Origin: an uncultured Bacteroidota bacterium
GTDB lineage: Bacteria; Bacteroidota; Bacteroidia; AKYH767-A; JABDAW01
DNA: 64,000 nt
NCBI GenBank assembly: GCA_903844645.1
Contig: CAIMUP010000098.1
Span: 7,571-71,570 of the forward strand
Direction of reading: 5' to 3'
Shown: positions 1 through 64,000 of the stretch, piece after piece
How the letters are laid out: every line of letters begins with the position of its first letter
How positions within the stretch are numbered: the first letter of the stretch is position 1
Notes under the pieces: model-generated
The model's database searches: none
Told to the model about the DNA's origin: nothing
What the model saw: the letters and a program-made list of their open reading frames with translations, nothing else
Position numbers and translations under genes: made by a program

Positions 1-7
1 CCTCCTG

Positions 8-868
8 TTGTTTATGCAAAGCAAGATAGAAGAGCTTTTGCAGAACATCACTGATGCGGCTAAGGAGAACAATGAGTCTAATCGGTTCTTTATTACTATT
101 GACGGCGTGAGCGGATGCGGTAAAACCAACTTCGTTTATGAGTATTTGCAGGCGTTCTTGTTTGGTGAAGGAGTTATTAAAAGTTATCAGGAAAAGATTA
201 ATAAGATCGGCACCAGAGATTTAACTGAATACAACCTGAAAGGGCGTACTATTGAGGAAGTGATTATCGAAAAATTGCAAGGCTGTCGTGATAATATCCT
301 TATCATTGATGAATTTTCGGAGAAGGATAAGAATGCCAAGATGATTGCTGATATAATCAAAAGAATACACGCCAGCAGCGAGTATAAAAACACTGCCGTT
401 ATCTTGATGGGTGATTATAAGGACAATTCTAATTTCATTATTAAGTTTAAGCTGGATAAATTCTTCGAAAAGAAATACCGTATGAGCTTTTTTACTCCCA
501 GTTTCAGGCAGATAACAGAGATATTCGCGCTCTATGCTATGAAAAAAGGTGAATATTATATTACTGACAAGGCGAAGAACACCCTTATTTTCTACTTCAG
601 TAATGTAAAATTAATAAAGGAAACGAAAGCCAATCTATACAAAGCAGGTATCGTAAAAGCCAGTGCTGAAGAGCGAAAGTTTGGTTATACCAGCGAGATG
701 TTCCCTATTTATAAGGACTTGTTCAACATTAAAAATATGCGCGATGCGAATGATAAACTCATAGATCAGAAGGATATTTTTAACTGCAATAGTTACAAGC
801 GATTGTTGGATGACCTGAACCGATTCGCGCATCATCTTCCTGAAAAAAAGATGCCAGATCGCCGATAA
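8..868 (+). CDS. P-loop AAA+ ATPase (CbxX/SpoVK-like), function unknown
   Basis: Walker A GVSGCGKTN and Walker B LIIDEF in the translation. The frame is open to the window edge, so the true start is uncertain (first ATG at 14). Confidence 0.6.
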   Translation: MFMQSKIEELLQNITDAAKENNESNRFFITIDGVSGCGKTNFVYEYLQAFLFGEGVIKSYQEKINKIGTRDLTEYNLKGRTIEEVIIEKLQGCRDNILIIDEFSEKDKNAKMIADIIKRIHASSEYKNTAVILMGDYKDNSNFIIKFKLDKFFEKKYRMSFFTPSFRQITEIFALYAMKKGEYYITDKAKNTLIFYFSNVKLIKETKANLYKAGIVKASAEERKFGYTSEMFPIYKDLFNIKNMRDANDKLIDQKDIFNCNSYKRLLDDLNRFAHHLPEKKMPDRR

Positions 869-872
869 ATCC

Positions 873-880
873 TAACTTTG
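873..880 (+). promoter_or_regulatory. Bacteroidota -7 box TAACTTTG
   Basis: Matches TAnnTTTG, 29 nt upstream of ATG 909. Confidence 0.45.
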
Positions 881-908
881 CAGCCCAAGAATAATCTTAA
901 AGGCTGCT

Positions 909-2282
909 ATGTTAGATCAGGAAAAAATTAAACCGCAACTAAAAACTTTTGACCTTACGATGATTGTCGTAGGGTTAGTGATAGGTATGGGCATTTTTCG
1001 CAACCCTGTAGAAGTAGCGAATAAAGCAGGCATCCCGATCATCTTTTTTTTGGCTTGGATAACAGGTGCCGTCATTAGTTTTATCGGTGCCCTGACTTTT
1101 GCAGAGATCGGTTCGCGTTATCCGGTTGCTGGCGGCTTCTATAAAATCTTCTCACATTGTTATCATCCTGCGTTTGCGTTTATGGTGAACTGGATTATCG
1201 TCATGTCGAATGCCGGCGCGACGGCGTTAGTAGCCATTATGGGAGCAGAATATATCGCCCCGATTTTATTACCTGACATTCCGCGAAGCACTGCTATCTC
1301 CATCATTACTATCAGTTCTATTGCCGGATTATGGGTCATCAATATGGTCGGGATAAAGGTTTCTGCGAAACTCTTAAATGGATTAATGCTCATAAAAATA
1401 GCCATGCTGCTGCTGTTAATATCCGCTGTGTTCTTAATAAAAGGAGCTCCGAATAATCCGATTATCACGCCAGATAATCCTCCGTTAAAAGACATGGCAA
1501 CATGTTTCGCCCTGTGTTTTATACCCGTCTTTTTTACCTACGGAGGCTACCAAATGACGATGAACTTCGGTAACGACATTCAACATGCTCGGAAAACGAT
1601 GCCACGAGCCATCTTTTTCGGCATCACCATTATTTTACTGCTTTATTTAGCAGTGAATTTTTCTTATTTTAAGGTGTTGGGATTCTCGGGATTACAAAAT
1701 TCCAAGACGTTAGCATCCGATATTTGCGGCTTAATCTTCGGAGCGGTAGCGTACAAACTCGTCGCGGTGGTCATGTTTCTCTCCGTCATGGCGTATGTTA
1801 ATGTAGAACTTATGTCGAATCCCAGAATTTATTTCGCCATGGCGGATGACAAAATTTTACCTCCCATTTTCAAGCGGTTAAACCACAAAACGCAGGTACA
1901 AGAATTCGCCCTGACTCTGTTTTGCGTCTTTATTTTATTAACCTTATTCTTTATGAACTCCTTCAAAGCCCTTTTGGAATATGTCATGTTTTTCGACAGT
2001 ATTTCATTAATCGCTGCCGCCTCCGCCATTTTTATTTTAAGATATCGAGATAAAAAAGCCGAGATTACAAATCCCAATCCGCATCCGCCAACAGGTATTT
2101 TCAAGATAAAAGGCTACCCTTATTTGCCGGCACTCTATATAATGGTGTATTTAATCGTAAATATCAGCGTATTATATGCCAATCCCGAGGCAGCAATGTG
2201 GGGTTTCATCCTATTCATCTCCGGTTTGCCGCTCTATTATCTGATAAAATATATATTAAATAGGAACGCCGACAAGGTTTGA
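909..2282 (+). CDS. APC-family amino acid permease
   Basis: 457 aa with about 12 hydrophobic helices and an N-terminal GLVIGMGIF motif typical of amino acid/polyamine permeases. TAACTTTG box lies 29 nt upstream. Confidence 0.85.
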   Translation: MLDQEKIKPQLKTFDLTMIVVGLVIGMGIFRNPVEVANKAGIPIIFFLAWITGAVISFIGALTFAEIGSRYPVAGGFYKIFSHCYHPAFAFMVNWIIVMSNAGATALVAIMGAEYIAPILLPDIPRSTAISIITISSIAGLWVINMVGIKVSAKLLNGLMLIKIAMLLLLISAVFLIKGAPNNPIITPDNPPLKDMATCFALCFIPVFFTYGGYQMTMNFGNDIQHARKTMPRAIFFGITIILLLYLAVNFSYFKVLGFSGLQNSKTLASDICGLIFGAVAYKLVAVVMFLSVMAYVNVELMSNPRIYFAMADDKILPPIFKRLNHKTQVQEFALTLFCVFILLTLFFMNSFKALLEYVMFFDSISLIAAASAIFILRYRDKKAEITNPNPHPPTGIFKIKGYPYLPALYIMVYLIVNISVLYANPEAAMWGFILFISGLPLYYLIKYILNRNADKV

Positions 2283-2385
2283 TGCCATTTGATAAAAAGA
2301 TGACTAAACACGGAATAGTCACTACCGAACCTACCTTATATAAGGAGTGAATCGAAAAAAAGATGACAGAAAGCAGTTTGGATAA

Positions 2386-2763
2386 GACACGAAGTGGAAA
2401 TGTTAAGACACGAAGTAGTCAGGATGAGACATGAAGTAGTCAGGATGAGACTGTTCTTCGTCAGGATGAGACTCATCTTCGCCAGGATAAGACACAAAGT
2501 GGCCAGGATGAGACTGTTCTTCATCAGGATGAGACTGTTCTTCATCAGGAACAGACTGTTCTTCATCAGGAACAGACAGTTCTTCATCAGGAACAGAAGG
2601 AAACCAACGCGGATAAGAAGGAAAATAGCCACGTTAAGAAGGAAACCAACGCGGATAAGAAGGAAAGTAGCCACGTTAAGAAGGAAACCAACGCGGATAA
2701 GAAGGAAAGTGGCCACGTTAAGAAGGAAAGTAACGCGGATAAGAAGGAAAGTAACAGATGAGA
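2386..2763. repeat. 21-bp tandem array A, 18 units
   Basis: Units start at 2386+21n with no slip. Three unit families: gacacgaagtagtcaggatga, gactgttcttcatcaggaaca, and alternating gaaggaaaccaacgcggataa / gaaggaaagtagccacgttaa. Confidence 0.95.
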
Positions 2764-2870
2764 ACTTTGTTTAACCCATGTTCTTTCATCTTTTTTTCAC
2801 ATTCAGTCATCTTTTTTTCATTTTAAAGATGAAAAGTTCGCGGTTAGTTAATAAAAATTCCAAAAATAGT

Positions 2871-2878
2871 TACCTTTG
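2871..2878 (+). promoter_or_regulatory. -7 box TACCTTTG
   Basis: Matches TAnnTTTG, 32 nt upstream of ATG 2910. Confidence 0.45.
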
Positions 2879-2909
2879 CCGAACATACTAATTAAAATCT
2901 CCAGAAACG

Positions 2910-3638
2910 ATGCTAAAAAACCTGCCCCTAACTATCAACAAAAAACTTTTCGGTTTCCTCTTTTTAGGATTCATATTGGCAACCATCGTCGGCACCCTAT
3001 CCTTCGCGGTCGGAGGATTCATCGTCGCGAAATCATTAGGAATTGATGCCGGAATAAACTATCAAGGCTACCGAACCCGCATCGGCGAAAAAGAATTATG
3101 GGAGCACAGAATATATTTAATCAACATCCAACAAAAATACCACGACGAATTAAAAAATAACATAGATTTCCCCGAAAAATCAGCCTACGAACAACAATTA
3201 TTAATGCATAAAACCGCGGTGCGAGACAACAAATACATGCATTACGGAGCTACCGGCTTCCCAATAATAATCGGCACATTCGGTTTCATTCATCTTTTTT
3301 TATTTCGAAGAAAATACCAAGGAATAACTACCCTGAATTTCAAAAAATGGTTCTTCATATTCGTCACTTTGTTTTGGTTACGATCCATGTATGTTTTATT
3401 CGGATCCGGAATCTATTTATCCATCGCCTACCCCGATTATCACGGCGGTATTTTACCCTTTAATAATTCCGCATTCATCATCATTACCGGGCTTTTCGGC
3501 ACTATCGTTTTGAAAATAGTAGTCTTTAAATTCATACCCATATCCGAAAGATTAACCTTCCTCTTATCCGGCTTCGCGGGAGGCATCATCGGGTTTGGTT
3601 TATGGTTCTCCATCCTCGGGAAATACTTGCTACCATAA
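2910..3638 (+). CDS. multi-pass membrane protein, unknown function
   Basis: 242 aa with several hydrophobic helices and no recognisable catalytic motif. Confidence 0.5.
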   Translation: MLKNLPLTINKKLFGFLFLGFILATIVGTLSFAVGGFIVAKSLGIDAGINYQGYRTRIGEKELWEHRIYLINIQQKYHDELKNNIDFPEKSAYEQQLLMHKTAVRDNKYMHYGATGFPIIIGTFGFIHLFLFRRKYQGITTLNFKKWFFIFVTLFWLRSMYVLFGSGIYLSIAYPDYHGGILPFNNSAFIIITGLFGTIVLKIVVFKFIPISERLTFLLSGFAGGIIGFGLWFSILGKYLLP

Positions 3639-3684
3639 TATTTTATTTTCATACTATCGAAGAATAAATGCGCGGATATAATTG

Positions 3685-3692
3685 TATCTTTG
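3685..3692 (+). promoter_or_regulatory. -7 box TATCTTTG (trpS)
   Basis: Matches TAnnTTTG, 19 nt upstream of ATG 3711. Confidence 0.5.
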
Positions 3693-3710
3693 CGCCCTAA
3701 TATTTTAAGT

Positions 3711-4706
3711 ATGGAAACAGTCGTAAGTGGTATTCGCTCCACCGGGAACTTGCATCTCGGTAACTATTTTGGTGCGATAAAGAATTTTTTAAAGATGCAA
3801 CATGAAAATAATTGTTACTTTTTCATTGCCGATTATCACTCCCTCACCACGCATCCTAATCCCTCCGACCTGCACGATAAAGTGAAGCAAGTTTTAGTAG
3901 AATATCTCGCCTGCGGCATAGACCCCGAGGCAGCAACCATCTACATCCAGAGCGATTTACCAGAGATTGCCGAGCTGTATTTATTGATGAATATGAATGC
4001 CTATATCGGCGAGCTGGAAAGGTGTACATCCTTCAAAGAAAAGATACGAAAACACTCCGATAATATTAATGCCGGTTTGCTTACATATCCTGTTTTGATG
4101 GCAGCCGATATTCTTATCCACCGTGCACATAAAGTCCCTGTTGGTAAGGATCAGGAACAACATCTGGAGATGACGAGGCAGTTCGGAAATCGCTTCAACA
4201 GGATTTATTCGGTTGATTATTTCCCCGAACCGGTTGCGTTTAATTTCGGGACAGAACTGGTTAAGATTCCGGGATTAGATGGCAGCGGAAAAATGGGTAA
4301 ATCAGAGGGCGAAGGCAATGCGATTTTCTTGTTTGATACCGCAGTAGCCATCCGTAAGAAAGTGATGAAAGCCGTTACAGATACAGGTCCTACGCAACTG
4401 AATCAAACCAAGCCGGAGGTGATAGAGAATCTTTTTAAATTGATGAATGCCGTCTCGAAACCAGATACCATTTCCTATTTTGATGAACAATATAACGCCA
4501 TGACCATACGCTACGGCGACCTGAAGAAACAGTTGGCAGAAGATATGGTATTGTTCACCGCGCCATTCAGAGAGAAGATTCTGGAACTGCTTAGTAATAA
4601 CGATTATATCAATAAAGTCGTCCGCCAGGGAGCAGAAAAAGCCCACGAAAGCGGACGTAAAACCGTGAAGGAAGTACGAGAAATTATCGGGTTAAAATCA
4701 TTTTAG
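3711..4706 (+). CDS. trpS: tryptophan--tRNA ligase
   Basis: Class I synthetase motifs: GNLHLGNY (HIGH-like) and KMGKS (KMSKS). Start moved to ATG 3711 because the track start at 3690 lies inside the TATCTTTG box. Confidence 0.95.
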
Positions 4707-4771
4707 TTCAGGGAATAATCTTCCCTCCTTTTTTCTATCTTCGCCCCCTGATTAATTACATAAAAAAAACA

Positions 4772-7645
4772 ATGTCTGAATATACATTTGCCGACCGACA
4801 TATTGGTCCTGATGCCGCTGAAATAAAGGAAATGCTTGCTTCGATAGGGGTAAGCTCTTTGGATGAATTGATTGCCCAAACCATCCCGGAATCTATCCGA
4901 TTAAAGAAACCACTCAACCTCCCCGAAGCACAAAGTGAGTACGAGTTCCTGAATGAATTGCGCTTGATAGCAGCTAATAACAAGGTCTTCCATTCCTATA
5001 TCGGCATGGGATATTATAATACCATTATGCCTACTGTCATCCAACGAAATATCTTTGAAAACCCAGGCTGGTACACTGCTTATACTCCTTATCAGGCAGA
5101 GATTGCGCAAGGAAGATTAGAGGCTTTGCTGAATTATCAGACGATGATTATAGATCTAACAGGTATGGATATCGCGAATGCATCTTTACTCGATGAAGCT
5201 ACTGCTGCGGCTGAAGCCATGCATATTATGCACTCTAATTCTGATAATAAAACCGCCGATGGCAAGCATGCTAATTTGTTTTTTGTATCAGAAGATTGTT
5301 TTCCCCAAACGATTGATGTGTTGAAGACAAGGGCAAATCCATTAGGGATTGAATTGGTCATTGGCAACCATCATTCACATAAATTTGATGAAAGATATTT
5401 CGGTGCATTGATTCAATATCCTGCCAGCAGCGGGGAGATTTACAACTATGCTTCTTTTGTAAAGGATGCTCATACATTGCATATTCAGGTTGCTGTTGCC
5501 GCAGATTTGATGAGTCTTTGTTTACTCACTCCGCCCGGTGAATGGGGTGCGGATATTGTTCTTGGAAACACGCAACGCTTCGGTGTTCCGATGGGGTATG
5601 GTGGTCCTCACGCCGCGTTCTTTGCGGCTAAAGAACATTACAAAAGAACCATGCCCGGAAGGATTATAGGTGTCTCTCAAGATGCTCATGGAAACCGTGC
5701 CTTGCGAATGGCTTTGCAAACTCGCGAGCAACATATCCGCAGGGATAAGGCGACTTCAAATATTTGTACAGCACAGGTTCTTCTCGCTGTCATTGCAGGG
5801 ATGTATGCAGTATATCATGGTCCGGCGGGCTTGAAAGCTATTGCAAAAAGAATACATGATAACACCACTGTTCTTGCTACTACGCTGAAGAGTTTGGGTT
5901 ATGAGATATTAAATAAAACATATTTCGATACTATTAATATCAGCGTTACCAAGGATCAAAAGACAAACATAAATTCCTTAGCATTGAAGCAGGGAATTAA
6001 CTTTAATTACATTCATGAAGGACGTATTTCTATTAGCATTGATGAGATAACTACTTTGAAAGATTTGAAGATAATCCTCTCCATTTTTGCTTTGGCGAAT
6101 GCTAAGGGAGCGAAAGATTATTCTATAAAAAATCCCTCGACTATCATTCCTTCTTATCTTGCAAGGACATCTTCTTACCTGACTCATCCAGTATTTAATA
6201 CGCATCATTCAGAGACTGAAATGCTTAGGTACATCACGAAGTTAGAGAACAAAGATTTATCTTTGAATCACAGTATGATTGCTCTCGGTTCCTGCACTAT
6301 GAAGCTGAATGCGACATCAGAGATGATGCCTTTGAGCTGGAGAACATTCAGTTATATTCATCCATTCACTCCGCTCGATCAAGTGAAAGGATATAGTCAA
6401 GTCATTAAAGAATTGGAAGGATTTCTTTGTGAGATTACTGGCTTTGATGGAGTTTCTTTGCAGCCGAATTCCGGTGCGCAGGGAGAGTATGCAGGCTTAT
6501 TAACGATAAGAGCTTATCATCACAGCAGAAAGGATTTCCATCGTAATGTTGTTCTCATTCCTCAATCGGCACATGGTACTAATCCCGCAACTGCCGTGAT
6601 GTGTGGGATGAAAGTTGTCGTCGTGAAATGCGAAGGAGAAGGTGATATTGACATTAATGATTTAAGAGAGAAAGCAACTGCTAACAAAGACAATCTTGCC
6701 GCTCTCATGGTTACCTATCCTTCTACACATGGGGTATTCGAGGAAGGTATTTCCGAAATTACAAAAATCATTCACGAGAATGGTGGACAAGTTTATATGG
6801 ATGGCGCGAACATGAATGCACAAGTTGGCTTGACAAACCCTGCGATGATTGGTGCCGATGTCTGCCATATTAATCTTCACAAAACATTTTCCATTCCTCA
6901 TGGTGGTGGTGGTCCGGGTATGGGTCCTATTGGTGTTGCGAAACATTTGGTTCCGTTCCTTCCTGGGCATGCTGTGGTGAAAGTTGGAGGTGCTACACAT
7001 GCTGTTTCTGCGGCTCCTTGGGGTAGTGCGAGCATCCTTTTAATTTCTTATGCTTACATGAAAATGCTTGGTGGAACCGGTTGTACAAATGCTACGAAGA
7101 TCGCGATTCTGAATGCAAATTATATCAAATCAAAATTAGAATCTCACTATCCTGTTTTATATACTGGAGCGAATGGACGAGTTGCGCATGAAATGATTCT
7201 CGATTGCCGTCAATTCAAATTAGCATCTGGTGTGGAAGTTGAAGACATTGCTAAAAGGCTGATGGATTATGGCTTTCATGCTCCTACAATTTCATTCCCT
7301 GTTGCAGGAACTATCATGGTGGAGCCTACCGAAAGCGAGCCTAAAGAAGAATTGGATAGGTTCATTGATACCTTAATTCATATCCGAAAGGAGATTCAAG
7401 AAATAATTGATGGCAAAGCCGACAAGGTGGATAATGTCTTGAAGAATGCGCCACATACTCCCTTCGAGGCGATGGCTGATGAATGGAAACATTCCTATTC
7501 CCGCACAAAGGCAGTCTATCCTGCTCCATGGATCAAAGAAAATAAATTCTGGGTTCCGGTGGGCAGAGTGGACAATGCTTTTGGCGACCGCAACTTCGTT
7601 TGTGCCTGCCCTCCGATAGAAAGTTATACCGAGGAATTGGTATAA
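4772..7645 (+). CDS. gcvP: glycine dehydrogenase (decarboxylating), single-chain P protein
   Basis: 957 aa. Full-length match by eye to GcvP, including the NLHKTF PLP-lysine motif. Confidence 0.97.
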
Positions 7646-7771
7646 TCACAACCCTTGTGGTTGTCCGATAATACTATTCAGCATCTTTTTATTGCTGCAC
7701 CGCAAGGGCGGATGCAATCATAAAAGGAATAGGTCGGGATTACAAATCCCGATCAGCGGGATAGTAGGAGA

Positions 7772-7993
7772 TCAATGAACAGTAGCATCATTACCAGATG
7801 TTCCGCCGGCAGATTGAATACCCCAACCATTCTGTTCGGTACCAATCATAATATAACTATCACCGCTCGCATTGTCGGTAAAGGTAATGGTTTCCGTACC
7901 ATCTGGTGCGATGGAATCAGATTTGATAATGATATTTTTTCCACTCGTGTGCACTCCTATTGATAGGAGAATTGCAATAATAATTTCTAACAT
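7772..7993 (-). CDS. small hypothetical protein with N-terminal hydrophobic segment
   Basis: 73-aa ORF. A TATTTTTG box on the minus strand at 8030-8037 lies 36 nt upstream of the ATG. Confidence 0.4.
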   Translation of the reverse strand: MLEIIIAILLSIGVHTSGKNIIIKSDSIAPDGTETITFTDNASGDSYIMIGTEQNGWGIQSAGGTSGNDATVH

Positions 7994-8135
7994 AGCTTAT
8001 AGTTTTTGATTATTTTTTACAAAAATAGGGAATGTTATTATACCATCCAAATTTATTTTAAAAACCTTTCATTCTTCACTATTATTTTTTCACAATTCAC
8101 TTCCTTTCCTATCATTGCATCTTATAATTAAGGAT

Positions 8136-8510
8136 ATGAAGAAGAAAATTGTTGAGGTAACTAAGAAGGCGTGGGAGGTGAAGAAGAAGGTGAAGCTGCC
8201 GAGGATTCGGCGTACCGATAAGCAGCTATTGGCGGCGGCGGTGAAGGATTTGAAGTCTGTCGCTATATCGAAAATGATTGAAATGATACCTGTAAATAAG
8301 CGTCCGGAGTTTATCGGTTTGTTGGATGGCATCCGGATTAATCAATCCGAAGTTCAGAAGGTTTCCTGGATAATGATTGCTAATGAAGGCTTCGCAAGGG
8401 GCAAATCTATTAAGGAATCGGTCATTAAAAACGAACTTTCTGAAGACGTTATTGAGGAATTGTTCAATAAATATTGGGGGATTATTCCTTCTAAAAGGAA
8501 GAAGAAATAG
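8136..8510 (+). CDS. hypothetical lysine-rich protein
   Basis: 124 aa from ATG 8136. The TTG at 8115 overlaps a TATCATTG box. Both termini are basic (KKK runs). No known motif. Confidence 0.45.
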   Translation: MKKKIVEVTKKAWEVKKKVKLPRIRRTDKQLLAAAVKDLKSVAISKMIEMIPVNKRPEFIGLLDGIRINQSEVQKVSWIMIANEGFARGKSIKESVIKNELSEDVIEELFNKYWGIIPSKRKKK

Positions 8511-8676
8511 TTTTTAAGTTTTTCTTTCAGGCTTATTTATAGGAGTCGGTAAATTTTTGTAAAGCATTGCGATCAGTGGCTTTAAGAATACATTCCAGAA
8601 GATAAAGCGGAAAGGAAATAGTACTGTTTTCAGGATTTCTGCCAGAAATAGTTTTGGCTGGCATGTACTATCGCCG

Positions 8677-8684
8677 TAATTTTG
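8677..8684 (+). promoter_or_regulatory. -7 box TAATTTTG upstream of array B and ORF 8926
   Basis: Matches TAnnTTTG. No other match lies between it and ATG 8926. Confidence 0.45.
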
Positions 8685-8732
8685 CGCCATCGAATTAAAA
8701 AATGAGAACCGAAAGATTAGATAATAACTTGA

Positions 8733-8894
8733 GAAACGTTCCGGAAGCTCTTGGGGGACGACCGGAAGGGGTTCGGGGACGCCAGGAAGGGCTTGGGGGA
8801 CGACCGGAAGGGGTTCGGGGACGCCAGGAAGGGGTTCGGGGACGACAGGAAGGGCTTGGGGGACGACAGGAAGGGCTTGGGGGACGACAAAAAC
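8733..8894. repeat. 21-bp tandem array B, about 7 units, G-tract rich
   Basis: ggggacgaccggaaggggttc / ggggacgccaggaagggcttg, with units starting at 8754, 8775, 8796, 8817, 8838, 8859 and 8880. Confidence 0.95.
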
Positions 8895-8925
8895 TAAAAT
8901 TTACTTAAATTTAAATTTATAAAAT

Positions 8926-9690
8926 ATGGCAAGAATTAAAAAAGTATTAGTATTAAGAGATTATGTAGAAATTACAAACCATCAGGAGTTGTTGGACTTT
9001 ATCAATCAATGTATATCCAAAGGTTTGTTGGCGGCATTATTCATGAATCCGAATATCCTGACCGCCTTTTATACATCAGGCAGCACTGCGGCGGCAGCTC
9101 TTTTGCTTGCCATTAATAATTATAAAGCGTCTCCTATCAAGGCCAATTTGGACATCGTGGAGGCGAAAATGGCGTTGGTAGTTATTTGGTTAGACAGTTA
9201 TTCTGATCAGGTAGAAACCATTTCTAATGCACCTGCTAACCGCACTACTCGCGAGGAAGCTGGTGCTAACATCGAGCTTGCCGGTCTTCAACATCAGGCA
9301 TTAACGGCAACAAAAAAAGGAACGCCAGTAACGCCAACTTTTACTGCAAAAAATACCGGCGGCGGCGGCAATGCCGAAATAGAAGTAACGAATGGCAAAA
9401 CCGTGAAACCAAACCTGACCCACTTTATATTAGTGGAAATCCCCGTCGGCACCGACCCCGTAACCCACGAACCGATACTTCCGGCAGTGGTATCTTTACG
9501 AGCTAACGGACAGATTTCTGTGAGTTGTACCGTGCCCGTTCGGGTAGAAACCATCGCGATGGCAGGCAAAGGAAAAATCACGAAGATAAGCCACCTCGCT
9601 ACCGGCATCAGCTACAATGTCTATGGCATTACCAAAAACGGCAAGACATTAATCAGTGCCCTGTCGGCAGCTGTACTGCTGAAGATGTAA
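8926..9690 (+). CDS. hypothetical protein, helical N-domain plus FN3/Ig-like C-domain
   Basis: 254 aa with no signal peptide. The C-terminal beta-rich part ends in a pattern like the last FN3 strands (HLATGISYNVYGITKNGK). Confidence 0.6.
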   Translation: MARIKKVLVLRDYVEITNHQELLDFINQCISKGLLAALFMNPNILTAFYTSGSTAAAALLLAINNYKASPIKANLDIVEAKMALVVIWLDSYSDQVETISNAPANRTTREEAGANIELAGLQHQALTATKKGTPVTPTFTAKNTGGGGNAEIEVTNGKTVKPNLTHFILVEIPVGTDPVTHEPILPAVVSLRANGQISVSCTVPVRVETIAMAGKGKITKISHLATGISYNVYGITKNGKTLISALSAAVLLKM

Positions 9691-9699
9691 TGCAATTTT

Positions 9700-9749
9700 A
9701 TCATCCTTTTATGACAGCGACCTTTTGGGAGCTGCGATAAAAGGATGAT
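9700..9749. terminator. 12-bp perfect stem with 26-nt loop between convergent genes
   Basis: atcatcctttta (9700-9711) pairs with taaaaggatgat (9738-9749). Confidence 0.35.
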
Positions 9750-9770
9750 GATTTAACTCCTTTTAATCCC

Positions 9771-11081
9771 TTAATACCGTAACCATTTGGCTATTTCGCT
9801 GTAGCTTACTTTCTTGCCGTACATCAGGATGCCGGTTCGGTATATCTTGGCGGCGAGGGCGGTTGCTCCAAGGAATCCTCCTATTAATAATGCCATAGAT
9901 AATGCTATTTGCCATGCGGGTACTCCTCCGAAAGGAATCCGAATCATCATGCAGACCGGCGAGGTAAAAGGAATCATCGAAAACCATACTGCTACGGGTC
10001 CATTAGGGTTCATCACAATGGCAGAAGATACGACCATCGAAAGGATTAACGGAATCGTAACCGGAAGCATGAATTGTTGTTTGTCGGCTTCGCTATCTAT
10101 CGCTGACCCGATGGCGGCAAAGAGTGCGGCATAGAGTAAATATCCTCCAAGAAAATAGAACGCGAAACAAAAGATAATGAGCTTGATGGGGAGGCTTTCG
10201 ATGGCGGCAGAAATATCGTCTGATGAATCCATTACTTGTTGCTGAATGTCTGCTCCGCCTTGGTTTTGTGCGCCTGTTGTTTGTTGGGTCATTACTTTAT
10301 CCGACCGATATTTCTCCACCTTTGCTTTACCGGTAATCGTTCCTGCAACGAAGTATATTCCGAAGGTAAGTACGACCCACAAAAGGAATTGTAACAGCCC
10401 TACTAATGATATGCCGAGTATCTTTCCCATCATTAGCTGGAATGGTTTTACGGAGGAGATGATGACCTCTACGATGCGGTTTGTTTTTTCTTCTATCACG
10501 CCGTTCATTACCTGTGCTCCGTAGAGAAATACGAAGAAATAAATTAGTATTCCGGCAAAATACCCGACCAATGTTGTGATGCCGGTATCCGTCTTTTCGC
10601 CACCGATGTTTTGAGTGTGAATATCTAATTTCCCTTTGATATCAGCCAACATTTTCGGGTCGCAACCTGCAAATTCTTCCAGCTTATTGGTGATCGTATT
10701 TTGTATTGTGGTCATCACTTTGATGCTCGGTTGCGTTTGTCCGTGTAGCAACGTAAGCACTGGCAGATTCGTCCCTGTATGTTCTTTGATTAAAAGAATC
10801 CCATTGAAGTCTTCGTCCTTGAATTTCTTCTTTGCTTCTGCGATAGACCTGCTCGTTACCGTGAATTGCAACATCGAATCGTTGGGAAATTTCTTTCCGT
10901 AAACTCCTGTTTCATCTATTACTTCTATCTTCACTACTTTCTCTTGCGTGTTCGATAAAAGTATCGGAACGACAAAGATAGAACCCATCAAGAGAGGTCC
11001 TAAGATGGTCATGATGATGAACGATTTCTTCTTCACCCTCGTCATGAATTCGCGTTGTATTATCAGTCCTATTTTTCCCAT
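9771..11081 (-). CDS. ABC-2 family transporter permease (NatB-like)
   Basis: 436 aa: an N-terminal TM helix, a large loop, then a cluster of 5-6 TM helices. Lies 3 nt downstream of the ATPase gene. Confidence 0.85.
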   Translation of the reverse strand: MGKIGLIIQREFMTRVKKKSFIIMTILGPLLMGSIFVVPILLSNTQEKVVKIEVIDETGVYGKKFPNDSMLQFTVTSRSIAEAKKKFKDEDFNGILLIKEHTGTNLPVLTLLHGQTQPSIKVMTTIQNTITNKLEEFAGCDPKMLADIKGKLDIHTQNIGGEKTDTGITTLVGYFAGILIYFFVFLYGAQVMNGVIEEKTNRIVEVIISSVKPFQLMMGKILGISLVGLLQFLLWVVLTFGIYFVAGTITGKAKVEKYRSDKVMTQQTTGAQNQGGADIQQQVMDSSDDISAAIESLPIKLIIFCFAFYFLGGYLLYAALFAAIGSAIDSEADKQQFMLPVTIPLILSMVVSSAIVMNPNGPVAVWFSMIPFTSPVCMMIRIPFGGVPAWQIALSMALLIGGFLGATALAAKIYRTGILMYGKKVSYSEIAKWLRY

Positions 11082-11084
11082 GGC

Positions 11085-12005
11085 TTATTGATTTGTTTCG
11101 TTTACTTTCATAATAAAAATATCTTCCATTCCCGGCACTACTTCTACAAAGGAATGCAGCTTGACATGTGGTATCAATGCACTTAATAAATCGTTCGCAG
11201 TATTGCCATTCAACAGCTTCACACGGGCTTTCATTATGCCATCTTCTTCCTTTGTATTATGCAATTCAAAGCCTGTCCACAACGCATTTGCAAAACCAAT
11301 ATTCGTTCCCTCATAAGCTACCTCATAGATATTACTTTTATACATCTTCCGAATATCTTTCACCGATCCATCCAATATCTTTTTCGATTTATTGATCAAG
11401 GCAATGTGCGTACATAAGGTCTCCACCGATTCCATCCGATGGGTCGAGAGAATAATCGTGGCTCCCTTCGCTTTTAATTCCAACATCTCGTCCCGAACCA
11501 ACAAAGCATTGATCGGATCGAAGCCAGAGAATGGTTCATCCATGATCAGCAACTTCGGTTCGTGTATTACGGTAACGATGAATTGTATTTTCTGCTGCAT
11601 CCCTTTACTCAATTCCTCCACTTTCTTTTTCCACCACGATTGCAATTCAAACTTCTCGAACCAATACTTCAATTTAATATTGGCATCCCTTCTGCTCAAT
11701 CCCTTTAACTGCGCCAGGTACAACGCTTGTTCACCTACCTCCATCTTCTTATATAATCCACGTTCTTCAGGCATATACCCAATCAATTCGGTATGCTTCG
11801 GTTCCAATGGTTTTCCATTAAAAAGTACCCGTCCTTTATCTGGTGCTGTTATTTGATTAATGATCCGTATCAGAGAAGTTTTACCCGCTCCATTCGGACC
11901 TAACAGCCCGAACACGCTTTGCTCTGGAATGACGATACTGACATCATCCAATGCCGTGTGGGCAGCATAATTCTTCGTAATGTTTTCTATGTTTAAAATA
12001 TCCAT
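11085..12005 (-). CDS. ABC transporter ATP-binding protein
   Basis: Walker A GPNGAGKTS, signature LSKGMQQK, Walker B LLIMDEP. Confidence 0.92.
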   Translation of the reverse strand: MDILNIENITKNYAAHTALDDVSIVIPEQSVFGLLGPNGAGKTSLIRIINQITAPDKGRVLFNGKPLEPKHTELIGYMPEERGLYKKMEVGEQALYLAQLKGLSRRDANIKLKYWFEKFELQSWWKKKVEELSKGMQQKIQFIVTVIHEPKLLIMDEPFSGFDPINALLVRDEMLELKAKGATIILSTHRMESVETLCTHIALINKSKKILDGSVKDIRKMYKSNIYEVAYEGTNIGFANALWTGFELHNTKEEDGIMKARVKLLNGNTANDLLSALIPHVKLHSFVEVVPGMEDIFIMKVNETNQ

Positions 12006-12125
12006 GTAATTAAAACTAATGATAACGGCGGCAAAGAAACTAAAATTTATGATTTCAAATTCACCTTAAACAGCCGATTGCCCCTTCAAATTCTCTCTTT
12101 TACAGGTAAATTCCGCCTCCGCCAG

Positions 12126-12337
12126 CTCCAGTTTTTAATTAATTGGCTTGGGTGGGAGTCCAACCGGCTTGGATTTGAGTTTCACTGGAGTCGGTTAGCC
12201 GCTGACTGGAGTCGGTTGGAGCTTAACTGGAGTCGGTTAGAGCATAACTGGAGTCGGTTAGAGCTTAACTGGAGTCAGTTAACGATTAATTGGCTCCGGT
12301 TGGACTCCCACCCAAGCCAATTAATCGAAAACTGGAG
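12126..12337. repeat. 21-bp tandem array C enclosed by a 42-bp inverted repeat
   Basis: ctggagtcggtt cores at 12185, 12206, 12227, 12248 and 12269. Arms 12126-12167 and 12296-12337 are reverse complements at 40 of 42 positions. Confidence 0.95.
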
Positions 12338-12419
12338 CCGTTTTGAATAAGATTTCGACGCCATTCCCAATCATCCAATTATTAACTTCGGCTTAACTAC
12401 AACTTATGCCGCCAATATC

Positions 12420-12427
12420 TAATTTTG
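12420..12427 (+). promoter_or_regulatory. -7 box TAATTTTG (M13 peptidase)
   Basis: Matches TAnnTTTG, 27 nt upstream of ATG 12454. Confidence 0.5.
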
Positions 12428-12453
12428 CATCCTCTACTAATTAATAATGTATC

Positions 12454-14505
12454 ATGAAAAATAACAAACAAATCCTCGCTCTTTTGCTTCTGATGAATGT
12501 ATCTATTCTATTTGCAAAAGGTTTCTCAAATCCTGCCGCCGGAAACGACAACAAAGGCATTGATCGTACGAATCTGGACACTACTATCAGCCCTTCCAAA
12601 GACTTTTTTATGTATGCCAATGGCGGATGGATAAAGAAAAATCCGATACCTCCTTCCGAAAGTTCATGGAGCTTATATTCCTTTGTTCAGGATGTAAACT
12701 TTAAGTCGCTTTGGGAGGTTATGAAAGATGCCGCCAATGAAAATGCTGCCGCCACCGATGCTAAGAGCAAGAAAGTTGGCGACTTTTATTTCTCCGCAAT
12801 GGATACCGCGACTATAGAAAAGCAAGGTACCAAACCCTTGCAACCCGAGTTGGATAGAATCAATAATATTAAAGATATTAAGAGCCTCGTCGAGGTCATT
12901 ACTTTGTATCAAAGTTATGGTATATCGCCTGCCTTTGGCTTCTTTGGCGATCAAGATCAGAAAGATAGCAAGGCAGTCGTTCCTTACCTTTATCAAGGCG
13001 GCATCGGCTTGCCTGACCGCGATAATTATTTTAATAAAGGTAAGCAACCCGAAGAGATTCGCAAAGAATATGTAAAGCATATCGCCGCCATGTTGAAGCT
13101 CTCAGGCGAAGATACTAAAGCGGCTGCCAAACATGCTAAAATAATTATGGAAATGGAAACCAATATGGCGAAGTCTTCTATGACAATGGTGCAGCAAAGA
13201 GATCCGTATAATATTTATCATAAAATGAGTATCGCAGAGGTTACTGCCCTCGCTCCAAACATAGATTGGAAGGGATTTTTGACTTCATTGAATGTGAAAG
13301 ACGCTACTTATTTTATCGTCGGACAACCCGATTTTTTAAAAGAGATAAATAAACAAATCACAAAAGTTAGTTTGGATGATTGGAAGACCTATCTTCGCTG
13401 GCATTTGGTACGAGCCTTTGCCGGAACATTGTCTAATGATTTCGTGAAAGAACATTTTCATTTCTATGGTACTATTCTTAATGGTACTCCCGAAATAATG
13501 CCGCGATGGAAGCGTGTTGTTCGCGAAGCCGATGGCGATCTTGGGGAATTATTAGGGGAGGTTTATGTCAGTAAACACTTCTCCCCCGATGCTAAACAAA
13601 GAACTTTGGATATGGTTAATAATCTTATCGCCGTATATCGCGAACGAATAAATAAATTGGAATGGATGAAAGCCGAAACCAAAGTCAAGGCGAATCAAAA
13701 GCTTGATATGTTCATGAAAAAGATTGGTTATCCCGATACTTGGAGAGATTATTCTTCCTTAAAGATAGATAGAAATTCTTATTTTAATAATGTGTTGCAA
13801 TCAAACCTGTTTGCCTTTAATTATATGGCTAATAAAATCGGCAAACCGGTAGTAAGAACCGACTGGGGAATGACTCCGCAAACCGTAAACGCATACTATA
13901 ATCCTACGATGAATGAAATAGTTTTCCCTGCTGGTATCTTGCAGTCGCCTTTGTTTGATCCCGCCTTCGATGATGCCGTTAATTACGGCAATACCGGTGC
14001 TACTATCGGTCATGAAATGACACATGGCTTCGATGATCAAGGATGCCAGTACGATGCTGATGGTAATCTTAAAAATTGGTGGACTAAGGATGATTCCAAC
14101 AACTTTGTAAAGCGTTCTAAGTTGTTGATTGATCAGTTCAACAATAGTGTAATATTAGATACCATTCATGTAAACGGCGAACTTACATTAGGTGAGAACA
14201 TTGCCGACTTAGGCGGGTTGTTAATTGCATATCAAGCATTCAAAAATACGGAAGAAGGGAAGACAAATCCTACCATAGAAGGCTTTACTGCCGAACAACG
14301 TTTCTTTATTGCCTATGCCCAATCGTGGTCTGGATCAAAACGTAAGGAAGCCTTGATAGAACAAATCATCACGAACCCACATGCTCCCGATAATCTGCGT
14401 GGAAACAATCCGTTGTCTAACATTCCTGAATTTTATAAAGCCTTTAATGTCAAACCTGGTGATAAAATGTGGAGAGCAGAAAAGGACCGCGTAACTATTT
14501 GGTAA
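12454..14505 (+). CDS. M13 family zinc metallopeptidase (PepO/neprilysin-like), secreted
   Basis: Signal peptide, HEMTH zinc motif (IGHEMTHGFD) and ENIADLGG motif. Confidence 0.93.
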   Translation: MKNNKQILALLLLMNVSILFAKGFSNPAAGNDNKGIDRTNLDTTISPSKDFFMYANGGWIKKNPIPPSESSWSLYSFVQDVNFKSLWEVMKDAANENAAATDAKSKKVGDFYFSAMDTATIEKQGTKPLQPELDRINNIKDIKSLVEVITLYQSYGISPAFGFFGDQDQKDSKAVVPYLYQGGIGLPDRDNYFNKGKQPEEIRKEYVKHIAAMLKLSGEDTKAAAKHAKIIMEMETNMAKSSMTMVQQRDPYNIYHKMSIAEVTALAPNIDWKGFLTSLNVKDATYFIVGQPDFLKEINKQITKVSLDDWKTYLRWHLVRAFAGTLSNDFVKEHFHFYGTILNGTPEIMPRWKRVVREADGDLGELLGEVYVSKHFSPDAKQRTLDMVNNLIAVYRERINKLEWMKAETKVKANQKLDMFMKKIGYPDTWRDYSSLKIDRNSYFNNVLQSNLFAFNYMANKIGKPVVRTDWGMTPQTVNAYYNPTMNEIVFPAGILQSPLFDPAFDDAVNYGNTGATIGHEMTHGFDDQGCQYDADGNLKNWWTKDDSNNFVKRSKLLIDQFNNSVILDTIHVNGELTLGENIADLGGLLIAYQAFKNTEEGKTNPTIEGFTAEQRFFIAYAQSWSGSKRKEALIEQIITNPHAPDNLRGNNPLSNIPEFYKAFNVKPGDKMWRAEKDRVTIW

Positions 14506-14588
14506 CGCCACAAAAAACTGTCTCGTATCCTTTCGCAAAATAATAGTTATTTTGCAGCTATTATTATTTCCTAAATTTAAAACCTATA

Positions 14589-15389
14589 ATGGCTTATAAC
14601 CAATACCGTCCCTCCGGCTTCAAGATGTTGCCCGATGTTGTAAAGAATCTTTTAATCATAAACGTACTCATGTTTATCGGCGGGTGGGTCATCAAAAGCC
14701 GCTTTGAATATGACATTACCAAAAACTTAGGACTGTATTATATCCACTCCGATTTGTTTCGTCCTTTTCAGTTTATTACGCATCTTTTCATGCACGATTT
14801 AACCAATCCTGCCCATGTTATGCTCAATATGTTTGCTCTCTGGATGTTCGGAAATATGCTCGAAAATATTTGGGGTGCCAAGCGATTCCTTATCTTTTAT
14901 ATCGTATGTGGATTGGGGGCTGCGCTGTGTCATTCCGTCGTTACTTATTTTCAGATTCATGGTATGGAAGATGCTGTCAATAGGTACATCAATGCCCCTG
15001 ATGTTATTGGATATGAAGCCTTGCTCAAGACTTATTTTTCGGGATATAATATCCCCGCAGTACACAATGTTCAGGAGTCGGTTTCGATATTAAATCAATT
15101 AGTAGAGGCTAAGAAAAATATCCCTACGGTAGGTGCTTCGGGAGCCGTATTCGGTGTGCTGCTTGCCTTCGGAATGACATTCCCGAACACAATGATTATT
15201 CCATTGTTCCCTCCTATTCCGATGAAGGCAAAATACTTCGTGATGATTTATGGAGCTATCGAATTATATTCCGGCATCTCCAATAATCCCTCCGATAATG
15301 TCGCACATTTCGCGCATCTCGGCGGCATGTTGTTTGGTTTTATTTTAATTAAAATATGGAATAAAACAAATCGTAACGACTTTTATTAG
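14589..15389 (+). CDS. rhomboid family intramembrane serine protease
   Basis: GASGAVFG catalytic serine motif and HLGGMLFG histidine motif within TM helices. Confidence 0.9.
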   Translation: MAYNQYRPSGFKMLPDVVKNLLIINVLMFIGGWVIKSRFEYDITKNLGLYYIHSDLFRPFQFITHLFMHDLTNPAHVMLNMFALWMFGNMLENIWGAKRFLIFYIVCGLGAALCHSVVTYFQIHGMEDAVNRYINAPDVIGYEALLKTYFSGYNIPAVHNVQESVSILNQLVEAKKNIPTVGASGAVFGVLLAFGMTFPNTMIIPLFPPIPMKAKYFVMIYGAIELYSGISNNPSDNVAHFAHLGGMLFGFILIKIWNKTNRNDFY

Positions 15390-15436
15390 TTACGAATTCG
15401 CCCATGCAGATAGGGCAGGGGTGGGGGGAAAAACAA

Positions 15437-15470
15437 AAAGGTCTTCCCAATTACGGAAAGACCTCTTTAT
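15437..15470. terminator. bidirectional hairpin terminator (rhomboid / rpsT)
   Basis: aaaggtcttcc-caattac-ggaaagacct with flanking A/T runs, between convergent genes. Confidence 0.6.
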
Positions 15471-15487
15471 AAAATTTGAAACCAGGA

Positions 15488-15739
15488 TTACAGACTATTA
15501 ACGTGTTTCGTCAATGACGATTTCAGATTCCCAGCCTTGTTCTTGTGGATAACATTTTTCTTCGCTAATTTATCCAACATGCCCGATACTTTCGGAAGCA
15601 ATTCCGCAGCCTTCGCCTTGTCTTTGGTAGTCCTCAAAACCTTTACCGCATTACGCGTGGTTTTGTCTTGATACTTGTTCAACACATGTTTTGCTTCGTT
15701 CGACCTGATCCTTTTTATGGACGATTTATGATTTGCCAT
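15488..15739 (-). CDS. rpsT: 30S ribosomal protein S20
   Basis: 83 aa, [13 protein letters not shown]-terminus, highly basic. Confidence 0.95.
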
Positions 15740-15777
15740 TCTCTTTTATTTAATTGTATTATTATTATTTGAGGGCG

Positions 15778-15785
15778 CAAAAGTA
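15778..15785 (-). promoter_or_regulatory. -7 box TACTTTTG (rpsT)
   Basis: The top strand reads caaaagta. Lies 39 nt upstream of the rpsT ATG at 15739. Confidence 0.5.
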
Positions 15786-15928
15786 CATTATTTTATTGTA
15801 ATTCCAAAACATCCGGCAATATTTAGCAGAATTACCACGCCCTTTTCGCCTCCATCACCCCTTAACTCAACAATTCTCCAATCCTTTTTTCATTAATTAT
15901 GACCTCCCAAAAATGCAATTAACAATAG

Positions 15929-16192
15929 AAAAAACTGTACAGAGCCAATGTCGAGGTCAGCATTTGCCAAAAAAAATTGATTTGGTGGTATGCCGCGAAT
16001 GACATTGGCTCTATACAGTTGTATACCACCAATGTCGAAGGCAGCATCGCCTCTATACAGTTGTATGGAGCCAATGTCGAAGGCAGCATTGGCTCTATAC
16101 AACTGTATAGAGCCAATGTCATTCGCGGCATACCACCAAATCAATTTTTTTTGGCAAATGCTGACCTCGACATTGGCTCTGTACAGTTTTTT
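15929..16192. repeat. large palindrome D: perfect 97-bp inverted arms around a 70-bp spacer made of 42-bp repeats
   Basis: 15929-16025 is the exact reverse complement of 16096-16192 (checked block by block). The track shows the same peptide MIWWYAANDIGSIQLY on both strands. Confidence 0.97.
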
Positions 16193-16286
16193 TAGTTCGT
16201 GGCAGGATTATTTGGGCATTAATTTCAGTGTATTTTGGAGTATGCAAACTTTTATTTCCTCCCCATTTTCCTAAATTCGCCCCATT

Positions 16287-16802
16287 ATGAAAAAGATAGT
16301 CGCCATATTCGTAGCCCTCCTCCTCCTGTTTAATACCATCGGGATGCTGGTATTTTATTGGGGAGAAATGGAAAATTGCGAAGCCATCGCGTGGAATAAA
16401 ATTGCTCACAACGATTTTAATGACGATGCCCTGATTCATTTTTCATCTAATGATAAAAACTTTTCTTTGATAGAAGACCATGAAATTTTGAGCAATGGAA
16501 TTTTGTATGACATCGTAAAAACCGAATCGAAGAATGGCGTAACGATTTATTCCTGCTTTGATGATAAAAAAGAGAGCGGTTTTTGGAATGGAATATCACA
16601 ATTAGGGAAAAACAGTTCCGAGCAATCCTCCACACCCGTTAAGAATAATGCACCAGAGGTTTTGAAATATATCGGTAACGAAAAAACATTCGATTACTCC
16701 TTTATATATAAGGACGATTTGTCGCAGTATGGTTTAATGGATTTTGGGTTCTATTATCAAAGTCCATACAACGAAATTTCTGCGCCTCCCCCAAAAGTTT
16801 AA
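16287..16802 (+). CDS. hypothetical membrane-anchored protein
   Basis: 171 aa with a single N-terminal TM helix, directly upstream of a TonB-dependent receptor gene. Confidence 0.55.
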   Translation: MKKIVAIFVALLLLFNTIGMLVFYWGEMENCEAIAWNKIAHNDFNDDALIHFSSNDKNFSLIEDHEILSNGILYDIVKTESKNGVTIYSCFDDKKESGFWNGISQLGKNSSEQSSTPVKNNAPEVLKYIGNEKTFDYSFIYKDDLSQYGLMDFGFYYQSPYNEISAPPPKV

Positions 16803-16833
16803 TCGGTTTAATTTTTTAAATTCTTCTCAATAT

Positions 16834-16914
16834 CCTGACAGGTTTTTCTCCTGTCAGGTATAAATTATTTTCCAATAAAAATTATCAAACCTGACGGGAG
16901 AAAAACCCGTCAGG
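16834..16914. repeat. REP-like hairpin pair in inverted orientation
   Basis: cctgacaggtttttctcctgtcagg (16834-16858) and cctgacgggagaaaaacccgtcagg (16890-16914), separated by 31 AT-rich bp. Confidence 0.85.
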
Positions 16915-16938
16915 ATAACAAATTTAAACTTAAATAAA

Positions 16939-19275
16939 ATGAATAAAATAAAAATATACATAATCGCAATTCTCTTCACGAGCTTCTTCTCCTCTAACCT
17001 TTTCGCTCAGAATAATCTGACCGGAAAAATTACAGATAGTGAAACAAAAGCCACGCTGCCAGGCGTAAGCGTCTTCATCCCCGAACTTCAAAAAGCTACC
17101 ATTACCGATGCCGATGGCAAATATTCAATGAATGATTTAGGCACTGGCGTTTTAAGAATCCAATTCTCAATGATTGGTTATAAAACCATTGTCCAAACGC
17201 TGGATATGAGTTCGCAGAAGGGCGATTTAGACATCGCATTAGAACCCTCCGCAACCGAATTAGAGGAGGTAATCGTTACATCTAATTCTTCAAAACTTCC
17301 GGATAATATTCCCTATCCCGTGAATGTTGTTTCTAAAAATGATTTGAATCAAACAGGTTCTCCATCCTTGATGGATGCACTTGCTCGCCAGCCCGGAATT
17401 GATAAAATATCTTTGGGAACAGGTATCAATAAGCCCGTTATTCGTGGCTTATCGTTCAATCGCATCTTGCTTTATTCCCAAGGAACTCGCGTCGAAAATC
17501 AGCAGTGGGATGACCATCACGATTTAGGAATTTCTGATGTAGGCATAGATCGGGTAGAGATTGTTTACGGTCCATCAGCCCTTATTTATGGAGCCGATGC
17601 TCTTGGCGGAGCTTTAATTTTTCAAGATGAAAAACCAGCAGCTGCCGGTACTCGTTCTGGTGATGCCAATCTTGGTTTCTATTCCAATACCTTGGGTTTA
17701 AATGGCGATGTTGGAATAAAAGGAGCTACGAAATCTTTCTTTTATTCGGCTCGTTTTGGGGCACAGTCCCATGTATCTTATCATCAGGGAGAACTTGAAA
17801 ATCCGCCTCCAGGCACCGATCCCGATGGCTTCGCACCCAACGCCAAATGGGCTTCTACTACTGGTAAAGCGACGGTCGGAATAAGTCAGCCTTGGGGTGT
17901 TTCCAAACTTTCATACAGCTATTTTAATCGTCTTTCCGGTGTTGTTGAAGATGAAAGCGGACAGAAACCGAATCCAAATGATGAAGCCGAACAAACCGAC
18001 CGTGATATTGAGCCTCCCTATCAAGATGTAACCACCCATATTGTCTCTTTGGAGAACACAATTCTTACAGGTAAATCAAAGCTGAACATCAATGTTGCCT
18101 ATCAAATAAATGACAGAAAAGAATTCGAGCCGAGTATTGATCCTAATGATTCCACAAAGAAATTGGCTAATCTCGCGATTGGTTTATTATTGAATAATAC
18201 TACTTATGACATTAAGTGGAGTTCCAATGCTGATAAGGCTTTTGGTATCACGATCGGTTCGCAAGGCTTGTTCCAAAAGAACACAAATAACGGTCCTGAA
18301 ATTCTTGTTCCCGATGCAAATGTCAGTGATGTATCTGGCTTTGCATTGCTTCGTTATGATTTAAAGAAATGGAATTTCTTAGGTGGTTTCCGGTATGATA
18401 TGCGCCACATAGAAGCCACCGCTCCAATAGATGAAGATACCATCAATGGAAGAAGAACGGCACTTGATATTAAGAAAGATTATACCCCAATGACGGGTTC
18501 TATCGGTATTGCATTTCATCCAAATACTCACACAACGATCAAGGCAAATTTCGCCACCGGTTTCTCTGCTCCGAACTATGCAGAACTTGGAACTTATGGT
18601 AAGCATGAAGGTACTTATCGCTTTGAAATTGGCAACCCAAATTTGAATGTTGAGCAAAATATGGAAGCTGATTTGGGTATCATTTGGGAGAGTGAATTCA
18701 TCACGCTTCATGCGAATGGTTTCTACAATAAAATCAAGGATTATATCTACACCACTCCTACCACAGATTCGATAACTACTGATGATTTTACTTTGAGGGA
18801 ATATGCAATAACCCAGGCAGATGCAACCATCACCGGTGGCGATGCAGGATTTGATATTCATCCTAAATCAGCAAAGTGGATTGATATAAAAGGTTACTAT
18901 GCAATGACTCGTGGAACGCTTGATGCAGGTGGGAACCTACCGTTCATTCCGGCTGATAAAGTTGTGGGTGAAGTGAAGTTTATGAAAGAGAAATTTTCGT
19001 TCATGATGCAACCATATATTTCATTTGTGGTCAGTAATTATTTCGATCAGAAGATGAATTCTGAATTTGAACTCCCTACAGAAGGTTACACTTTGATAGA
19101 TGTTCACATAGGTGGTAAATTCAAGATTGGTAAGCAAAAAGCCGACTTCAATATCTTCTGTACCAATGTTGCGAATACAGCATATTACAGTCATCTTTCC
19201 TTAATAAGACAAATCGGAGTAAGGGAGATGGGAAGGAACATTGGCTTCCAGTTGAGGGTTCCTTTTGGGCTTTAA
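16939..19275 (+). CDS. TonB-dependent outer membrane receptor
   Basis: Signal peptide, carboxypeptidase-regulatory-like N-domain (GKITDSETKATLPGVSVFI), plug region, and a beta-barrel ending in an aromatic/L residue. Confidence 0.9.
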   Translation: MNKIKIYIIAILFTSFFSSNLFAQNNLTGKITDSETKATLPGVSVFIPELQKATITDADGKYSMNDLGTGVLRIQFSMIGYKTIVQTLDMSSQKGDLDIALEPSATELEEVIVTSNSSKLPDNIPYPVNVVSKNDLNQTGSPSLMDALARQPGIDKISLGTGINKPVIRGLSFNRILLYSQGTRVENQQWDDHHDLGISDVGIDRVEIVYGPSALIYGADALGGALIFQDEKPAAAGTRSGDANLGFYSNTLGLNGDVGIKGATKSFFYSARFGAQSHVSYHQGELENPPPGTDPDGFAPNAKWASTTGKATVGISQPWGVSKLSYSYFNRLSGVVEDESGQKPNPNDEAEQTDRDIEPPYQDVTTHIVSLENTILTGKSKLNINVAYQINDRKEFEPSIDPNDSTKKLANLAIGLLLNNTTYDIKWSSNADKAFGITIGSQGLFQKNTNNGPEILVPDANVSDVSGFALLRYDLKKWNFLGGFRYDMRHIEATAPIDEDTINGRRTALDIKKDYTPMTGSIGIAFHPNTHTTIKANFATGFSAPNYAELGTYGKHEGTYRFEIGNPNLNVEQNMEADLGIIWESEFITLHANGFYNKIKDYIYTTPTTDSITTDDFTLREYAITQADATITGGDAGFDIHPKSAKWIDIKGYYAMTRGTLDAGGNLPFIPADKVVGEVKFMKEKFSFMMQPYISFVVSNYFDQKMNSEFELPTEGYTLIDVHIGGKFKIGKQKADFNIFCTNVANTAYYSHLSLIRQIGVREMGRNIGFQLRVPFGL

Positions 19276-19342
19276 TTTAATGGGTTGAGAGTAGAAAAGG
19301 TAAATATTTTGTATGAAAAGTTTTTATGTTCTGAAATATTAG

Positions 19343-19350
19343 TATCTTTG
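19343..19350 (+). promoter_or_regulatory. -7 box TATCTTTG (cold-shock gene)
   Basis: Matches TAnnTTTG, 30 nt upstream of ATG 19380. Confidence 0.5.
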
Positions 19351-19379
19351 CGCCTTATTATTAATTAAATATTTTAAAA

Positions 19380-19574
19380 ATGAAAACAGGAGTAGTAAAG
19401 TTTTACAATTCTCAAAAAGGGTTCGGATTTATCAAAATTGACGGAACTGAAGAAGATGTGTTTGTACACATCACAGGGCTGGTCGACAAGATAAACGAGA
19501 ACGATCGTGTTACCTTCTCGGTAGAGCAAGGCAAAAAAGGTTTAAATGCTATCAATGTCAAATTGCAAAGATAA
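19380..19574 (+). CDS. cold-shock domain protein
   Basis: 64 aa with the KGFGFI RNP-1 motif and VFVH RNP-2 motif. Confidence 0.93.
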   Translation: MKTGVVKFYNSQKGFGFIKIDGTEEDVFVHITGLVDKINENDRVTFSVEQGKKGLNAINVKLQR

Positions 19575-19595
19575 ATTTGAGCAACCTTAGTGGAG

Positions 19596-19628
19596 AAAGC
19601 CTCATGAGAAATCATGAGGCTTTTTCTT
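19596..19628 (+). terminator. rho-independent terminator (cold-shock gene)
   Basis: gcctcatga-gaaa-tcatgaggc followed by ttttt. Confidence 0.75.
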
Positions 19629-19676
19629 TGTAATCAAATGGAGAATTAACTAAATATTTTTATTATTTTTGCCCTT

Positions 19677-21077
19677 ATGAAGTACAATAAAATTACCCAG
19701 AATGTCATTTTGCAATTGGAAGCAATTGTAGGGAAGGAGCATGTGTATTATGATGATGAAAACATTAAACATTATGCTCATGATGAAACCGAAGACTTAA
19801 AATTTAATCCGGAGGTGATCATCAAACCCCGCACGGCACAAGAGATTTCAAACATTATGATTATTTGTAATCATGAAAGCATTCCGGTAACACCTCGTGG
19901 GGCGGGGACGGGATTGAGTGGTGGTGCGCTGCCTGTATTTGGAGGAATTATTGTGGCGATGGAGCGTTTTAATTCCATCCTGATGATTGATGAACGGAAC
20001 TTGCAAGCTACGGTGGAGCCGGGTGTTATTAATCAAGTTTTTCAGGAGGCTGTGATAGAGAAAGGTTTGTTTTATCCGCCTGATCCGGCGAGTATGGGTT
20101 CATGCTTTTTGGGCGGCAATCTTGCAGAGAATAGTGGCGGTCCGAAGGCTGTGAAATACGGCGTTACGAAGGACTATGTCTTGAACCTCGAAGTGGTGTT
20201 GCCTACTGGTGAAATCATCTGGACAGGTGCTAATGTGTTGAAGAATTCTACCGGATACAATCTCACACAACTCTTGGTGGGTAGCGAGGGTACGTTGGGC
20301 ATCATTACAAAGATCGTGTTTCGTTTGATTCCATACCCTATGCAGACGTTGTTGATGCTGGTTCCTTTTCATTCTGCGGAAGTGGCTTGCGAGGCTGTAT
20401 CAGCGGTATTCAGGGCTGGTATTACGCCATCGGCGATGGAGTTTATGGAGCGTGATGCGATTGATTGGGTGATGAAATTTGTGGAAGTAAATATCGAGAT
20501 TAAGGACTCCATTCAGGCTCATCTTTTGATAGAGGTGGATGGCAACGATGTGGAGGTGTTGATGAAGGATTGTGAGAAGATTTCGGAGGTGATGTATGGC
20601 TTCGGGTGTGATGAAATTTTGTTTGCGGACACGGTTGCGCAGAAGGAAAACTTATGGAAGATGAGACGTCGGGTGGCGGAAGCGGTGCGGTCTCATGCGA
20701 TATATAAGGAGGAGGATACGGTGGTGCCTCGTGCCGAATTGCCGTTGTTGTTGAAGGGGGTGAAGGAGATCGGGAAGAGGTACGGTTTTAGGTCGGTTTG
20801 TTATGGTCATGCGGGGGATGGGAACTTGCATGTGAATATCATTAGGGAGCAATTGAGTGACGAGGAGTGGAACACGAAATTACCGCTTGGTATCAGAGAA
20901 ATCTTTGAGCTGTGTGTGGGGCTTGGAGGCACTATCAGTGGGGAACACGGGATAGGGTGGGTGCAGAAGGGGTATATGGATATTGCGTTCAGCGAAAAGG
21001 AAATTGCATTGCAAAAAGGGATTAAAAACTTGTTTGATCCGAATAGTATTTTGAACCCGGGGAAGATGTTTGTTTAG
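19677..21077 (+). CDS. FAD-linked oxidase (GlcD / D-lactate dehydrogenase family)
   Basis: PRGAGTGLSGGA FAD-binding motif and C-terminal GEHGIG motif. Confidence 0.9.
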   Translation: MKYNKITQNVILQLEAIVGKEHVYYDDENIKHYAHDETEDLKFNPEVIIKPRTAQEISNIMIICNHESIPVTPRGAGTGLSGGALPVFGGIIVAMERFNSILMIDERNLQATVEPGVINQVFQEAVIEKGLFYPPDPASMGSCFLGGNLAENSGGPKAVKYGVTKDYVLNLEVVLPTGEIIWTGANVLKNSTGYNLTQLLVGSEGTLGIITKIVFRLIPYPMQTLLMLVPFHSAEVACEAVSAVFRAGITPSAMEFMERDAIDWVMKFVEVNIEIKDSIQAHLLIEVDGNDVEVLMKDCEKISEVMYGFGCDEILFADTVAQKENLWKMRRRVAEAVRSHAIYKEEDTVVPRAELPLLLKGVKEIGKRYGFRSVCYGHAGDGNLHVNIIREQLSDEEWNTKLPLGIREIFELCVGLGGTISGEHGIGWVQKGYMDIAFSEKEIALQKGIKNLFDPNSILNPGKMFV

Positions 21078-21088
21078 CATTAAATTTT

Positions 21089-21340
21089 CATCGGTTTTAA
21101 AAATTGGTTCATCGGTTTGAGAATTAATTTCTTCTTACTTAAAACTACTTTCTTCTATTAATAAAGGAACTTGTTCTTTGGCTTTTGTACTTTCTTCGGT
21201 GTGTGTTTTAGTATTCTCGTGGGGTGTTTTATTTTATACTTATGTTGTTTTATTTTATACCATGGTTGTTTGAATTTCTACGGGGTGTTTTCGAGCTTGT
21301 ACGATGGCTGTTTGGGTTTATACGTCCTGGACCCGTGTTT
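21089..21340. repeat. degenerate 21-bp array L
   Basis: catcggttt at 21089 and 21110. tgtttt cores at 21204, 21225, 21246, 21267, 21286, 21309 and 21336. Confidence 0.7.
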
Positions 21341-21508
21341 TAACATACTTATATGTATAGCATGATTGTCAGCGTATCTATAGGTGCATTTATTGATATT
21401 TTTTTTGATTTTATTTTTCAAAAGAAAAACCCTAGGAAGGTAAATTCTCCAAGGGTTTTGGGTTGTTTTTATTTGATTTTCGAGGTGCTAAAATCGAATA
21501 AAAATTTG

Positions 21509-22369
21509 TTATGGTCTTCTGAAAGCAATGACTGTTACGGTATGTGTTTGTGGGGCTGTTGCTCCGAAATGTGCTTTGGAGGCGTCTTTGGAAAGTTGGG
21601 CGTTATCTAACATTCCGCCTTCTCCGTAGAAGAGGTTGTTTCTTGCGATGAGGGCTGTATTGACGGGGTTTAGAACGTTTGTTGCATAGTTGTCGTTCAT
21701 GTTTTTCATTGCTGTATGGATGAGTGTTAGGGCTGCGAGGGTGAGGTCTGTTTGGTTTGGTGCATATTTTACGACGGGTGTTAGGAGGGCGATGATTTGT
21801 TGGAGGGTGTCGGTTCGCATTACATAGCTCATGTGGCTGGTGCTGATGCTTTCGGGAGTTGGATTTGTGGGAGTTGGAGGCGGGAGTGGATGGTCGTGAT
21901 GAACTCCTCGGAATTTATCGGCGAGGGCTTTTGAGTCTTTTAATATTAGTTCGGACACTCCTGAACTTTTGACCTCGTTGTACACTCGAGTGATTAATTT
22001 GCTTTTATCTTTCCAATAATCTTGGCGAACTGCGGTGGGAGTTTTTGATGCTCCTACGGCATTGTTGAGGGCTGTTTCTGCGGCATCGGCATTGACCCAG
22101 ATGAGGTGCATGGCGGGGAGTTTGATGTCTATATTACTTGGGTTGTATCCTGTTCCGAAGCCTACGTTGGTATCGTATAGGAGTTTGTAATGATCGAGAT
22201 TGATGGCGTGTCCGGTTTCGGAAGTGGAGTGTGCTGCCATGAGGATAATGATGTGTATTTTTTGTTTCCGTTCTTCGATAACTTCAGTAATAAATTTTTC
22301 TAATTCTGGTGAATGTGGGAAGAGAACTGTTTCTTTTTTGTGGGTTTTAAATTCGTTCATGTTGTTCAT
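21509..22369 (-). CDS. hypothetical protein with internal duplication and proline-rich linker
   Basis: 286 aa. Two helical halves each begin Y-x-P-x(3)-D-[IL]-x-L-x-A-[ML]-x-L-I and are separated by PLPPPTPTNPTP. Confidence 0.6.
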   Translation of the reverse strand: MNNMNEFKTHKKETVLFPHSPELEKFITEVIEERKQKIHIIILMAAHSTSETGHAINLDHYKLLYDTNVGFGTGYNPSNIDIKLPAMHLIWVNADAAETALNNAVGASKTPTAVRQDYWKDKSKLITRVYNEVKSSGVSELILKDSKALADKFRGVHHDHPLPPPTPTNPTPESISTSHMSYVMRTDTLQQIIALLTPVVKYAPNQTDLTLAALTLIHTAMKNMNDNYATNVLNPVNTALIARNNLFYGEGGMLDNAQLSKDASKAHFGATAPQTHTVTVIAFRRP

Positions 22370-22496
22370 TTTTTTATGTATTTATTTAGGCGTGTTCTTG
22401 TTCATTCAAGAATTGGCGCATGCAAAGAAACGAATGTTTTGGAGGATGGGATTTTGGAATTTTATTTATTGGTGAAAAGGTGGTTTGTTATAATGC

Positions 22497-22536
22497 AAAA
22501 AGCCCGTCCGATTTGGACAGGCTTTTTGGTTTTTTT
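22497..22536 (-). terminator. hairpin terminator after the SusC-SusD-lipoprotein operon
   Basis: agcccgtcc-gattt-ggacaggct with T runs on both strands. Confidence 0.6.
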
Positions 22537-22555
22537 AAGCGGCAATTAAATGTAC

Positions 22556-23203
22556 CTATTGATGTACAAATACCCGCGTCGCGGTTCCAAAATTTGCATT
22601 GTGGACGATGTAGGAATACTTAATCGGCGCTGTAAGATTTAATGTTCCATTAGAGCAATACAAGTCTCCGCCAAGAGGACATGATTGAATCGGAACGGCA
22701 ATCGTGGTATCGGATGTTTGACCGAAATATACATCGAAAATAAAAGGGGGATTATTGGCTACACCACCTACGTTGCTGGTTGTGTAAAGCCCCGTTCCTT
22801 TCTTCGTTACCGTAACTGTTTGTCCGTTCGACTGACGGGCATAGGTTCCGCTAAGATCAATCGAAGCACTGACACCGGTAACCAAAACTAAACGGCTTGA
22901 GGTAATATAAAATCCGTTTGAATTGGTCATTTTATACTGGACAGTATAAAATCCGGGAGCGGTAAGATCGACATTGTTTAAGATCGGGGTAAGGTTTTGA
23001 GTCTCACCGGTGAGATCATCCTTTCCGGTTGCTCCCGGATCAACATAAGCACCCGTTCCTACGGAGGTGCTGACAATAGCATCACCATTAAGGGTGATGG
23101 TTGGATACGTTACATCTACTATCTTAGAAACATTTGCTGTTTCCTTAGTACAGGCTGTGAATAGGAAGCACAGCGCGATAACTGATATGATTACTTTTTT
23201 CAT
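22556..23203 (-). CDS. surface lipoprotein with Ig-like domain (SusE/F-position accessory protein)
   Basis: Lipobox LFTAC, a beta-rich sequence, and position immediately downstream of the SusD-like gene. Confidence 0.7.
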   Translation of the reverse strand: MKKVIISVIALCFLFTACTKETANVSKIVDVTYPTITLNGDAIVSTSVGTGAYVDPGATGKDDLTGETQNLTPILNNVDLTAPGFYTVQYKMTNSNGFYITSSRLVLVTGVSASIDLSGTYARQSNGQTVTVTKKGTGLYTTSNVGGVANNPPFIFDVYFGQTSDTTIAVPIQSCPLGGDLYCSNGTLNLTAPIKYSYIVHNANFGTATRVFVHQ

Positions 23204-23249
23204 TTTTTTATTTTTTTATTTTTTATGATTATACATATTGTTTATTAAA

Positions 23250-24761
23250 TTAGTTAGCATCCCACCAAACTTTGGCGGTGATTAACTTTTGACCAGGGAA
23301 ATTGCCATTATTTGATACCTCGGCGGAGGGATAAAATAATCGTTCCGGCATGTGAGTACTATCGCCAATAATGGAATTTTTAGATTTGATGAAGAAGTCA
23401 GGATAGTTCGTTCTTCTTGATTCTATCCATGCTTCGTCGTTTTGATTTCCACACATGGAAGCCCATTTTTGAGTGATAATAGCTTTAACCTTGTCTTGCA
23501 ATGTTCCTGTTGTAGGATATGCAATTGCAGGTTGAGAATAGTATGCCGTTGCCCATGAAACTACAGAATCAACAGGGGTAACATAAGCCATGTAATTCTC
23601 GGTAATACCTGCTATGTAAAGAGCTGAGTCGTCACCTACCATCCAACCTCTTGCCACAGCTTCGGCTTGGAGGAAAAAACTTTCGTAAGACGACATTAAT
23701 TTCACTGGAGCAGTAGCAGAATTAGGATCTCTGTTATCGCCACCAACAGCAGCACCTGGGTAGCAAACAGTTGTACTTGGAGTAGAATAAGGGAAATTAT
23801 ATCCCCCTTGAATAAGTCCTACAACAGCACCATTGCTTAGAGGGGTATATAAATAGTATTGTCTGTTGTCATTGTTGTTATTCATGTAGTCCACCGCAGT
23901 AGAACTTGCAACAAAATTCTGTACATTATTTAATGAAATCAATGAGGAATAAATCGGGTTTGTATTTCCACCGTTTGATGTATAAACAATTTTTGCATCT
24001 TCGCCAGATTGCAGGAATACAGCACCAGAAGATTGTAAAGCCATTACACCATTTTTACCAGTAACCGGATCAATTTCTGAAAGTCTTAAATACATTCTAA
24101 GTTTGAGAGTATTAGCAAAATGTTTCCAATTGTCCATGTGTCCCTGGAATAAAATATCATCAGCGGCAGGCATGCCAGGTCCGCCTGAATTGGCACTATC
24201 AATAAGAGCTATTCCATCTCCAACCATTTTAATAATGTTGGTATAAATATCCTTTTGAGAATCAAAATGTGGCGCAATGTTCCCTGATTGGGCTTGCAAG
24301 GCTTCGGAAAATGGTACATCGCCCCAATTATCAGTAAGCAACTGATAAGTATATGCCTCCAATATCTTGGCGCAAGCGACATATTGCATTTGATTTGTAG
24401 CTGTACCTTTTGCAATAATTGTTTGCAAGTCTTGCAAGGCATCAGCATAAAGTATCTTCCAAGGAGAATCAAAATCCGTTGAAGCAGGGTTATACTGGTC
24501 AAGGGATTTATATTGGGAAGAAGTCGGGCTTTGAGTCCAAAATTGAGCCCAAAATCCGCCATAAATCTGCAAGTTATTACCCACAGCATGAGCAATAGCG
24601 GCTTCGGCAGAAGGTAAAAGATAATCAACTGTAACATCAGCTGGGTGGTTAGGATTTTTATTAACATCAAAGAAATCCTTTTTGCAGGCTGTAAAAAAGC
24701 CCATCAAGATTATTCCTAATAAAAGGAATACAATTCCAATTTTTTTATTTTTATTTATCAT
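23250..24761 (-). CDS. SusD/RagB family outer membrane lipoprotein
   Basis: Lipobox FFTAC, 503 aa, TPR-like helical composition, and position directly after SusC. Confidence 0.9.
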   Translation of the reverse strand: MINKNKKIGIVFLLLGIILMGFFTACKKDFFDVNKNPNHPADVTVDYLLPSAEAAIAHAVGNNLQIYGGFWAQFWTQSPTSSQYKSLDQYNPASTDFDSPWKILYADALQDLQTIIAKGTATNQMQYVACAKILEAYTYQLLTDNWGDVPFSEALQAQSGNIAPHFDSQKDIYTNIIKMVGDGIALIDSANSGGPGMPAADDILFQGHMDNWKHFANTLKLRMYLRLSEIDPVTGKNGVMALQSSGAVFLQSGEDAKIVYTSNGGNTNPIYSSLISLNNVQNFVASSTAVDYMNNNNDNRQYYLYTPLSNGAVVGLIQGGYNFPYSTPSTTVCYPGAAVGGDNRDPNSATAPVKLMSSYESFFLQAEAVARGWMVGDDSALYIAGITENYMAYVTPVDSVVSWATAYYSQPAIAYPTTGTLQDKVKAIITQKWASMCGNQNDEAWIESRRTNYPDFFIKSKNSIIGDSTHMPERLFYPSAEVSNNGNFPGQKLITAKVWWDAN

Positions 24762-24777
24762 GTCTATTTTTTTATTG

Positions 24778-27700
24778 TTAGAATGTTAGTTTTAAATCTA
24801 TTCCATAATTTCGTTGAGACGGGTTTGAAGAAAACTCAAATCCTTGTGCATTGCTTGCACCACTTGAATTTTGTTCAGGATCCGCAAATTTGTTTTGAGC
24901 TGCTGTCCAGATAAAAAGATTGTTTCCAAACAAAGCGACTGTTGCGCTTCCAAATGGAGTTTTCTTTAAACATTTTGTAGGTATTTGGTAAGCCAAACTC
25001 GCTTCTCTCATCTTAATATAACTGGCATCAACAATGTATTGACCTGGTACATTTTGTTCTACAGTAACATAGTAAGTATAAGGATGGAATTTTGTTGAAT
25101 TAGGTAGATACTTATTAGTAGGATTAACTGTTCCATCAGAAACCATATATACCGAATTGTCCCAAACATGGTCAGCTCTGGCATAATCTGCACTCTCTAA
25201 CGATGTTCCATTAAAATCGGTAATGCTCTTTGTGTTAGAGAAGAAAACGCCACCTTGTTTAGTATCAAACAATACATTCAAAGAAAAACCTTTATATGTT
25301 AAATTTGTTCCCCATGATGCTTGAAACTTTGGTAGATAGCTCCCCTTATTTACAGGATTTGGTGTAAGTTTTGGCAGCCCTGTAGAAGAATCAACGATAG
25401 GATGCCCGTTAGGGTCTTGAGCAATGTCAATAGCATAAAAACTTCCATAAGGTTGTCCAACTTGAGCAACTATATTTACACCTGAAAACCCACCTACCAC
25501 AAGTTGATTTACACCACCATAAAGAGATTCAACAAGGCTGGTATTCTTTGTATAAGTCCCGTAAACTTCCCATTTGAAACCTGATTTAGTTAGAACCGGA
25601 ACACCTTTGATAAATAATTCAATACCCTTATTGGAAACAACCCCTGCATTAATTATTTGGGTGGTGAATCCGGTTGAAGGTGGAATAGACAATGGAATTA
25701 TTTGATCAGTTGATTTATTAGCATAGTATGAAAAATCAATACTTATGCGATCTTTAAAAAATCCAAGTTCTGTACCAACTTCGTAGGCAGTTGTAAATTC
25801 AGGTTTAATCCCTGGATTGGCATTTTGATCTCCAACAGTAAATCCTGAAATATTCCCTGCTGGTGTTACAAATGGGAATACAGTACTTCCCCATCCACCA
25901 TTGATAGTCGTTACTGGATAATAATTTGCTGTTGAATACGCCGGGGCATCATTACCTACTTTCGCATAGCTTGCACGTATTTTTCCGTATGATAAAAATT
26001 TATCTTTGGTTTCTTGCTTCATTAATTCAGTAAAAACCCAAGATGCGTTTAAACTAGAATAAAAATAGCTTGGATTTGAGGTGCCAAAGAGTGTGGATGA
26101 TTTATCATTACGTCCTGTAATTCCAAGAAACAACATATTCTTATAATCAAAGTTGGCATCATAGTAATAGCTTAAATGACGTGTTTGAGTAGTTGAATTA
26201 TTAACAACTGCAGCACCCTTTGAGTTGTCGAGATTGTAATACCCTGCTAATGACAAACCTCCGTCTGCATTTGTTTGTCCGAAAACTCTGTCTAAAACAG
26301 ATTCTCTAATATTTTGACCTAACAGAAGTGTCCCTGAAATAGTCTTCGACAATTGTCTTTTGGCGGTAACCATTAAATCATTATTAAAGTTCATTAGATT
26401 GGCAATATCTTGAGAATACTTCCCTTGATATGTTGCATTATTTGCTGAACTATACAAGCCCGATTCGTCTAATGGATAATAATTGTATTTTTTCCAAGAT
26501 TGGTATCTTCTATCTGAATAAGTATCAGTGCCTATTCGATCGCTAATGGTTAACCAGCCCCAATTTTCATAAGAAACACTAGCATTTCCGAAAACTCTAT
26601 CAACCTTGCTCGTATTTACGAAATTATTCAGAGTGAAATAAGGATCCATATAATAAGCTCCATAAAAGCCGTAGGTTCCTGTACCTGTCTTTGGATTATA
26701 ATCAAGATATTGGTTGTAAGTATCGTTCAAATCTTTTCCATCAACAATAGGAATATCTCTTGCAGTTTCAATTAACTGGGAATAAACTGAATTACTTCCT
26801 TGTCCGCCCGATGGATCTCTTCGCGCAATGTTTGCATAATTTAAAGAGATGGAACTGCTGAAGTGATTTGATAATTGTGTAGAACCATTGAATAAGATAT
26901 TATACTTGTCAAAGGTAGTGGTTGGTACGATTCCAGAATTATTCGATGCAGAAATAGACATAAAATAAGTGCTCTTGTCATTGCCTCCGGATATAGATAC
27001 ATGATTATTGAATCCTGTGCCTAAATCAAAGAAGTCTCTTACATTGTTTGGAATTGCAGAGTAAGGTTTTACTCGTGACTGACCATTGATATATTGTCCC
27101 CAAGGTCTTAATTTCCCATCAAATGGCAAGCCCCAGCTAAAATTCTCACGTCGGTCATCAGCAATATTATCCATATCTCCCTCTCCATAAGTGTTTTGAA
27201 AGGTCGGTAATTTCAAGATAGAAGACCATGTCATTCCAGTACTAAAAGTTACATCCATCTTAGATGCTCCTCCTACACCATGTTTCCCTTTTTTAGTGGT
27301 AATGATGATAGCCCCGTTAGATGCACTGGAACCATACAACGCCGCTGCGGCAGGTCCTTTCAATACCGAAATATTTTCAATGTCCTCCGGGTTAATGTCA
27401 TTACCGCGATTGCCATAATCTACCTGATTATTCAAATCATCAGTAGTTCTTAAATTATCATTGTTAATAGGAACACCATCTACAACGATTAATGCCTGAT
27501 TATTACCTACCAACGACGACCCTCCACGGATAACGATCCGCTGCGAACTCCCCGGTCCGCCAGTCAAGGAAGTAATATTAATCCCTGCTACTTTTCCTTC
27601 CAATGCCCCAATGACATTCGTGTTTTTAGCAGAAGTCAAATCATCGCCCTTTACCTGCGTGGTAGCATAGCCAAGACTTCGCTTCTCGCGGCTGATGGCA

Positions 27701-28035
27701 TTCGAGGTAACGACCACCTCATCCAGATTCATGACATCGTTTTCCATCATGACATCAACCGTTGCCGAAGTGCCGATCTCTACCTCCTTCGACTTCATCC
27801 CGACCATAATAAACTTCAACGTCTTTCCCTCCGGCGGAACCGAAAGTTTGTAAGCACCATCCATGTCGGTATTCGTACCGATAGTAGTACCCTTCACGAT
27901 GACGGTGACACCCGGTAAAGTACTGCCATCGGGAGCAGTAACCTTACCTGTTACTTGTCTTTCTTGAGCCTCCGCCCGAGAAAAGAAGACCGCGAGTAAC
28001 AGTGCGGCAATTGTAATGATTTTTCTCATTTGCAT
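24778..28035 (-). CDS. SusC/RagA family TonB-linked outer membrane protein
   Basis: Signal peptide from MQMRKIITIAALLL (the ORF extends 43 codons upstream of this ATG). Carboxypeptidase-regulatory-like domain, plug, and barrel ending in YGIDLKLTF. Confidence 0.93.
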   Translation of the reverse strand: MQMRKIITIAALLLAVFFSRAEAQERQVTGKVTAPDGSTLPGVTVIVKGTTIGTNTDMDGAYKLSVPPEGKTLKFIMVGMKSKEVEIGTSATVDVMMENDVMNLDEVVVTSNAISREKRSLGYATTQVKGDDLTSAKNTNVIGALEGKVAGINITSLTGGPGSSQRIVIRGGSSLVGNNQALIVVDGVPINNDNLRTTDDLNNQVDYGNRGNDINPEDIENISVLKGPAAAALYGSSASNGAIIITTKKGKHGVGGASKMDVTFSTGMTWSSILKLPTFQNTYGEGDMDNIADDRRENFSWGLPFDGKLRPWGQYINGQSRVKPYSAIPNNVRDFFDLGTGFNNHVSISGGNDKSTYFMSISASNNSGIVPTTTFDKYNILFNGSTQLSNHFSSSISLNYANIARRDPSGGQGSNSVYSQLIETARDIPIVDGKDLNDTYNQYLDYNPKTGTGTYGFYGAYYMDPYFTLNNFVNTSKVDRVFGNASVSYENWGWLTISDRIGTDTYSDRRYQSWKKYNYYPLDESGLYSSANNATYQGKYSQDIANLMNFNNDLMVTAKRQLSKTISGTLLLGQNIRESVLDRVFGQTNADGGLSLAGYYNLDNSKGAAVVNNSTTQTRHLSYYYDANFDYKNMLFLGITGRNDKSSTLFGTSNPSYFYSSLNASWVFTELMKQETKDKFLSYGKIRASYAKVGNDAPAYSTANYYPVTTINGGWGSTVFPFVTPAGNISGFTVGDQNANPGIKPEFTTAYEVGTELGFFKDRISIDFSYYANKSTDQIIPLSIPPSTGFTTQIINAGVVSNKGIELFIKGVPVLTKSGFKWEVYGTYTKNTSLVESLYGGVNQLVVGGFSGVNIVAQVGQPYGSFYAIDIAQDPNGHPIVDSSTGLPKLTPNPVNKGSYLPKFQASWGTNLTYKGFSLNVLFDTKQGGVFFSNTKSITDFNGTSLESADYARADHVWDNSVYMVSDGTVNPTNKYLPNSTKFHPYTYYVTVEQNVPGQYIVDASYIKMREASLAYQIPTKCLKKTPFGSATVALFGNNLFIWTAAQNKFADPEQNSSGASNAQGFEFSSNPSQRNYGIDLKLTF

Positions 28036-28246
28036 AATTTTTTGGTTAGTAATTCTTGTTAATTTGTGTTGGTTAATAAAAACTTTAATGTTGGTTAAAC
28101 TCTTGTTAAATTTTCGAGGCAACAAAATAACAAAACGGATTTGACATACGCAAACTTTATCCAAAAAAACTTTAATAATTTATTAACAATTCCAAAAAAA
28201 GTTCCCCAAATCCCGAACCCTCTTTCTAAGAATATCGGGGAATAAG

Positions 28247-28401
28247 ATGAAAAGCGCTGCAAAAATTTCCAAAATCCTGTTACGCTTTTTTACAAACCTG
28301 TTACGCTTTTCATAGGACCTGTTCCGCTTTTTATAGAACCTGTTCCGCTTTTTCACAAACCTGCTACGCTTTTACCAAAAGCTACTACGTTTTTAGTATA
28401 A
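28247..28401. repeat. 21-bp tandem array E, 6 units, with inverted leader
   Basis: cctgttacgctttt cores at 28276, 28297, 28318, 28339, 28360 and 28381. atgaaaagcg at 28247-28256 is the reverse complement of cgcttttcat within unit 2. Confidence 0.9.
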
Positions 28402-28690
28402 TATAAACCGCTAAGTAAAACTCCTAAATAACAATCTAACATCTTATTAAGCACTTTTTTCGACATTTAATAACTCCTAAAAACGGTTTTTTTTAAGGAG
28501 TTCAGGACCCCGTCCCCCGTCCCGATTTCTTAATGCCGTGAAATGAAAATGCCGACCGATTTCCCATAAACATTTCGAGGTATTAATAAAATAAAACACA
28601 CCTTATATATATACAGCCCTTTTTTAAACTCAAATACATCCCCCCATTCGCGATACACAAAATCAAGAAAACGGTTTGCCAGCGATTTTC

Positions 28691-28698
28691 TAATTTTG
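28691..28698 (+). promoter_or_regulatory. -7 box TAATTTTG
   Basis: Ends 8 nt before ATG 28706, so the leader would be very short. Confidence 0.4.
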
Positions 28699-28705
28699 AA
28701 GCCTC

Positions 28706-29062
28706 ATGGAACAAAAAGAACTATCCGAATTAAATACCCGATGGAAAGCACTCCTCGCCCAGCTTGCCGAAATCTTCGACGAAGAACCCGATTTACAAAC
28801 CATCCTTTTCCTCATTGGCGTAAATGAATTGGGGCAAGGTGCTCGCGAATTCTCAAAATCCGAAAAGATGGATTTGATGCACATCGCCACCTGCCGATTA
28901 TTGAGCCAGTACGGATATTATTTGTTAGAAGGGGAGGATCAAGATGGTTGGCCTCACTGGGCTTTGGTGGAGAAATTACCAGCCCTCAAACTGGGACAAC
29001 AAGAAGATTTGTTGCGCCAAGCAGCCCTTATTTACTTTGAAGAATTGGGAATAATAGTTTAA
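28706..29062 (+). CDS. hypothetical cytoplasmic protein
   Basis: 118-aa ORF. A TAATTTTG box ends 8 nt before the ATG. Confidence 0.6.
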   Translation: MEQKELSELNTRWKALLAQLAEIFDEEPDLQTILFLIGVNELGQGAREFSKSEKMDLMHIATCRLLSQYGYYLLEGEDQDGWPHWALVEKLPALKLGQQEDLLRQAALIYFEELGIIV

Positions 29063-29112
29063 GATTTTGGAACATTCCAAAACCTTAAACTTTAAACCAG
29101 AAACCTTAATCC

Positions 29113-29478
29113 CTAATAAACTCTTACCGTCTGCTCTACCGATTCGCCTTCCTGCAAACGAACCACGCCTTTGCCGGTTTTGCCAGCAATCACGGCGGTA
29201 ATGTCCAGCACAGCCGGTAACGCAAAAACGTGGGTGGTAACGCCGCTACCATCCGAAATCTTTACATCGCTGACATTCGCCGTTACGCCGTTGTATTGGG
29301 TAACATTGGTTTTGTACAGCGTTACTGTGGCTCCGGAAACTACCGCTCCAGCGGTGTCAATAACGTGAATGATTGCCGTACAATCGGTGTTTTTCTTGCA
29401 CGAAGGGGAGATAAAAAAGGTCGCCACCAGACCGATTACCATCATTATGGAGATGGATTTTGCTACGTAGTTTTTCAT
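29113..29478 (-). CDS. small lipoprotein, beta-sandwich (carboxypeptidase-regulatory-like)
   Basis: Start taken at MKNYVAKS. Lipobox ISPSC and a beta-rich body. Confidence 0.55.
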   Translation of the reverse strand: MKNYVAKSISIMMVIGLVATFFISPSCKKNTDCTAIIHVIDTAGAVVSGATVTLYKTNVTQYNGVTANVSDVKISDGSGVTTHVFALPAVLDITAVIAGKTGKGVVRLQEGESVEQTVRVY

Positions 29479-29572
29479 TATTCTAAGATATTTGTTAATA
29501 TTGCGCATTGTAAAAATATTTTAAGTCCACAAAATTAAGAAAAATTTTATTAATCAAAAACAAGTTTTAAAA

Positions 29573-30262
29573 ATGAAAAGTAAATTAATTGTAATCGTAA
29601 TGATCGTAATCGCATTAAGTAATGTAGCTGCAGGGCAGACTACGCCAGTAAAATCAGGTGCCGTGGCATCTACCAAAGATCGCATTGTGTTAATCACAAC
29701 TGACCTTGGAAACATGAAAGTAAAGTTGTATAATGAAACTCCGAAGCACAGCGACAACTTTTTGAAGCTCGTTAATCAAGGGTTCTATAACGGAACTTTG
29801 TTTCACAGAATCATAAAACAATTTATGATTCAGGGGGGTGATCCCAACTCTAAAGGTGCTGCACCCGGCGTTGCGCTTGGGAATGGAGGAGGAGACATGG
29901 CAAGGATTCCTGCTGAATTCAACACGAAATTGATCCACAAAAAGGGCGCACTTGCCGCCGCCCGCGATGGTAACCCCGAGAAAGCATCAAGTGCTTGCCA
30001 GTTTTATTTAGTGCAAGGAAAAGTATGCTCTGATGGGGAATTGGATGGCAAGGAACAAAGGGGGAATTTTAAATATACTCCTGAGCAGCGAAAAATTTAT
30101 ACCACGGTTGGCGGCACACCGTTCCTTGATCAGGATTACACTGTTTTCGGCGAGATCATTGAAGGCTTGGATGTATTGGATAAGATTGCAGCGGTAGAAA
30201 CTGCGCCTGGCGATCGTCCAAAGACGGATGTGAAAATGACTATTAAAGTCATTCAGCAATAA
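29573..30262 (+). CDS. cyclophilin-type peptidyl-prolyl cis-trans isomerase, secreted
   Basis: Signal peptide plus the FHRIIKQFMIQGGDP motif. Confidence 0.93.
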   Translation: MKSKLIVIVMIVIALSNVAAGQTTPVKSGAVASTKDRIVLITTDLGNMKVKLYNETPKHSDNFLKLVNQGFYNGTLFHRIIKQFMIQGGDPNSKGAAPGVALGNGGGDMARIPAEFNTKLIHKKGALAAARDGNPEKASSACQFYLVQGKVCSDGELDGKEQRGNFKYTPEQRKIYTTVGGTPFLDQDYTVFGEIIEGLDVLDKIAAVETAPGDRPKTDVKMTIKVIQQ

Positions 30263-30303
30263 ACTAATCAACTTAATAAACAAATAAATTTCCCCCCTCA
30301 ACA

Positions 30304-31323
30304 ATGCAGGAAAAAATTAAGAATTACATTCTCGAAGTAGAAGGATTTATACCATCTACCGAAGAACATCTGGAAGAATTCCGCTTGAAATATTTAAGCA
30401 AAAAAGGAATTCTTTCAGACTTGTTTTTGGAGATGAAGGAGGCAAGTCCTGATCAAAAGAAGGACTTGGGAAAAGTTCTTAATGAATTAAAAACTAAAGC
30501 CGAAGAAAAGTATTCTACTTTCAAAACAAGTTTAGAAAATAATAAAGAAGAAGTCGCATCAGATAAAGATTTGACCTTGCCCTCGATGAGATATTTAGGT
30601 TCGCGACATCCGATATCTATTGTGCGGAGTGAAATCGTTGACATCTTTTCGAGGATTGGTTTCACTGTTTCCGAAGGTCCTGAAATCGAGGATGACTGGC
30701 ATAATTTCTCTGCCCTGAATTTCCCGGAAGAGCATCCGGCGCGTGATATGCAGGATACTTTTTTCATTCAAAAGAATCCTGATATTGCTTTGCGGACGCA
30801 TACTTCTTCGGTGCAAGTGCGGGTGATGGAAACTACGCCGCCGCCTATCCGCACGATTTCTCCGGGTCGTGTTTTTCGTAATGAAGCCATTTCGGCGCGG
30901 GCGCATTGCATCTTTCATCAAGTCGAAGGTTTGTGCATTGATGAGGATATTTCATTCGCCGATCTCAAACAAACCTTGCTTTATTTTGCAAGAGAAATGT
31001 TCGGCAAGGATACCAAAATTCGCCTGCGTCCTTCCTATTTTCCATTCACCGAACCTTCCGCCGAGATGGATATTTCCTGCACGCTTTGCGATGGAAAGGG
31101 CTGTAATATTTGCAAACATACTGGCTGGACCGAGATTATGGGTTGCGGCATGGTGGACCCGAATGTACTCACGAATTGCGGCATTGATGCAGTGAAATAT
31201 ACCGGCTTCGCATTCGGGATGGGCATCGAAAGAATCACGATGTTGAAATATCAAATCAATGATTTGCGAATCTATTTTGAGAACGATGTCCGGTTCCTGC
31301 GACAATTTTCTGGCATAGTTTAG
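30304..31323 (+). CDS. pheS: phenylalanine--tRNA ligase alpha subunit
   Basis: 339 aa with class II motifs ([22 protein letters not shown]). Confidence 0.96.
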
Positions 31324-31415
31324 GATAAGGGAAAATTCCAATATGAATAGCCTTATTATATATAGAGTACCAAATTTGTACCCCTTGAGCAGGGTTACGA
31401 CTGACTTTCAGACCG

Positions 31416-31583
31416 AATATTTGGGCTTAAATATCCAATATTTGGACTTAAATATTCAATATTTGGAAGGAAATATTCAATATTTAAGTCCAAACATTGA
31501 ATGTTTGGAAGGAGAATCTGAATGTTTGGAGGGAAAATTTGAATGTTTGGAGGGAGAATTTGAATGTTTGGAGGGAAAGATGA
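31416..31583. repeat. 21-bp tandem array F, 8 units
   Basis: aatatttgg / aatgtttgg cores at 31416+21n. Internal perfect 16-bp inverted repeat: 31441-31456 versus 31479-31494. Confidence 0.95.
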
Positions 31584-31678
31584 GAACAATTGAAGGAATT
31601 AAGTCTTTCATGAGCCCTGAAAAGCGAGTTCGCAAAGTTTAATACCGATACTAATTTAATAAAATCAATACATATAAA

Positions 31679-32095
31679 ATGAAAAATTTAATAATCTTAT
31701 TAGTCGCGATAACGATGTTATCATCATGCGGCAGAGACGGTGCGCCAGGAGCGCAAGGACCGAAAGGAAACGATGGAAATGCGAATGTATTCTCCGTAGT
31801 TTATGACATTTCAACATGGGGCTATAACGGCACATCGCATTACTATTTTGCGAATTTGCCTGTCCCAGAAATCACCTCGAGTGTTATCAGCGGAGGTACT
31901 GTCCAGGTATTTGAAGGAGACCAGCCAACAGGGAGTGCTAATTGGTATGCAATACCTTATTCTTTCAATGGTCTTGAGGTAAGTTATGTTTTAAGCTACG
32001 GGAATGTAAAAATCGAGGTGTCTTCATCGAATGGAACCTTGGTGGCTCCTTCCGGCAATTATCAATACAAAGTCGGTGTGATACCTCCTATATAA
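31679..32095 (+). CDS. small lipoprotein with short collagen-like G-x-y run
   Basis: Lipobox LSSC followed by GRDGAPGAQGPKGNDGNA. Confidence 0.6.
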   Translation: MKNLIILLVAITMLSSCGRDGAPGAQGPKGNDGNANVFSVVYDISTWGYNGTSHYYFANLPVPEITSSVISGGTVQVFEGDQPTGSANWYAIPYSFNGLEVSYVLSYGNVKIEVSSSNGTLVAPSGNYQYKVGVIPPI

Positions 32096-32105
32096 TCTTT
32101 TAATC

Positions 32106-32369
32106 ATGGATAAGAACGACCAATTATTAGCGCAATTGCTGTACGTCTTTCAGGCTTCGGCAATGCAGGGAATGGGCAAAATGAAGAATCCTGTTACCGA
32201 TACAATCGAACGGAACTTGGAACAGGCAGCGCAGTCTATTGATATGTTGGAGATGATTAAAGAGAAAACGAAAGGCAACATTTCTCCTGAACTGGCGAGG
32301 CTACTGGATAATTTCCTGACCGAAATTCGTCTGAATTATATTGACGAATTGAACAAAGACAAAAACTAA
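32106..32369 (+). CDS. DUF1844-like small protein
   Basis: 87 aa. The pattern LLxxLxxFxxSAMxxMGK resembles the DUF1844 family (recognised from memory, not searched). Confidence 0.6.
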   Translation: MDKNDQLLAQLLYVFQASAMQGMGKMKNPVTDTIERNLEQAAQSIDMLEMIKEKTKGNISPELARLLDNFLTEIRLNYIDELNKDKN

Positions 32370-32405
32370 TCCCCCTAAATATTTACTAACATTAATCAAA
32401 TAAAA

Positions 32406-33314
32406 ATGGAATCAAATTCTAAATCGAACCAAGGACGGAAGGTAGTAATTATCGTGATCATCGCCATCCTGCTTGCTGCAAATGGAATCTTGTTATGGCA
32501 ATTTTTTACGCAAAGCGAAAAGATCACAACCATCACTACCGAGAAAACTACGGTGATAAAAGAGCGCGATGAATTACAAAAACAGAAAGCCGAATTACAA
32601 CTTCAATTCGATTCATTGGTAGCGATGAATGCGGAACTGACGGGCAAATTAAAGATTAGCGATGATTCGCTTGCCGTGCTACAGGCGAGGATTAACAGCC
32701 TTCAATTTGTGGCGAGCCAATACGAAACAATGAAGTCGCAGTTGGCGAAATTGAAAACTGAAATGAATTCTAAGATGGATGAAATGGCTGCTTTGCAAAA
32801 AGAAAACGAGGCGTTGAAAACGGATAAGAATAATCTTACAAGTAACTTAAACGACGAGAAATCGAAGGAAGAACAACTATCGAAAGACAAGGATGCCTTG
32901 ACCAATAAGGTCGCGATGGGCTCGGTGATGAGGGCTGACAATTTTAAATTAAACGGAGCGAAATTCAACAAGAGCGGCAAGGAATCCCCAGTCAGCAGCG
33001 CGAAGGGAACCCAGAAGATTAAGATTTGTTTCTCTATCGAAGAGAATCTGATTGTAGATAAAGGCAACAAAACCCTCTACGTTCGGGTGATGGGTCCCGA
33101 CAATACTTGTATGACCACGAACAGCCAGACTTTTCAATCTGGTAGCCAGAGCTTACCCTTCAGCACGAGTCAGGATATTAACTACAACAACCAGAAAGTG
33201 GACCAATGTATTTACTTTGCCAAAGGCTCGGCATACAAACCTGGAAAGTATTATTGCGAGGTCTATCTCGATGGTAATATGATTGGAAAAAGCGGATCAA
33301 TTACTTTGAAGTAA
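32406..33314 (+). CDS. membrane-anchored coiled-coil protein
   Basis: N-terminal TM helix, about 130 aa of heptad-like E/K/L-rich sequence, and a beta-rich C-domain. Confidence 0.65.
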   Translation: MESNSKSNQGRKVVIIVIIAILLAANGILLWQFFTQSEKITTITTEKTTVIKERDELQKQKAELQLQFDSLVAMNAELTGKLKISDDSLAVLQARINSLQFVASQYETMKSQLAKLKTEMNSKMDEMAALQKENEALKTDKNNLTSNLNDEKSKEEQLSKDKDALTNKVAMGSVMRADNFKLNGAKFNKSGKESPVSSAKGTQKIKICFSIEENLIVDKGNKTLYVRVMGPDNTCMTTNSQTFQSGSQSLPFSTSQDINYNNQKVDQCIYFAKGSAYKPGKYYCEVYLDGNMIGKSGSITLK

Positions 33315-33356
33315 GTGATTTAGTTTAAGATACAGACTTTATTTCCTAAAATAACG

Positions 33357-33387
33357 AAGCCGATTCCTTACCGAATCGGCTTTTTTA
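33357..33387 (+). terminator. rho-independent terminator
   Basis: agccgattc-cttacc-gaatcggct followed by tttttt. Confidence 0.75.
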
Positions 33388-33504
33388 TTGGGATTATTTG
33401 ATAGAAATTCAGGATGCCGATAAGTATTCCTTAAATCATTAAACTGAACCTTAAAGTATTGATAGATACCCCTATAATCAAAATGAGCGCAGATTGAATC
33501 CACG

Positions 33505-33570
33505 TATTGAAGTGCATCACCAACGCGAAATAATGCATCATCAATTCAAAATAATGCATACTCAACATAA
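33505..33570. repeat. short 21-bp array M, 3 units
   Basis: tgcatca / tgcata cores at 33513, 33534 and 33555. Confidence 0.5.
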
Positions 33571-33661
33571 ACAAATTTATCTTTCACATGATAACCCCTT
33601 ATAAAATCAGTTCAATGACGGAGGTATGATTTTGCAAACCGCTATGCCGAAAAATCGCTCG

Positions 33662-34429
33662 TCAGTTTTTCCAACGATAGGATAAACCTAAGGCTGCATA
33701 ATGCTTTGGTGCATTATCTGTTATGCCAAAGCCTCCCGAAATATCTATCAGAATATTTGGAGTTATCAAATAACTTATCCCGCCATCGAAGCGATGATCG
33801 CCTTTGGAGGCTTCGGGAAGAAAGCCATAAACCTCGATGTAGGAACTGAATTTTTCAGAAATCGAACGACCCAAAGTGAGGGTATAAATATAGGTCGGGG
33901 CAGGCAATTGTCCATCCCATTCAGCTCCTAAATTATAGCCAAGGGTAAAAGTTTTCGATAGTGAATGTTGCATGGTAAATCGAAAAGAAGGGGCTACAAA
34001 ATCGGATCGGAAAGGTTCGGAAGCAAGCCTCGGAAAAGTAAGATGACCGATGAAAGAAGTTGTCGGAAGTATCCCTTTTTCTTGTGCGATATTCACCTTG
34101 AAACCTGCGGTAATGGGGACTAATCCCGAGGTCTTGATGCCATCAGTTTGAAGCATCGAATATTCTGTAATCAGCCGTAATTCAAAGTGATCATTGACCC
34201 CGAACTTGGTCAGCATAGTAGGTAACGAAAACGATCGAAGCAGCTTGTTGGTATGCTCGAAGGTAAGACCGTTTTCCATCTGCACATAATTTTTCGGAAC
34301 GATAAATGGGCACTCGGTTTGGTCGGGTCTGTCGGTCTGAATAGAAGGTAAATCCTGACCATACAATCTTTCTATTCCCATCGCCATACACGCTACGACG
34401 AACAAGGTAGCTACATTATAATATTTCAT
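33662..34429 (-). CDS. outer-membrane beta-barrel transporter (MetA-pathway/phenol-degradation-like family)
   Basis: Signal peptide, alternating beta-strand pattern, and C-terminal YRW. Confidence 0.65.
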   Translation of the reverse strand: MKYYNVATLFVVACMAMGIERLYGQDLPSIQTDRPDQTECPFIVPKNYVQMENGLTFEHTNKLLRSFSLPTMLTKFGVNDHFELRLITEYSMLQTDGIKTSGLVPITAGFKVNIAQEKGILPTTSFIGHLTFPRLASEPFRSDFVAPSFRFTMQHSLSKTFTLGYNLGAEWDGQLPAPTYIYTLTLGRSISEKFSSYIEVYGFLPEASKGDHRFDGGISYLITPNILIDISGGFGITDNAPKHYAALGLSYRWKN

Positions 34430-34629
34430 AAGCCTAAATTAATAATACGGATCGCAAAACTACTAAATTAGATTCATCTAACAAAATAATTTGCTTTTAT
34501 TATTAAACCTCTCGCATAATTCAGTCCTATAGGGGCAGGCTTTGGAGTGGGTTTTGGGAGCAGATTTCTAATTAAAAATTTGTCAGTAATTTTGCTTCAA
34601 TAAAAATATCTCTAATTAATAATAATTCA

Positions 34630-34755
34630 ATGAAGAAATCTTTACAAATCTTAATCGCGACCGCCATGATAGGCTGGAGCGCGACGGCACAAACCAACTT
34701 GTGCCATCCGATGCCTGTTTCCGATGCCATTTGGAGTGTAGTTTATGGAACGTGA
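34630..34755 (+). pseudogene. orphan 41-codon fragment encoding only a signal peptide and about 20 residues
   Basis: MKKSLQILIATAMIGWSATAQTNLCHPMPVSDAIWSVVYGT then a stop. TAATTTTG box at 34587-34594. Overlaps the start of the next ORF in another frame. Confidence 0.35.
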
Positions 34756-35308
34756 ATCACGGTGGATAACGACAATGCTTGCTGCGATTGCGCGGAACAT
34801 TAAATCCAAAATAACAGGCAACCCCTATGTAGCCTTCACGGCGGGTGAAATCACGACTCTCGGTACTCAAATTAATGCTTACGAGGATGCGCATGGTGCT
34901 GCCAAAGACGTCGCATACAATGTCCTGAACACTACTTTGAAAGCCTATTTAATTAGGATACAAGCCGCCTGCGATGCGAATACGACGGGTAATAAAATTG
35001 TGATTGTCCAAAGTACAGGCTGCATAGTTCAGGGCGTAGGCGGGAATCACGAACAGGTGTTCGATGGCTTCCCAGGCGTGGCATCAGGAACTATTGCATT
35101 GATAGGACCGGCAGCCCCACAAAATGCCTTTCACGAATGGTGGATTAGCTTAGATGGAACCACTTGGACAAGATTAGAAGGTTCGGTAAATGCGAATACC
35201 TTAGTTACAGGATTAACCCCCGGAATATTGATGCACTTCCGCCATCAAATCATTAATTCCACAGGCGGTACCGGTATGAGCGACCCTATTCAAAGAAGAG
35301 CCAATTAA
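34745..35308 (+). CDS. hypothetical protein, helical N-part plus FN3-like C-domain (possibly N-terminally truncated)
   Basis: 187 aa. The C-terminus LVTGLTPGILMHFRHQIINSTGGTGMSDP looks like the last FN3 strands. The N-part resembles 8926-9690 but lacks about 18 residues. Confidence 0.5.
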   Translation: MERESRWITTMLAAIARNIKSKITGNPYVAFTAGEITTLGTQINAYEDAHGAAKDVAYNVLNTTLKAYLIRIQAACDANTTGNKIVIVQSTGCIVQGVGGNHEQVFDGFPGVASGTIALIGPAAPQNAFHEWWISLDGTTWTRLEGSVNANTLVTGLTPGILMHFRHQIINSTGGTGMSDPIQRRAN

Positions 35309-35334
35309 CCCCTGATTAATTTATTAAATAATTA

Positions 35335-35363
35335 AAGCCTCACATTTTGTGGGGCTTTTTTTA
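35335..35363 (+). terminator. rho-independent terminator
   Basis: aaagcctcaca-tttt-gtggggcttt followed by a T run. Confidence 0.7.
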
Positions 35364-35400
35364 TGCACCTTCCCAAACCCATTCCCACCTCTTTTAATGG

Positions 35401-35652
35401 AAAGATAGCGACCTTCCATTTAAAGATAGCGACCTTCCTTTTAAAGATAACGACCTTCGATTTAAAGATAACGAACTTCCATTTAAAGATAACGAACTTC
35501 CATTTAAAGATAACGAACTTCCTTTTAAAGATAACGAACTTCCTTTTAAAGATAACGAACTTCCTTTTAAAGATAGCGAACTTCCTTTTAAAGATAACGA
35601 ACTTCCTTTTAAAGATAGCGAACTTCCTTTTAAAGATAACGAACTTCCATTG
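35401..35652. repeat. 21-bp tandem array G, 12 units, highly homogeneous
   Basis: aaagataRcgaMcttccWttt units at 35401+21n. Confidence 0.97.
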
Positions 35653-35748
35653 GAATATGTCTCCGGCGGATTTTCTGACCTCCTCCAAAACTCCCATTCT
35701 CCGTTATAAAACCGGAATTTTGGGGAATCGGAGGGGGAATTTTAAATT

Positions 35749-36090
35749 TTACACCACATCAGCAATCTTTGAAAAGTGCGCTCCAAAACCTCGGATTTCA
35801 TCGGCAACATCCTTTTCATTCGTAGCCCTTTCGTAGGTGTCGGCAAGCCCTACGATGGTTTCGTAAAAGAAGCGTTTCATCTCCTCGATAGTCATTTCTT
35901 TGGTCCATAAATCTATCCGCATGGTGGTTTGTTCATCGCCATCCCACAAGCCTATCATCACCGATTTACAGGGCTTGGTTTCTTTCATTCCGCTATCCTC
36001 CGCCATCCATTCGATCGTGGAGGGAACCTTGTTTTCATCCAATGAAACGGTGAACTTAATGTCTGATTTTTTAATAATCGTGTTGCTCAT
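35749..36090 (-). CDS. gldC: gliding motility-associated protein GldC
   Basis: 113 aa. Recognisable GldC pattern: IEWMAEDSG...WDGDEQTTMRIDLWTKEMTIEEMKRFFYETIVGLADTYERAT. Confidence 0.85.
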   Translation of the reverse strand: MSNTIIKKSDIKFTVSLDENKVPSTIEWMAEDSGMKETKPCKSVMIGLWDGDEQTTMRIDLWTKEMTIEEMKRFFYETIVGLADTYERATNEKDVADEIRGFGAHFSKIADVV

Positions 36091-36105
36091 TTTTGTATTT
36101 TAATA

Positions 36106-36711
36106 TTAATTTTTCTTCTTCACTTTCTTCCAGGTCTTGTAATCAGAGGGGAGAATAGTTGAATCTTTAGGAATCTTACGAAGGGGCTTGCAAACCTTCA
36201 AAGTTTCATAACATTCCTTTGGCAGAGCTTGATAAATAGCAGTGCCTTTGGTCTTCCATTCAAGCATCTCATCACTCACCTCTTTAATGATTTTATAAGG
36301 ATTCCCAACGACCACCTTTCTCTCTGGAAAAATGATCCCTTCGGGGATAAAAGTCAATGCACCGATGATGCAATTATCACCAATCACAACATGATCCATG
36401 ATCACAGCATTGATTCCCACCAAAACATTCTTGCCGATAGTAGAACCATGAATTACCGCTCCATGCCCGATGTGCGCACCTTCTTTCAAAGTGACCGTCA
36501 AGCTAGGGAACATGTGGACGGTGCAATTCTCCTGAACATTGCAACCATCTTCGATAATTATCTTTCCCCAATCACCTCGCAATGCCGCACCAGGACCGAT
36601 ATATACATCCTTCCCGATGATAACATTTCCGGTAACCGTGGCATTAGGATGAATGAAAGCCGAGGGATGAATGACTGGCTTAATGCCTTTGAATTCAAAG
36701 ATGTTTGCCAT
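36106..36711 (-). CDS. hexapeptide-repeat protein (PaaY / gamma-carbonic-anhydrase-like)
   Basis: Left-handed beta-helix hexapeptide repeats with a conserved His pattern. Start abuts the thiolase stop. Confidence 0.85.
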   Translation of the reverse strand: MANIFEFKGIKPVIHPSAFIHPNATVTGNVIIGKDVYIGPGAALRGDWGKIIIEDGCNVQENCTVHMFPSLTVTLKEGAHIGHGAVIHGSTIGKNVLVGINAVIMDHVVIGDNCIIGALTFIPEGIIFPERKVVVGNPYKIIKEVSDEMLEWKTKGTAIYQALPKECYETLKVCKPLRKIPKDSTILPSDYKTWKKVKKKN

Positions 36712-37920
36712 TTAATTTACATTCTCAATGATGACGGCATAGCCTTGCCCAACACCAATACACATCGTGCAAAGAGCATATTTTTCTTTCCTCTCCTGCA
36801 ATTCCAAAGCAGCAGTAAGAATCAATCTTGTACCCGACATTCCAAGCGGATGCCCTATAGCAATAGCCCCGCCGTTCGGGTTAATGCGAGGATCGTTATC
36901 TTCTAATTTCCATTCACGAATACAGGCAAGACCTTGCGCGGCGAATGCTTCGTTCAGTTCAATAATATTTATATCCTTGAATGTAAGACCTGCTCTTTTC
37001 AATGCAAGATTAGATGCACCAACCGGACCGATTCCCATGATTCTTGGCTCAACTCCAGCCACTGCCGATGAAACAATTCTCGCTAATGGCTTGAGATTAT
37101 TTTTCTTAATACCATCTTCAGAAGCCAATAATAAAGCAGCACTTCCATCATTAATACCAGAAGAGTTTCCGGCAGTAACACTGCCATTCTCTCGGAAGAC
37201 AGCTTTAAGTTTAGATAAGATTTCTATGGTAGTATCTTGTTTAATAAACTCATCATGATCGAAGAAAATAGAAGGCTTCTTTCCTTGAGGAATCTCAACT
37301 GCAATGATCTCTTTCTTAAAGCGACCTTTGTTCATTGCAGTAGTAGCTTTCATCTGAGAATTGTATGCAAATATATCCTGATCCTCACGATTGATTTTAT
37401 ATAGTTCGGCAACATTCTCGGCAGTTTCACCCATGGAATCTGTGCCGTATAGTTTCTTCATTTTAGGATTTACGAATCTCCACCCGATGCTGGTATCGAA
37501 TAGCTCCATGTTCCTCCCGAATGCCTGTGAACTCTTTGATAAAACAAACGGAGCACGGGTCATACTCTCCACCCCGCCTGCAATCATCAAGTCACCATTT
37601 CCCAAAGCAATTGCACCGGAAGCATTGATGACGGCAGCCATTCCAGATGCACATAAAATATTAACGGTCTCACCGGAAACAGTATGCGGAACCCCTGCAA
37701 GTAGCAACGCCATACGCGCCACATCACGGTTATCCTCACCAGCTTGATTAGCACAACCAAGGATCACATGATTAATTTCAGCAGGATTAATGTTTTGATT
37801 TCTGTTCAATAATTCTATGATGACAAGAGCAGCCAAATCATCAGTCCGAATGCTTGATAAGGAACCCGTATGCTTGCCAACAGGTGTACGGATTCCGTCA
37901 ATTATATAAGTTGAGTTCAT
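36712..37920 (-). CDS. acetyl-CoA C-acyltransferase (thiolase)
   Basis: 402 aa with active-site context NILCASG, GNSSGINDG and CIGVGQG. Confidence 0.93.
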   Translation of the reverse strand: MNSTYIIDGIRTPVGKHTGSLSSIRTDDLAALVIIELLNRNQNINPAEINHVILGCANQAGEDNRDVARMALLLAGVPHTVSGETVNILCASGMAAVINASGAIALGNGDLMIAGGVESMTRAPFVLSKSSQAFGRNMELFDTSIGWRFVNPKMKKLYGTDSMGETAENVAELYKINREDQDIFAYNSQMKATTAMNKGRFKKEIIAVEIPQGKKPSIFFDHDEFIKQDTTIEILSKLKAVFRENGSVTAGNSSGINDGSAALLLASEDGIKKNNLKPLARIVSSAVAGVEPRIMGIGPVGASNLALKRAGLTFKDINIIELNEAFAAQGLACIREWKLEDNDPRINPNGGAIAIGHPLGMSGTRLILTAALELQERKEKYALCTMCIGVGQGYAVIIENVN

Positions 37921-37950
37921 AAGATAATTTTAATGTTTTGAGAACACCAG

Positions 37951-38550
37951 CTAAGATTGTTTTCTCTTATTCAATTCCTCGTGAATCTTCGATGCCTTCT
38001 CGTAATTCTCATCTTCGATGGCGGCATTCAGGAGGTCATTTAATTCAGCCGTAGTATAAGAAGAAAGTTCTGTTTCAGAGAATTTAGGTTTATCAATTTG
38101 CAAAGCTTTCTCTGCGAATTCATCTTCCTCACCTACGCTCTCATCTAATAGAACTCCGGCATCTTTCAGGATGAATTCATAGGTATAAATCGGACATTCA
38201 AATCGAACGGCAATAGCTATTGCATCAGAAGTTCTTGCATCAATTTCTGTTTCCTTTCCATCACGATTACAAACCAACTTTGCAAAGAAAACCCCTTCGA
38301 CAAGGTTATAAATGATGATCTCAGTAATCTCAATATTGTATGAAGAAGCAAAAGTCTTGAATAAGTCATGAGTCAATGGTCTGCTTGGAGTCATCTTTTC
38401 AATCTCGATTGCGATCGCTTGTGCTTCAAATCCACCAATGATAATAGGCAACCTTCGCTTCCCGCCTTTCTCGCCAAGCACCAAAGTATACGCACCAGAT
38501 TGCGTCTGACTATAAGATAAACCAACGACCTCTAACCTTACTTTTTTCAT
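37951..38550 (-). CDS. bifunctional nuclease family protein (DUF151) with C-terminal UVR-like helix
   Basis: N-terminal DUF151-like region (LPIIIGGFEAQAIA, RPLTHDL) and an acidic C-terminal helical tail. Confidence 0.8.
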   Translation of the reverse strand: MKKVRLEVVGLSYSQTQSGAYTLVLGEKGGKRRLPIIIGGFEAQAIAIEIEKMTPSRPLTHDLFKTFASSYNIEITEIIIYNLVEGVFFAKLVCNRDGKETEIDARTSDAIAIAVRFECPIYTYEFILKDAGVLLDESVGEEDEFAEKALQIDKPKFSETELSSYTTAELNDLLNAAIEDENYEKASKIHEELNKRKQS

Positions 38551-39528
38551 TTAGTTATGTGCTGCTTTAAACTTCTTCAAGGCTTCTATCAACTTTGGAA
38601 CAACTTCAAAAGCATCACCAACAATGCCGTAATCAGCGGCTTTGAAGAAAGGAGCTTCAGCATCTTTGTTTATTACAACAATGCACTTTGAAGAACTTAC
38701 ACCAGCCAAATGTTGGATAGCACCAGAGATTCCAACGGCAAGATAAAGATTCGGACTGATAGCAATTCCTGTCTGTCCAACATGTTCTGAATGGGGTCTC
38801 CAGTCAGCATCCGAAACCGGCTTAGAACAAGCAGTTGCGGCACCAAGCAAGTTCGCCATCTCTTCAATCATTCCCCAATTTTCAGGACCTTTTAAACCCC
38901 TTCCTCCAGATACAACAAGTTCCGCATCGGGTAAAGAAATTTTATCTGTTGCTCTAACTATTTCATTAACTGTTGATTTAAATTCATTTTCATTAATTGC
39001 AACATCAAATGCAACAACTTCTGCCGTCCCACCCGATTCTACAACCTTGTAAGAGTTAGGATTTAATGAAATAACTTTCATTGCTGATGTCAATTGAACA
39101 TTAGCAAAAGCTTTTCCTGAATACGCTCCAGTCTTAGCAATAAAGCTATCACCAATAGCAGGCAATTCAGTTGCACCAGCAGCAAACGAAGCTTTCAACT
39201 TAATAGCAACTCGTGGAGCTAATCCCTTACCAGCAAAGGAATTGGAGATGATAACAACATTAGCATTTTCAGAAGTTGCGGCATTGCTGATGATAGAAGC
39301 AAAGGCTTGTGAATTAAAATCTTTGAACTTCTCATTCGCACAATTCAAAACTTTGGCAGCACCATATTTCCCAAGCGTAGCAAGGTTTTCATTACTCACA
39401 TTTCCAATTGAAACAACCGATAAATTCGTCTTCAAAAGATCGGCAATGGCTTTTCCATAAGACACTAATTCATAGACCGACTTCTTAAATTGTCCTCCGG
39501 TATTCTCTGCATAAACTAAAACTGACAT
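38551..39528 (-). CDS. etfA: electron transfer flavoprotein alpha subunit
   Basis: 325 aa with the C-terminal FAD-binding region ([11 protein letters not shown]). Confidence 0.93.
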
Positions 39529-39549
39529 ATTCTTTTTCTTTATTTGTAA

Positions 39550-40287
39550 TTAAATAACCTTAGCTTCGGAGTGCAACAACTCTATCAATTCACCAGCATT
39601 ATCAGGCGAAATCAACTTCACCTGACCACGGGGTTTTGGGGTATCATAAATCTTAATCTCTTGCAACAAATCAACCGCCAAAGCCTCCTTCACGACCAAA
39701 GGTTTAGTACGGGCAGACATGATGCCACGCATGTTTGGAATCTTCGGTTCAGCCATTCCTTCGCTGGCTCCGGCAACAAATGGAAATGGAATCGAAACAA
39801 TTTCCTTGCCTCCTTCAATCTCTCTGTCGATGGTTGCTGTCGCGCTATCAATCGTTAATTTCTTAGCGATAGATACCGATGGAATGCCCAATAATTCAGC
39901 AATCATAGCAGGAACTTGTCCGCCGTTATAGTCAATAGATTCTCTGCCGGCAAGGATAAAATCGAAGTTCATTTCCTTAGCGATAGCAGCTATTTGCGAA
40001 GCAACAAAATAGCCATCTCTTGGGGCAGCATTAACACGAATAGCATCGGTAGCACCTATCGCCAAAGCCTTGCGGATAGTGGGTTCTGTGGAAATATCCC
40101 CAACATTAATCACCGTAACCGTGCCATCAGTGCCTTCTATTAATTCGAGGGCGCGGGCAAGGGCAATTTCATCGTAAGGATTGATAATAAACTGCACTCC
40201 TACGGCATTGAACTTGGTATTATTCTCTATAAAACTGATTTTTGTGGTCGTATCAGGAACGTGGCTTATGCAAACTAATATTTTCAT
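39550..40287 (-). CDS. etfB: electron transfer flavoprotein beta subunit
   Basis: Starts at MKILVCISHVPD. The longer ORF start at 40326 lies inside the minus-strand TAAATTTG box at 40324-40331. Confidence 0.93.
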   Translation of the reverse strand: MKILVCISHVPDTTTKISFIENNTKFNAVGVQFIINPYDEIALARALELIEGTDGTVTVINVGDISTEPTIRKALAIGATDAIRVNAAPRDGYFVASQIAAIAKEMNFDFILAGRESIDYNGGQVPAMIAELLGIPSVSIAKKLTIDSATATIDREIEGGKEIVSIPFPFVAGASEGMAEPKIPNMRGIMSARTKPLVVKEALAVDLLQEIKIYDTPKPRGQVKLISPDNAGELIELLHSEAKVI

Positions 40288-40289
40288 CG

Positions 40290-40297
40290 TAATTTTG
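40290..40297 (+). promoter_or_regulatory. -7 box TAATTTTG (TPR gene)
   Basis: Matches TAnnTTTG in the divergent etfB/TPR spacer. Confidence 0.4.
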
Positions 40298-40323
40298 CCC
40301 CTCTTATTTTTCTTTTGGGTGTG

Positions 40324-40331
40324 CAAATTTA
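40324..40331 (-). promoter_or_regulatory. -7 box TAAATTTG (etfB operon)
   Basis: The top strand reads caaattta. Lies 37 nt upstream of the etfB ATG at 40287. Confidence 0.45.
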
Positions 40332-40358
40332 ATTAAATACTAATAAATAAAAAGTCTT

Positions 40359-40682
40359 ATGCAAAATGATCACATTGAACAATTGAAAACTTTCCTTCAA
40401 GAGGAGCCGAATGACCCATTCCTACAGTATTCTCTGGCATTGGAATATATTAAAATGGAGCAAGACGATGCTGTCTTAACCATCTTTGAAAACCTGCTGC
40501 ATGACCATGAAGATTACCTCCCGACTTATTACCATTGCGGAAAATTATATGAGAAATTAAACAAGAAAGAGGAGGCTATTGCCTGTTATGAAAAAGGAAT
40601 CCTCCTTGCGAGGAAACAGAATCATAGCCGGACTTTGAGGGAGATTAATGAGGCTTTGAATAATTTGAGGGATGAGGATTAA
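40359..40682 (+). CDS. small TPR-like protein
   Basis: 107 aa of helical hairpin repeats (YYHCGKLYEKLNKKEEAIACYEKGI). Confidence 0.7.
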   Translation: MQNDHIEQLKTFLQEEPNDPFLQYSLALEYIKMEQDDAVLTIFENLLHDHEDYLPTYYHCGKLYEKLNKKEEAIACYEKGILLARKQNHSRTLREINEALNNLRDED

Positions 40683-40691
40683 AGTTTAAAG

Positions 40692-41063
40692 TTATCCTCC
40701 CCAAAAAAACTTATATCTTTCCAAAAATTTCTCCTTTTGCTCCCGATATTTTTCTTTTAGAAGATTCATTCTATGTATGCGTTTATTAAAAATACTTTGA
40801 AGAACGACTACTAATGGCATTCCAACAAACCATTGAAACATTGCGACTCCTAACCAAACATTCCCACATCTTATTTGATTAGGTTCTGGAGGATAAAAAA
40901 AGTTATCAATTCGCCAGCTCCAATTGGGATAAATAAGCATTAGCCAAGCAAATAAAATTGTTGAAATAGAACAAAAGATATAGGTTACCTTTCCTTTATT
41001 CAAAAGGCGTATAATTAAATTAATCAGCAATTGTCCAATAACAAATATTAATATCTCAAGCAT
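40692..41063 (-). CDS. hypothetical membrane protein
   Basis: 123 aa with 3 hydrophobic helices. Confidence 0.45.
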   Translation of the reverse strand: MLEILIFVIGQLLINLIIRLLNKGKVTYIFCSISTILFAWLMLIYPNWSWRIDNFFYPPEPNQIRCGNVWLGVAMFQWFVGMPLVVVLQSIFNKRIHRMNLLKEKYREQKEKFLERYKFFWGG

Positions 41064-41230
41064 CGTTCTTTAACTTTCTTCATCCCAAAAAATCATTAAC
41101 CATCTTCATTTTTCTTGTGGCAAAAGTAGGAAAGGGTGGGGAAATGGTGTTTTGGGGCGTTTAATAAAAAGTATTCTTCTCCAAAATCGGGCTTCTAAAC
41201 CAAGTTTTAAGTGTAAAAAGGGGGCGAAAT

Positions 41231-41440
41231 CACTTTTGGAACATAAGAGATAATCCTAAACCTTCAAAAGACTTCTTTTGGAGCATTATGATTATATACA
41301 TTGTTTCAAAAGACTTCTTTTGGAGCAACTAGATTAAAAAACTTTTTCCATGTACTTGTCCTGAAAAAAGTTTTTTAATCTAGTTACTCCAAAAGAACAT
41401 TTTTGAAGGTTCACAATTATCTCTTTTGTTCCAAAAGAAC
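41231..41440. repeat. long imperfect palindrome K built from 42-bp units
   Basis: Inner arms 41317-41348 and 41363-41395 match at about 31 of 33 positions. Outer arms match at about 85 percent. The left side carries one extra 42-bp unit (tcaaaagacttcttttggagc at 41264 and 41306). Confidence 0.85.
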
Positions 41441-41502
41441 ATTTTCAGCAAAACCTCAAAATGTCGGTTTTCAGGAAATGGTTTCAAGAAGGATACTTCG
41501 TC

Positions 41503-42861
41503 TTATGGAAAGATGATTCCGGGCAGCCGCGTAACATCCACCAAAGGAATATTGGAATGATAAAAACTGTTGATGGTTTTGATAAATTCGTTGGTTAATA
41601 AACCGTACCCTTGGGCAGTCGGGTGGTAGCCATCTAAGGAAAAGAATGCGCCTTTGATAAATTCTGAACTGAAGAAGATTCCGTTGTAATAATATCCGTT
41701 TTTCACCTTCCTGAAGAAGGAATTCATATCCACCACGGGGATATTATGAGCAGTGGCGGCAGCTTTTATCTTGGCATTGAAGTGGGCGATGGCGGCATTG
41801 ATTTTAACTACCTCGAAGTGGTCTAAAACATAGTGAGGCGGAATGGAATCGAGCACACCGACATTATTACATTTAAGAGAATCGGTATTGACGGTTAATA
41901 AAACATATTCATCAGCGGTCATTTTGCGATAAGGAATAGGGGTAACGGTAGGATCATAAATAATAAACCCGTTGGGACCGACTTCGTAGCCCAAAAATCC
42001 AAAAGGACTTACTTTAAGGGCATTGGCTTGAGAATCGGTAAGCACCATTCCATTCCAAGGTACGGTAGTGAAGAACGGAAAAACGTCTAAATCGGGGATA
42101 TTGGCAACCACGCCATGTGCTCCTTGCGAACTGGATAGGAGATTGTCTAAGACGATGTCGAACTGGGTATCGAAGGTATTGAAATCGGTGATGGAATCTA
42201 TCTCGCCGCCACGTAATGCGTAATTAAATACATCCTCCATCCCTGCCCAGAGCAAGAAAAAAGTGAAAGGCTGTGCAAGTGCATCGCCTAAGATATAGGA
42301 TTGGCTTTGGAAGCTGGCAAGCTGTGGGTAATAAGGGCTTTTACCACCCGGAATGCCCATAGAGCTGTCGGTATAATCTGTGATTTTGGCATACGGAATA
42401 CCCATCACGGAATAATAAGCACCGGTTTGGTAGTAGATCAGTTCATTGTTTAAGGAAACATCATTAATATTAATGGAATCGTGTAGCGGGAAGAGCGAAT
42501 TGATGTTCATACAATCGGTTTTATACCCGAGATGAAACGAAGTATAGAACTTAGGCTGCGTAGCTGGGAAGTTTAAGCCGTAACCATTATTCATAGCGAC
42601 AAAATGCTGATTATACACGGTCTTGATTCCATTCTTATTAAGCTGTTGATTGAATAAATAAGGGATGGAATTTCGTTGTCCGGCATTACTTAATGCGCCA
42701 TCGGTAAAGCCAGACATAAAATCGGAGCCAAGGTATAAAGGATAGCTGAAAACAGCAAACCCTGAATTAACTTCTGCTGGTTTAAAATCGGTTTTGCAAG
42801 AAGAAATTAACAGAAGCGAACACAATAAAACGGGAACGATAGCACGGGCAACAGTTTTCAT
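41503..42861 (-). CDS. SGNH/GDSL-like hydrolase lipoprotein
   Basis: Lipobox LISSC and a C-terminal DGYHPT (SGNH block V D-x-x-H). Block I reads LGSDFMSGF rather than the canonical GDS, so activity is uncertain. Confidence 0.65.
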   Translation of the reverse strand: MKTVARAIVPVLLCSLLLISSCKTDFKPAEVNSGFAVFSYPLYLGSDFMSGFTDGALSNAGQRNSIPYLFNQQLNKNGIKTVYNQHFVAMNNGYGLNFPATQPKFYTSFHLGYKTDCMNINSLFPLHDSININDVSLNNELIYYQTGAYYSVMGIPYAKITDYTDSSMGIPGGKSPYYPQLASFQSQSYILGDALAQPFTFFLLWAGMEDVFNYALRGGEIDSITDFNTFDTQFDIVLDNLLSSSQGAHGVVANIPDLDVFPFFTTVPWNGMVLTDSQANALKVSPFGFLGYEVGPNGFIIYDPTVTPIPYRKMTADEYVLLTVNTDSLKCNNVGVLDSIPPHYVLDHFEVVKINAAIAHFNAKIKAAATAHNIPVVDMNSFFRKVKNGYYYNGIFFSSEFIKGAFFSLDGYHPTAQGYGLLTNEFIKTINSFYHSNIPLVDVTRLPGIIFP

Positions 42862-42992
42862 AATGAATAATTTTTAATCGCCACAAAATTACGGAAAATA
42901 GTATCAATCAAAAAGCCATTATGATAGCATTTCAGGTCATCCGTTACAGGATGATGATTAATCTTTCTGAACCTTTTTATAATTTTACACCC

Positions 42993-44201
42993 ATGAAGAA
43001 TTATATAATATCATTAACGCTTATTCTCTTATTCATCGGGAATAACCTGTATGCCCAAGCGCCGAATATGGTGAAGGATGCCACGAATAAATCCATAAAA
43101 GTCGGTGCTGAACGCACTTCTTTGTACCTTCCGTTGTTGAAGGGGAAAGTTGTAGGCATCATTGCGAACCATACGTCTATGATCGGGAAGGTTCATATCG
43201 TGGACAGTCTTGTTTCGTTAGGGATTAAGGTGAATGTTATCTTCGCTCCGGAACATGGATTCAGAGGGACGGCAGGAACAGGTGAAGAGTCCGAAAATTC
43301 ATTAGATACCAAGACCGGAATACCCATTATTTCCCTCTTTGGTAAGCATACCGCCCCCAATGCTAAGGACTTGCAGGGAGTTGATATTGTGTTGTTCGAT
43401 ATTCAGGATGTGGGGGTACGTTTTTACACCTATCTTTCGACCTTACACCTCGTGATGCAGGCTTGTGCTGACAATAAAAAGCCGCTCCTTATCCTTGACC
43501 GCCCAAACCCTAATGGCTTTTATGTAGATGGTCCTGTGTTGGATAAGAAGTTTAGCACTTTTGTCGGGATGGATGTCGTTCCGATAGTGCATGGATGCAC
43601 CTTGGCGGAATTTGCGATGATGATCAATGGCGAAGGATGGTTAAAGAACAATATTCGATGCGACCTGACCTATATCTTATGTGAAAATTACCACCATGCA
43701 GATTATTACCAGCTCCCTATCAAGCCTTCCCCGAATCTTACTACCATGTCGGCGGTATATTTGTACCCTACGTTGGGTTTATTTGAGGGAACGCCCGTCA
43801 GTGTGGGCAGAGGGACGGACAAACCATTCGAGATGATCGGGTATCCTAACTTCAAGAAGGGAAATCATAAGTTTATCCCGAAAACAATTCCTAATATGGC
43901 GAAGAATCCACCTTATGAGGGTGTAGAATGTAATGGATTAAACCTGAAACAATTCGGGGATGTGTATATCAAGAATACAAAGCAGATTTATCTGTATTGG
44001 TTGAAGGCATTATACGATGATTATCCCAATAAAGAGAAGTTCTTTTCGCCCTTCTTTGACCAGTTGGCGGGCACTTCAATGCTTCGGACGCAAATCAAAA
44101 ACAACATCGGGGAAGATGCTATCAGGATGAGCTGGCAAACTGACATTAAGGCGTATAAAATCATCAGAAAGAAGTATCTTTTATATGATGATTTCGAGTG
44201 A
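42993..44201 (+). CDS. DUF1343 family protein (exo-beta-N-acetylmuramidase NamZ-like)
   Basis: Start at the MKNYIISL signal peptide. Family look: FAPEHGFRG, DIQDVGVRFYTY. Confidence 0.85.
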   Translation: MKNYIISLTLILLFIGNNLYAQAPNMVKDATNKSIKVGAERTSLYLPLLKGKVVGIIANHTSMIGKVHIVDSLVSLGIKVNVIFAPEHGFRGTAGTGEESENSLDTKTGIPIISLFGKHTAPNAKDLQGVDIVLFDIQDVGVRFYTYLSTLHLVMQACADNKKPLLILDRPNPNGFYVDGPVLDKKFSTFVGMDVVPIVHGCTLAEFAMMINGEGWLKNNIRCDLTYILCENYHHADYYQLPIKPSPNLTTMSAVYLYPTLGLFEGTPVSVGRGTDKPFEMIGYPNFKKGNHKFIPKTIPNMAKNPPYEGVECNGLNLKQFGDVYIKNTKQIYLYWLKALYDDYPNKEKFFSPFFDQLAGTSMLRTQIKNNIGEDAIRMSWQTDIKAYKIIRKKYLLYDDFE

Positions 44202-45256
44202 TGGACTTCACTGCCACACTGCTTGCATGGTACGATGAAAATAAACGATCGCTTCCGTGGAGAAATAGCCGAAACCCTTATGAAATATGGCTTTCAGAAG
44301 TAATTCTTCAACAAACTCGGGTCGAACAAGGACTGCCTTATTACGAAAGATTCCTGAAAAATTTCCCTACCGTATTCGATCTCGCGAAAGCTGATGAAGA
44401 TACGGTCTTAAAACTATGGCAAGGGCTGGGTTACTACTCTCGCGCCAGAAATTTGCATCACACGGCGAAGATAGTTGTACAAGATTTTGGCGGTATCTTC
44501 CCGAATACGTACGAAGATTTATTGAAGCTGAAAGGAATTGGCAGCTATACGGCGGCAGCGATTTCTTCTTTCGCGTATCATCATCCGAATGCGGTGGTGG
44601 ATGGCAATGTTTTTCGGTTTCTTAGTCGTTATTTTGGGATTTATACACCGATAAATACGGGTATTGGCAAGAAAGAATTCGAGAGTATCGCGAATACCCT
44701 TATCAGTCATAAATTTCCGGCTGATTTTAACCAGGCAATCATGGAATTTGGTAGTATCCAATGCAAGCCTAATCGCCCTGATTGCGGGGCTTGTGTGTTT
44801 GTTGCCGAATGTATTGCATACCGAGATAATGTTATACATTTATTACCGGTAAAAGGTAAGAAATCGGCGATAAAAGACAGGTATTTTTACTATCTTTATA
44901 TTGAAAAGGGGAAGGAAATGGCGTTACATAAAAGAACGGATAACGACATCTGGAAAAGCTTGTATGAATTGCCTTTGATAGAGCTTGATTCGGCGGTTTC
45001 GATGGAGGATTTACAGGAAAGCGATGAGTGGAAACGGTTGTTTCATCGTACTAAAATTGTTGTTCAATCGTGCAGCGAAAAAATCATTCATAAACTCTCA
45101 CATCAAGCTATTCATGCGGTTTTTATTCATCTTGTGGTGAAGAAAAGTGATGTGTTTCCAAGCGATTTTATATGGATAAAAAAGGAGTATCATCATACTT
45201 TTGCGGTGCCACGATTGATTGAGAATTTTCTTATACATCGCCTCGCGAAAAGATAA
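44198..45256 (+). CDS. mutY: A/G-specific adenine DNA glycosylase
   Basis: HhH-GPD region (LPGIGSYTAAAI-like: LKGIGSYTAAAISS), a 4-Cys FeS cluster loop (C-x6-C-x2-C-x5-C) and a NUDIX-like C-domain. The ATGA start overlaps the previous stop by 4 nt. Confidence 0.93.
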   Translation: MMDFTATLLAWYDENKRSLPWRNSRNPYEIWLSEVILQQTRVEQGLPYYERFLKNFPTVFDLAKADEDTVLKLWQGLGYYSRARNLHHTAKIVVQDFGGIFPNTYEDLLKLKGIGSYTAAAISSFAYHHPNAVVDGNVFRFLSRYFGIYTPINTGIGKKEFESIANTLISHKFPADFNQAIMEFGSIQCKPNRPDCGACVFVAECIAYRDNVIHLLPVKGKKSAIKDRYFYYLYIEKGKEMALHKRTDNDIWKSLYELPLIELDSAVSMEDLQESDEWKRLFHRTKIVVQSCSEKIIHKLSHQAIHAVFIHLVVKKSDVFPSDFIWIKKEYHHTFAVPRLIENFLIHRLAKR

Positions 45257-45280
45257 TATATTAAACATAAAAAAGATACT

Positions 45281-45661
45281 ATGAAAACAAAAATTATCAT
45301 GGATTCCTTCGATAGTGATGAGAAACAAAAGGCACATCAATTATTGGAGGGCGAGGGCGTTGAATTCGTCAAGAGATTAGCTCTGAAATTATTGCAAATC
45401 GGCACCTTCGAGAGCGTAGATGCTATGCAGGACGTGGAAATGGTGACCACTGTGAAGATAACTAACAAGGCTGTGAATAAAGGTGATACGGAAGATTTTG
45501 ATGATGGTTTGGAGGCTCATTTTAAGGTCTTGTTTTCGGAGAAAACAGTGGTGGTAGCGAAGGATATTAGTTACAATAATTCGGGAAATCTGACCCATAC
45601 GGAGCTGAAGCATGGTAAGGATATTATTTGTGATATGAGTAATGCTGATATTGCCTTGTAA
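45281..45661 (+). CDS. hypothetical protein
   Basis: 126-aa ORF with no recognisable motif. Confidence 0.5.
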   Translation: MKTKIIMDSFDSDEKQKAHQLLEGEGVEFVKRLALKLLQIGTFESVDAMQDVEMVTTVKITNKAVNKGDTEDFDDGLEAHFKVLFSEKTVVVAKDISYNNSGNLTHTELKHGKDIICDMSNADIAL

Positions 45662-45874
45662 TATTTTATAAGCGTTGCGACGGGGAGGACGCATCGTCGG
45701 AATATTTACTCGAAATGTGAATGTCATGGCAAGAAAAATTTCAAAATTTTTGTTCGCGGCCATCATCTGTTTGATTATGGATTTTATCCGATGACACCCA
45801 TACTGGATTTGTGGATTTTCAGACACATTTTTTTCTATTATGATGCAGCCCTACGGGGGTTTGCGAGATTTTAC

Positions 45875-46020
45875 AGGGATGCTATTAGTATAGAGATAGA
45901 TTTTGTCAAGCTCCGTAGGGATGCTATTATTGGACTACTTTCATAATTCATCACATGGGATTGCGACGGCATTGTTGGGGAATACCACGGCATTGCAGGG
46001 GATTTGAAATCTCCAGTTTC
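45875..46020. repeat. weak 21/42-bp periodic region N
   Basis: agggatgctatta at 45875 and 45917 (42 bp apart). ggga...ggcattg units at 45957, 45978 and 45999. Confidence 0.5.
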
Positions 46021-46247
46021 CTAACAATAAGATAATAAAGGGTATTGGTATGCCTATATAAGCTATTAATGAGCTTATTACATAACAACAGGTGCGATTT
46101 GAAGGAGAGTGTGTTATAGCCATTTTTCGGAGCTATCCCAGATAATAATCGGCAACTGTAGGGCGGTAAGTTCCAAGAATAAATAGTTCTAATTTAAAGA
46201 AACAAGGCGGGTATAAATAAAATTTAAGGACAAAAGATTAAAGCCCG

Positions 46248-47378
46248 TTACTCTTTTGTGAAGTACGAAAACCGATTCTTTAATTTCAGGAATCTTATTT
46301 CAAAAAATTGATAACTTATTTTGGATAAAAGAATCGTAACCGCTAACGAACCGAGAAATTCTGCTATCATTACTCCCCAAATAGTATTGTTGAGATGTAT
46401 TAATTTGGTACAGTTTAAGGTAATCAAGATGCCGATAAAATGCAAACAATACAATCCATAACTAATGATTCCAAGTTTTGAAATCATCTTCAAGCGCGAT
46501 ACTTTAAAGAATGAATTTTGCGCATAATTTTGTTCTAAAATAATGAATAAAATCAAGATGGCGATGATTAATCTGTCGAAAATCGCCACCACAGAGTTGG
46601 ATAAAAGGATTTCTTTATTGAAAAAATAAACAATAAAGAAACAGAGATAAATACCTAAGATTTGGATTTTTTTTAATGATTCAATCTTTCTTTTCCACTT
46701 CATGCTTTGAACAATATAAGCTCCTAAAGCCCCCACCGCCATGTCTCCGATACACGAAAATGTGTGGTATTGTGTTACCATATAATCTTCGTTGCAGGCT
46801 CTGAATATTAATGTTCCTGCAATGATACCAATAAATAATACCGGATACCTGCGCACCGGAATAAAAGAGAGCAAAAGGGGCCAAATAAAGTAAAATTGTT
46901 CTTCGATAGCTACGCTCCACAATACGCTTAAATTGGAAGCATCCGGCGACCCCATCCTGATCATGTCAAAATTGCTGGTGAAGGTTAAATAATTCCACAA
47001 ATGGGCAGTTTCATTAGGCGTTTGTCCGAAAAATGCTTTTAATAAAGGGAATATTTCAAAGCCGAACAACACGCATAGGAAATAAAGAGGCCAGATTCTT
47101 AATATGCGCCGCATCCAAAAGTTGAAAATGTGGATGTGACCATATTCCACCTTCTCTTTAATTAATAAAAAAGTGATTAAAAAACCAGACAATACAAAGA
47201 AAAAGTTGACCCCGATGTTTCCATTCTCTACCAACGATTTTTTTATGAAATGATACACCGGATCTGACTTAATGGAAGGAATATCCGTGAAAAAACTATG
47301 GAAACAGAATACAGAAAGGAAACAGAAAAACCGAAGCCCATCTAAGTTTGGGAAAAATATCTTTTCTTTTGCATTCAT
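46248..47378 (-). CDS. acyltransferase family 3 membrane protein
   Basis: 376 aa, about 10 TM helices, N-terminal LDGLRFFCFLSVFCFH motif. Confidence 0.88.
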   Translation of the reverse strand: MNAKEKIFFPNLDGLRFFCFLSVFCFHSFFTDIPSIKSDPVYHFIKKSLVENGNIGVNFFFVLSGFLITFLLIKEKVEYGHIHIFNFWMRRILRIWPLYFLCVLFGFEIFPLLKAFFGQTPNETAHLWNYLTFTSNFDMIRMGSPDASNLSVLWSVAIEEQFYFIWPLLLSFIPVRRYPVLFIGIIAGTLIFRACNEDYMVTQYHTFSCIGDMAVGALGAYIVQSMKWKRKIESLKKIQILGIYLCFFIVYFFNKEILLSNSVVAIFDRLIIAILILFIILEQNYAQNSFFKVSRLKMISKLGIISYGLYCLHFIGILITLNCTKLIHLNNTIWGVMIAEFLGSLAVTILLSKISYQFFEIRFLKLKNRFSYFTKE

Positions 47379-47549
47379 TATTTGGAGTATTTATATGGTG
47401 CGGTTTTCATCCTTTTTTCTTTGGATAGGACTTTGCAATATTACATTATTAGGAATAAATCATTTCGGAAGACACTTGATAATTCGTGAGATATTTTTAC
47501 TAATTTCGCCTCTTAATAAAATCCTCCCTCCGAGGCTAACGATGATACT

Positions 47550-48410
47550 ATGATAAAAACGATTCTTGTTCCGACCGATTACTCTAAAAATGCCCACAAT
47601 GCCGTTCGGTATGCCGTCGAATTAGCACATCTTACGGGGGCTAAAATTACTTTTTTTCACTCCTATTACCTCCCCATTTACGTTAAGAATATCCCGAAAG
47701 ATACCGCAGCCGAAGCAGGATTAAGAAAAGAAGTGTCCGAAACATTGGATGCCATTTTGAAGGATAAAAAGTATGCCGCCAGCGATATTAAATACGATAT
47801 TATCGTGAAAGATGGTAGCTCCACCGTGAACGAAATTGTAGGCATCGCCAAAGAAATTGCTGCCGACATGATAGTAATGGGAACCAAGGGTTCGACTGGT
47901 GTTGGGGAGGTGATTTTCGGCAGTAATACCCATGATGTAATCGAAAAGACCGAGATACCCGTTCTCGCCATCCCTATCAAGGCTGCCAGTTTGGAATTTA
48001 AGAACATCGTATTCGCTACGAACTATCATTTTAATGACTTTAATGCCCTTGATGACTTGGTTTTGATTGCCAAGCTCTTCGATTCACGGATTACTGTCCT
48101 CCATATTGATGATGGCGAGATGATTCACGACTTTGAATACAGTATGTTGGACACTTTTCACCTCCAGGTTACAGAAAAGGCGGACTACCCGAACATCCAT
48201 TTCCAATTGCTAGAGAATAAAAATGTGTTCGAGGGGTTGCAGGACTTTATCCATCATAACGAGATAGATTTGTTGGCTCTGTCATCCCGAAAAAAGGTGC
48301 TTTACAACCGCCTGTTCGGTAAAAGTATCAGTAGAAAGATGGCATACCACGCCGATATTCCGCTTATGATATTCAAAATAGCTGAAGACGACGAGATAAC
48401 CGATTTTTAA
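47550..48410 (+). CDS. universal stress protein (tandem USP domains)
   Basis: Two USP-like halves (ILVPTDYS..., MGTKGSTG...). Confidence 0.88.
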   Translation: MIKTILVPTDYSKNAHNAVRYAVELAHLTGAKITFFHSYYLPIYVKNIPKDTAAEAGLRKEVSETLDAILKDKKYAASDIKYDIIVKDGSSTVNEIVGIAKEIAADMIVMGTKGSTGVGEVIFGSNTHDVIEKTEIPVLAIPIKAASLEFKNIVFATNYHFNDFNALDDLVLIAKLFDSRITVLHIDDGEMIHDFEYSMLDTFHLQVTEKADYPNIHFQLLENKNVFEGLQDFIHHNEIDLLALSSRKKVLYNRLFGKSISRKMAYHADIPLMIFKIAEDDEITDF

Positions 48411-48458
48411 GATAATTAGTAATATTGCATCCTCAATAATTAATAATAATATACTCCG

Positions 48459-49019
48459 ATGAAAAGAATTATCGTCCTTGCTTTCGCTGTAATCGCCTCA
48501 CTCGGCTCTGCCTTTTCCCAGCCTATGGCTGTAAATACGCAGCCTGCCGGTGCGGCAAAAGAAATTAAATGGCATTCTCTCCAAGAAGCCCTGAAAATGG
48601 CTGCCTCCAGCCCTAAAAAGATCTTTATAGACGTCTATACCGACTGGTGCGGATGGTGCAAAAGGATGGATGCAACCACTTTCAAGGACCCGATGGTGAT
48701 AGATTATATGAACAAATATTTCATCGCTGTAAAATTCAATTCCGAGAAGGAAGATACCATTACTTACAAAGGGAAATTATACATCAAACAGCCCGATAGC
48801 AAGGTAAACGACCTCGCCATCTTCTTCTTAAACTCCAAAATGTCTTACCCGACGACGGTTTATCTGAATGAAAATGCGGATTTAATTCAACCGATTCCCG
48901 GCTATCGCGAAGCCACCGAAATGGGCATGTTCCTCACTTATATCGGTGCTGATATGGCGCGATGGATTACCTGGGAGAACTACCAGCCGGTTTATAAAAT
49001 CATAAAAGATGCCAATTAA
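48459..49019 (+). CDS. secreted thioredoxin-fold protein
   Basis: Signal peptide and a WCGWCKRM CxxC motif. Confidence 0.85.
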   Translation: MKRIIVLAFAVIASLGSAFSQPMAVNTQPAGAAKEIKWHSLQEALKMAASSPKKIFIDVYTDWCGWCKRMDATTFKDPMVIDYMNKYFIAVKFNSEKEDTITYKGKLYIKQPDSKVNDLAIFFLNSKMSYPTTVYLNENADLIQPIPGYREATEMGMFLTYIGADMARWITWENYQPVYKIIKDAN

Positions 49020-49228
49020 AGGCTCGGTTTCGCATTCGTAATTCTCTTAAGGCGCGTCTTCTGCAGGCAGGTATTTAACTTTTGGAAGGCATCGGGGAGC
49101 CAAATTCCCGATCATTAAATAGGGAGCAAAAGGCTCTTTAAACGAATAAATCGTCTGTGGAGCATTTTAATTTAAAGGCAGTTACCCCCTACTACCTATC
49201 ATCAAAATATCAAATAATGCCGCCAATC

Positions 49229-49354
49229 ATTGATAAAAACCCCGCTGGGATTGATATTTACCCCGCTGGGATTGATGAAAACCCCGCTGCCAGAGATAAA
49301 AACCCCGTTGGCATTGATATTTACCCCGCTGGGAACGATATTTACCCCGCTACT
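49229..49354. repeat. 21-bp tandem array H, 6 units
   Basis: attgatatttaccccgctggg-type units at 49229+21n. Confidence 0.95.
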
Positions 49355-49499
49355 TTTTAAGGAGTTTCGGCCATCATTTAATAAAATATGTCCCCTAATA
49401 ACAGAGCTTCCATTTAGATTGTCTGAACGGTTGAATTAGCGGAATCAGGCATCCTTTTTAATACTAATAGTTATATTATTAATTATCCATCCTATTTTA

Positions 49500-49507
49500 T
49501 ATCTTTG
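49500..49507 (+). promoter_or_regulatory. -7 box TATCTTTG (pnt operon)
   Basis: Matches TAnnTTTG, 42 nt upstream of the TTG start at 49550. Confidence 0.5.
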
Positions 49508-49549
49508 CCGCCCCAAACATTCGTTGGTATCTACTAAAAACTAAACCAC

Positions 49550-50680
49550 TTGAAAATAGCCGTCCCGAAGGAAACAAAGGAAAAAGAGAACCGCGTCGCG
49601 CTCTCCCCCGATGTTGTCAGAAGTTTAATCGCCGCAGGATTTGAAATAATGGTCGAGAAAAGTGCCGGATTGAGTTCCTACTTCTCCGATGACATGTATA
49701 TTAATAGCGGAGCAACCATTATTCCCGATGCCGGTTCCTTGTTTGGAATGGCAGATGTCGTCCTCAAGGTGAATGCCCCGAATCCCTCCGAAATAGCGAT
49801 GATGAAGGCTGATTCCATCCTCCTCTCGTTCCTATGGGCAGCCACGAATCCGGAATTGGTCAAGGCTTTGGCGGATAAAGGAATTACGAGCTTTTCGGTG
49901 GATGCTATTCCACGTATTTCCCGCGCTCAAAAAATGGATGCCTTGAGTTCGCAAAGTAACCTCGCAGGGTATAAAACCGTGATTATGGCAGCCGATACCC
50001 TGGGCAAGATTTTTCCCTTAATGATGACCGCCGCAGGAACCATCAAACCAGTGAAAATAGTAATTATGGGAGCCGGAGTAGCCGGATTGCAAGCCGTAGC
50101 GACCGCCAAAAGGCTCGGAGCTATCGTGGAAGTATCCGATATTCGTCCTGAAACCAAGGAACAGGTAGAATCGTTAGGCGGGAAGTTCATTGAATTAAAA
50201 GGCGATGACTCCATCAAAACCGAAGGCGGCTATGTGAAGGCTGTCAGTGAGGATTTCTTGAAAAAACAACAGGAATTGCTGTTTAAGCATATCTCGGATG
50301 CGGATATTGTCATCACTACCGCATTAATTCCCGGAAGGAAAGCCCCCATTCTCGTTACAGAAGACATGGTGAAGAGTATGCGATTAGGCTCTGTCATTGT
50401 GGATATGGCAGTGGAACAAGGCGGTAATTGCCCGTTAAGCGAATTGAATAAGACGGTCGTGAAACATGGAGTTACTATCATCGGTGAATCGAATCTGCCG
50501 AGCCTCCTACCGATGAATGCAAGTGAATTATATGCCAAGAATATCCAGGCATTCCTCCTTCATCTCGCCACCAAAGACGGCTTCAAATGGGATCTGCACG
50601 AAGAAATTACCCATGGATCACTGATTACCCACAAAGGACAAATTGTTCACCCCAGCCTCGCCAAACCCGTGTTGGCTTAA
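49550..50680 (+). CDS. pntAA: NAD(P) transhydrogenase alpha subunit, part 1
   Basis: 376 aa with the Rossmann motif GAGVAGLQA. Starts at TTG, 42 nt after a TATCTTTG box. Confidence 0.93.
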   Translation: MKIAVPKETKEKENRVALSPDVVRSLIAAGFEIMVEKSAGLSSYFSDDMYINSGATIIPDAGSLFGMADVVLKVNAPNPSEIAMMKADSILLSFLWAATNPELVKALADKGITSFSVDAIPRISRAQKMDALSSQSNLAGYKTVIMAADTLGKIFPLMMTAAGTIKPVKIVIMGAGVAGLQAVATAKRLGAIVEVSDIRPETKEQVESLGGKFIELKGDDSIKTEGGYVKAVSEDFLKKQQELLFKHISDADIVITTALIPGRKAPILVTEDMVKSMRLGSVIVDMAVEQGGNCPLSELNKTVVKHGVTIIGESNLPSLLPMNASELYAKNIQAFLLHLATKDGFKWDLHEEITHGSLITHKGQIVHPSLAKPVLA

Positions 50681-50695
50681 TTAAATTATATTAGA

Positions 50696-51010
50696 ATGGA
50701 AGAAATCATTAGTTATTTAGGACTTCATATAGATAAAATCTTTATCCTTATCCTCTCCGTTTTTGTCGGGATAGAAGTTATCGGGAAGGTGCCCTCGGTA
50801 TTGCATACCCCCCTTATGTCAGGTGCAAATGCCATCCACGGCGTTGTAATTATAGGAGCTATCATCGTGATGCTGGAGGCAGACTCTAATAATATTATGG
50901 CTCTGACCCTAGGTTTCATAGCGGTCATCTTAGGAACGCTGAATGTAGTCGGAGGATTTGTAGTAACAGATCGTATGCTCGAACTTTTTAAGAAGAAACC
51001 AAAGAAGTAA
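50696..51010 (+). CDS. pntAB: NAD(P) transhydrogenase alpha subunit, part 2 (membrane)
   Basis: 104 aa with 3 TM helices, between pntAA and pntB. Confidence 0.9.
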   Translation: MEEIISYLGLHIDKIFILILSVFVGIEVIGKVPSVLHTPLMSGANAIHGVVIIGAIIVMLEADSNNIMALTLGFIAVILGTLNVVGGFVVTDRMLELFKKKPKK

Positions 51011-51013
51011 ATC

Positions 51014-52417
51014 ATGGAAAACCATATCTTAAATATAATATACCTTCTCGCTTCCGTCCTTTTCGTAATAGGATTAAAGATGTTGAGCCATCCCGAGACT
51101 GCTCGCAAAGGAAACCTTTGGGCAGCCATGGGAATGTTCATGGCTATTGTCGGAACCATTGTTTTGCATCACCATACTTCGCTGGAACCAATAAAAATAA
51201 TTCTTATCATAGGAGGCATCGTCATCGGAACCATTATCGGGGCAGTAGCCGCCCGAAAGGTAAAGATGACCAAAATGCCAGAGATGGTTTCCCTCTTCAA
51301 CGGAATGGGTGGTGCTTGTGCGGGCTTAATTTCTTTAATAGAATTCTCTCACCTCGAAGAAGCCCCCGTGCCTCCAACGATGAAAACAATCTTCACCATC
51401 ATCTCCGGATTAATCATCGGCAGTGTTTCCTTCTCTGGTAGTATGATTGCCTTCGCAAAACTAAACGGCACCTTGAGCAAATCCGTCCGCGTACCGAGTT
51501 ATAATCTCATCAACAATATCTGGTTGTTAGGCATCGCCGCCTTCGCTGCCTTCATTGTATTCAGCGGAACTACCGACATCAAGTATGTCTATTTAGTCTT
51601 TGCCATGGCTCTGATATATGGTGTCATGTTCGTTGTCCCTATCGGCGGCGCAGACATGCCCGTTGTTATCTCCCTCCTCAATTCATTCACTGGCGTAGCA
51701 GCCGCCTTTGGAGGGTTCTTGTATCACAACCAAGTAATGCTTACAGGCGGAATATTAGTCGGTTCGGCAGGGACCTTATTAACCATCGTTATGTGTAAAG
51801 CCATGAATCGCCCCCTCTTCAATGTCATCTTCGGAGCATTTGGAGAAAGCGGAACTATAACAGGCGCAAGCGGCACCATGAGCGGTTCTATAAAAGATAT
51901 TTCCATCTCCGATTTGGCAGTGCTGATGAATTATTCCAAGAAAGTAATCATCGTTCCAGGATACGGCTTGGCAGTGGCGCAAGCCCAGCATGTTATCCAT
52001 GAATTAGAAAACCTTCTCGAAGAACGCGGAGTAGAAGTCAAGTATGCCATTCACCCCGTAGCAGGACGGATGCCAGGACACATGAATGTCCTCCTTGCCG
52101 AGTCCAATGTAGATTATTCCAAGCTGATCGAAATGGAAGAAATAAACCCCGAATTCCCCACCACCGATGTTGTATTAGTAGTAGGAGCTAACGATGTTGT
52201 GAACCCTGCGGCACATAACGACCCGACCAGCCCAATCTACGGAATGCCCATCCTCGATGTAGAAAATGCACACCATATAATAGTCAATAAAAGAAGCATG
52301 AATGCCGGATATGCAGGCATCGAAAACGAACTCTTCTACAATCCCAAAACAAGCATGTTATTTGGCGATGCCAAAGTCGCCCTCACCAAGCTCGTCGCGG
52401 AATTGAAGACCATGTAG
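51014..52417 (+). CDS. pntB: NAD(P) transhydrogenase beta subunit
   Basis: 467 aa with an N-terminal TM domain and a C-terminal NADP(H) domain (VPGYGLAVAQAQ, GANDVVNP). Confidence 0.95.
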   Translation: MENHILNIIYLLASVLFVIGLKMLSHPETARKGNLWAAMGMFMAIVGTIVLHHHTSLEPIKIILIIGGIVIGTIIGAVAARKVKMTKMPEMVSLFNGMGGACAGLISLIEFSHLEEAPVPPTMKTIFTIISGLIIGSVSFSGSMIAFAKLNGTLSKSVRVPSYNLINNIWLLGIAAFAAFIVFSGTTDIKYVYLVFAMALIYGVMFVVPIGGADMPVVISLLNSFTGVAAAFGGFLYHNQVMLTGGILVGSAGTLLTIVMCKAMNRPLFNVIFGAFGESGTITGASGTMSGSIKDISISDLAVLMNYSKKVIIVPGYGLAVAQAQHVIHELENLLEERGVEVKYAIHPVAGRMPGHMNVLLAESNVDYSKLIEMEEINPEFPTTDVVLVVGANDVVNPAAHNDPTSPIYGMPILDVENAHHIIVNKRSMNAGYAGIENELFYNPKTSMLFGDAKVALTKLVAELKTM

Positions 52418-52761
52418 AATTGGTGTTTTCTGCTCCTTTCAGAGGATATTAGCCGTTGCAACTCTTAATTGTTGATAACTTTTTCCCATTTCCATTAACC
52501 GTTCTGCTTCCCTCTGTTTACGGGGATATAGGGGTGTGAAGGTTGTAGTATTGTAACTATTTATTCTTCTTATTAATGCCTGGTTCTTACAGAGAATCTG
52601 AAATTCCCCTTTCGATGCTCGGTTTGAAACCCTGATGGTAGCGGTCTGAATGTAAACAGACCAAATTTTCTTGCAACAATTCCGGTAGTTGTTGCAGCTA
52701 CGCAAAGGGTAGGTTTCTTCCGATTTTTTCCTTCCCTTTTCACGCAGGTGGGTGGATTATT

Positions 52762-52975
52762 TACGGCAGCGGGGATATTATCTGCGTCAGCGGGGATACT
52801 TTTTGCTCCGGCGGGGATACCTTTTTGCCCAGCGGGGATACTTTCTGCGTCAGCGGGGATACCTTTTTGCCCAGCGGGGATACTTTCTACGCCAGCGGGG
52901 ATACCTTTTTGGTCAGCGGGGAACCCCGCCAGCTCAAATAATATCCCCGCTGGCGCAAATAATCTCGTACTTCAT
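52762..52975. repeat. 21-bp tandem array I, 8 units plus 2 inverted terminal units
   Basis: gcgggg cores at 52769+21n (8 times). Then ccccgc at 52924 and tatccccgctgg at 52942-52953 lie in opposite orientation and still in phase. Confidence 0.95.
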
Positions 52976-53040
52976 CTAATAATACACTGATTTATAATAC
53001 AATTAACAATTTTAAAATAGTAAAACGAATGACCATAACA

Positions 53041-53243
53041 CCCGTCAGGTGATTCTGTCCAACCTCCTGACGGGTTTTTCTCCCGTCAGGTTTTGATAAT
53101 TTAAAATCTCAACAAACATCATCTCGAATTTTACTACTTTTGCCAAATGCCTGAACAGAGAATTCCTTTAAATGAATACTAATAAAATATGGAAACACAA
53201 ATATCAAAACCTGACGGGAGAAAAACCCGTTAGGAGGTTGGAC
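53041..53243. repeat. REP-like hairpin cluster forming a 42-bp inverted-repeat pair
   Basis: 53057-53098 (gtccaacctcctgacgggtttttctcccgtcaggttttgata) is the reverse complement of 53202-53243 at 41 of 42 positions. Same hairpin family as 16834-16914. Confidence 0.9.
53135..53142 (+). promoter_or_regulatory. -7 box TACTTTTG between the 42-bp inverted repeats
   Basis: Matches TAnnTTTG and points toward the T9SS gene (ATG 53280). Confidence 0.4.
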
Positions 53244-53279
53244 AATAAAAATTATAGTATAATCAATAAAAATAAAACA

Positions 53280-55004
53280 ATGAAAAAAATTTACACAATC
53301 TTAATGCTCCTGTTCTGCCTTGCAGGATTAACAATGAAGGCACAAGTTCCTCAACTTGTATTCGCTACACAAAACCAAAACGGCGGTGCAACAATTATTA
53401 AAATCAATGCCGATGGCACTGGTTATTTTAGTGATACAATTGACTACGCAATGACTGGTGATAATTGGATTGTAGGCTCCTTTTGCAAGGCAAATAATGG
53501 TAGGCTTTACGGATTAACGGTTGATAATTGCTGTAATGGCTTTACTTATGAAGTGAACCCTGTTAATTTTACTCATCATATAAATAATCAGGGACTTGGT
53601 GGAGGTGCCTATCAAGGATTTTTACAAGCTAATAACGGATCATTATATTACTTTAATTGGACTGTATCAAGCTCCTATTGGAGTGTTGATGGTTCAATAG
53701 CAAAATATGATGTTAATACAGATTCTGTTCATGATGCTTTCGATTTTAGTAGTGCAACAACAGGCACTATCGCTTCTGGAACACCAATACAAGTTAATAG
53801 TGGCTTAGTATATGGAACAACAGAAGAAGGGGGAACCAATAATTATGGTACTTTATTCAGCTTTGATATCTCTACAAATTCATTTATGGTCATTCATAAT
53901 TTTGATGCTGTCAACCGGGGTGGACCATTTTTGATCCAAGTAAATAATGGAGCACTACTTTATGGAATGTCGAGTGCAGGAGGTGCTAATGGTGTAGGGA
54001 ACATATTCAGTTTTGATACTACTACCAATACCTATATTAATCTTCATGATTTTTCAACAGCAACAGGTTCCCAACCTTATGGTAAATTGCTTCATGCATC
54101 TAATGGTTTGTTGTATGGTGTAACGAGTGCTGGCGGAGCTAATAATGGTGGCGTTATTTTCAGTTATAATATTTCAAATCACACTTATACAGACTTACAT
54201 GATTTCGCTTTTGCGACTGGATGGATGACTGGAAGCGTTGGAATTACTGAAGGTGGCTTGATGCAAGCAAGTAATGGTAAACTTTATGGATTAGTTCCTT
54301 TTGGAGGGGATACAACTTTGTATAATCTTGGCAATGGTGCTTTTTTTAGTTTTGATATTTCTACCCATACCTATACAGACATCAGGAATTTTGTGTTGGG
54401 AGGTTTTTGGAGTAATCCTGTAGGAGTCCCTGTTGAAATTAGCAATAACAGTGCTTGCAATTCTTTCTTTACGCTTCATGCCGATACTTCACAAGCACAT
54501 CATTACATAGGATATAATAATTCTACTGGGAATGGTCCATTGCATTATTACTGGAGTTGGGGCGATAATACTCATGATTCCACACAATTCCCAAGTCATG
54601 TTTATGCCGATAGCGGGTACTATACCATTTGTCTTACCATTGCTGATTCCACAGGCTGTTCAAGTACCTATTGCGATGATTCGATCTTCTTGCAACGCAC
54701 CAAGAATTCAATGGTAACTGTAAATATTATCGGTACTACATTAGGGATAAATAATCCTTCTTCACAACCATTCACGGTGAAGGTTTATCCCAATCCAGCC
54801 AATAGTATTTTGAATATTCACCAATCAACTAATTCCCCCAATCAACTTATCATCACCGACCTTTTGGGTAATGAAGTTTATAAAAAATCACTCACCTGCA
54901 TTGATAATACCATCTCTATTTCCACCTGGAGCGCAGGCATTTATTTCTATGAAGTAAGAAGCGAGAAGGAAAGCATAAGAGGAAAGTTTGTAGTGCAGAA
55001 GTAA
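53280..55004 (+). CDS. T9SS-secreted repeat protein with PKD domain and C-terminal sorting domain
   Basis: Signal peptide MKKIYTILMLLFCLAGLTMKAQ, repeated G(T/V)xFSFD modules, a PKD-like segment (WSWGDNTHDS...YTICLTIADSTGC), and a Por_Secre_tail-like end (VKVYPNPANSILNI...IYFYEV). Confidence 0.85.
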   Translation: MKKIYTILMLLFCLAGLTMKAQVPQLVFATQNQNGGATIIKINADGTGYFSDTIDYAMTGDNWIVGSFCKANNGRLYGLTVDNCCNGFTYEVNPVNFTHHINNQGLGGGAYQGFLQANNGSLYYFNWTVSSSYWSVDGSIAKYDVNTDSVHDAFDFSSATTGTIASGTPIQVNSGLVYGTTEEGGTNNYGTLFSFDISTNSFMVIHNFDAVNRGGPFLIQVNNGALLYGMSSAGGANGVGNIFSFDTTTNTYINLHDFSTATGSQPYGKLLHASNGLLYGVTSAGGANNGGVIFSYNISNHTYTDLHDFAFATGWMTGSVGITEGGLMQASNGKLYGLVPFGGDTTLYNLGNGAFFSFDISTHTYTDIRNFVLGGFWSNPVGVPVEISNNSACNSFFTLHADTSQAHHYIGYNNSTGNGPLHYYWSWGDNTHDSTQFPSHVYADSGYYTICLTIADSTGCSSTYCDDSIFLQRTKNSMVTVNIIGTTLGINNPSSQPFTVKVYPNPANSILNIHQSTNSPNQLIITDLLGNEVYKKSLTCIDNTISISTWSAGIYFYEVRSEKESIRGKFVVQK

Positions 55005-55032
55005 AAGGTTCTTCATCAATCATAAAACAAAA

Positions 55033-55061
55033 AAGCGGTACATAATGTACTGCTTTTTTTA
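55033..55061. terminator. bidirectional hairpin terminator
   Basis: agcggtaca-taa-tgtactgct followed by ttttttt. An A run precedes it, serving the minus strand. Confidence 0.7.
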
Positions 55062-55083
55062 TTTCAGCAGCCTGTTTCTTTTT

Positions 55084-55319
55084 TTAATAGCTGATCAATT
55101 GCAACAACATCTGCTCGAACCGTGCTTTGGGGAGGAAATTATTTTCCAAGGCATCCGACATCGGCACAGGGGTATCCAAACTCGCAGCCCCCATCACAGG
55201 GGCATCGAGATAGTGGAAACAATTTTCGGCTATGTATTAACGCTCCCTTCACCGCAAAATGCTTTTATCACTGTACTATACCGATTTGGGAATCCCAAAA
55301 AATCTTAAACCAATTATTG
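55084..55319 (-). pseudogene. remnant of the 3' end of a 2-oxoacid dehydrogenase E1 beta (transketolase C-terminal domain) gene
   Basis: The minus-strand frame 55236..55084 reads YIAENCFHYLDAPVMGAASLDTPVPMSDALENNFLPKARFEQMLLQLISY-stop. This matches the conserved E1-beta C-terminus pattern F-x-[FY]-LDAP...D-x-P-x-P...LE-x-N-x-x-P. Upstream sequence to 55319 is broken by stops and frame changes. Confidence 0.55.
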
Positions 55320-57302
55320 TTACCGACCGGATAACGATGCCGCCTTATCGAAATTAAACTTTGCCTTCGCAGCATCACCCAGAGCCTGATAAATAGTGGC
55401 GATATATTTGTAATTATCTGCATCCAAAGTGTCGCATTCGGAGGCTTTAATAAAATAATTCAATGCCATCGGAAAGTCGTTCATACTGGCAAAATTAATG
55501 CCGATATTCTTATAAGCTTTTCCGAATTTTGGATTCATCGCAATCACCTTTTGAAACTCTCTGATAGCTTCATTCCGCCTCGTTAATGCGGCTAATACAC
55601 TGCCTTTGTCGTTATGCGATTCCAAAGAATTAGGATTCAAAACCAAAGCAGAATCCATCATCTCCAAAGCCTCTTCAAACTGTTTCTTTTGAAGGTATTG
55701 AATACCCACGTTATGAAATGAAGCACTCATATTATAAGCATCCGAAGTATCTAAATAATGATTCAACTTGCGGAGCTTTTGAAAGGAAACGATGGCGTTA
55801 TCTTCATCGCCTCGCAAGCTATAACACCGGGCCATGTCGCGGTATGCTATGTCGAGCGGAAAGATCCTCACCGCTGCTTGAAACTCATGGATGGATTGGT
55901 CTAAATAAACAACCTTTTTATCCGCATTACGCTCCTCAATATAGAGTTTATTCAACAACGTATTGCCCCACAGGTAGTGGAGCCGTGCACTTTTATCACT
56001 TACCATTATATCATGCCCGAACAAAGAAGTATTATCCCTCCAATCTTGGCTACGAGCAATGGTTTTAATGGAATACAATCCAACAATGATGAAGATAACG
56101 ATGAACAATTTGGGATGTATGGAAATGAATTGCCGAAGGGTAGCTTTTTTATTCGTATCCTTCATCATTTTGGTGTTCGTTTTGGTAACCTGAATTAATA
56201 ACAAAGTAATCCCCATGCAAAATCCTAACGAAGGAATGTATAGAAACCGTTCAGCCATTGGCGACCCTATGATCAAAAAGATATTGGCGACAGGAGCTAT
56301 AGTAATAAGATAAAATAAAATAGCGAAAGAGAAGATACTTTTCTTGCGGATAGTTAGAAGAGCATAGATGGCTATCGCGGCATAGAAAATAATTGCGAAG
56401 AGTGCAAGAATATCACTTGTGGAATGAATAGGAATTTGAGCGAAAGAATAATCGCAAGACAAAGGATGTGGAAAAACAAGGAGCAAAGCATACCTTAACA
56501 GAATATAAATAGCAGTTGTCTTTTGGCTAATAAAATTAGATGCCGCTATCAATGAATTATTTATTGGGGATGATAAATTAATGGAAGGAACAGCCTCCAA
56601 TACCTTACATCTTATTAACAAGAAAGCCCCAGTGGCAGCCAGAAGTATGCAAGCAATCATCATCAGCCTTTTTAAGTTTATAGATGTGAAAACATAAAGC
56701 AACAAAGGAATAATAAGAAGAAAAGAGATACCAATTTCCTTCGAACATAATGAAATAAAATAACAAATAGTAGCAAGAAACAGGATTAAGTTATCTCCTT
56801 TTTCATTAGCTCTAAGAAACAGAAAGATGGAAAACAAAGCGAATAGAAAGCATAATAATTCATCCGCGCTTTTGATGTTAGCAACCACCTCCGTATGTAT
56901 AGGATGCGCCACAAAAAGCAAAGTACATACGAAGGGAAGGATTAAGTTTTGTTTGGAGAATAAATTACAAAGCACGATAAACAAAAGCCAACAAGTAATG
57001 GCATAAAGCAAGACATTTATAAGATGAAAGGCGTGAGGATTATCAGGAAATAATTGCCATTCAATGGCGAAAAAAATCAATGAAGCGGGTCGGTACACGG
57101 GACCTCTTAATGTTTCTCCTAAACCGTACCAATAATCTGTTTTAAGAATCGTAGGAACAGCCGCCAACCCTCGTTTGGTTAGCTGATTATCTTTAGTAAC
57201 TGTTCCATCATCATAAGCATAGTCGAAAGAAATGCTTTGAGCATAAAGAAGGAATGCAAATAGAGCTATTGTTACGCCAAGCGAAATCTTTAAATGATTC
57301 AT
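55320..57302 (-). CDS. membrane protein with multi-TM N-domain (PMT_2/TMTC-like) and C-terminal TPR repeats
   Basis: About 400 aa with 10 or more TM helices, then about 250 aa of TPR-like repeats. Confidence 0.8.
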   Translation of the reverse strand: MNHLKISLGVTIALFAFLLYAQSISFDYAYDDGTVTKDNQLTKRGLAAVPTILKTDYWYGLGETLRGPVYRPASLIFFAIEWQLFPDNPHAFHLINVLLYAITCWLLFIVLCNLFSKQNLILPFVCTLLFVAHPIHTEVVANIKSADELLCFLFALFSIFLFLRANEKGDNLILFLATICYFISLCSKEIGISFLLIIPLLLYVFTSINLKRLMMIACILLAATGAFLLIRCKVLEAVPSINLSSPINNSLIAASNFISQKTTAIYILLRYALLLVFPHPLSCDYSFAQIPIHSTSDILALFAIIFYAAIAIYALLTIRKKSIFSFAILFYLITIAPVANIFLIIGSPMAERFLYIPSLGFCMGITLLLIQVTKTNTKMMKDTNKKATLRQFISIHPKLFIVIFIIVGLYSIKTIARSQDWRDNTSLFGHDIMVSDKSARLHYLWGNTLLNKLYIEERNADKKVVYLDQSIHEFQAAVRIFPLDIAYRDMARCYSLRGDEDNAIVSFQKLRKLNHYLDTSDAYNMSASFHNVGIQYLQKKQFEEALEMMDSALVLNPNSLESHNDKGSVLAALTRRNEAIREFQKVIAMNPKFGKAYKNIGINFASMNDFPMALNYFIKASECDTLDADNYKYIATIYQALGDAAKAKFNFDKAASLSGR

Positions 57303-57320
57303 AAGGAACAGAACTCCTTC

Positions 57321-58142
57321 TCAATCCATATCAGGAAGAGCAAGCAAAGGAATATGAGTATGAAACGCTAATTTCTTAGTGTTGCTTTCATGGATTATAT
57401 TCTCCACGAAGGAATGTTTACGCGGAATATTCACGATAATATCAGCATCAAAAGTAGTTAGATAATCATTGATTGATTCCGCAATATCTTCCCCTTCTAT
57501 TTGATGATACGAAGTATTAATTCCTTGTAATACGCTCGAATAATCTATTGCCAATAGAGCTTCTTGCTCAGCATTTTCAAGTTTATGAATCATGTTAACG
57601 ATGGCAACTTCGCAATTAAAAAGGGAAGCTATTTCTTTTAAGAAATTCAAGGTGGCGGGATTTGAAACACCACTGTTATCGCTTGCAAAAAGTATCTTCG
57701 TAGGCACTTTAAATACTGCATGTTCGGGAACAATAAGCACCGGATGATTCGCTTTTCTTATCACACCAGTGGCAACACTTCCTATCACCAATTCACTGAT
57801 GAGACTGACGCCGCGAATACCTAATACCGTCAAATCAGCACCAAGATAATTCATTTTTCTTACGATCTCTTCAACAGAATATCCGGGCGTGCTTACAACA
57901 ATAATATCTATGTGGTGTTTCTCTTTTAATTCCTTGACTATTTCGTTCATCTTGGAATTATTCATACCTTCCAATTGATCGGGAGACATAATAATAACCG
58001 GCATTTCAGTAGTCGTTATAGGTACTTCAAACACGTGGAAGAGTACCACTTTTGCTTTAATATGTTCAGCTATATTAACTGCGTAATGAAGTGCATTAAA
58101 GGAGTTTTCAGAGTAATCTATCGGGACGAGAATAGTTTTCAT
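57321..58142 (-). CDS. universal stress protein (tandem USP domains)
   Basis: ILVPIDYS N-terminus and two USP halves. Paralog of 47550-48410. Confidence 0.88.
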   Translation of the reverse strand: MKTILVPIDYSENSFNALHYAVNIAEHIKAKVVLFHVFEVPITTTEMPVIIMSPDQLEGMNNSKMNEIVKELKEKHHIDIIVVSTPGYSVEEIVRKMNYLGADLTVLGIRGVSLISELVIGSVATGVIRKANHPVLIVPEHAVFKVPTKILFASDNSGVSNPATLNFLKEIASLFNCEVAIVNMIHKLENAEQEALLAIDYSSVLQGINTSYHQIEGEDIAESINDYLTTFDADIIVNIPRKHSFVENIIHESNTKKLAFHTHIPLLALPDMD

Positions 58143-58199
58143 TTCTTATATCTTATATTATTATACCCGACAAAATTAGAAAATCTTTGGTTAATATAT

Positions 58200-59012
58200 T
58201 CACAACTCTTGCAAGAGATTGGTGAACAGCGATGTTACTTTTCCTTCTGCCTCGGAGGCTACTTTCAATACCTCTTCATGGGTAGTTTCTTTCACTTCAT
58301 CTGGTATGCCAGCATTGGTAATTATGGCTACGGCGAAGCATGTTATACCCAGATGCCGGGCTGTTATCACTTCTGGCACAGTGGACATTGCTACGGCATC
58401 GGCACCTATCGTTAGGAGGTATTTATATTCTGCCCGAGTCTCTAAAGATGGTCCTGCGACGGCAACAAATACACCTACATGATAATGAATTCCTAATGCC
58501 TCTGATATCAATACTCCTTTCTGAATTAATTCTTTGGAATATGGTGCGCTCATATCGGGAAAGCGAACGCCATAATCTGAATTATTTGGTCCTATTAACG
58601 GATTGCCGGGAAGAAGATTGATATGGTCTTCAAAGATCATAATATCGCCGACACGATATGCCGAATTCAAGCCGCCACTAGCGCATGATAGTAATAAAGT
58701 ATCTATCCCTAATAGCTTCAATACCCTTATAGGCAGAGCAAGTTGCTGCATTGTGTATCCTTCATAGAAATGGAATCGTCCTTGCATTACCACCACCTTT
58801 TTACCTCCTAATTTCCCGAAAACCAAGCGTCCTTCATGTCCTTCTACTGTTGATATTAGGAAGTTAGGTATCGCTGTATAATGTAGAATATATTCTACTT
58901 CCATCGCATTCACCAACCCCGCCATGCCACTACCTAAAACGATGCCGACTGTGGGTGTTTCCGGCACTTTAAGCCTTATAAATTCAGCTATTTGTTGTAT
59001 TATTTCTGACAT
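58200..59012 (-). CDS. purine nucleoside phosphorylase (PNP family I, trimeric type)
   Basis: GIVLGSGMAG, GRFHFYEG and AVAMSTVPEV motifs. Confidence 0.93.
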   Translation of the reverse strand: MSEIIQQIAEFIRLKVPETPTVGIVLGSGMAGLVNAMEVEYILHYTAIPNFLISTVEGHEGRLVFGKLGGKKVVVMQGRFHFYEGYTMQQLALPIRVLKLLGIDTLLLSCASGGLNSAYRVGDIMIFEDHINLLPGNPLIGPNNSDYGVRFPDMSAPYSKELIQKGVLISEALGIHYHVGVFVAVAGPSLETRAEYKYLLTIGADAVAMSTVPEVITARHLGITCFAVAIITNAGIPDEVKETTHEEVLKVASEAEGKVTSLFTNLLQEL

Positions 59013-60066
59013 AAGTTACGATTTGGTCATTAAATAATGTTTCATCATCCGGGATAAATACGGTCGTGATAGGTACATAATAAATCGGAGTCATCATTCC
59101 TAATAATTCTCGCGGCATATCTGTAAAACGCATCAAATCCTTCTCGGTAGTAAGGATTACCTTCTTCGCATTCGGAATATTATTGAAGTTTTTGGCAATC
59201 TTAATTACATCCTTCCCGGAAAAATTATGATGATCCGGAAAAAACAATTCATCAATCGCAGGACAAATTGTTTTCAGATGATTTAATAACACCATCGGCT
59301 TCGCAATACCTGTTATTAAAAGAATATGATAGGTGCTCAAATCCAGCATGACACTGTCGCGGGGCGTTGCAGTTGCATCCAAATCATACATCATAATATC
59401 GCCGTATTGTATATAACTGAAATAAAGTGTTTGATGTTCATCGAGACGAAGATAAGCCTTGATTTTTACTCTTTCATCCTCCGTAATATCTTTTTTACAT
59501 TTGCTGATCACAATAATATCAGCCCTTTTCTTCCCCGATTTAGGCTCCCGAAGATTACCAGCAGGAAGCATGAAATCTATAGTATAAACCGCCGCATATT
59601 CTATCAATAAAATATTCATCCCAGCCCTGACGGAGCGGTGTTGATAAGCATCATCCAACAATATTAATTGCAGATGATAATTCTGTATCAAAGCCCGAAT
59701 CCCGACAGCACGTTTCTCGCAAACTGCGACCGTCACATCCGGAAACTTTTGTTTATATTGCTTCGGTTCATCTCCCACCAACAGGCTTTTGACATGCGGC
59801 GAAGCGATAACGAATCCCTTAGTCCTGCGACCATATCCGCGACTAAGGGTTGCTATCTTAAAGTCATCTTTTAATAACTTAATCAGGTACTCTGTCATAG
59901 GCGTTTTGCCCGTTCCTCCTACCACCAAATTACCTATCGTAATCACCGGAAACGGGAACGATTCGCTATGAAAAAACTCTTTATCAAACAATATATTCCG
60001 TATCCTCATCACGATAGAATAGACCAGCGAAACGGGCAACAATAAGAGGCGAAAAAGTTTTATCAT
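58984..60066 (-). CDS. lpxK: tetraacyldisaccharide 4'-kinase
   Basis: VGNLVVGGTGKTP P-loop, 360 aa. Overlaps the PNP gene start by 29 nt. Confidence 0.92.
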   Translation of the reverse strand: MIKLFRLLLLPVSLVYSIVMRIRNILFDKEFFHSESFPFPVITIGNLVVGGTGKTPMTEYLIKLLKDDFKIATLSRGYGRRTKGFVIASPHVKSLLVGDEPKQYKQKFPDVTVAVCEKRAVGIRALIQNYHLQLILLDDAYQHRSVRAGMNILLIEYAAVYTIDFMLPAGNLREPKSGKKRADIIVISKCKKDITEDERVKIKAYLRLDEHQTLYFSYIQYGDIMMYDLDATATPRDSVMLDLSTYHILLITGIAKPMVLLNHLKTICPAIDELFFPDHHNFSGKDVIKIAKNFNNIPNAKKVILTTEKDLMRFTDMPRELLGMMTPIYYVPITTVFIPDDETLFNDQIVTYVRNNTTNS

Positions 60067-60212
60067 ATCGCTGGCGAAGATATAAATACAACCGGTTAAG
60101 ATTCAAGGTTTAAAGTTTAAGGCAGATGCCGCATTCTACGAACTTTAAATCTTAAACTTCAGGCTTTAAACTCTCATCACAAGTGAAATAGTATTGATAA
60201 TGATACGATTTT

Positions 60213-60411
60213 TGTGAATTGGAAGGAAATTTTTGTGTGCGAAACCCGTTTTTTTTGTGTTTCAAAGGCAAATTTTTGTGTATCAGACCTAAATTCTTGT
60301 GTATCAAACCTCAAAACTTGTGTATCAAAAGCCAATATTTGTGTATCAAAACTCAATATTTGTGTATCAAAATTGAATAAATCTCCTGAAGTTTTCACCT
60401 TTGATACACAA
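60213..60411. repeat. 21-bp tandem array J, 8 units, with inverted cap
   Basis: tgtgtatcaaa cores at 60213, 60234, 60256, 60277, 60298, 60319, 60340 and 60361. tttgatacaca at 60400-60410 is the reverse complement of the core. Confidence 0.93.
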
Positions 60412-60495
60412 CATTTGAGGTATGATAAGAGGAAAATCAGCATCAGATTACAATTAAAAACCGCTCTCCCGATAAAATAATTGATTGAATGAAGA

Positions 60496-60543
60496 AGCCA
60501 CGAATTTCACGAATTAATATTTTAATTCGTGGAATTCGTGGCT
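60496..60543 (-). terminator. hairpin with 21-nt stem arms downstream of ORF 60567-61535
   Basis: gccacgaatttcacgaattaa-tatt-ttaattcgtggaattcgtggc, 20 of 21 positions paired. Confidence 0.5.
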
Positions 60544-60566
60544 CCATTATTTGCCAAAAAAAGAGA

Positions 60567-61535
60567 CTATTTTTTAGCCGTTTTCCTGATCATTACAGTC
60601 ATCTCCGCAATCCGCAAAGCATCAGGATTTTTAAAAATAAAACGACTCATTCCAGGCGCAATTGCCATCGCCGAATGAGCAGGAAAAGTAATGGCTTCCC
60701 CTTCAATATCAGTACCTGGAATTAATATTATTGCAAAGTCATTTGGATTATAAGCGATCGAACCAATAATAGCCCCATGTATCCCAACATGCCCCAACTG
60801 CAAGGCTTTGCTCTTCTGCTTCTTATGCGTTGGCGGCGTTTGCAGGATGATAAATCCTGCCTTGCGCATCTTCTGGGTATTGCCCCCGTAGTATGCTTTC
60901 AGGAAGTGATAAATCTTCAACAAATCTATCAAACAAGGAGCCCATTTATTGTTACGCAACTGCGTATTTTGCTCCGAAAGGCTGAACTCATTTGCCGCAT
61001 CGTCATCATTCCCCTTCGCCGCGGTATATCGGTTCCCATCTACAGTCATATCAATTTCCTGTTCGATGTTATAATTATGAATCGGACTCGTGATGCCAGG
61101 ATAACTATGATCTTTATCCCAAAATTTCTTGTACATCGCCAGCATCAAATGTGGATTGGTAGGGTAACGGAACCTGCCGGTAACAGTGGGATCGGCACCC
61201 CAATAAGTAAGATTCGCGAACGCAGAAGGACTGCTTTCTTTCAAGAATTGAAAAGCACCCTTCATGTGCGGAATGATAGGACCCATCTGATGATTCCTGC
61301 TCTGGATAGAAATGTGGGCATCATCCAGCTTCGCAATTTTGATGTCGTCAAAGCCTTTCGCAAGAACGCCCTTCGCAATAATAGCTGGAATATCAATACT
61401 CTCCCCTGCGAGGAATATATCGAAGAAACCGCCCACCGGCTGGGCAGCCTTGAAGACAAGCAATGCCTTCGCAAGATCAAATTGACCTAAGAAATCAGAT
61501 TGCATCTCGACGTGTGAATATGGTTTTTTAATCAT
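60567..61535 (-). CDS. hypothetical protein, no recognisable motif
   Basis: 322 aa from MIKKPYSHVE with coding-like composition. The track ORF extends 15 codons further upstream. Confidence 0.6.
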   Translation of the reverse strand: MIKKPYSHVEMQSDFLGQFDLAKALLVFKAAQPVGGFFDIFLAGESIDIPAIIAKGVLAKGFDDIKIAKLDDAHISIQSRNHQMGPIIPHMKGAFQFLKESSPSAFANLTYWGADPTVTGRFRYPTNPHLMLAMYKKFWDKDHSYPGITSPIHNYNIEQEIDMTVDGNRYTAAKGNDDDAANEFSLSEQNTQLRNNKWAPCLIDLLKIYHFLKAYYGGNTQKMRKAGFIILQTPPTHKKQKSKALQLGHVGIHGAIIGSIAYNPNDFAIILIPGTDIEGEAITFPAHSAMAIAPGMSRFIFKNPDALRIAEMTVMIRKTAKK

Positions 61536-61710
61536 GACTATATAATTTTTAATTCGCGGCAAAGATATAAAAAGTAACATGAATACATTTTTGACAATAA
61601 AGTTTTTGATTTTGATATTCAGCGCAATAATGTTTCACATTTTTCACCTTTTTTTAGAGAATGGCACATGGTTATTTCCTTTCGGCACATGTTTGTATTA
61701 TTATTTTGAA

Positions 61711-61750
61711 CAAAAAAAAGAGGGCTGATAAATAATTTATCAGCCCTCTT
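61711..61750 (-). terminator. rho-independent terminator (SOD gene)
   Basis: agagggctgataaa-taa-tttatcagccctct, with a T run on the minus strand (top strand caaaaaaaag). Confidence 0.8.
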
Positions 61751-61771
61751 TTCATTTAATAATTTGATGTA

Positions 61772-62383
61772 TCAACTTTTCATCGCCTCGGCATAACGTC
61801 TGGCTACTTCTGCCCAGTTTACTACATTCCAGAAGGCATCAAGGTAGTCCGCACGGCGGTTTTGGTACTTCAAATAATAAGCATGTTCCCAGACATCCAC
61901 ACCGAGAATCGGTACGCCTTTTACTTCCGCAATATCCATCAACGGATTGTCTTGATTCGGCGTAGAACAAACCTCTAATTTCCCATCTTTGACAATCAAC
62001 CACGCCCATCCGGATCCGAATCTCGTCATACCCGCGCCGCCAATCTGTCCTTTTAATTTGTCGAAATCACCGAAGCCGGAATTAATCGCATCCAACAATT
62101 CTCCGGAAGGCTTACCGCCAGCATTCGGAGCCATGATTTCCCAAAATAAAGAGTGATTGAAATGTCCGCCACCATTGTTCCGAACTGGCATCGGATACTT
62201 GGAAATGTTCTTGATAATTTCGACAATATCTTCCGGCATTTCTTTGCCAGCGGAAGCATTATTGAGGTTCGTAACATACGCTTGGTGATGTTTTCCATGA
62301 TGTATTTCCATGGTTTGCGTGTCGATAAAAGGCTCCAAAGCATTGTAGCTGTATGGAAGCGCAGGAAGTTTAAATGATACCAT
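61772..62383 (-). CDS. Fe/Mn superoxide dismutase
   Basis: [13 protein letters not shown] and DVWEHAYY motifs. Confidence 0.96.
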
Positions 62384-62461
62384 AATTTGATTTATTTAAT
62401 TGTTAATATTATTTATTTTATTGGATGCAAAGATAGTTTATTTTCGGATAATGCAATCCGA

Positions 62462-63526
62462 CTATGCCCCACCTTCATTAAGAATTACCGCCAGGACCAC
62501 CTGCCCCACCATCTTCAAGGTATTCTTATCAATAACGCTCATGTTATCGCTATGTTTGTGGTGGTAGTATGGGTAATCACGTTTCTCCGGCTCATAATGA
62601 ACGATGTCTATGCAGGGAATATGCCCATCACGGTTAATAAAGAAGTGATCGTCAATGGTAGTTCCCGTTTGGGTATCAATGAAGTATTCCGAGAAGCCTA
62701 ATTTGCCCGCAACATCCCACACTTTTTGAATGAATGACGGGGCATAATGCATACCTGTTCCTTCCATCGGGAAGATTGGATTCTTGCCGCCCACCATGTC
62801 TAACAAGATGCCGAACGCTGGGTTGTAATTTTGAACATGTGGGTGCTTAATCCAGTATTGTGTGCCGAGACACCAGCTTTCATTATTGTTATTTTCGCCA
62901 TCATCTTCGAGGTCGGAGAAGAAGATGTCAACGCCGTAGCTTGGCTTAGCAATATTTAATTGACGGGCTACTTCAAGAAGCACAGCCACGCCACTTCCGC
63001 CATCATCAGCACCATCAATGGGCTTGTCTTTATCGACAGAATCCATGTCTGCTATTGGGCGGCTATCCCAGTGGGTGAGAAGGAGGATTCGATTCTTTAA
63101 TTCAGGCTTGTAGGAGCCAATGATGTTGGATATATTGAATTGTTTTGTATCATAAGTTGTAACCATTCCATGCTGAACGACGACTTGAAGGTTGTAGGAT
63201 TTTAATTTATTGGTAAGGTATTCTGCGCACTTCTCATGTGCCTTGCTACCAGGAGCCCTTGGACCAAAATCAACTTGTGTTTTTACAAAAGAATATGCTG
63301 AATCAGCATCAAAAGAAGGAGGTGTGATGACAATATCCTTTGGTGCTACAGTGGTTGGTTTATCTGTGTTTTGATTGTTGTTGCATGCGATGAGAAATGT
63401 AAAAACTATTACACTAATAATTTTAAGGATAACAAGTAAAACCAACCACGCAGGATGTAGTTTTCTCAGCAACTTGGGAATGAAAATATTATTCAAAACT
63501 CCACGAAGTTTTTCCATCCTTTTCAT
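62462..63526 (-). CDS. M28 family peptidase (glutaminyl-cyclase-like), lipoprotein
   Basis: Lipobox LIAC, metal-ligand context HWDS...DDGGSG...DLEDDGE...H. Confidence 0.88.
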   Translation of the reverse strand: MKRMEKLRGVLNNIFIPKLLRKLHPAWLVLLVILKIISVIVFTFLIACNNNQNTDKPTTVAPKDIVITPPSFDADSAYSFVKTQVDFGPRAPGSKAHEKCAEYLTNKLKSYNLQVVVQHGMVTTYDTKQFNISNIIGSYKPELKNRILLLTHWDSRPIADMDSVDKDKPIDGADDGGSGVAVLLEVARQLNIAKPSYGVDIFFSDLEDDGENNNNESWCLGTQYWIKHPHVQNYNPAFGILLDMVGGKNPIFPMEGTGMHYAPSFIQKVWDVAGKLGFSEYFIDTQTGTTIDDHFFINRDGHIPCIDIVHYEPEKRDYPYYHHKHSDNMSVIDKNTLKMVGQVVLAVILNEGGA

Positions 63527-64000
63527 CTTTAACAGAGATGTTTAATTGCTTCAATGAATCTCTTATCTTATCAGAAGTGGCGAAGTCTTTCTTTGCTTTT
63601 ACATCTGCACGAATGGATAAAATTAAGTTCATTAAACCATCGGAAATTGAGTTGTCGGAACTACCTTCTGGCTGCAATCCTAAGACATCTATCACGAAGT
63701 CCTGGAAGAGATTTACCAAAGTCTCAAGGTCTTGCTCTGTAATGGTTTCTGTGCCTGCATAAACTGAATTGATGATACGAACTCCTTCAAATAAATTAGC
63801 CAATAAGACCGCAGTATTGAAGTCATCATTCATTGCATCGTAGCAATTCTTCTTCAAGGTTGCAATGTCAGATGTTGTAGTGGCAGATGTTTTAATTTTA
63901 TCAAATAATTCCATACTTGACATTAGCTTTCTGTAACCTTTTTCAGAGGCAGTCAATGCTTCATTAGAGAAATCCAAAGTGCTTCTATAATGAGTTTGCA
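63489..64000 (-). CDS. cysS: cysteine--tRNA ligase, C-terminal part (gene continues beyond the window)
   Basis: MNDDFNTAVLLANLFE anticodon-domain motif and a C-terminal KDFATSDKIRDSLKQLNISVKD (DALR/CysRS tail). The frame is open to position 64000. Confidence 0.85.
   Translation of the reverse strand, partial: QTHYRSTLDFSNEALTASEKGYRKLMSSMELFDKIKTSATTTSDIATLKKNCYDAMNDDFNTAVLLANLFEGVRIINSVYAGTETITEQDLETLVNLFQDFVIDVLGLQPEGSSDNSISDGLMNLILSIRADVKAKKDFATSDKIRDSLKQLNISVKDEKDGKTSWSFE

What the first reader, a model, noticed from the sequence alone, without database searches (positions are those of the whole stretch)
2386..60411. Phase-locked 21-bp tandem arrays fill almost every long intergenic spacer
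I counted 11 clear arrays: A 2386, B 8733, C 12126, D 15929, L 21089, E 28247, F 31416, G 35401, K 41231, H 49229, I 52762 and J 60213 (D and K are 42-bp versions). There are also 2-3 weak ones: 33505, 45875 and 61663. Each array has a different unit sequence, yet all share a period of exactly 21 bp, or 42 bp in D, K and part of A. Phase is held without drift for up to 18 units, even where the unit sequence switches family. Units typically have a conserved core of about 11 bp and a more variable part of about 10 bp. Arrays A, C, D, E, F, I, J and K are flanked by or end in an inverted copy of their own core. Nearly every intergenic spacer longer than 300 bp in this window is long because it holds such an array, about 3 kb in total. 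21 bp is two turns of B-DNA, so the cores would sit on one helix face. It is also 7 codons, so copy-number change never shifts a frame. No cas, transposase or integrase gene is present. Because the sequences are unrelated between loci, this does not look like a dispersed mobile family. I do not recognise the pattern as a described element class. Possible explanations, all inference: a length-measuring local duplication process; selection for phased protein-binding or DNA-curvature platforms; or structured transcripts.
Basis: partly seen in the sequence, partly recalled or inferred. Interest (0 to 1): 0.85.

Follow-up and report, generated by a model that had tools for sequence, protein, structure and literature searches.

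The report
Intergenic tandem arrays locked at 21 bp
In one uncultured group of Bacteroidota, most long gaps between genes hold a tandem repeat array whose sequence differs at every site and in every species but whose unit is always exactly 21 or 42 bp (two or four turns of the DNA helix), a pattern I could not find described anywhere.

Summary
Almost all tandem repeats in the window have period 21, 42 or 63. 8-mer recurrences spike only at lags 21, 42, 63 and 84. 14 of 19 spacers over 300 bp carry the signal.

The window is ordinary housekeeping chromosome of an uncultured Bacteroidota lineage. Independent assemblies reproduce arrays K, H, I and J exactly, so they are not artefacts.

Contigs from at least four related species show the same rule. 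In 147 kb, all 21 arrays have period 21 or 42. In 2.4 Mb of other genomes, 2 of 33 do.

Unit sequences are unrelated between loci. They are replaced between species at the same spacer, and copy number varies between strains.

The arrays are not coding, not a dispersed MITE family, not an Rfam family and not uniformly foldable. They occur in tandem, divergent and convergent spacers.

Best reading (about 0.4): locally born, fast-evolving, DNA-level minisatellites whose period is held at two helical turns, acting as one-face or bent platforms between transcription units. Main rival (about 0.25): a lineage-specific process that duplicates DNA in 21-bp steps. Neither is shown. I found no published description.

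The parts
2380..2757 (.). Array A. 18 units of 21 bp in one register. Two families: GGATGAGAC..., then a 42-bp alternation GGATAAGAAGGAAA / CGTTAAGAAGGAAA.
   Evidence: z 11.1. Flanked by 18-nt inverted repeats at 2354-2371 and at 2781-2798 / 2802-2819.
8743..8889 (.). Array B. 7 units, GGAAGGGCTTGGGGGACGACA, G-rich on the + strand. Ends 36 bp before the ATG at 8926.
   Evidence: Not foldable beyond chance. The two exact TAnnTTTG boxes lie upstream of the array.
12121..12338 (.). Array C. About 5 direct units, ACTGGAGTCGGTTAGAGCTTA, enclosed by 43-nt inverted arms (12125-12167 / 12296-12338, 95% complementary). Divergent spacer.
   Evidence: z -14.
15929..16192 (.). Array D. 42-bp units arranged as a 131-nt-arm palindrome (89% complementary). 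Lies between rpsT (-) and the gene starting at 16287 (+).
   Evidence: (z -35).
21080..21310 (.). Array L. About 11 degenerate T-rich units still in 21-bp register. Convergent spacer; starts 2 bp after a stop codon.
   Evidence: z 6.4. No open reading frame in any of the six frames.
28272..28397 (.). Array E. 6 units, core CCTGTTACGCTTTT. Divergent spacer next to a SusC-like gene.
   Evidence: z 3.8.
31416..31583 (.). Array F. 3 units AATATTTGGACTTAAATATTC, then 1 inverted unit, then 4 units AATGTTTGGAGGGAGAATTTG, all in one register. Lies downstream of pheS.
   Evidence: An unrelated 21-bp array occupies the same spacer in relatives L170-L172. The spacer is about 56-57 bp with no array in L167 and L169, and TRF finds no array there in L087.
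33511..33573 (.). Short or weak 21-bp array, about 3 units (AATGCATCAnCAA). Convergent spacer.
   Evidence: z 4.9.
35401..35652 (.). Array G. 12 units, AAAGATAACGAACTTCCTTTT, 95% identical. Convergent spacer next to gldC.
   Evidence: Two short-read contigs end inside it.
41233..41437 (.). Array K. 42-bp units arranged as a long palindrome (76-nt arms). Lies upstream of a conserved promoter.
   Evidence: z42 4.5; z -12 to -16. The same spacer in L167 carries different 42-bp arrays.
45860..46006 (.). Weak 21/42-bp array. Convergent spacer.
   Evidence: z 3.0.
49221..49367 (.). Array H. 6-7 units, core ACCCCGCTGG. Upstream of pntA.
   Evidence: A TAnnTTTG box lies between the array and the ATG.
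52755..52966 (.). Array I. 8 direct units, core CAGCGGGGATAC, followed by 2 inverted units. Downstream of pntB.
   Evidence: The core is the reverse complement of the H core. The array is absent in relative L173.
60232..60427 (.). Array J. About 7 direct units, core TTGTGTATCAAA, with an inverted copy at 60400.
62383..62423 (.).
   Evidence: 85% matches.

Best explanation
These are non-coding, DNA-level minisatellites specific to one clade of uncultured Bacteroidota.

**How they form and change (largely shown)**
- Each array is born in place from local sequence.
- It grows and shrinks by whole units through slippage or unequal exchange.
- It often acquires inverted units or becomes a palindrome, probably by template switching.
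- Over evolutionary time its sequence is replaced completely.

**What is held constant**
- Only the period: 21 bp, or its double 42 bp.
- 21 is the smallest integer that equals a whole number of B-DNA turns (2 x 10.5).

**How I think they work (inferred)**
- The constraint is helical geometry. An array presents the same feature on one face of the helix every two turns.
- That gives a long in-plane bend, or a cooperative one-face binding lattice for an abundant DNA-binding protein of low sequence specificity.
- The arrays then serve as architectural or insulating spacer DNA between transcription units, mostly just upstream of core promoters.
For: **The period is exact**
-.

**The rule holds across loci and species**
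- All 21 arrays in 147 kb from five species-level lineages have period 21 or 42, about 143 arrays per Mb.
- In 2.42 Mb of other genomes, 2 of 33 arrays have period 21, about 14 arrays per Mb.

**Unit sequences are unrelated**
-.

**At the same spacer, sequence turns over but the period stays**
- K against L167: different 42-bp arrays sit next to a promoter and 5' region that is 95% conserved over 74 bp.
- F against L170: different 21-bp arrays downstream of pheS.
- New unit families arise inside old arrays in the same register (A and F; L174).

**Whole-unit copy-number change**
- L170 and L171 differ by two separate 21-bp units but by only 4 SNPs in 8.8 kb.

**The 42-bp arrays fit a two-turn rule**
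- D and K have unrelated halves. This fits 'multiples of two turns' better than 'copies of one ancestral 21-mer'.

**The phenomenon is at the DNA level**
- No codon-phase pattern, and variation falls in blocks of core plus spacer.
- Few open frames, none in L or K. No Pfam hit for two array-spanning ORFs, across A and G.
- Folding is not general.
- Arrays occur in tandem, divergent and convergent spacers, and exact -7 boxes lie between array and start codon for six arrays.

**No sign of free-floating 21-bp duplications**
- There are no isolated near-perfect 21-bp duplications outside array-bearing spacers, coding DNA included. This weakly argues against an untargeted 21-bp duplication process.

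**Any 21-bp array is predicted to bend**
- Wedge models give roughly 8-23 degrees of in-plane bend per unit even for shuffled units.
Against: - No binding protein or function is shown.
- Natural units are not more curved than shuffled ones (mean percentile 0.48-0.56; the model parameters were recalled from memory). Unit-level curvature is therefore not under visible selection.
- No motif is shared across arrays. GGA occurs in 13 of 18 units against 8.3 expected, p = 0.009 before correction for 32 tests.
- Arrays are dispensable at individual loci. F is absent in L167, L169 and L087, and I is absent in L173.
- Single-base indels do occur, about 5 events, so the register is not inviolable.
- Selection would have to act at hundreds of loci, which is demanding.
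- A duplication process with a 21-bp ruler explains the same data more simply, if such a process exists.
Confidence: 0.4

Rival explanations
1. A mutational ruler. A clade-specific replication, repair or recombination activity duplicates DNA in quanta of exactly 21 bp, for example through cuts or template switches two helical turns apart. The arrays are neutral or selfish by-products that survive only where they do no harm, that is, between genes.
For: - The trait is confined to a narrow clade: present in the PheS >=81% group, and absent from the closest GcvP relative L001 and from nearly all of 2.4 Mb of other Bacteroidota.
- Sequences are arbitrary and unit bend is not optimised.
- Arrays occur in every spacer type.
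- Presence or absence differs between close species, and copy number changes fast.
- After a 1-bp shift the array continues with a 21-bp period (L174 at 1940-2170).
Against: - I know of no enzyme or process with a 21-bp duplication quantum.
- There are no isolated newborn 21-bp duplications outside array-bearing spacers or in about 125 kb of coding DNA.
- Young 42-bp arrays whose halves are unrelated (L174 8712-9063 at 94% identity; D; K) would need a second quantum.
- Arrays recur at the same spacers in different species.
Confidence: 0.25
2. A frozen period by descent. All arrays derive from one ancestral 21-bp satellite or satellite-bearing mobile element that spread through the spacers of the clade ancestor. 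Concerted evolution within each array then erased similarity between loci but passed on the unit length.
For: - Arrays sit at the same spacers in different species with different sequences.
- H and I, 3.4 kb apart, still share a 10-bp core.
- New families arise inside old arrays in register.
- A Bacteroidota precedent exists for a dispersed minisatellite-bearing MITE: BrickBuilt (PMC4596501).
Against: - Spacers share no leader, tail or terminal repeat.
- Indels do occur. With complete sequence turnover, some of the 21 or more arrays should by now have a 20- or 22-bp period, and none does. This is a rough inference from typical bacterial indel-to-substitution ratios.
- 42-bp arrays show no trace of a 21-bp substructure.
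Confidence: 0.15
3. Arrays of sequence-specific transcription-factor sites. Each array is an amplified set of head-to-tail operator half-sites for its own regulator. AraC/XylS-type and LytTR-type regulators, and ArgR boxes, bind sites with 21-bp centre-to-centre spacing (my own knowledge). The arrays would act in regulation or titration.
For: - Units have a conserved core of 9-14 bp plus a variable spacer.
- Several arrays end in inverted copies, as iteron and operator sets do.
- Six arrays lie just upstream of core promoters.
- H and I share a core on both sides of the pnt operon.
Against: - This would need a separate regulator for almost every array.
- 5-18 sites per array is far more than the usual 2-3.
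- No regulator gene is present in the window.
- Arrays also lie in convergent spacers (G, L).
- Cores are replaced between close species while the neighbouring promoter is conserved.
Confidence: 0.08
4. RNA-level elements: structured or repeat-bearing transcripts such as terminators, stabilisers, protein sponges or phased small RNAs.
For: - C, D and K fold far better than shuffles, and A, F, I and J moderately so.
- Many arrays follow 3' ends of genes.
Against: - B, E, G, H and L fold no better than shuffles.
- C, D and E lie between divergent genes.
- No Rfam match.
- Nothing about RNA explains an exact 21-nt period.
Confidence: 0.05
5. Small genes encoding 7-residue repeat proteins, or an assembly artefact of k = 21 de Bruijn graphs.
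For: - 21 bp is 7 codons.
- Gene callers placed ORFs over some arrays (L170 1607-1969).
- 21 is a default k-mer size in common assemblers (my own knowledge).
Against: **Against coding**
- L and K have stops in all six frames, and the mean is 2.2 open frames of 6.
- No codon-phase pattern. No Pfam hit for the two array ORFs tested. Some arrays are palindromic.

**Against an artefact**
- Identical arrays appear in k141 MEGAHIT, scaffold-based and Logan assemblies of different samples.
- Units carry structured variants.
Confidence: 0.03

Closest known systems
Bacterial minisatellites / VNTR loci (prokaryote 'satellites', PMC6749651)
   Same: - Head-to-tail units of tens of bp.
- Imperfect copies and higher-order 42/63/84-bp structure.
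- Whole-unit copy-number change between strains.
- Intergenic location.
   Different: - In the survey, median satellite density in each prokaryotic group is 0-3 per Mb, unit lengths are mixed, and many satellites lie inside genes (PMC6749651).
- Here there are about 140-200 arrays per Mb, all intergenic, and every one has period 21 or 42.
BrickBuilt, the minisatellite-bearing MITE of Porphyromonas gingivalis (PMC4596501)
   Same: - Bacteroidota host.
- Always intergenic.
- Tandem units of about 20 nt without spacers.
- Small inverted repeats at the ends.
- Lies 49-591 nt from the neighbouring genes.
   Different: - BrickBuilt is one sequence family with a 23-nt unit, shared leader and tail, and 19 copies per genome.
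- Here every locus has its own unit, there are no shared flanks, and the period is 21 or 42.
Tandem repeats of Borg elements (PMC9879509)
   Same: - Each repeat region has a unique sequence.
- Arises locally, evolves fast, specific to one genome lineage and rare in relatives.
- Some fold and some do not.
   Different: - Borg repeats are perfect copies.
- About half lie inside ORFs.
- Unit lengths are diverse, and only 14-38% of the intergenic ones are divisible by three.
- Here the copies are 61-95% identical (TRF matches), all are intergenic, and there is one period.
Helically phased protein-binding repeats: plasmid iterons, and AraC/XylS, LytTR and ArgR operator pairs (my own knowledge)
   Same: - Direct repeats with a conserved core and a variable spacer.
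- Centre-to-centre spacing of about 21-22 bp, which places sites on one face of the helix.
- Inverted copies often sit at one end.
   Different: - Those are 2-7 sites for one dedicated protein next to its gene, origin or promoter.
- Here there are 5-18 units, a different sequence at each of a dozen loci in 64 kb, no regulator or rep gene, and arrays also between convergent genes.
Heptanucleotide repeat systems (cyanobacterial STRR; TAACTGA repeats of Beggiatoaceae, cyanobacteria and some Bacteroidetes; PMC4679880)
   Same: - Lineage-specific and abundant.
- Mostly intergenic tandem repeats of unknown function.
- 21 is 3 x 7.
- Other Bacteroidota loci fetched here do carry 7-mer-based arrays.
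   Different: - Those have one or a few defined 7-nt sequences.
- Here there is no 7-bp sub-period at all: identity at lag 7 is 0.13-0.36, no higher than at the non-period lags 10 and 11. The sequences are unrelated.
C. elegans PATC / Helitron minisatellites tuned to the helical repeat (preprint 10.64898/2026.08.08.743475)
   Same: - Minisatellites whose period matches the DNA helical repeat.
- Proposed to act through DNA mechanics, as insulators, rather than through a sequence motif.
   Different: - Eukaryotic.
- About 10-bp A/T periodicity.
- Derived from one transposon family.
- Acts on nucleosomal chromatin.

Membership tests
Minisatellite / VNTR | Head-to-tail copies of a 10-100-bp unit | tested here: met
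Minisatellite / VNTR | Copy number differs between strains by whole units | tested here: met
   - L170 has 9.3 units and L171 has 11.3, through two separate 21-bp indels, against 4 SNPs in 8.8 kb.
- No variation was seen among the assemblies of the window strain, which are 99.97-100% identical.
BrickBuilt-type MITE with internal minisatellite | The same unit sequence at many loci | tested here: not met
   Cores are array-specific. The only shared one is the 10-mer of H and I.
BrickBuilt-type MITE with internal minisatellite | Shared leader and tail with inverted-repeat ends | tested here: not met
   All-against-all BLAST of the 14 spacers gives only chance matches of <=24 nt.
Plasmid or phage iterons | Located at a replication origin next to a rep gene | tested here: not met
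   The window is housekeeping chromosome (gcvP, trpS, pheS, rpsT, pntAB, lpxK, gldC, susC/D), with no rep gene.
LytTR or AraC/XylS operator repeats | Two or three direct half-sites about 21 bp apart, upstream of a regulated promoter, with a cognate regulator | tested here: not met
   - Spacing fits.
- But there are 5-18 units.
- Arrays also lie in convergent spacers.
- No regulator domain is present in the window.
CRISPR array | Repeats separated by unique spacers; cas genes nearby | tested here: not met
   - Units abut without spacers.
- No Cas domains.
Heptamer repeats (STRR / TAACTGA type) | 7-nt unit | tested here: not met
   Identity at lag 7 and lag 14 is no higher than at the non-period lags 10 and 11 in every array, except a modest rise at lag 14 in the short array F1.
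REP / BIME | A genome-wide family of similar imperfect palindromes | tested here: not met
   - Sequences are unrelated between loci.
- Five arrays are not palindromic.
Borg-type tandem repeats | Perfect copies; in ORFs as well as between genes; varied unit length | tested here: not met
   - 61-95% identity between copies (TRF matches).
- Intergenic only.
- A single period.
Known RNA families (Rfam 15) | Score at or above the family gathering threshold | tested here: not met
   - No matches at gathering score.
- Only sub-threshold hairpin noise in E-value mode.
Heptad-repeat protein genes | An open frame across the array, codon-phased variation, and homologues | tested here: not met
   - No open frame in L or K.
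- Block-wise variation rather than codon-phased.
- No Pfam hit for the two array ORFs tested.
Intrinsically curved (phased A-tract) DNA | Units more bent than expected from their composition | tested here: inconclusive
   - Natural units sit at mean percentile 0.48-0.56 of shuffled units (model parameters recalled from memory).
- The 21-bp period itself makes any unit's bend add up in one plane.

The most novel reading that the evidence does not exclude
The clade has a repeat class defined by its period rather than its sequence. A protein or process that handles DNA in exact two-turn (21-bp) steps either creates these arrays (a molecular-ruler duplication mechanism) or reads them as a sequence-independent chromatin lattice. 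Intergenic DNA in these bacteria would then be organised by helical geometry rather than by motifs.
Probability: 0.3. Interest if true: 0.9.

Novelty: new variant of a known kind. Interest (0 to 1): 0.78.

Why it matters
- Bacterial repeat classes such as REP, BIME, MITEs, CRISPR, iterons and STRR are all defined by sequence. Here, only the unit length is conserved across loci and species.
- If the period is selected, this is a bacterial case of DNA mechanics or one-face lattices organising the spaces between genes. It would be directly testable with re-spaced arrays.
- If the period is produced by a mechanism, it points to an unknown duplication process with a built-in ruler.
- Practically, the arrays break short-read assemblies. 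Contigs end in array G, and the pntB contigs recovered from relatives are all short. They would also make excellent strain-typing markers for this uncultured lineage.

Tried and rejected
- **Coding for heptad peptides.** Rejected: stops in all six frames in L and K, block-wise variation, palindromes, and no Pfam hit for the two array ORFs tested.
- **Assembly artefact of k = 21.** Rejected for K, H, I and J: independent assemblies with other k values give identical arrays.
- **Hidden 7-bp or 10.5-bp sub-period.** None found.
- **A motif shared across arrays.** GGA, CTTC and AGGAA are only nominally enriched and do not survive correction for multiple tests.
- **CsrA-like or Shine-Dalgarno-like GGA arrays.** Dropped for the same reason.
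- **Bacteroidota -33/-7 promoter arrays.** The units do not contain TAnnTTTG. Exact boxes lie outside the arrays.
- **LytTR consensus.** Checked by eye in the E core only; it does not match. No LytTR gene is present in the window.
- **Dispersed MITE family.** No shared flanks.
- **Rfam, plasmid and phage similarity.** Nothing.
- **Selection for strong unit curvature.** Not supported.
- **Newborn 21-bp duplications outside arrays.** None in 147 kb.
- **Look-ups that returned no DNA.** The GcvP contig and P0122.
- **L175 against L174.** The alignment breaks inside an array and is uninformative.
- **Literature.** Six searches found no description of the pattern.

Full report
**1. The observation**

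Tandem Repeats Finder at score >=50 gives 32 rows in the window. 29 of them have period 21, 42 or 63.

An alignment-free check gives the same answer.
- 8-mers recur at lag 21 (496 times), 42 (480), 63 (261), 84 (239), 105 and 126. No other lag up to 130 exceeds 14.
- The signal is intergenic. 7-mer recurrences at lag 21 number 570 in 10.3 kb of spacer, against 24 in 53.7 kb of coding DNA. Lags 20 and 22 give 1 and 7 in spacers.
- Inside arrays of the window and four related species, 1791 of 1825 local 12-mer matches are at exactly 21 bp. About five single-base indel events are visible.
- There is no 7-bp or 10-11-bp sub-period.

Of 19 spacers longer than 300 bp, 14 have their best lag at 21 or 42, with z of 3.0 to 11. 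The twelve clear arrays total 2.54 kb.

- Twelve arrays are listed, not eleven.
- The array at 61663 is not significant.
- The inverted copy of the array's own core is confirmed for C, D, F, I, J and K. It is not confirmed for E. For A, the flanking inverted repeat is a different motif.
- The D spacer contains an rpsT gene.

**2. Context**

The window is ordinary chromosome.
- It carries gcvP, trpS, pheS, rpsT, pntAB, lpxK, an ABC transporter, an M13 peptidase, ETF, thiolase and sodA.
- It also carries Bacteroidota hallmarks: gldC, a SusC/SusD pair, a T9SS sorting tail, and TAnnTTTG -7 boxes.
- No transposase, integrase, Cas, Rep or regulator domain was found. There are no tRNAs and no Rfam hits.
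- The nearest species representative has only 69% GcvP identity. The nearest named PheS relatives, at about 72%, are Bacteroidales/Bacteroidetes MAGs.

**3. Not an artefact**

Contigs from five other samples, assembled with other methods (MEGAHIT k141, scaffolds, Logan), match window 35.4-61 kb at 99.97-100%. They give identical K, H, I and J arrays. Two contigs end inside the 95%-identical array G, as expected for short reads. The other arrays were not covered by an independent assembly.

**4. Relatives**

A PheS search shows a tight clade at >=81% identity, then a gap down to 72-75%. Contigs from clade members obey the same rule.
- L087 has one array of 13.5 units.
- L169 has four arrays, of which three have at least 3 copies.
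- L170-L172 have two arrays.
- L174 has four arrays, two of 21 bp and two of 42 bp.
- L167 has 42-bp arrays.

I counted arrays with period >=10 and at least 3 copies.
- In the clade: 147 kb, 21 arrays, all of period 21 (19 arrays) or 42 (2 arrays).
- In 2.42 Mb of other Bacteroidota and assorted genomes: 33 arrays, 2 of period 21. The few 21-bp arrays I inspected in that control set are mostly built from 7-mers.
- A more distant organism, L177 (57% M13 peptidase identity), has one 42-bp array upstream of the same gene. L176, L173 and L001 have none.

**5. Evolutionary behaviour**

- *Unit sequences are unrelated.* They are unrelated between loci, and the spacers share no flanks.
- *At the same spacer, sequence is replaced but the period is kept.*
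  - Upstream of a 74-bp promoter and 5' region that is 95% identical between the window and L167, the window has palindromic 42-bp array K. L167 has different 42-bp arrays with an AAGCTT core.
  - Downstream of pheS, the window has array F and L170-172 have an unrelated 21-bp array. In L167 and L169 the spacer is about 56-57 bp with no array, and TRF finds no array there in L087. So the spacers are long because of the arrays.
- *Copy number changes by whole units.* L170 and L171 differ by two separate 21-bp units and only 4 SNPs in 8.8 kb.
- *New families arise inside old arrays in register.* Examples are A1/A2 and F1/F2 in the window and the X-Y-X nesting in L174.
- *Inverted units and whole palindromes are common*.

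**6. What it is not**

- *Coding.* Variation falls in blocks, not in codon phase. On average 2.2 of 6 frames are open, and none in L or K. Two array-spanning ORFs, across A and G, have no Pfam hit.
- *RNA structure.* C, D and K (z -12 to -35) fold far better than shuffles, and A, F, I and J (z -2.0 to -9.2) moderately so. B, E, G, H and L do not. Arrays lie in tandem, divergent and convergent spacers.
- *5' UTR elements.* For A, C, E, H, I and K an exact -7 box lies between the array and the start codon. Those arrays are therefore upstream of the core promoter.
- *A MITE or REP family, iterons, CRISPR or heptamer repeats.* See the membership table.

**7. Mechanism**

What is shown: arrays form locally, change by whole units, and turn over in sequence. 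What needs explaining is why 21 or more independent arrays in five species share one exact period.

Pure inheritance from one ancestral satellite is unlikely. Indels do occur. With complete sequence turnover, some arrays should have drifted to 20 or 22 bp, yet none has. This is a rough inference. In addition, the 42-bp arrays have unrelated halves. So a constraint acts on the period.

21 is the smallest integer equal to a whole number of helical turns (2 x 10.5). Only multiples of 21 keep long arrays on one face of the helix, and 21, 42, 63 and 84 are exactly the values observed.

- *My preferred reading (about 0.4).* A geometric constraint: the arrays are one-face lattices or in-plane bends that serve as architectural or insulating spacer DNA, probably read by an abundant protein of low sequence specificity.
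  - Wedge models predict roughly 8-23 degrees of in-plane bend per unit for any 21-bp repeat.
  - However, natural units are no more bent than shuffled ones (the parameters were recalled from memory). The case therefore rests on the period, not on unit design.
- *Main rival (about 0.25).* A clade-specific duplication process with a 21-bp ruler.
  - It fits the narrow distribution, the arbitrary sequences and the dispensability of individual arrays.
  - It has no known precedent.
  - I found no newborn 21-bp duplications outside array-bearing spacers in 147 kb.

**8. Comparison and novelty**

The closest known things are:
- bacterial VNTRs and satellites (PMC6749651);
- the BrickBuilt MITE minisatellite of P. 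gingivalis (PMC4596501);
- Borg tandem repeats (PMC9879509);
- helically phased operator and iteron repeats (my own knowledge);
- heptamer repeats (PMC4679880);
- as a functional analogy, C. elegans PATC minisatellites (preprint 10.64898/2026.08.08.743475).

None combines unique sequence at each locus, a strictly intergenic location, very high density and a single quantised period. Six literature searches found no description.

I rate it a new variant of a known kind (minisatellites). There is about a 0.3 chance that it reflects a categorically new ruler-type mechanism or lattice.

Noticed in passing
window 49221-49367 and 52755-52966: Arrays H and I share the 10-bp core CCCCGCTGGG in opposite orientation and bracket the pntAA-pntAB-pntB operon. 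They are the only two arrays in the window with a common core. This could mean a recent common origin, or one protein binding on both sides of the operon.
   Followed up: partly
window 16826-16922: A long hairpin (DNA fold -30.5 kcal/mol, z -8.7) lies in the short spacer before the TonB-dependent receptor gene. It is built from two copies of CCTGACAGG...CCTGTCAGG and is not in a 21-bp register. Rfam gives only sub-threshold miRNA-like matches.
   Followed up: partly
window 15497-15739 (-): A ribosomal protein S20 gene (rpsT, 81 aa, Pfam E = 1e-21) lies inside what looked like an 897-bp spacer. Array D therefore sits between divergent genes.
   Followed up: yes
window 41083-41156 vs L167 12434-12506: A 74-bp stretch containing a TACTTTTG -7 box and the 5' region of the gene at 40692-41063 is 95% identical between two species, while everything upstream of it (the arrays) is unrelated.
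   Followed up: partly
L081 and L082 ends; pntB contigs P0122-P0124 (2.8-6.2 kb): Short-read contigs end inside array G, and the pntB contigs recovered from relatives are all short. The arrays probably fragment assemblies of this lineage.
   Followed up: partly
L034 1764-1894, L013 5328-5423, L066 20546-20590, L004 15538-15582: Other Bacteroidota carry intergenic arrays built from 7-nt units (GTTAGCT, GTTGGCG, AGTTGGC and similar) that TRF reports as period 7, 14 or 21. This is a separate heptamer-repeat phenomenon.
   Followed up: no
L174 8470-9140: Nested arrays. A 42-bp family (AAGGCAATGTCATTTG core) is interrupted by nine units of a second 42-bp family at 94% identity, then resumes in the same register.
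   Followed up: partly
L167 2-3253: Six tandem paralogous genes of 174-177 aa with no Pfam domain lie in a close relative. The window has no counterpart.
   Followed up: no
window 8743-8889: Array B is strongly G-rich on the coding strand of its neighbours, with GGG, GGGG and GGGGG runs in every unit. It could form G-quadruplexes. It is the only array lying between the exact TAnnTTTG boxes and the start codon.
   Followed up: no
window 60488-60551: A 30-nt-arm hairpin (87% complementary) lies just after the stop codon of the gene at 60567-61580, in the same spacer as array J. It looks like a terminator.
   Followed up: no

Follow-up and report, generated by a model that had tools for sequence, protein, structure and literature searches.

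The REP/BIME elements of enterobacteria consist of palindromic units in alternating orientation joined by short linkers, and the invertons of Bacteroides are invertible promoters, bounded by inverted repeats, that lie upstream of outer-membrane protein genes. Plasmid iterons and the direct repeats bound by AraC/XylS and LytTR regulators comprise 2-7 sites with one sequence per regulator, and regulators of the AraC/XylS and LytTR types have sites 21 bp apart. The tandem repeats of Borgs are said to have units of varying length. Borg arrays are many, have unit sequences of their own, arise independently, evolve fast and are absent from relatives (PMC9879509). The BOX elements of Streptococcus pneumoniae are laid out as boxA-boxB(n)-boxC, with end modules that pair and a number of boxB modules that varies between strains, and they can affect the genes next to them (PMC3049150). 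In E. coli, SbcCD cuts a 246-bp interrupted palindrome in the chromosome at every replication cycle; the break is repaired from the sister chromosome and the cells grow normally, losing about 0.6% in fitness per generation (PMC4213011).

We analysed a long palindrome in a 64-kb stretch of DNA from an uncultured Bacteroidota bacterium (the window). Probably, though with some reserve, the palindrome consists of the end modules A and inverted A' of an A-B(n)-A' array upstream of the ORF171/TonB-receptor operon in a narrow freshwater Bacteroidota clade, and the array belongs to a clade-wide 21-bp class and evolves in concert.

The palindrome and its parts

In the window sequence, the reverse complement of 16096-16192 equals 15929-16025 at 97 of 97 positions, which bears out the perfect 97-bp arms of the original prediction, and complementarity breaks off abruptly on both sides at the outer ends of these arms. 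Inward of them, pairing goes on imperfectly: a repeat finder delimited 131-nt arms (15929-16059 and 16062-16192, 89%) with 2 nt between, and every one of the 15 mismatches in this quasi-palindrome falls inside 16026-16095. Folded as single-stranded DNA, the palindrome region reached -134.8 kcal/mol, against -30.6 +/- 3.8 for 200 shuffles (z = -27.5); the palindrome is far above chance. The centre is a 42-bp tandem repeat (Tandem Repeats Finder: period 42, 2.7 copies, 87% matches). When the sequence was written in 42 columns from the left boundary, the arms and the centre shared one frame, which makes the entire element a row of 42-bp units. The claimed distance of about 145 bp to the rpsT promoter box was likewise correct (Table 1).

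As shown in Table 1, the element begins and ends in homopolymer runs, and the six 42-bp units between them span 15936-16187, with the A/T-run ends outside. Their modular layout in the window is A (2 units), B x 2 and A' (2 units). Module A (84 bp) forms a long hairpin with the A/T-rich apex AAAAAAAATTGATTTGG. Each B unit has the core CCAATGTCGAAGGCAGCAT followed by the dyad GGCTCTATACA-GT-TGTATAGAGCC, and a short dyad, CTCTATACA-nn-TGTATAGAG, joins the modules. The array has a period of 42 with dyad axes every 21 bp. In short, the element is a locus-specific modular array A-B(n)-A' of 42-bp units, each made of two 21-bp dyad-spaced halves.

Table 1. Features at the palindrome locus, in positions of the window.
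Feature	Position	Strand	Description
Whole element	15929..16192		A-run + six 42-bp units + T-run; 264 bp = 6 x 42 + 12
Left perfect arm	15929..16025		A-run/terminal repeat + 84-bp module A + first 6 nt of unit 3
Centre	16026..16095	+	direct 42-bp B units; copy number varies among assemblies
Right perfect arm	16096..16192		inverted module A copy (A') + terminal repeat + T-run
Left terminal inverted repeat	15929..15958	+	AAAAAACTGTAyrGAGsCAATG...; best-kept part between species
Right terminal inverted repeat	16163..16192	+	...CATTGsCTCyrTACAGTTTTTT; 92-94 bp ahead of ORF171 start codon
rpsT (ribosomal protein S20)	15488..15739	-	divergent; array neighbour only in window species and L153
rpsT -7 box TACTTTTG	15778-15785	-	144 bp from the element's left end
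Putative -7 box TAAATTCG	16272..16279	+	TAnnTTTG with one mismatch; 7 nt before ATG
ORF171 (ORF 16287)	16287..16802	+	small protein, N-terminal hydrophobic helix; array's companion gene
TonB-dependent receptor gene	16939..19275	+	CarboxypepD_reg + Plug + barrel; same direction as ORF171

The exact ORF171 protein was found on eight contigs, two of which cross the palindrome locus. These two (L001, a scaffold-type assembly, and L002, a k141 contig) come from other samples and assemblers than the window. Their arms are identical to those of the window and their centre is longer by one 42-bp unit, with few SNPs otherwise over about 10 kb; the extra unit could reflect a collapse in the window assembly instead of a true polymorphism. 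No RNA-seq run contained the locus; among DNA runs, it was followed in the Logan contigs of two short-read lake-water metagenomes. These contigs stop exactly 30 nt into each arm, and a separate 133-nt arm contig is present; such breaks at the arm edges are expected, because a de Bruijn graph with k = 31 must break at an inverted repeat. Both ends of the B path join the inner end of the arm node, and any genome walk must therefore use the arm twice, in opposite directions. The depth of the arm contig was about 1.15x that of its flanks where roughly 1.65x was expected, a shortfall that may stem from under-sampling of hairpin DNA.

In a sister species (L153, ORF171 82% identical), rpsT, a 189-bp spacer, the array, a 94-bp spacer and ORF171 follow one another in this order. 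Its arms are 74% complementary and the inverted layout assembles unambiguously. Since the same architecture is assembled there with diverged arms, the palindrome of the window is not a fold-back chimera, and its reality is confirmed. We regard the L153 assembly as the strongest argument on this point. The arrays have a practical side as well: short-read assemblies break at them and the contigs of several relatives end there, which matters for the binning of metagenome-assembled genomes (MAGs).

A palindrome this long had been expected to be unstable and sensitive to SbcCD. That expectation was overstated, given that a 246-bp palindrome is tolerated in E. coli (PMC4213011) and that the perfect arms lie 70 bp apart here. 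Among the predicted proteins of the 64-kb window that were scanned against Pfam, there was no SbcC, SbcD or recombinase.

Relatives and clade-wide arrays

Contigs of related species were reached through homologues of ORF171. The pairing of ORF171 with the TonB-dependent receptor is kept in all relatives; no Pfam family was found for ORF171 itself, and its structure model (mean pLDDT 54) was too poor for a fold search. A homologous array lies directly upstream of ORF171 in four relatives: L153, L152, L154-156 and L158, the last on a truncated contig. The distance from the array to the ORF171 start codon is 92-94 bp in the window species and in all four, while the gene on the other side changes. 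L152 has a co-directional DUF4159 gene on the upstream side, and L154 has no rpsT in 418 bp upstream. This places the element with ORF171 and the TonB receptor, and its original description as a feature of the rpsT spacer does not hold. More distant ORF171/TonB loci (L004, L005, L010, L019 and L159) have no array upstream; in L159, where the ORF is 46% identical, the spacer measures 148 bp. Loci reached via the TonB receptor at 50-75% identity also have no array.

The -7 box consensus of Bacteroidota is TAnnTTTG. A box of this form, perfect or with one mismatch, stands 7-8 nt before the ORF171 start codon in all array-bearing species; at the position of the window's 16272..16279 box, the relatives have TATTTTTG, TACATTTG or TAAATTTG. 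If the TAnnTTTG box is the promoter, the array would lie upstream of the putative ORF171 promoter. A second hairpin is present at 16826-16922, for which Rfam at a permissive threshold gave miRNA-type noise only.

The element measures 264 bp in the window, 306 bp in L001, 180 bp in L153, 432 bp in L152 and 182 bp in L154. These lengths equal 42n + 12 (or + 14) with n = 6, 7, 4, 10 and 4, respectively, and unit number accordingly differs between versions in 42-bp steps. The ends are shared across species (left AAAACTGTAyrGAGsCAATG, right CATTGsCTCyrTACAGTTTTT), as are the A-run and T-run flanks (AAAAAAC...GTTTTTT), which are kept in all of them. Module A is shared by all versions; together with its A/T-rich apex (AAAAAATTGATTTGG or variants of it), it can be made out in L153, L152 and L154. 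The inverted end module A' is found in the window species, L153 and L158, in diverged form in the latter two; L152, with just a terminal inverted repeat of ~35 bp, lacks it, as does L154, which consists of A and two direct units and has no global palindrome. The unit interior is more changeable. The window has CCAATGTCGAAGGCAGCAT, L154 the related CCAAGGTCGCAA and L152 the reverse complement of the window interior; the B units of L152 run opposite to those of the window and L154, and all four units of L153 contain the unrelated AGTAACTTTCTACTA. Concerted evolution of the array is evident at the level of sequence: units are more alike within a species than between species.

The terminal inverted repeat is kept across relatives over about 20-30 bp by way of two-sided changes. 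In the 30-nt ends of four species, 88% of the cells were paired, compared with 33-45% when the partner was slid by 1-3 columns; 10 of the 30 pairs had changed on both sides and none on one side only, with essentially no G-T intermediates. Further inward, A and A' of L153 differ from each other at least as much as the flanking spacer differs between L153 and the window species, and the inverted layout therefore predates the species split. The perfection of the arms is specific to the window species, a young or homogenised trait and not a conserved one. The original prediction had offered three options (very young, actively homogenised or functional) and had proposed comparing arm divergence. 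The first two are favoured, while functionally maintained perfection is refuted by the prediction's own criterion: the arms diverge freely, from 74% in L153 through the ~35-bp repeat of L152 to none in L154.

The period of the palindrome array is shared by its surroundings. Tandem Repeats Finder reported 19 tandem-repeat clusters in the 64-kb window, 17 of them with period 21, 42 or 63. In the intergenic DNA (10.7 kb), the autocorrelation rose from a background of 0.27 to 0.38 at lags 21 and 42 and to 0.35 at lags 63 and 84, whereas the coding DNA of the window gave only the usual 3-bp signal. Tandem duplications with at least 85% identity at lags of 13-70 were all at 21, 42 or 63. Together the arrays take up about 2 kb, or roughly one fifth of the window's non-coding DNA, and all are intergenic, in tandem, divergent and (three of them) convergent spacers. 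Each has its own sequence, typically an invariant core of 9-13 bp and a variable linker; examples are CAGGATGAGAC, AGAAGGAAA, CCTGTTACGCTTTT, CAGCGGGGATA and TTGTGTATCAAA. Unit counts reach 18, and the arrays at 12125-12338, 52755-52964 and 60281-60427 have inverted copies at an end or bounding inverted repeats.

The same 21-bp rule is obeyed in relatives L160-L163, which were found via pntA (85-90% identical), and their arrays upstream of pntA share no sequence with those of the window. The outgroups L006 and L007 (75% TonB-receptor identity) have no 21-bp signal and carry short 14-bp heptamer-type repeats instead. In sister species, arrays of unrelated sequence occupy the same intergenic sites, and the nearest outgroups are without them. 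The palindrome array, with a period of 42, dyads every 21 bp, a unique sequence and an intergenic site, is best regarded as one member of a clade-wide class of 21-bp-quantised intergenic arrays. We found no description of 21-bp intergenic tandem repeats in bacteria or Bacteroidota in the literature. The 21-bp rule of this clade is apparently undescribed, and it is more interesting than the palindrome itself.

A coding origin (21 bp being 7 codons, with ORFs at 15977-16195 and 15990-16274 and their mirror images) was rejected, as stop-free units repeated in frame stay open. In the array at 35401-35652, the one inspected by eye, unit-to-unit differences had no third-position bias. Gene callers do place ORFs inside the arrays, which matters for MAG annotation. 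For the array at 2374-2757, we considered a CsrB-like sponge RNA with GGA motifs; to our knowledge, CsrA is not typical of Bacteroidota.

Origin and alternative explanations

In the origin that we propose, a length-specific (21-bp) duplication process would supply the array units, and recombination would homogenise them and invert some now and then. The 97/97 arms would be the latest such event, a recent inverted duplication or a gene conversion involving A and A'. A plausible route would be recombination between the inverted copies or a template switch at the dyad CTCTATACA-nn-TGTATAGAG. We infer length-specific duplication because young two-copy duplications are already 21 bp long and because some arrays lie where helical phase could not be under selection through promoter geometry. 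Any function would be exerted at the DNA level, with units every 2 or 4 helical turns on one helix face upstream of the putative ORF171 promoter, and the array could act as an architectural or phased protein-binding platform. It probably acts neither as RNA nor as a mobile element. On this account, perfect palindrome arms need not signal function, and the palindrome is a clean natural case of a long perfect inverted repeat arising and persisting in a concertedly evolving array.

Two observations may speak against a neutral by-product. Invariant cores of 9-13 bp alternate with variable linkers within arrays, and the ORF171 array retains recognisable blocks over evolutionary distances at which the pntA-upstream arrays are not related in sequence. 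Invariant cores and retained blocks hint at sequence-specific constraint, that is, at what may be a real binding site.

So strict a length rule would point to an unknown duplication mechanism or to a strong structural constraint on bacterial non-coding DNA. We are aware of no enzyme or process whose duplications are exactly 21 bp long. Tentatively, it is possible that the clade has a molecular ruler that makes and keeps exact 21-bp (two helical turns) duplications anywhere in non-coding DNA, although we lean against it. Candidates would be an enzyme with 21-bp staggered cuts or a chromatin protein whose 21-bp footprint templates slippage. If there is such a ruler, the palindrome with its 97-bp arms would be one of its products (duplication, inversion and gene conversion), and about a fifth of the intergenic DNA would have been shaped by an undescribed mechanism or chromatin organisation.

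Sequence-specific protein binding would be the main rival to the array origin proposed above. The element would then be an operator or upstream-activating array, in which a dimeric regulator occupies the 24-bp dyad (GGCTCTATACA-GT-TGTATAGAGCC) of each unit, binds cooperatively along one helix face and controls the ORF171/TonB-receptor promoter. Several features would suit it: the position upstream of the putative -7 box is constant in four species, the dyad-symmetric units lie at 2 or 4 helical turns, the conserved blocks are the terminal repeat, the apex TTGATTTGG and the core CCAAkGTCGmA, and the sister arrays show invariant cores with variable linkers. The 21-bp spacing also matches that of sites for AraC/XylS- and LytTR-type regulators. 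We set aside the AraC-like spacing and the LytTR-like ACAGTT core as resemblance only, the spacing here being 42 bp and no regulator being nearby; no regulator gene adjoins the palindrome locus. We nevertheless consider an operator rather unlikely. L153 has swapped its unit interior wholesale, some arrays lie in convergent spacers without a promoter, and about 14 arrays in 64 kb with a different core each would need far too many regulators. A LexA/SOS box in the CTGTA...TACAG ends was rejected, since the Bacteroidetes LexA motifs (GGA-N5-TCC and CTAA-N5-TTAG; PMC8565304) differ from it and do not match the array.

A structured RNA or a bidirectional terminator or insulator, whose hairpin modules and T-runs would stop or attenuate transcription on both strands or form a stable non-coding RNA, seems to us improbable. 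The geometry is suggestive in that, on either strand, the end modules form 20-bp stems with T6-7 behind them. The loops, though, greatly exceed those of canonical terminators. The A-run and T-run flanks, too, are kept in all species. The co-directional upstream gene of L152 would need a terminator, whereas the neighbours are divergent in the window and in L153, leaving no transcript to terminate. A simple terminator scan made no call; sigma-70 promoter and terminator scans are uninformative for Bacteroidota. Rfam at a permissive threshold gave no family match on the array, only spurious sub-threshold matches to miRNA-type hairpins. RNA folding energies of the plus and minus strands are similar, with differences that are inconsistent between species, so that fold energy shows no strand preference, and the paired changes occurred without G-U intermediates. 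Changes on both sides with no G-T intermediates, along with the missing strand bias in folding, fit homogenisation at the DNA level or selection for duplex symmetry better than an RNA structure.

Invertons suggest a recombinational switch, in which the inverted arms or terminal repeats flip the B block and make the receptor operon phase-variable. The size of the element (180-430 bp) and its site upstream of an outer-membrane protein operon would suit this reading, and the B units of L152 run opposite to those of the window and L154, so inversion happened at least in evolution. Against it, no recombinase gene is nearby and the putative promoter lies outside the invertible part: by eye, there is no TAnnTTTG box inside the element, and the conserved box stands outside, next to the ATG. 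A flip of the nearly dyad-symmetric centre would also alter little. The three assemblies and the Logan contigs hold a single orientation, with no flipped junction among the latter, although contigs drop rare variants. A switch is very unlikely on this evidence.

Still less probable is a miniature mobile element of the BOX or MITE type inserted at this site. Its boxA-boxB(n)-boxC layout (PMC3049150) is matched, and the terminal inverted repeats start TGTA...TACA. However, the element occupies an orthologous site and co-diverges with it in at least five species, and a second copy is absent from about 125 kb of clade DNA, from other loci, and from plasmids and viral contigs. Across the 64-kb window and about 60 kb from clade relatives, the terminal-repeat and core motifs occurred nowhere but at the palindrome locus, and the array had no match in plasmid or viral collections. 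A scan of JGI metagenomes with GAGCCAATGTCN7GCAT returned more than 120 single chance matches and no real copy, with a pattern too degenerate to show absence. Target-site duplication is not conserved; no conserved flanking direct repeat was found at the element, whose site is occupied in five species.

A fold-back chimera, which the original prediction had named as its possible refutation and to which the short-read origin of every dataset and the low arm depth might be held to point, is hardly credible given three concordant assemblies from different samples and assemblers, the arm that must be walked twice in opposite directions given the B-path joins, and the diverged, unambiguously assembled arms of L153.

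Comparison with known systems

The array was not assigned to several known classes. Units of the array are contiguous and its 'linkers' are diverged copies of one another, not the unique spacers of a CRISPR array. With no covariance-model match above threshold and no strand-specific conservation, it is not assigned to an Rfam RNA family or other structured RNA.

The invertons of Bacteroides resemble our locus in that inverted repeats enclose a short segment ahead of genes for outer-membrane proteins, and the B block has been flipped between species. Unlike them, the window array has no recombinase nearby and no internal promoter motif, and it was seen in one orientation; it was not classed as an inverton, given no internal promoter box by eye and no recombinase domain among the Pfam-scanned proteins of the window.

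Iterons and phased regulator sites resemble the arrays in having a core of about 9-13 bp every two helical turns and sometimes inverted copies at one end. They differ from the window arrays, in which units number as many as 18, the core changes from locus to locus and, in some cases, no promoter is nearby. In their dynamics, the window arrays resemble the tandem repeats of Borgs (PMC9879509). Borg arrays also occur in genes, whereas those of the window are strictly intergenic, are locked to a 21-bp step and in many cases end in inverted copies.

The long palindromes of E. coli are similar in total length and likewise have perfect arms, a spacer and the potential for hairpins on the lagging-strand template (PMC4213011). 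Those palindromes are engineered, while the one in the window is natural, has a 70-bp quasi-palindromic spacer and sits within a repeat array.

REP/BIME elements share the organisation in extragenic arrays of imperfect palindromic units with alternating orientation and short linkers (named in PMC3049150). REPs have one sequence per genome and are dispersed and linked to RAYT transposases, whereas the window arrays each have their own sequence and a fixed 21/42-bp step; membership in REP/BIME was rejected, as there is no palindromic unit shared between arrays.

BOX elements share the intergenic location, complementary end modules, tandem middle modules (about 45 bp in BOX) and length variation in unit steps, and the A-B(n)-A' layout, with n differing between assemblies and species, is that of a BOX/MITE-type element. 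They differ in being dispersed, with more than 100 copies per genome of one shared sequence; the window array has one copy in about 125 kb of clade DNA and remains at a single orthologous site, with a sequence that changes between species. With no dispersed copies in that DNA and no target-site duplication, we did not class it as a BOX/MITE interspersed repeat. By analogy of layout, the element is akin to the known intergenic modular repeats, with BOX the closest, followed by the BIMEs.

Intergenic arrays with a 21-bp phase

Of the tandem repeats in the window, almost every one has a period of 21, 42 or 63. The unit sequence differs from array to array, every array is intergenic, and together they occupy about one fifth of the window's non-coding DNA. 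The same period rule was found in the clade relatives identified through pntA (L160-L163) and was absent from the outgroups L006 and L007. No account of intergenic arrays with these periods was found in the literature. The loci are collected in the table.

Coordinates of arrays, palindromes, hairpin motifs and regions with array-internal ORFs
Feature	Source	Position
21/42/63-period array	window	2374-2757
21/42/63-period array	window	8743-8889
21/42/63-period array	window	12177-12302
21/42/63-period array	window	21218-21271
21/42/63-period array	window	28266-28395
21/42/63-period array	window	31410-31582
21/42/63-period array	window	33513-33559
21/42/63-period array	window	35393-35655
21/42/63-period array	window	45957-46004
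21/42/63-period array	window	49222-49353
21/42/63-period array	window	52755-52966
21/42/63-period array	window	60233-60427
21/42/63-period array	window	62382-62424
Array with inverted repeats	window	12125-12338
Quasi-palindrome	window	41305-41407
CCTGAC(A/G)GG hairpin motif	window	16831-16917
CCTGAC(A/G)GG hairpin motif	window	53056-53244
CCTGAC(A/G)GG hairpin motif	L159	8495-8612
CCTGAC(A/G)GG hairpin motif	L154	~1000-1040
Array-internal ORF	window	12078-12350
Array-internal ORF	window	15893-16274
Array-internal ORF	L161	9724-9912
Array-internal ORF	L162	3266-3502

With 12.5 units and 95% matches, the array at 35393-35655 is both the longest and the most uniform. It occupies a convergent spacer, right behind a terminator-like hairpin (35335-35362). 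Since no promoter is expected there, this array speaks against tying the role of the class to promoters alone. The array at 2374-2757 is made up of 21-bp units, about 18 in all, that stay perfectly in register without a single indel; its unit type shifts along its length from CAGGATGAGAC... to CAGGAACAGAC... to AGAAGGAAA..., with GGA cores and a purine-rich plus strand. Because a hairpin and T-run follow (~2757-2800), it could be a transcribed repeat RNA. The two arrays on either side of the pntA-pntB operon (49222-49353 and 52755-52966) have the core CCAGCGGGG in common, each in the opposite orientation to the other, and the downstream one consists of eight direct units followed by two inverted ones.

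Palindromic arrays, hairpins and the start of ORF171

A second array of the same build as the palindromic array upstream of ORF171 (15929-16192) is located between divergent ABC-transporter and M13-peptidase genes. Six 21-bp units, related in sequence to the ends of the inverted repeats, are enclosed by these 43-nt repeats (95%). Between two genes on the minus strand, the spacer contains another long quasi-palindrome (arms of 46 nt, 89%, centre of 11 nt).

Distinct from the 21-bp arrays is a dispersed hairpin motif, CCTGAC(A/G)GG-TTTTTCT-CC(C/T)GTCAGG, which occurs as two mutually inverted copies. The pair located between ORF171 and the gene for the TonB receptor folds at z = -10.7; its sequence is conserved with hardly a letter changed in L159, a distant relative with no array upstream. 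The motif was found again upstream of a gene for a T9SS-secreted protein.

At 16272-16289 there is a conserved TAnnTTTG-type box, also observed at the equivalent place in the comparison loci L152, L153, L154, L157 and L158, with only 7-8 nt between its end and the start codon of ORF171. This suggests that the mRNA is leaderless or nearly so, or else that the start codon has been placed wrongly.

Annotation, assembly and lineage

ORFs of 60-120 codons are called inside arrays by gene callers and ORF lists; these frames are open because a stop-free unit repeats in frame. In MAGs of the clade, such ORFs are probably annotation errors. In the window species and several relatives, contigs assembled from short reads (L003, L154-L158) end within or beside an array, and thus the arrays fragment assemblies of this lineage.

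The outgroup Bacteroidota L006, L018, L019 and L021 carry recurrent short tandem repeats of 14 bp composed of two related heptamers, such as GTGAGTA-GTGAATG. These differ from the 21-bp arrays, and the preferred repeat length therefore varies by lineage.
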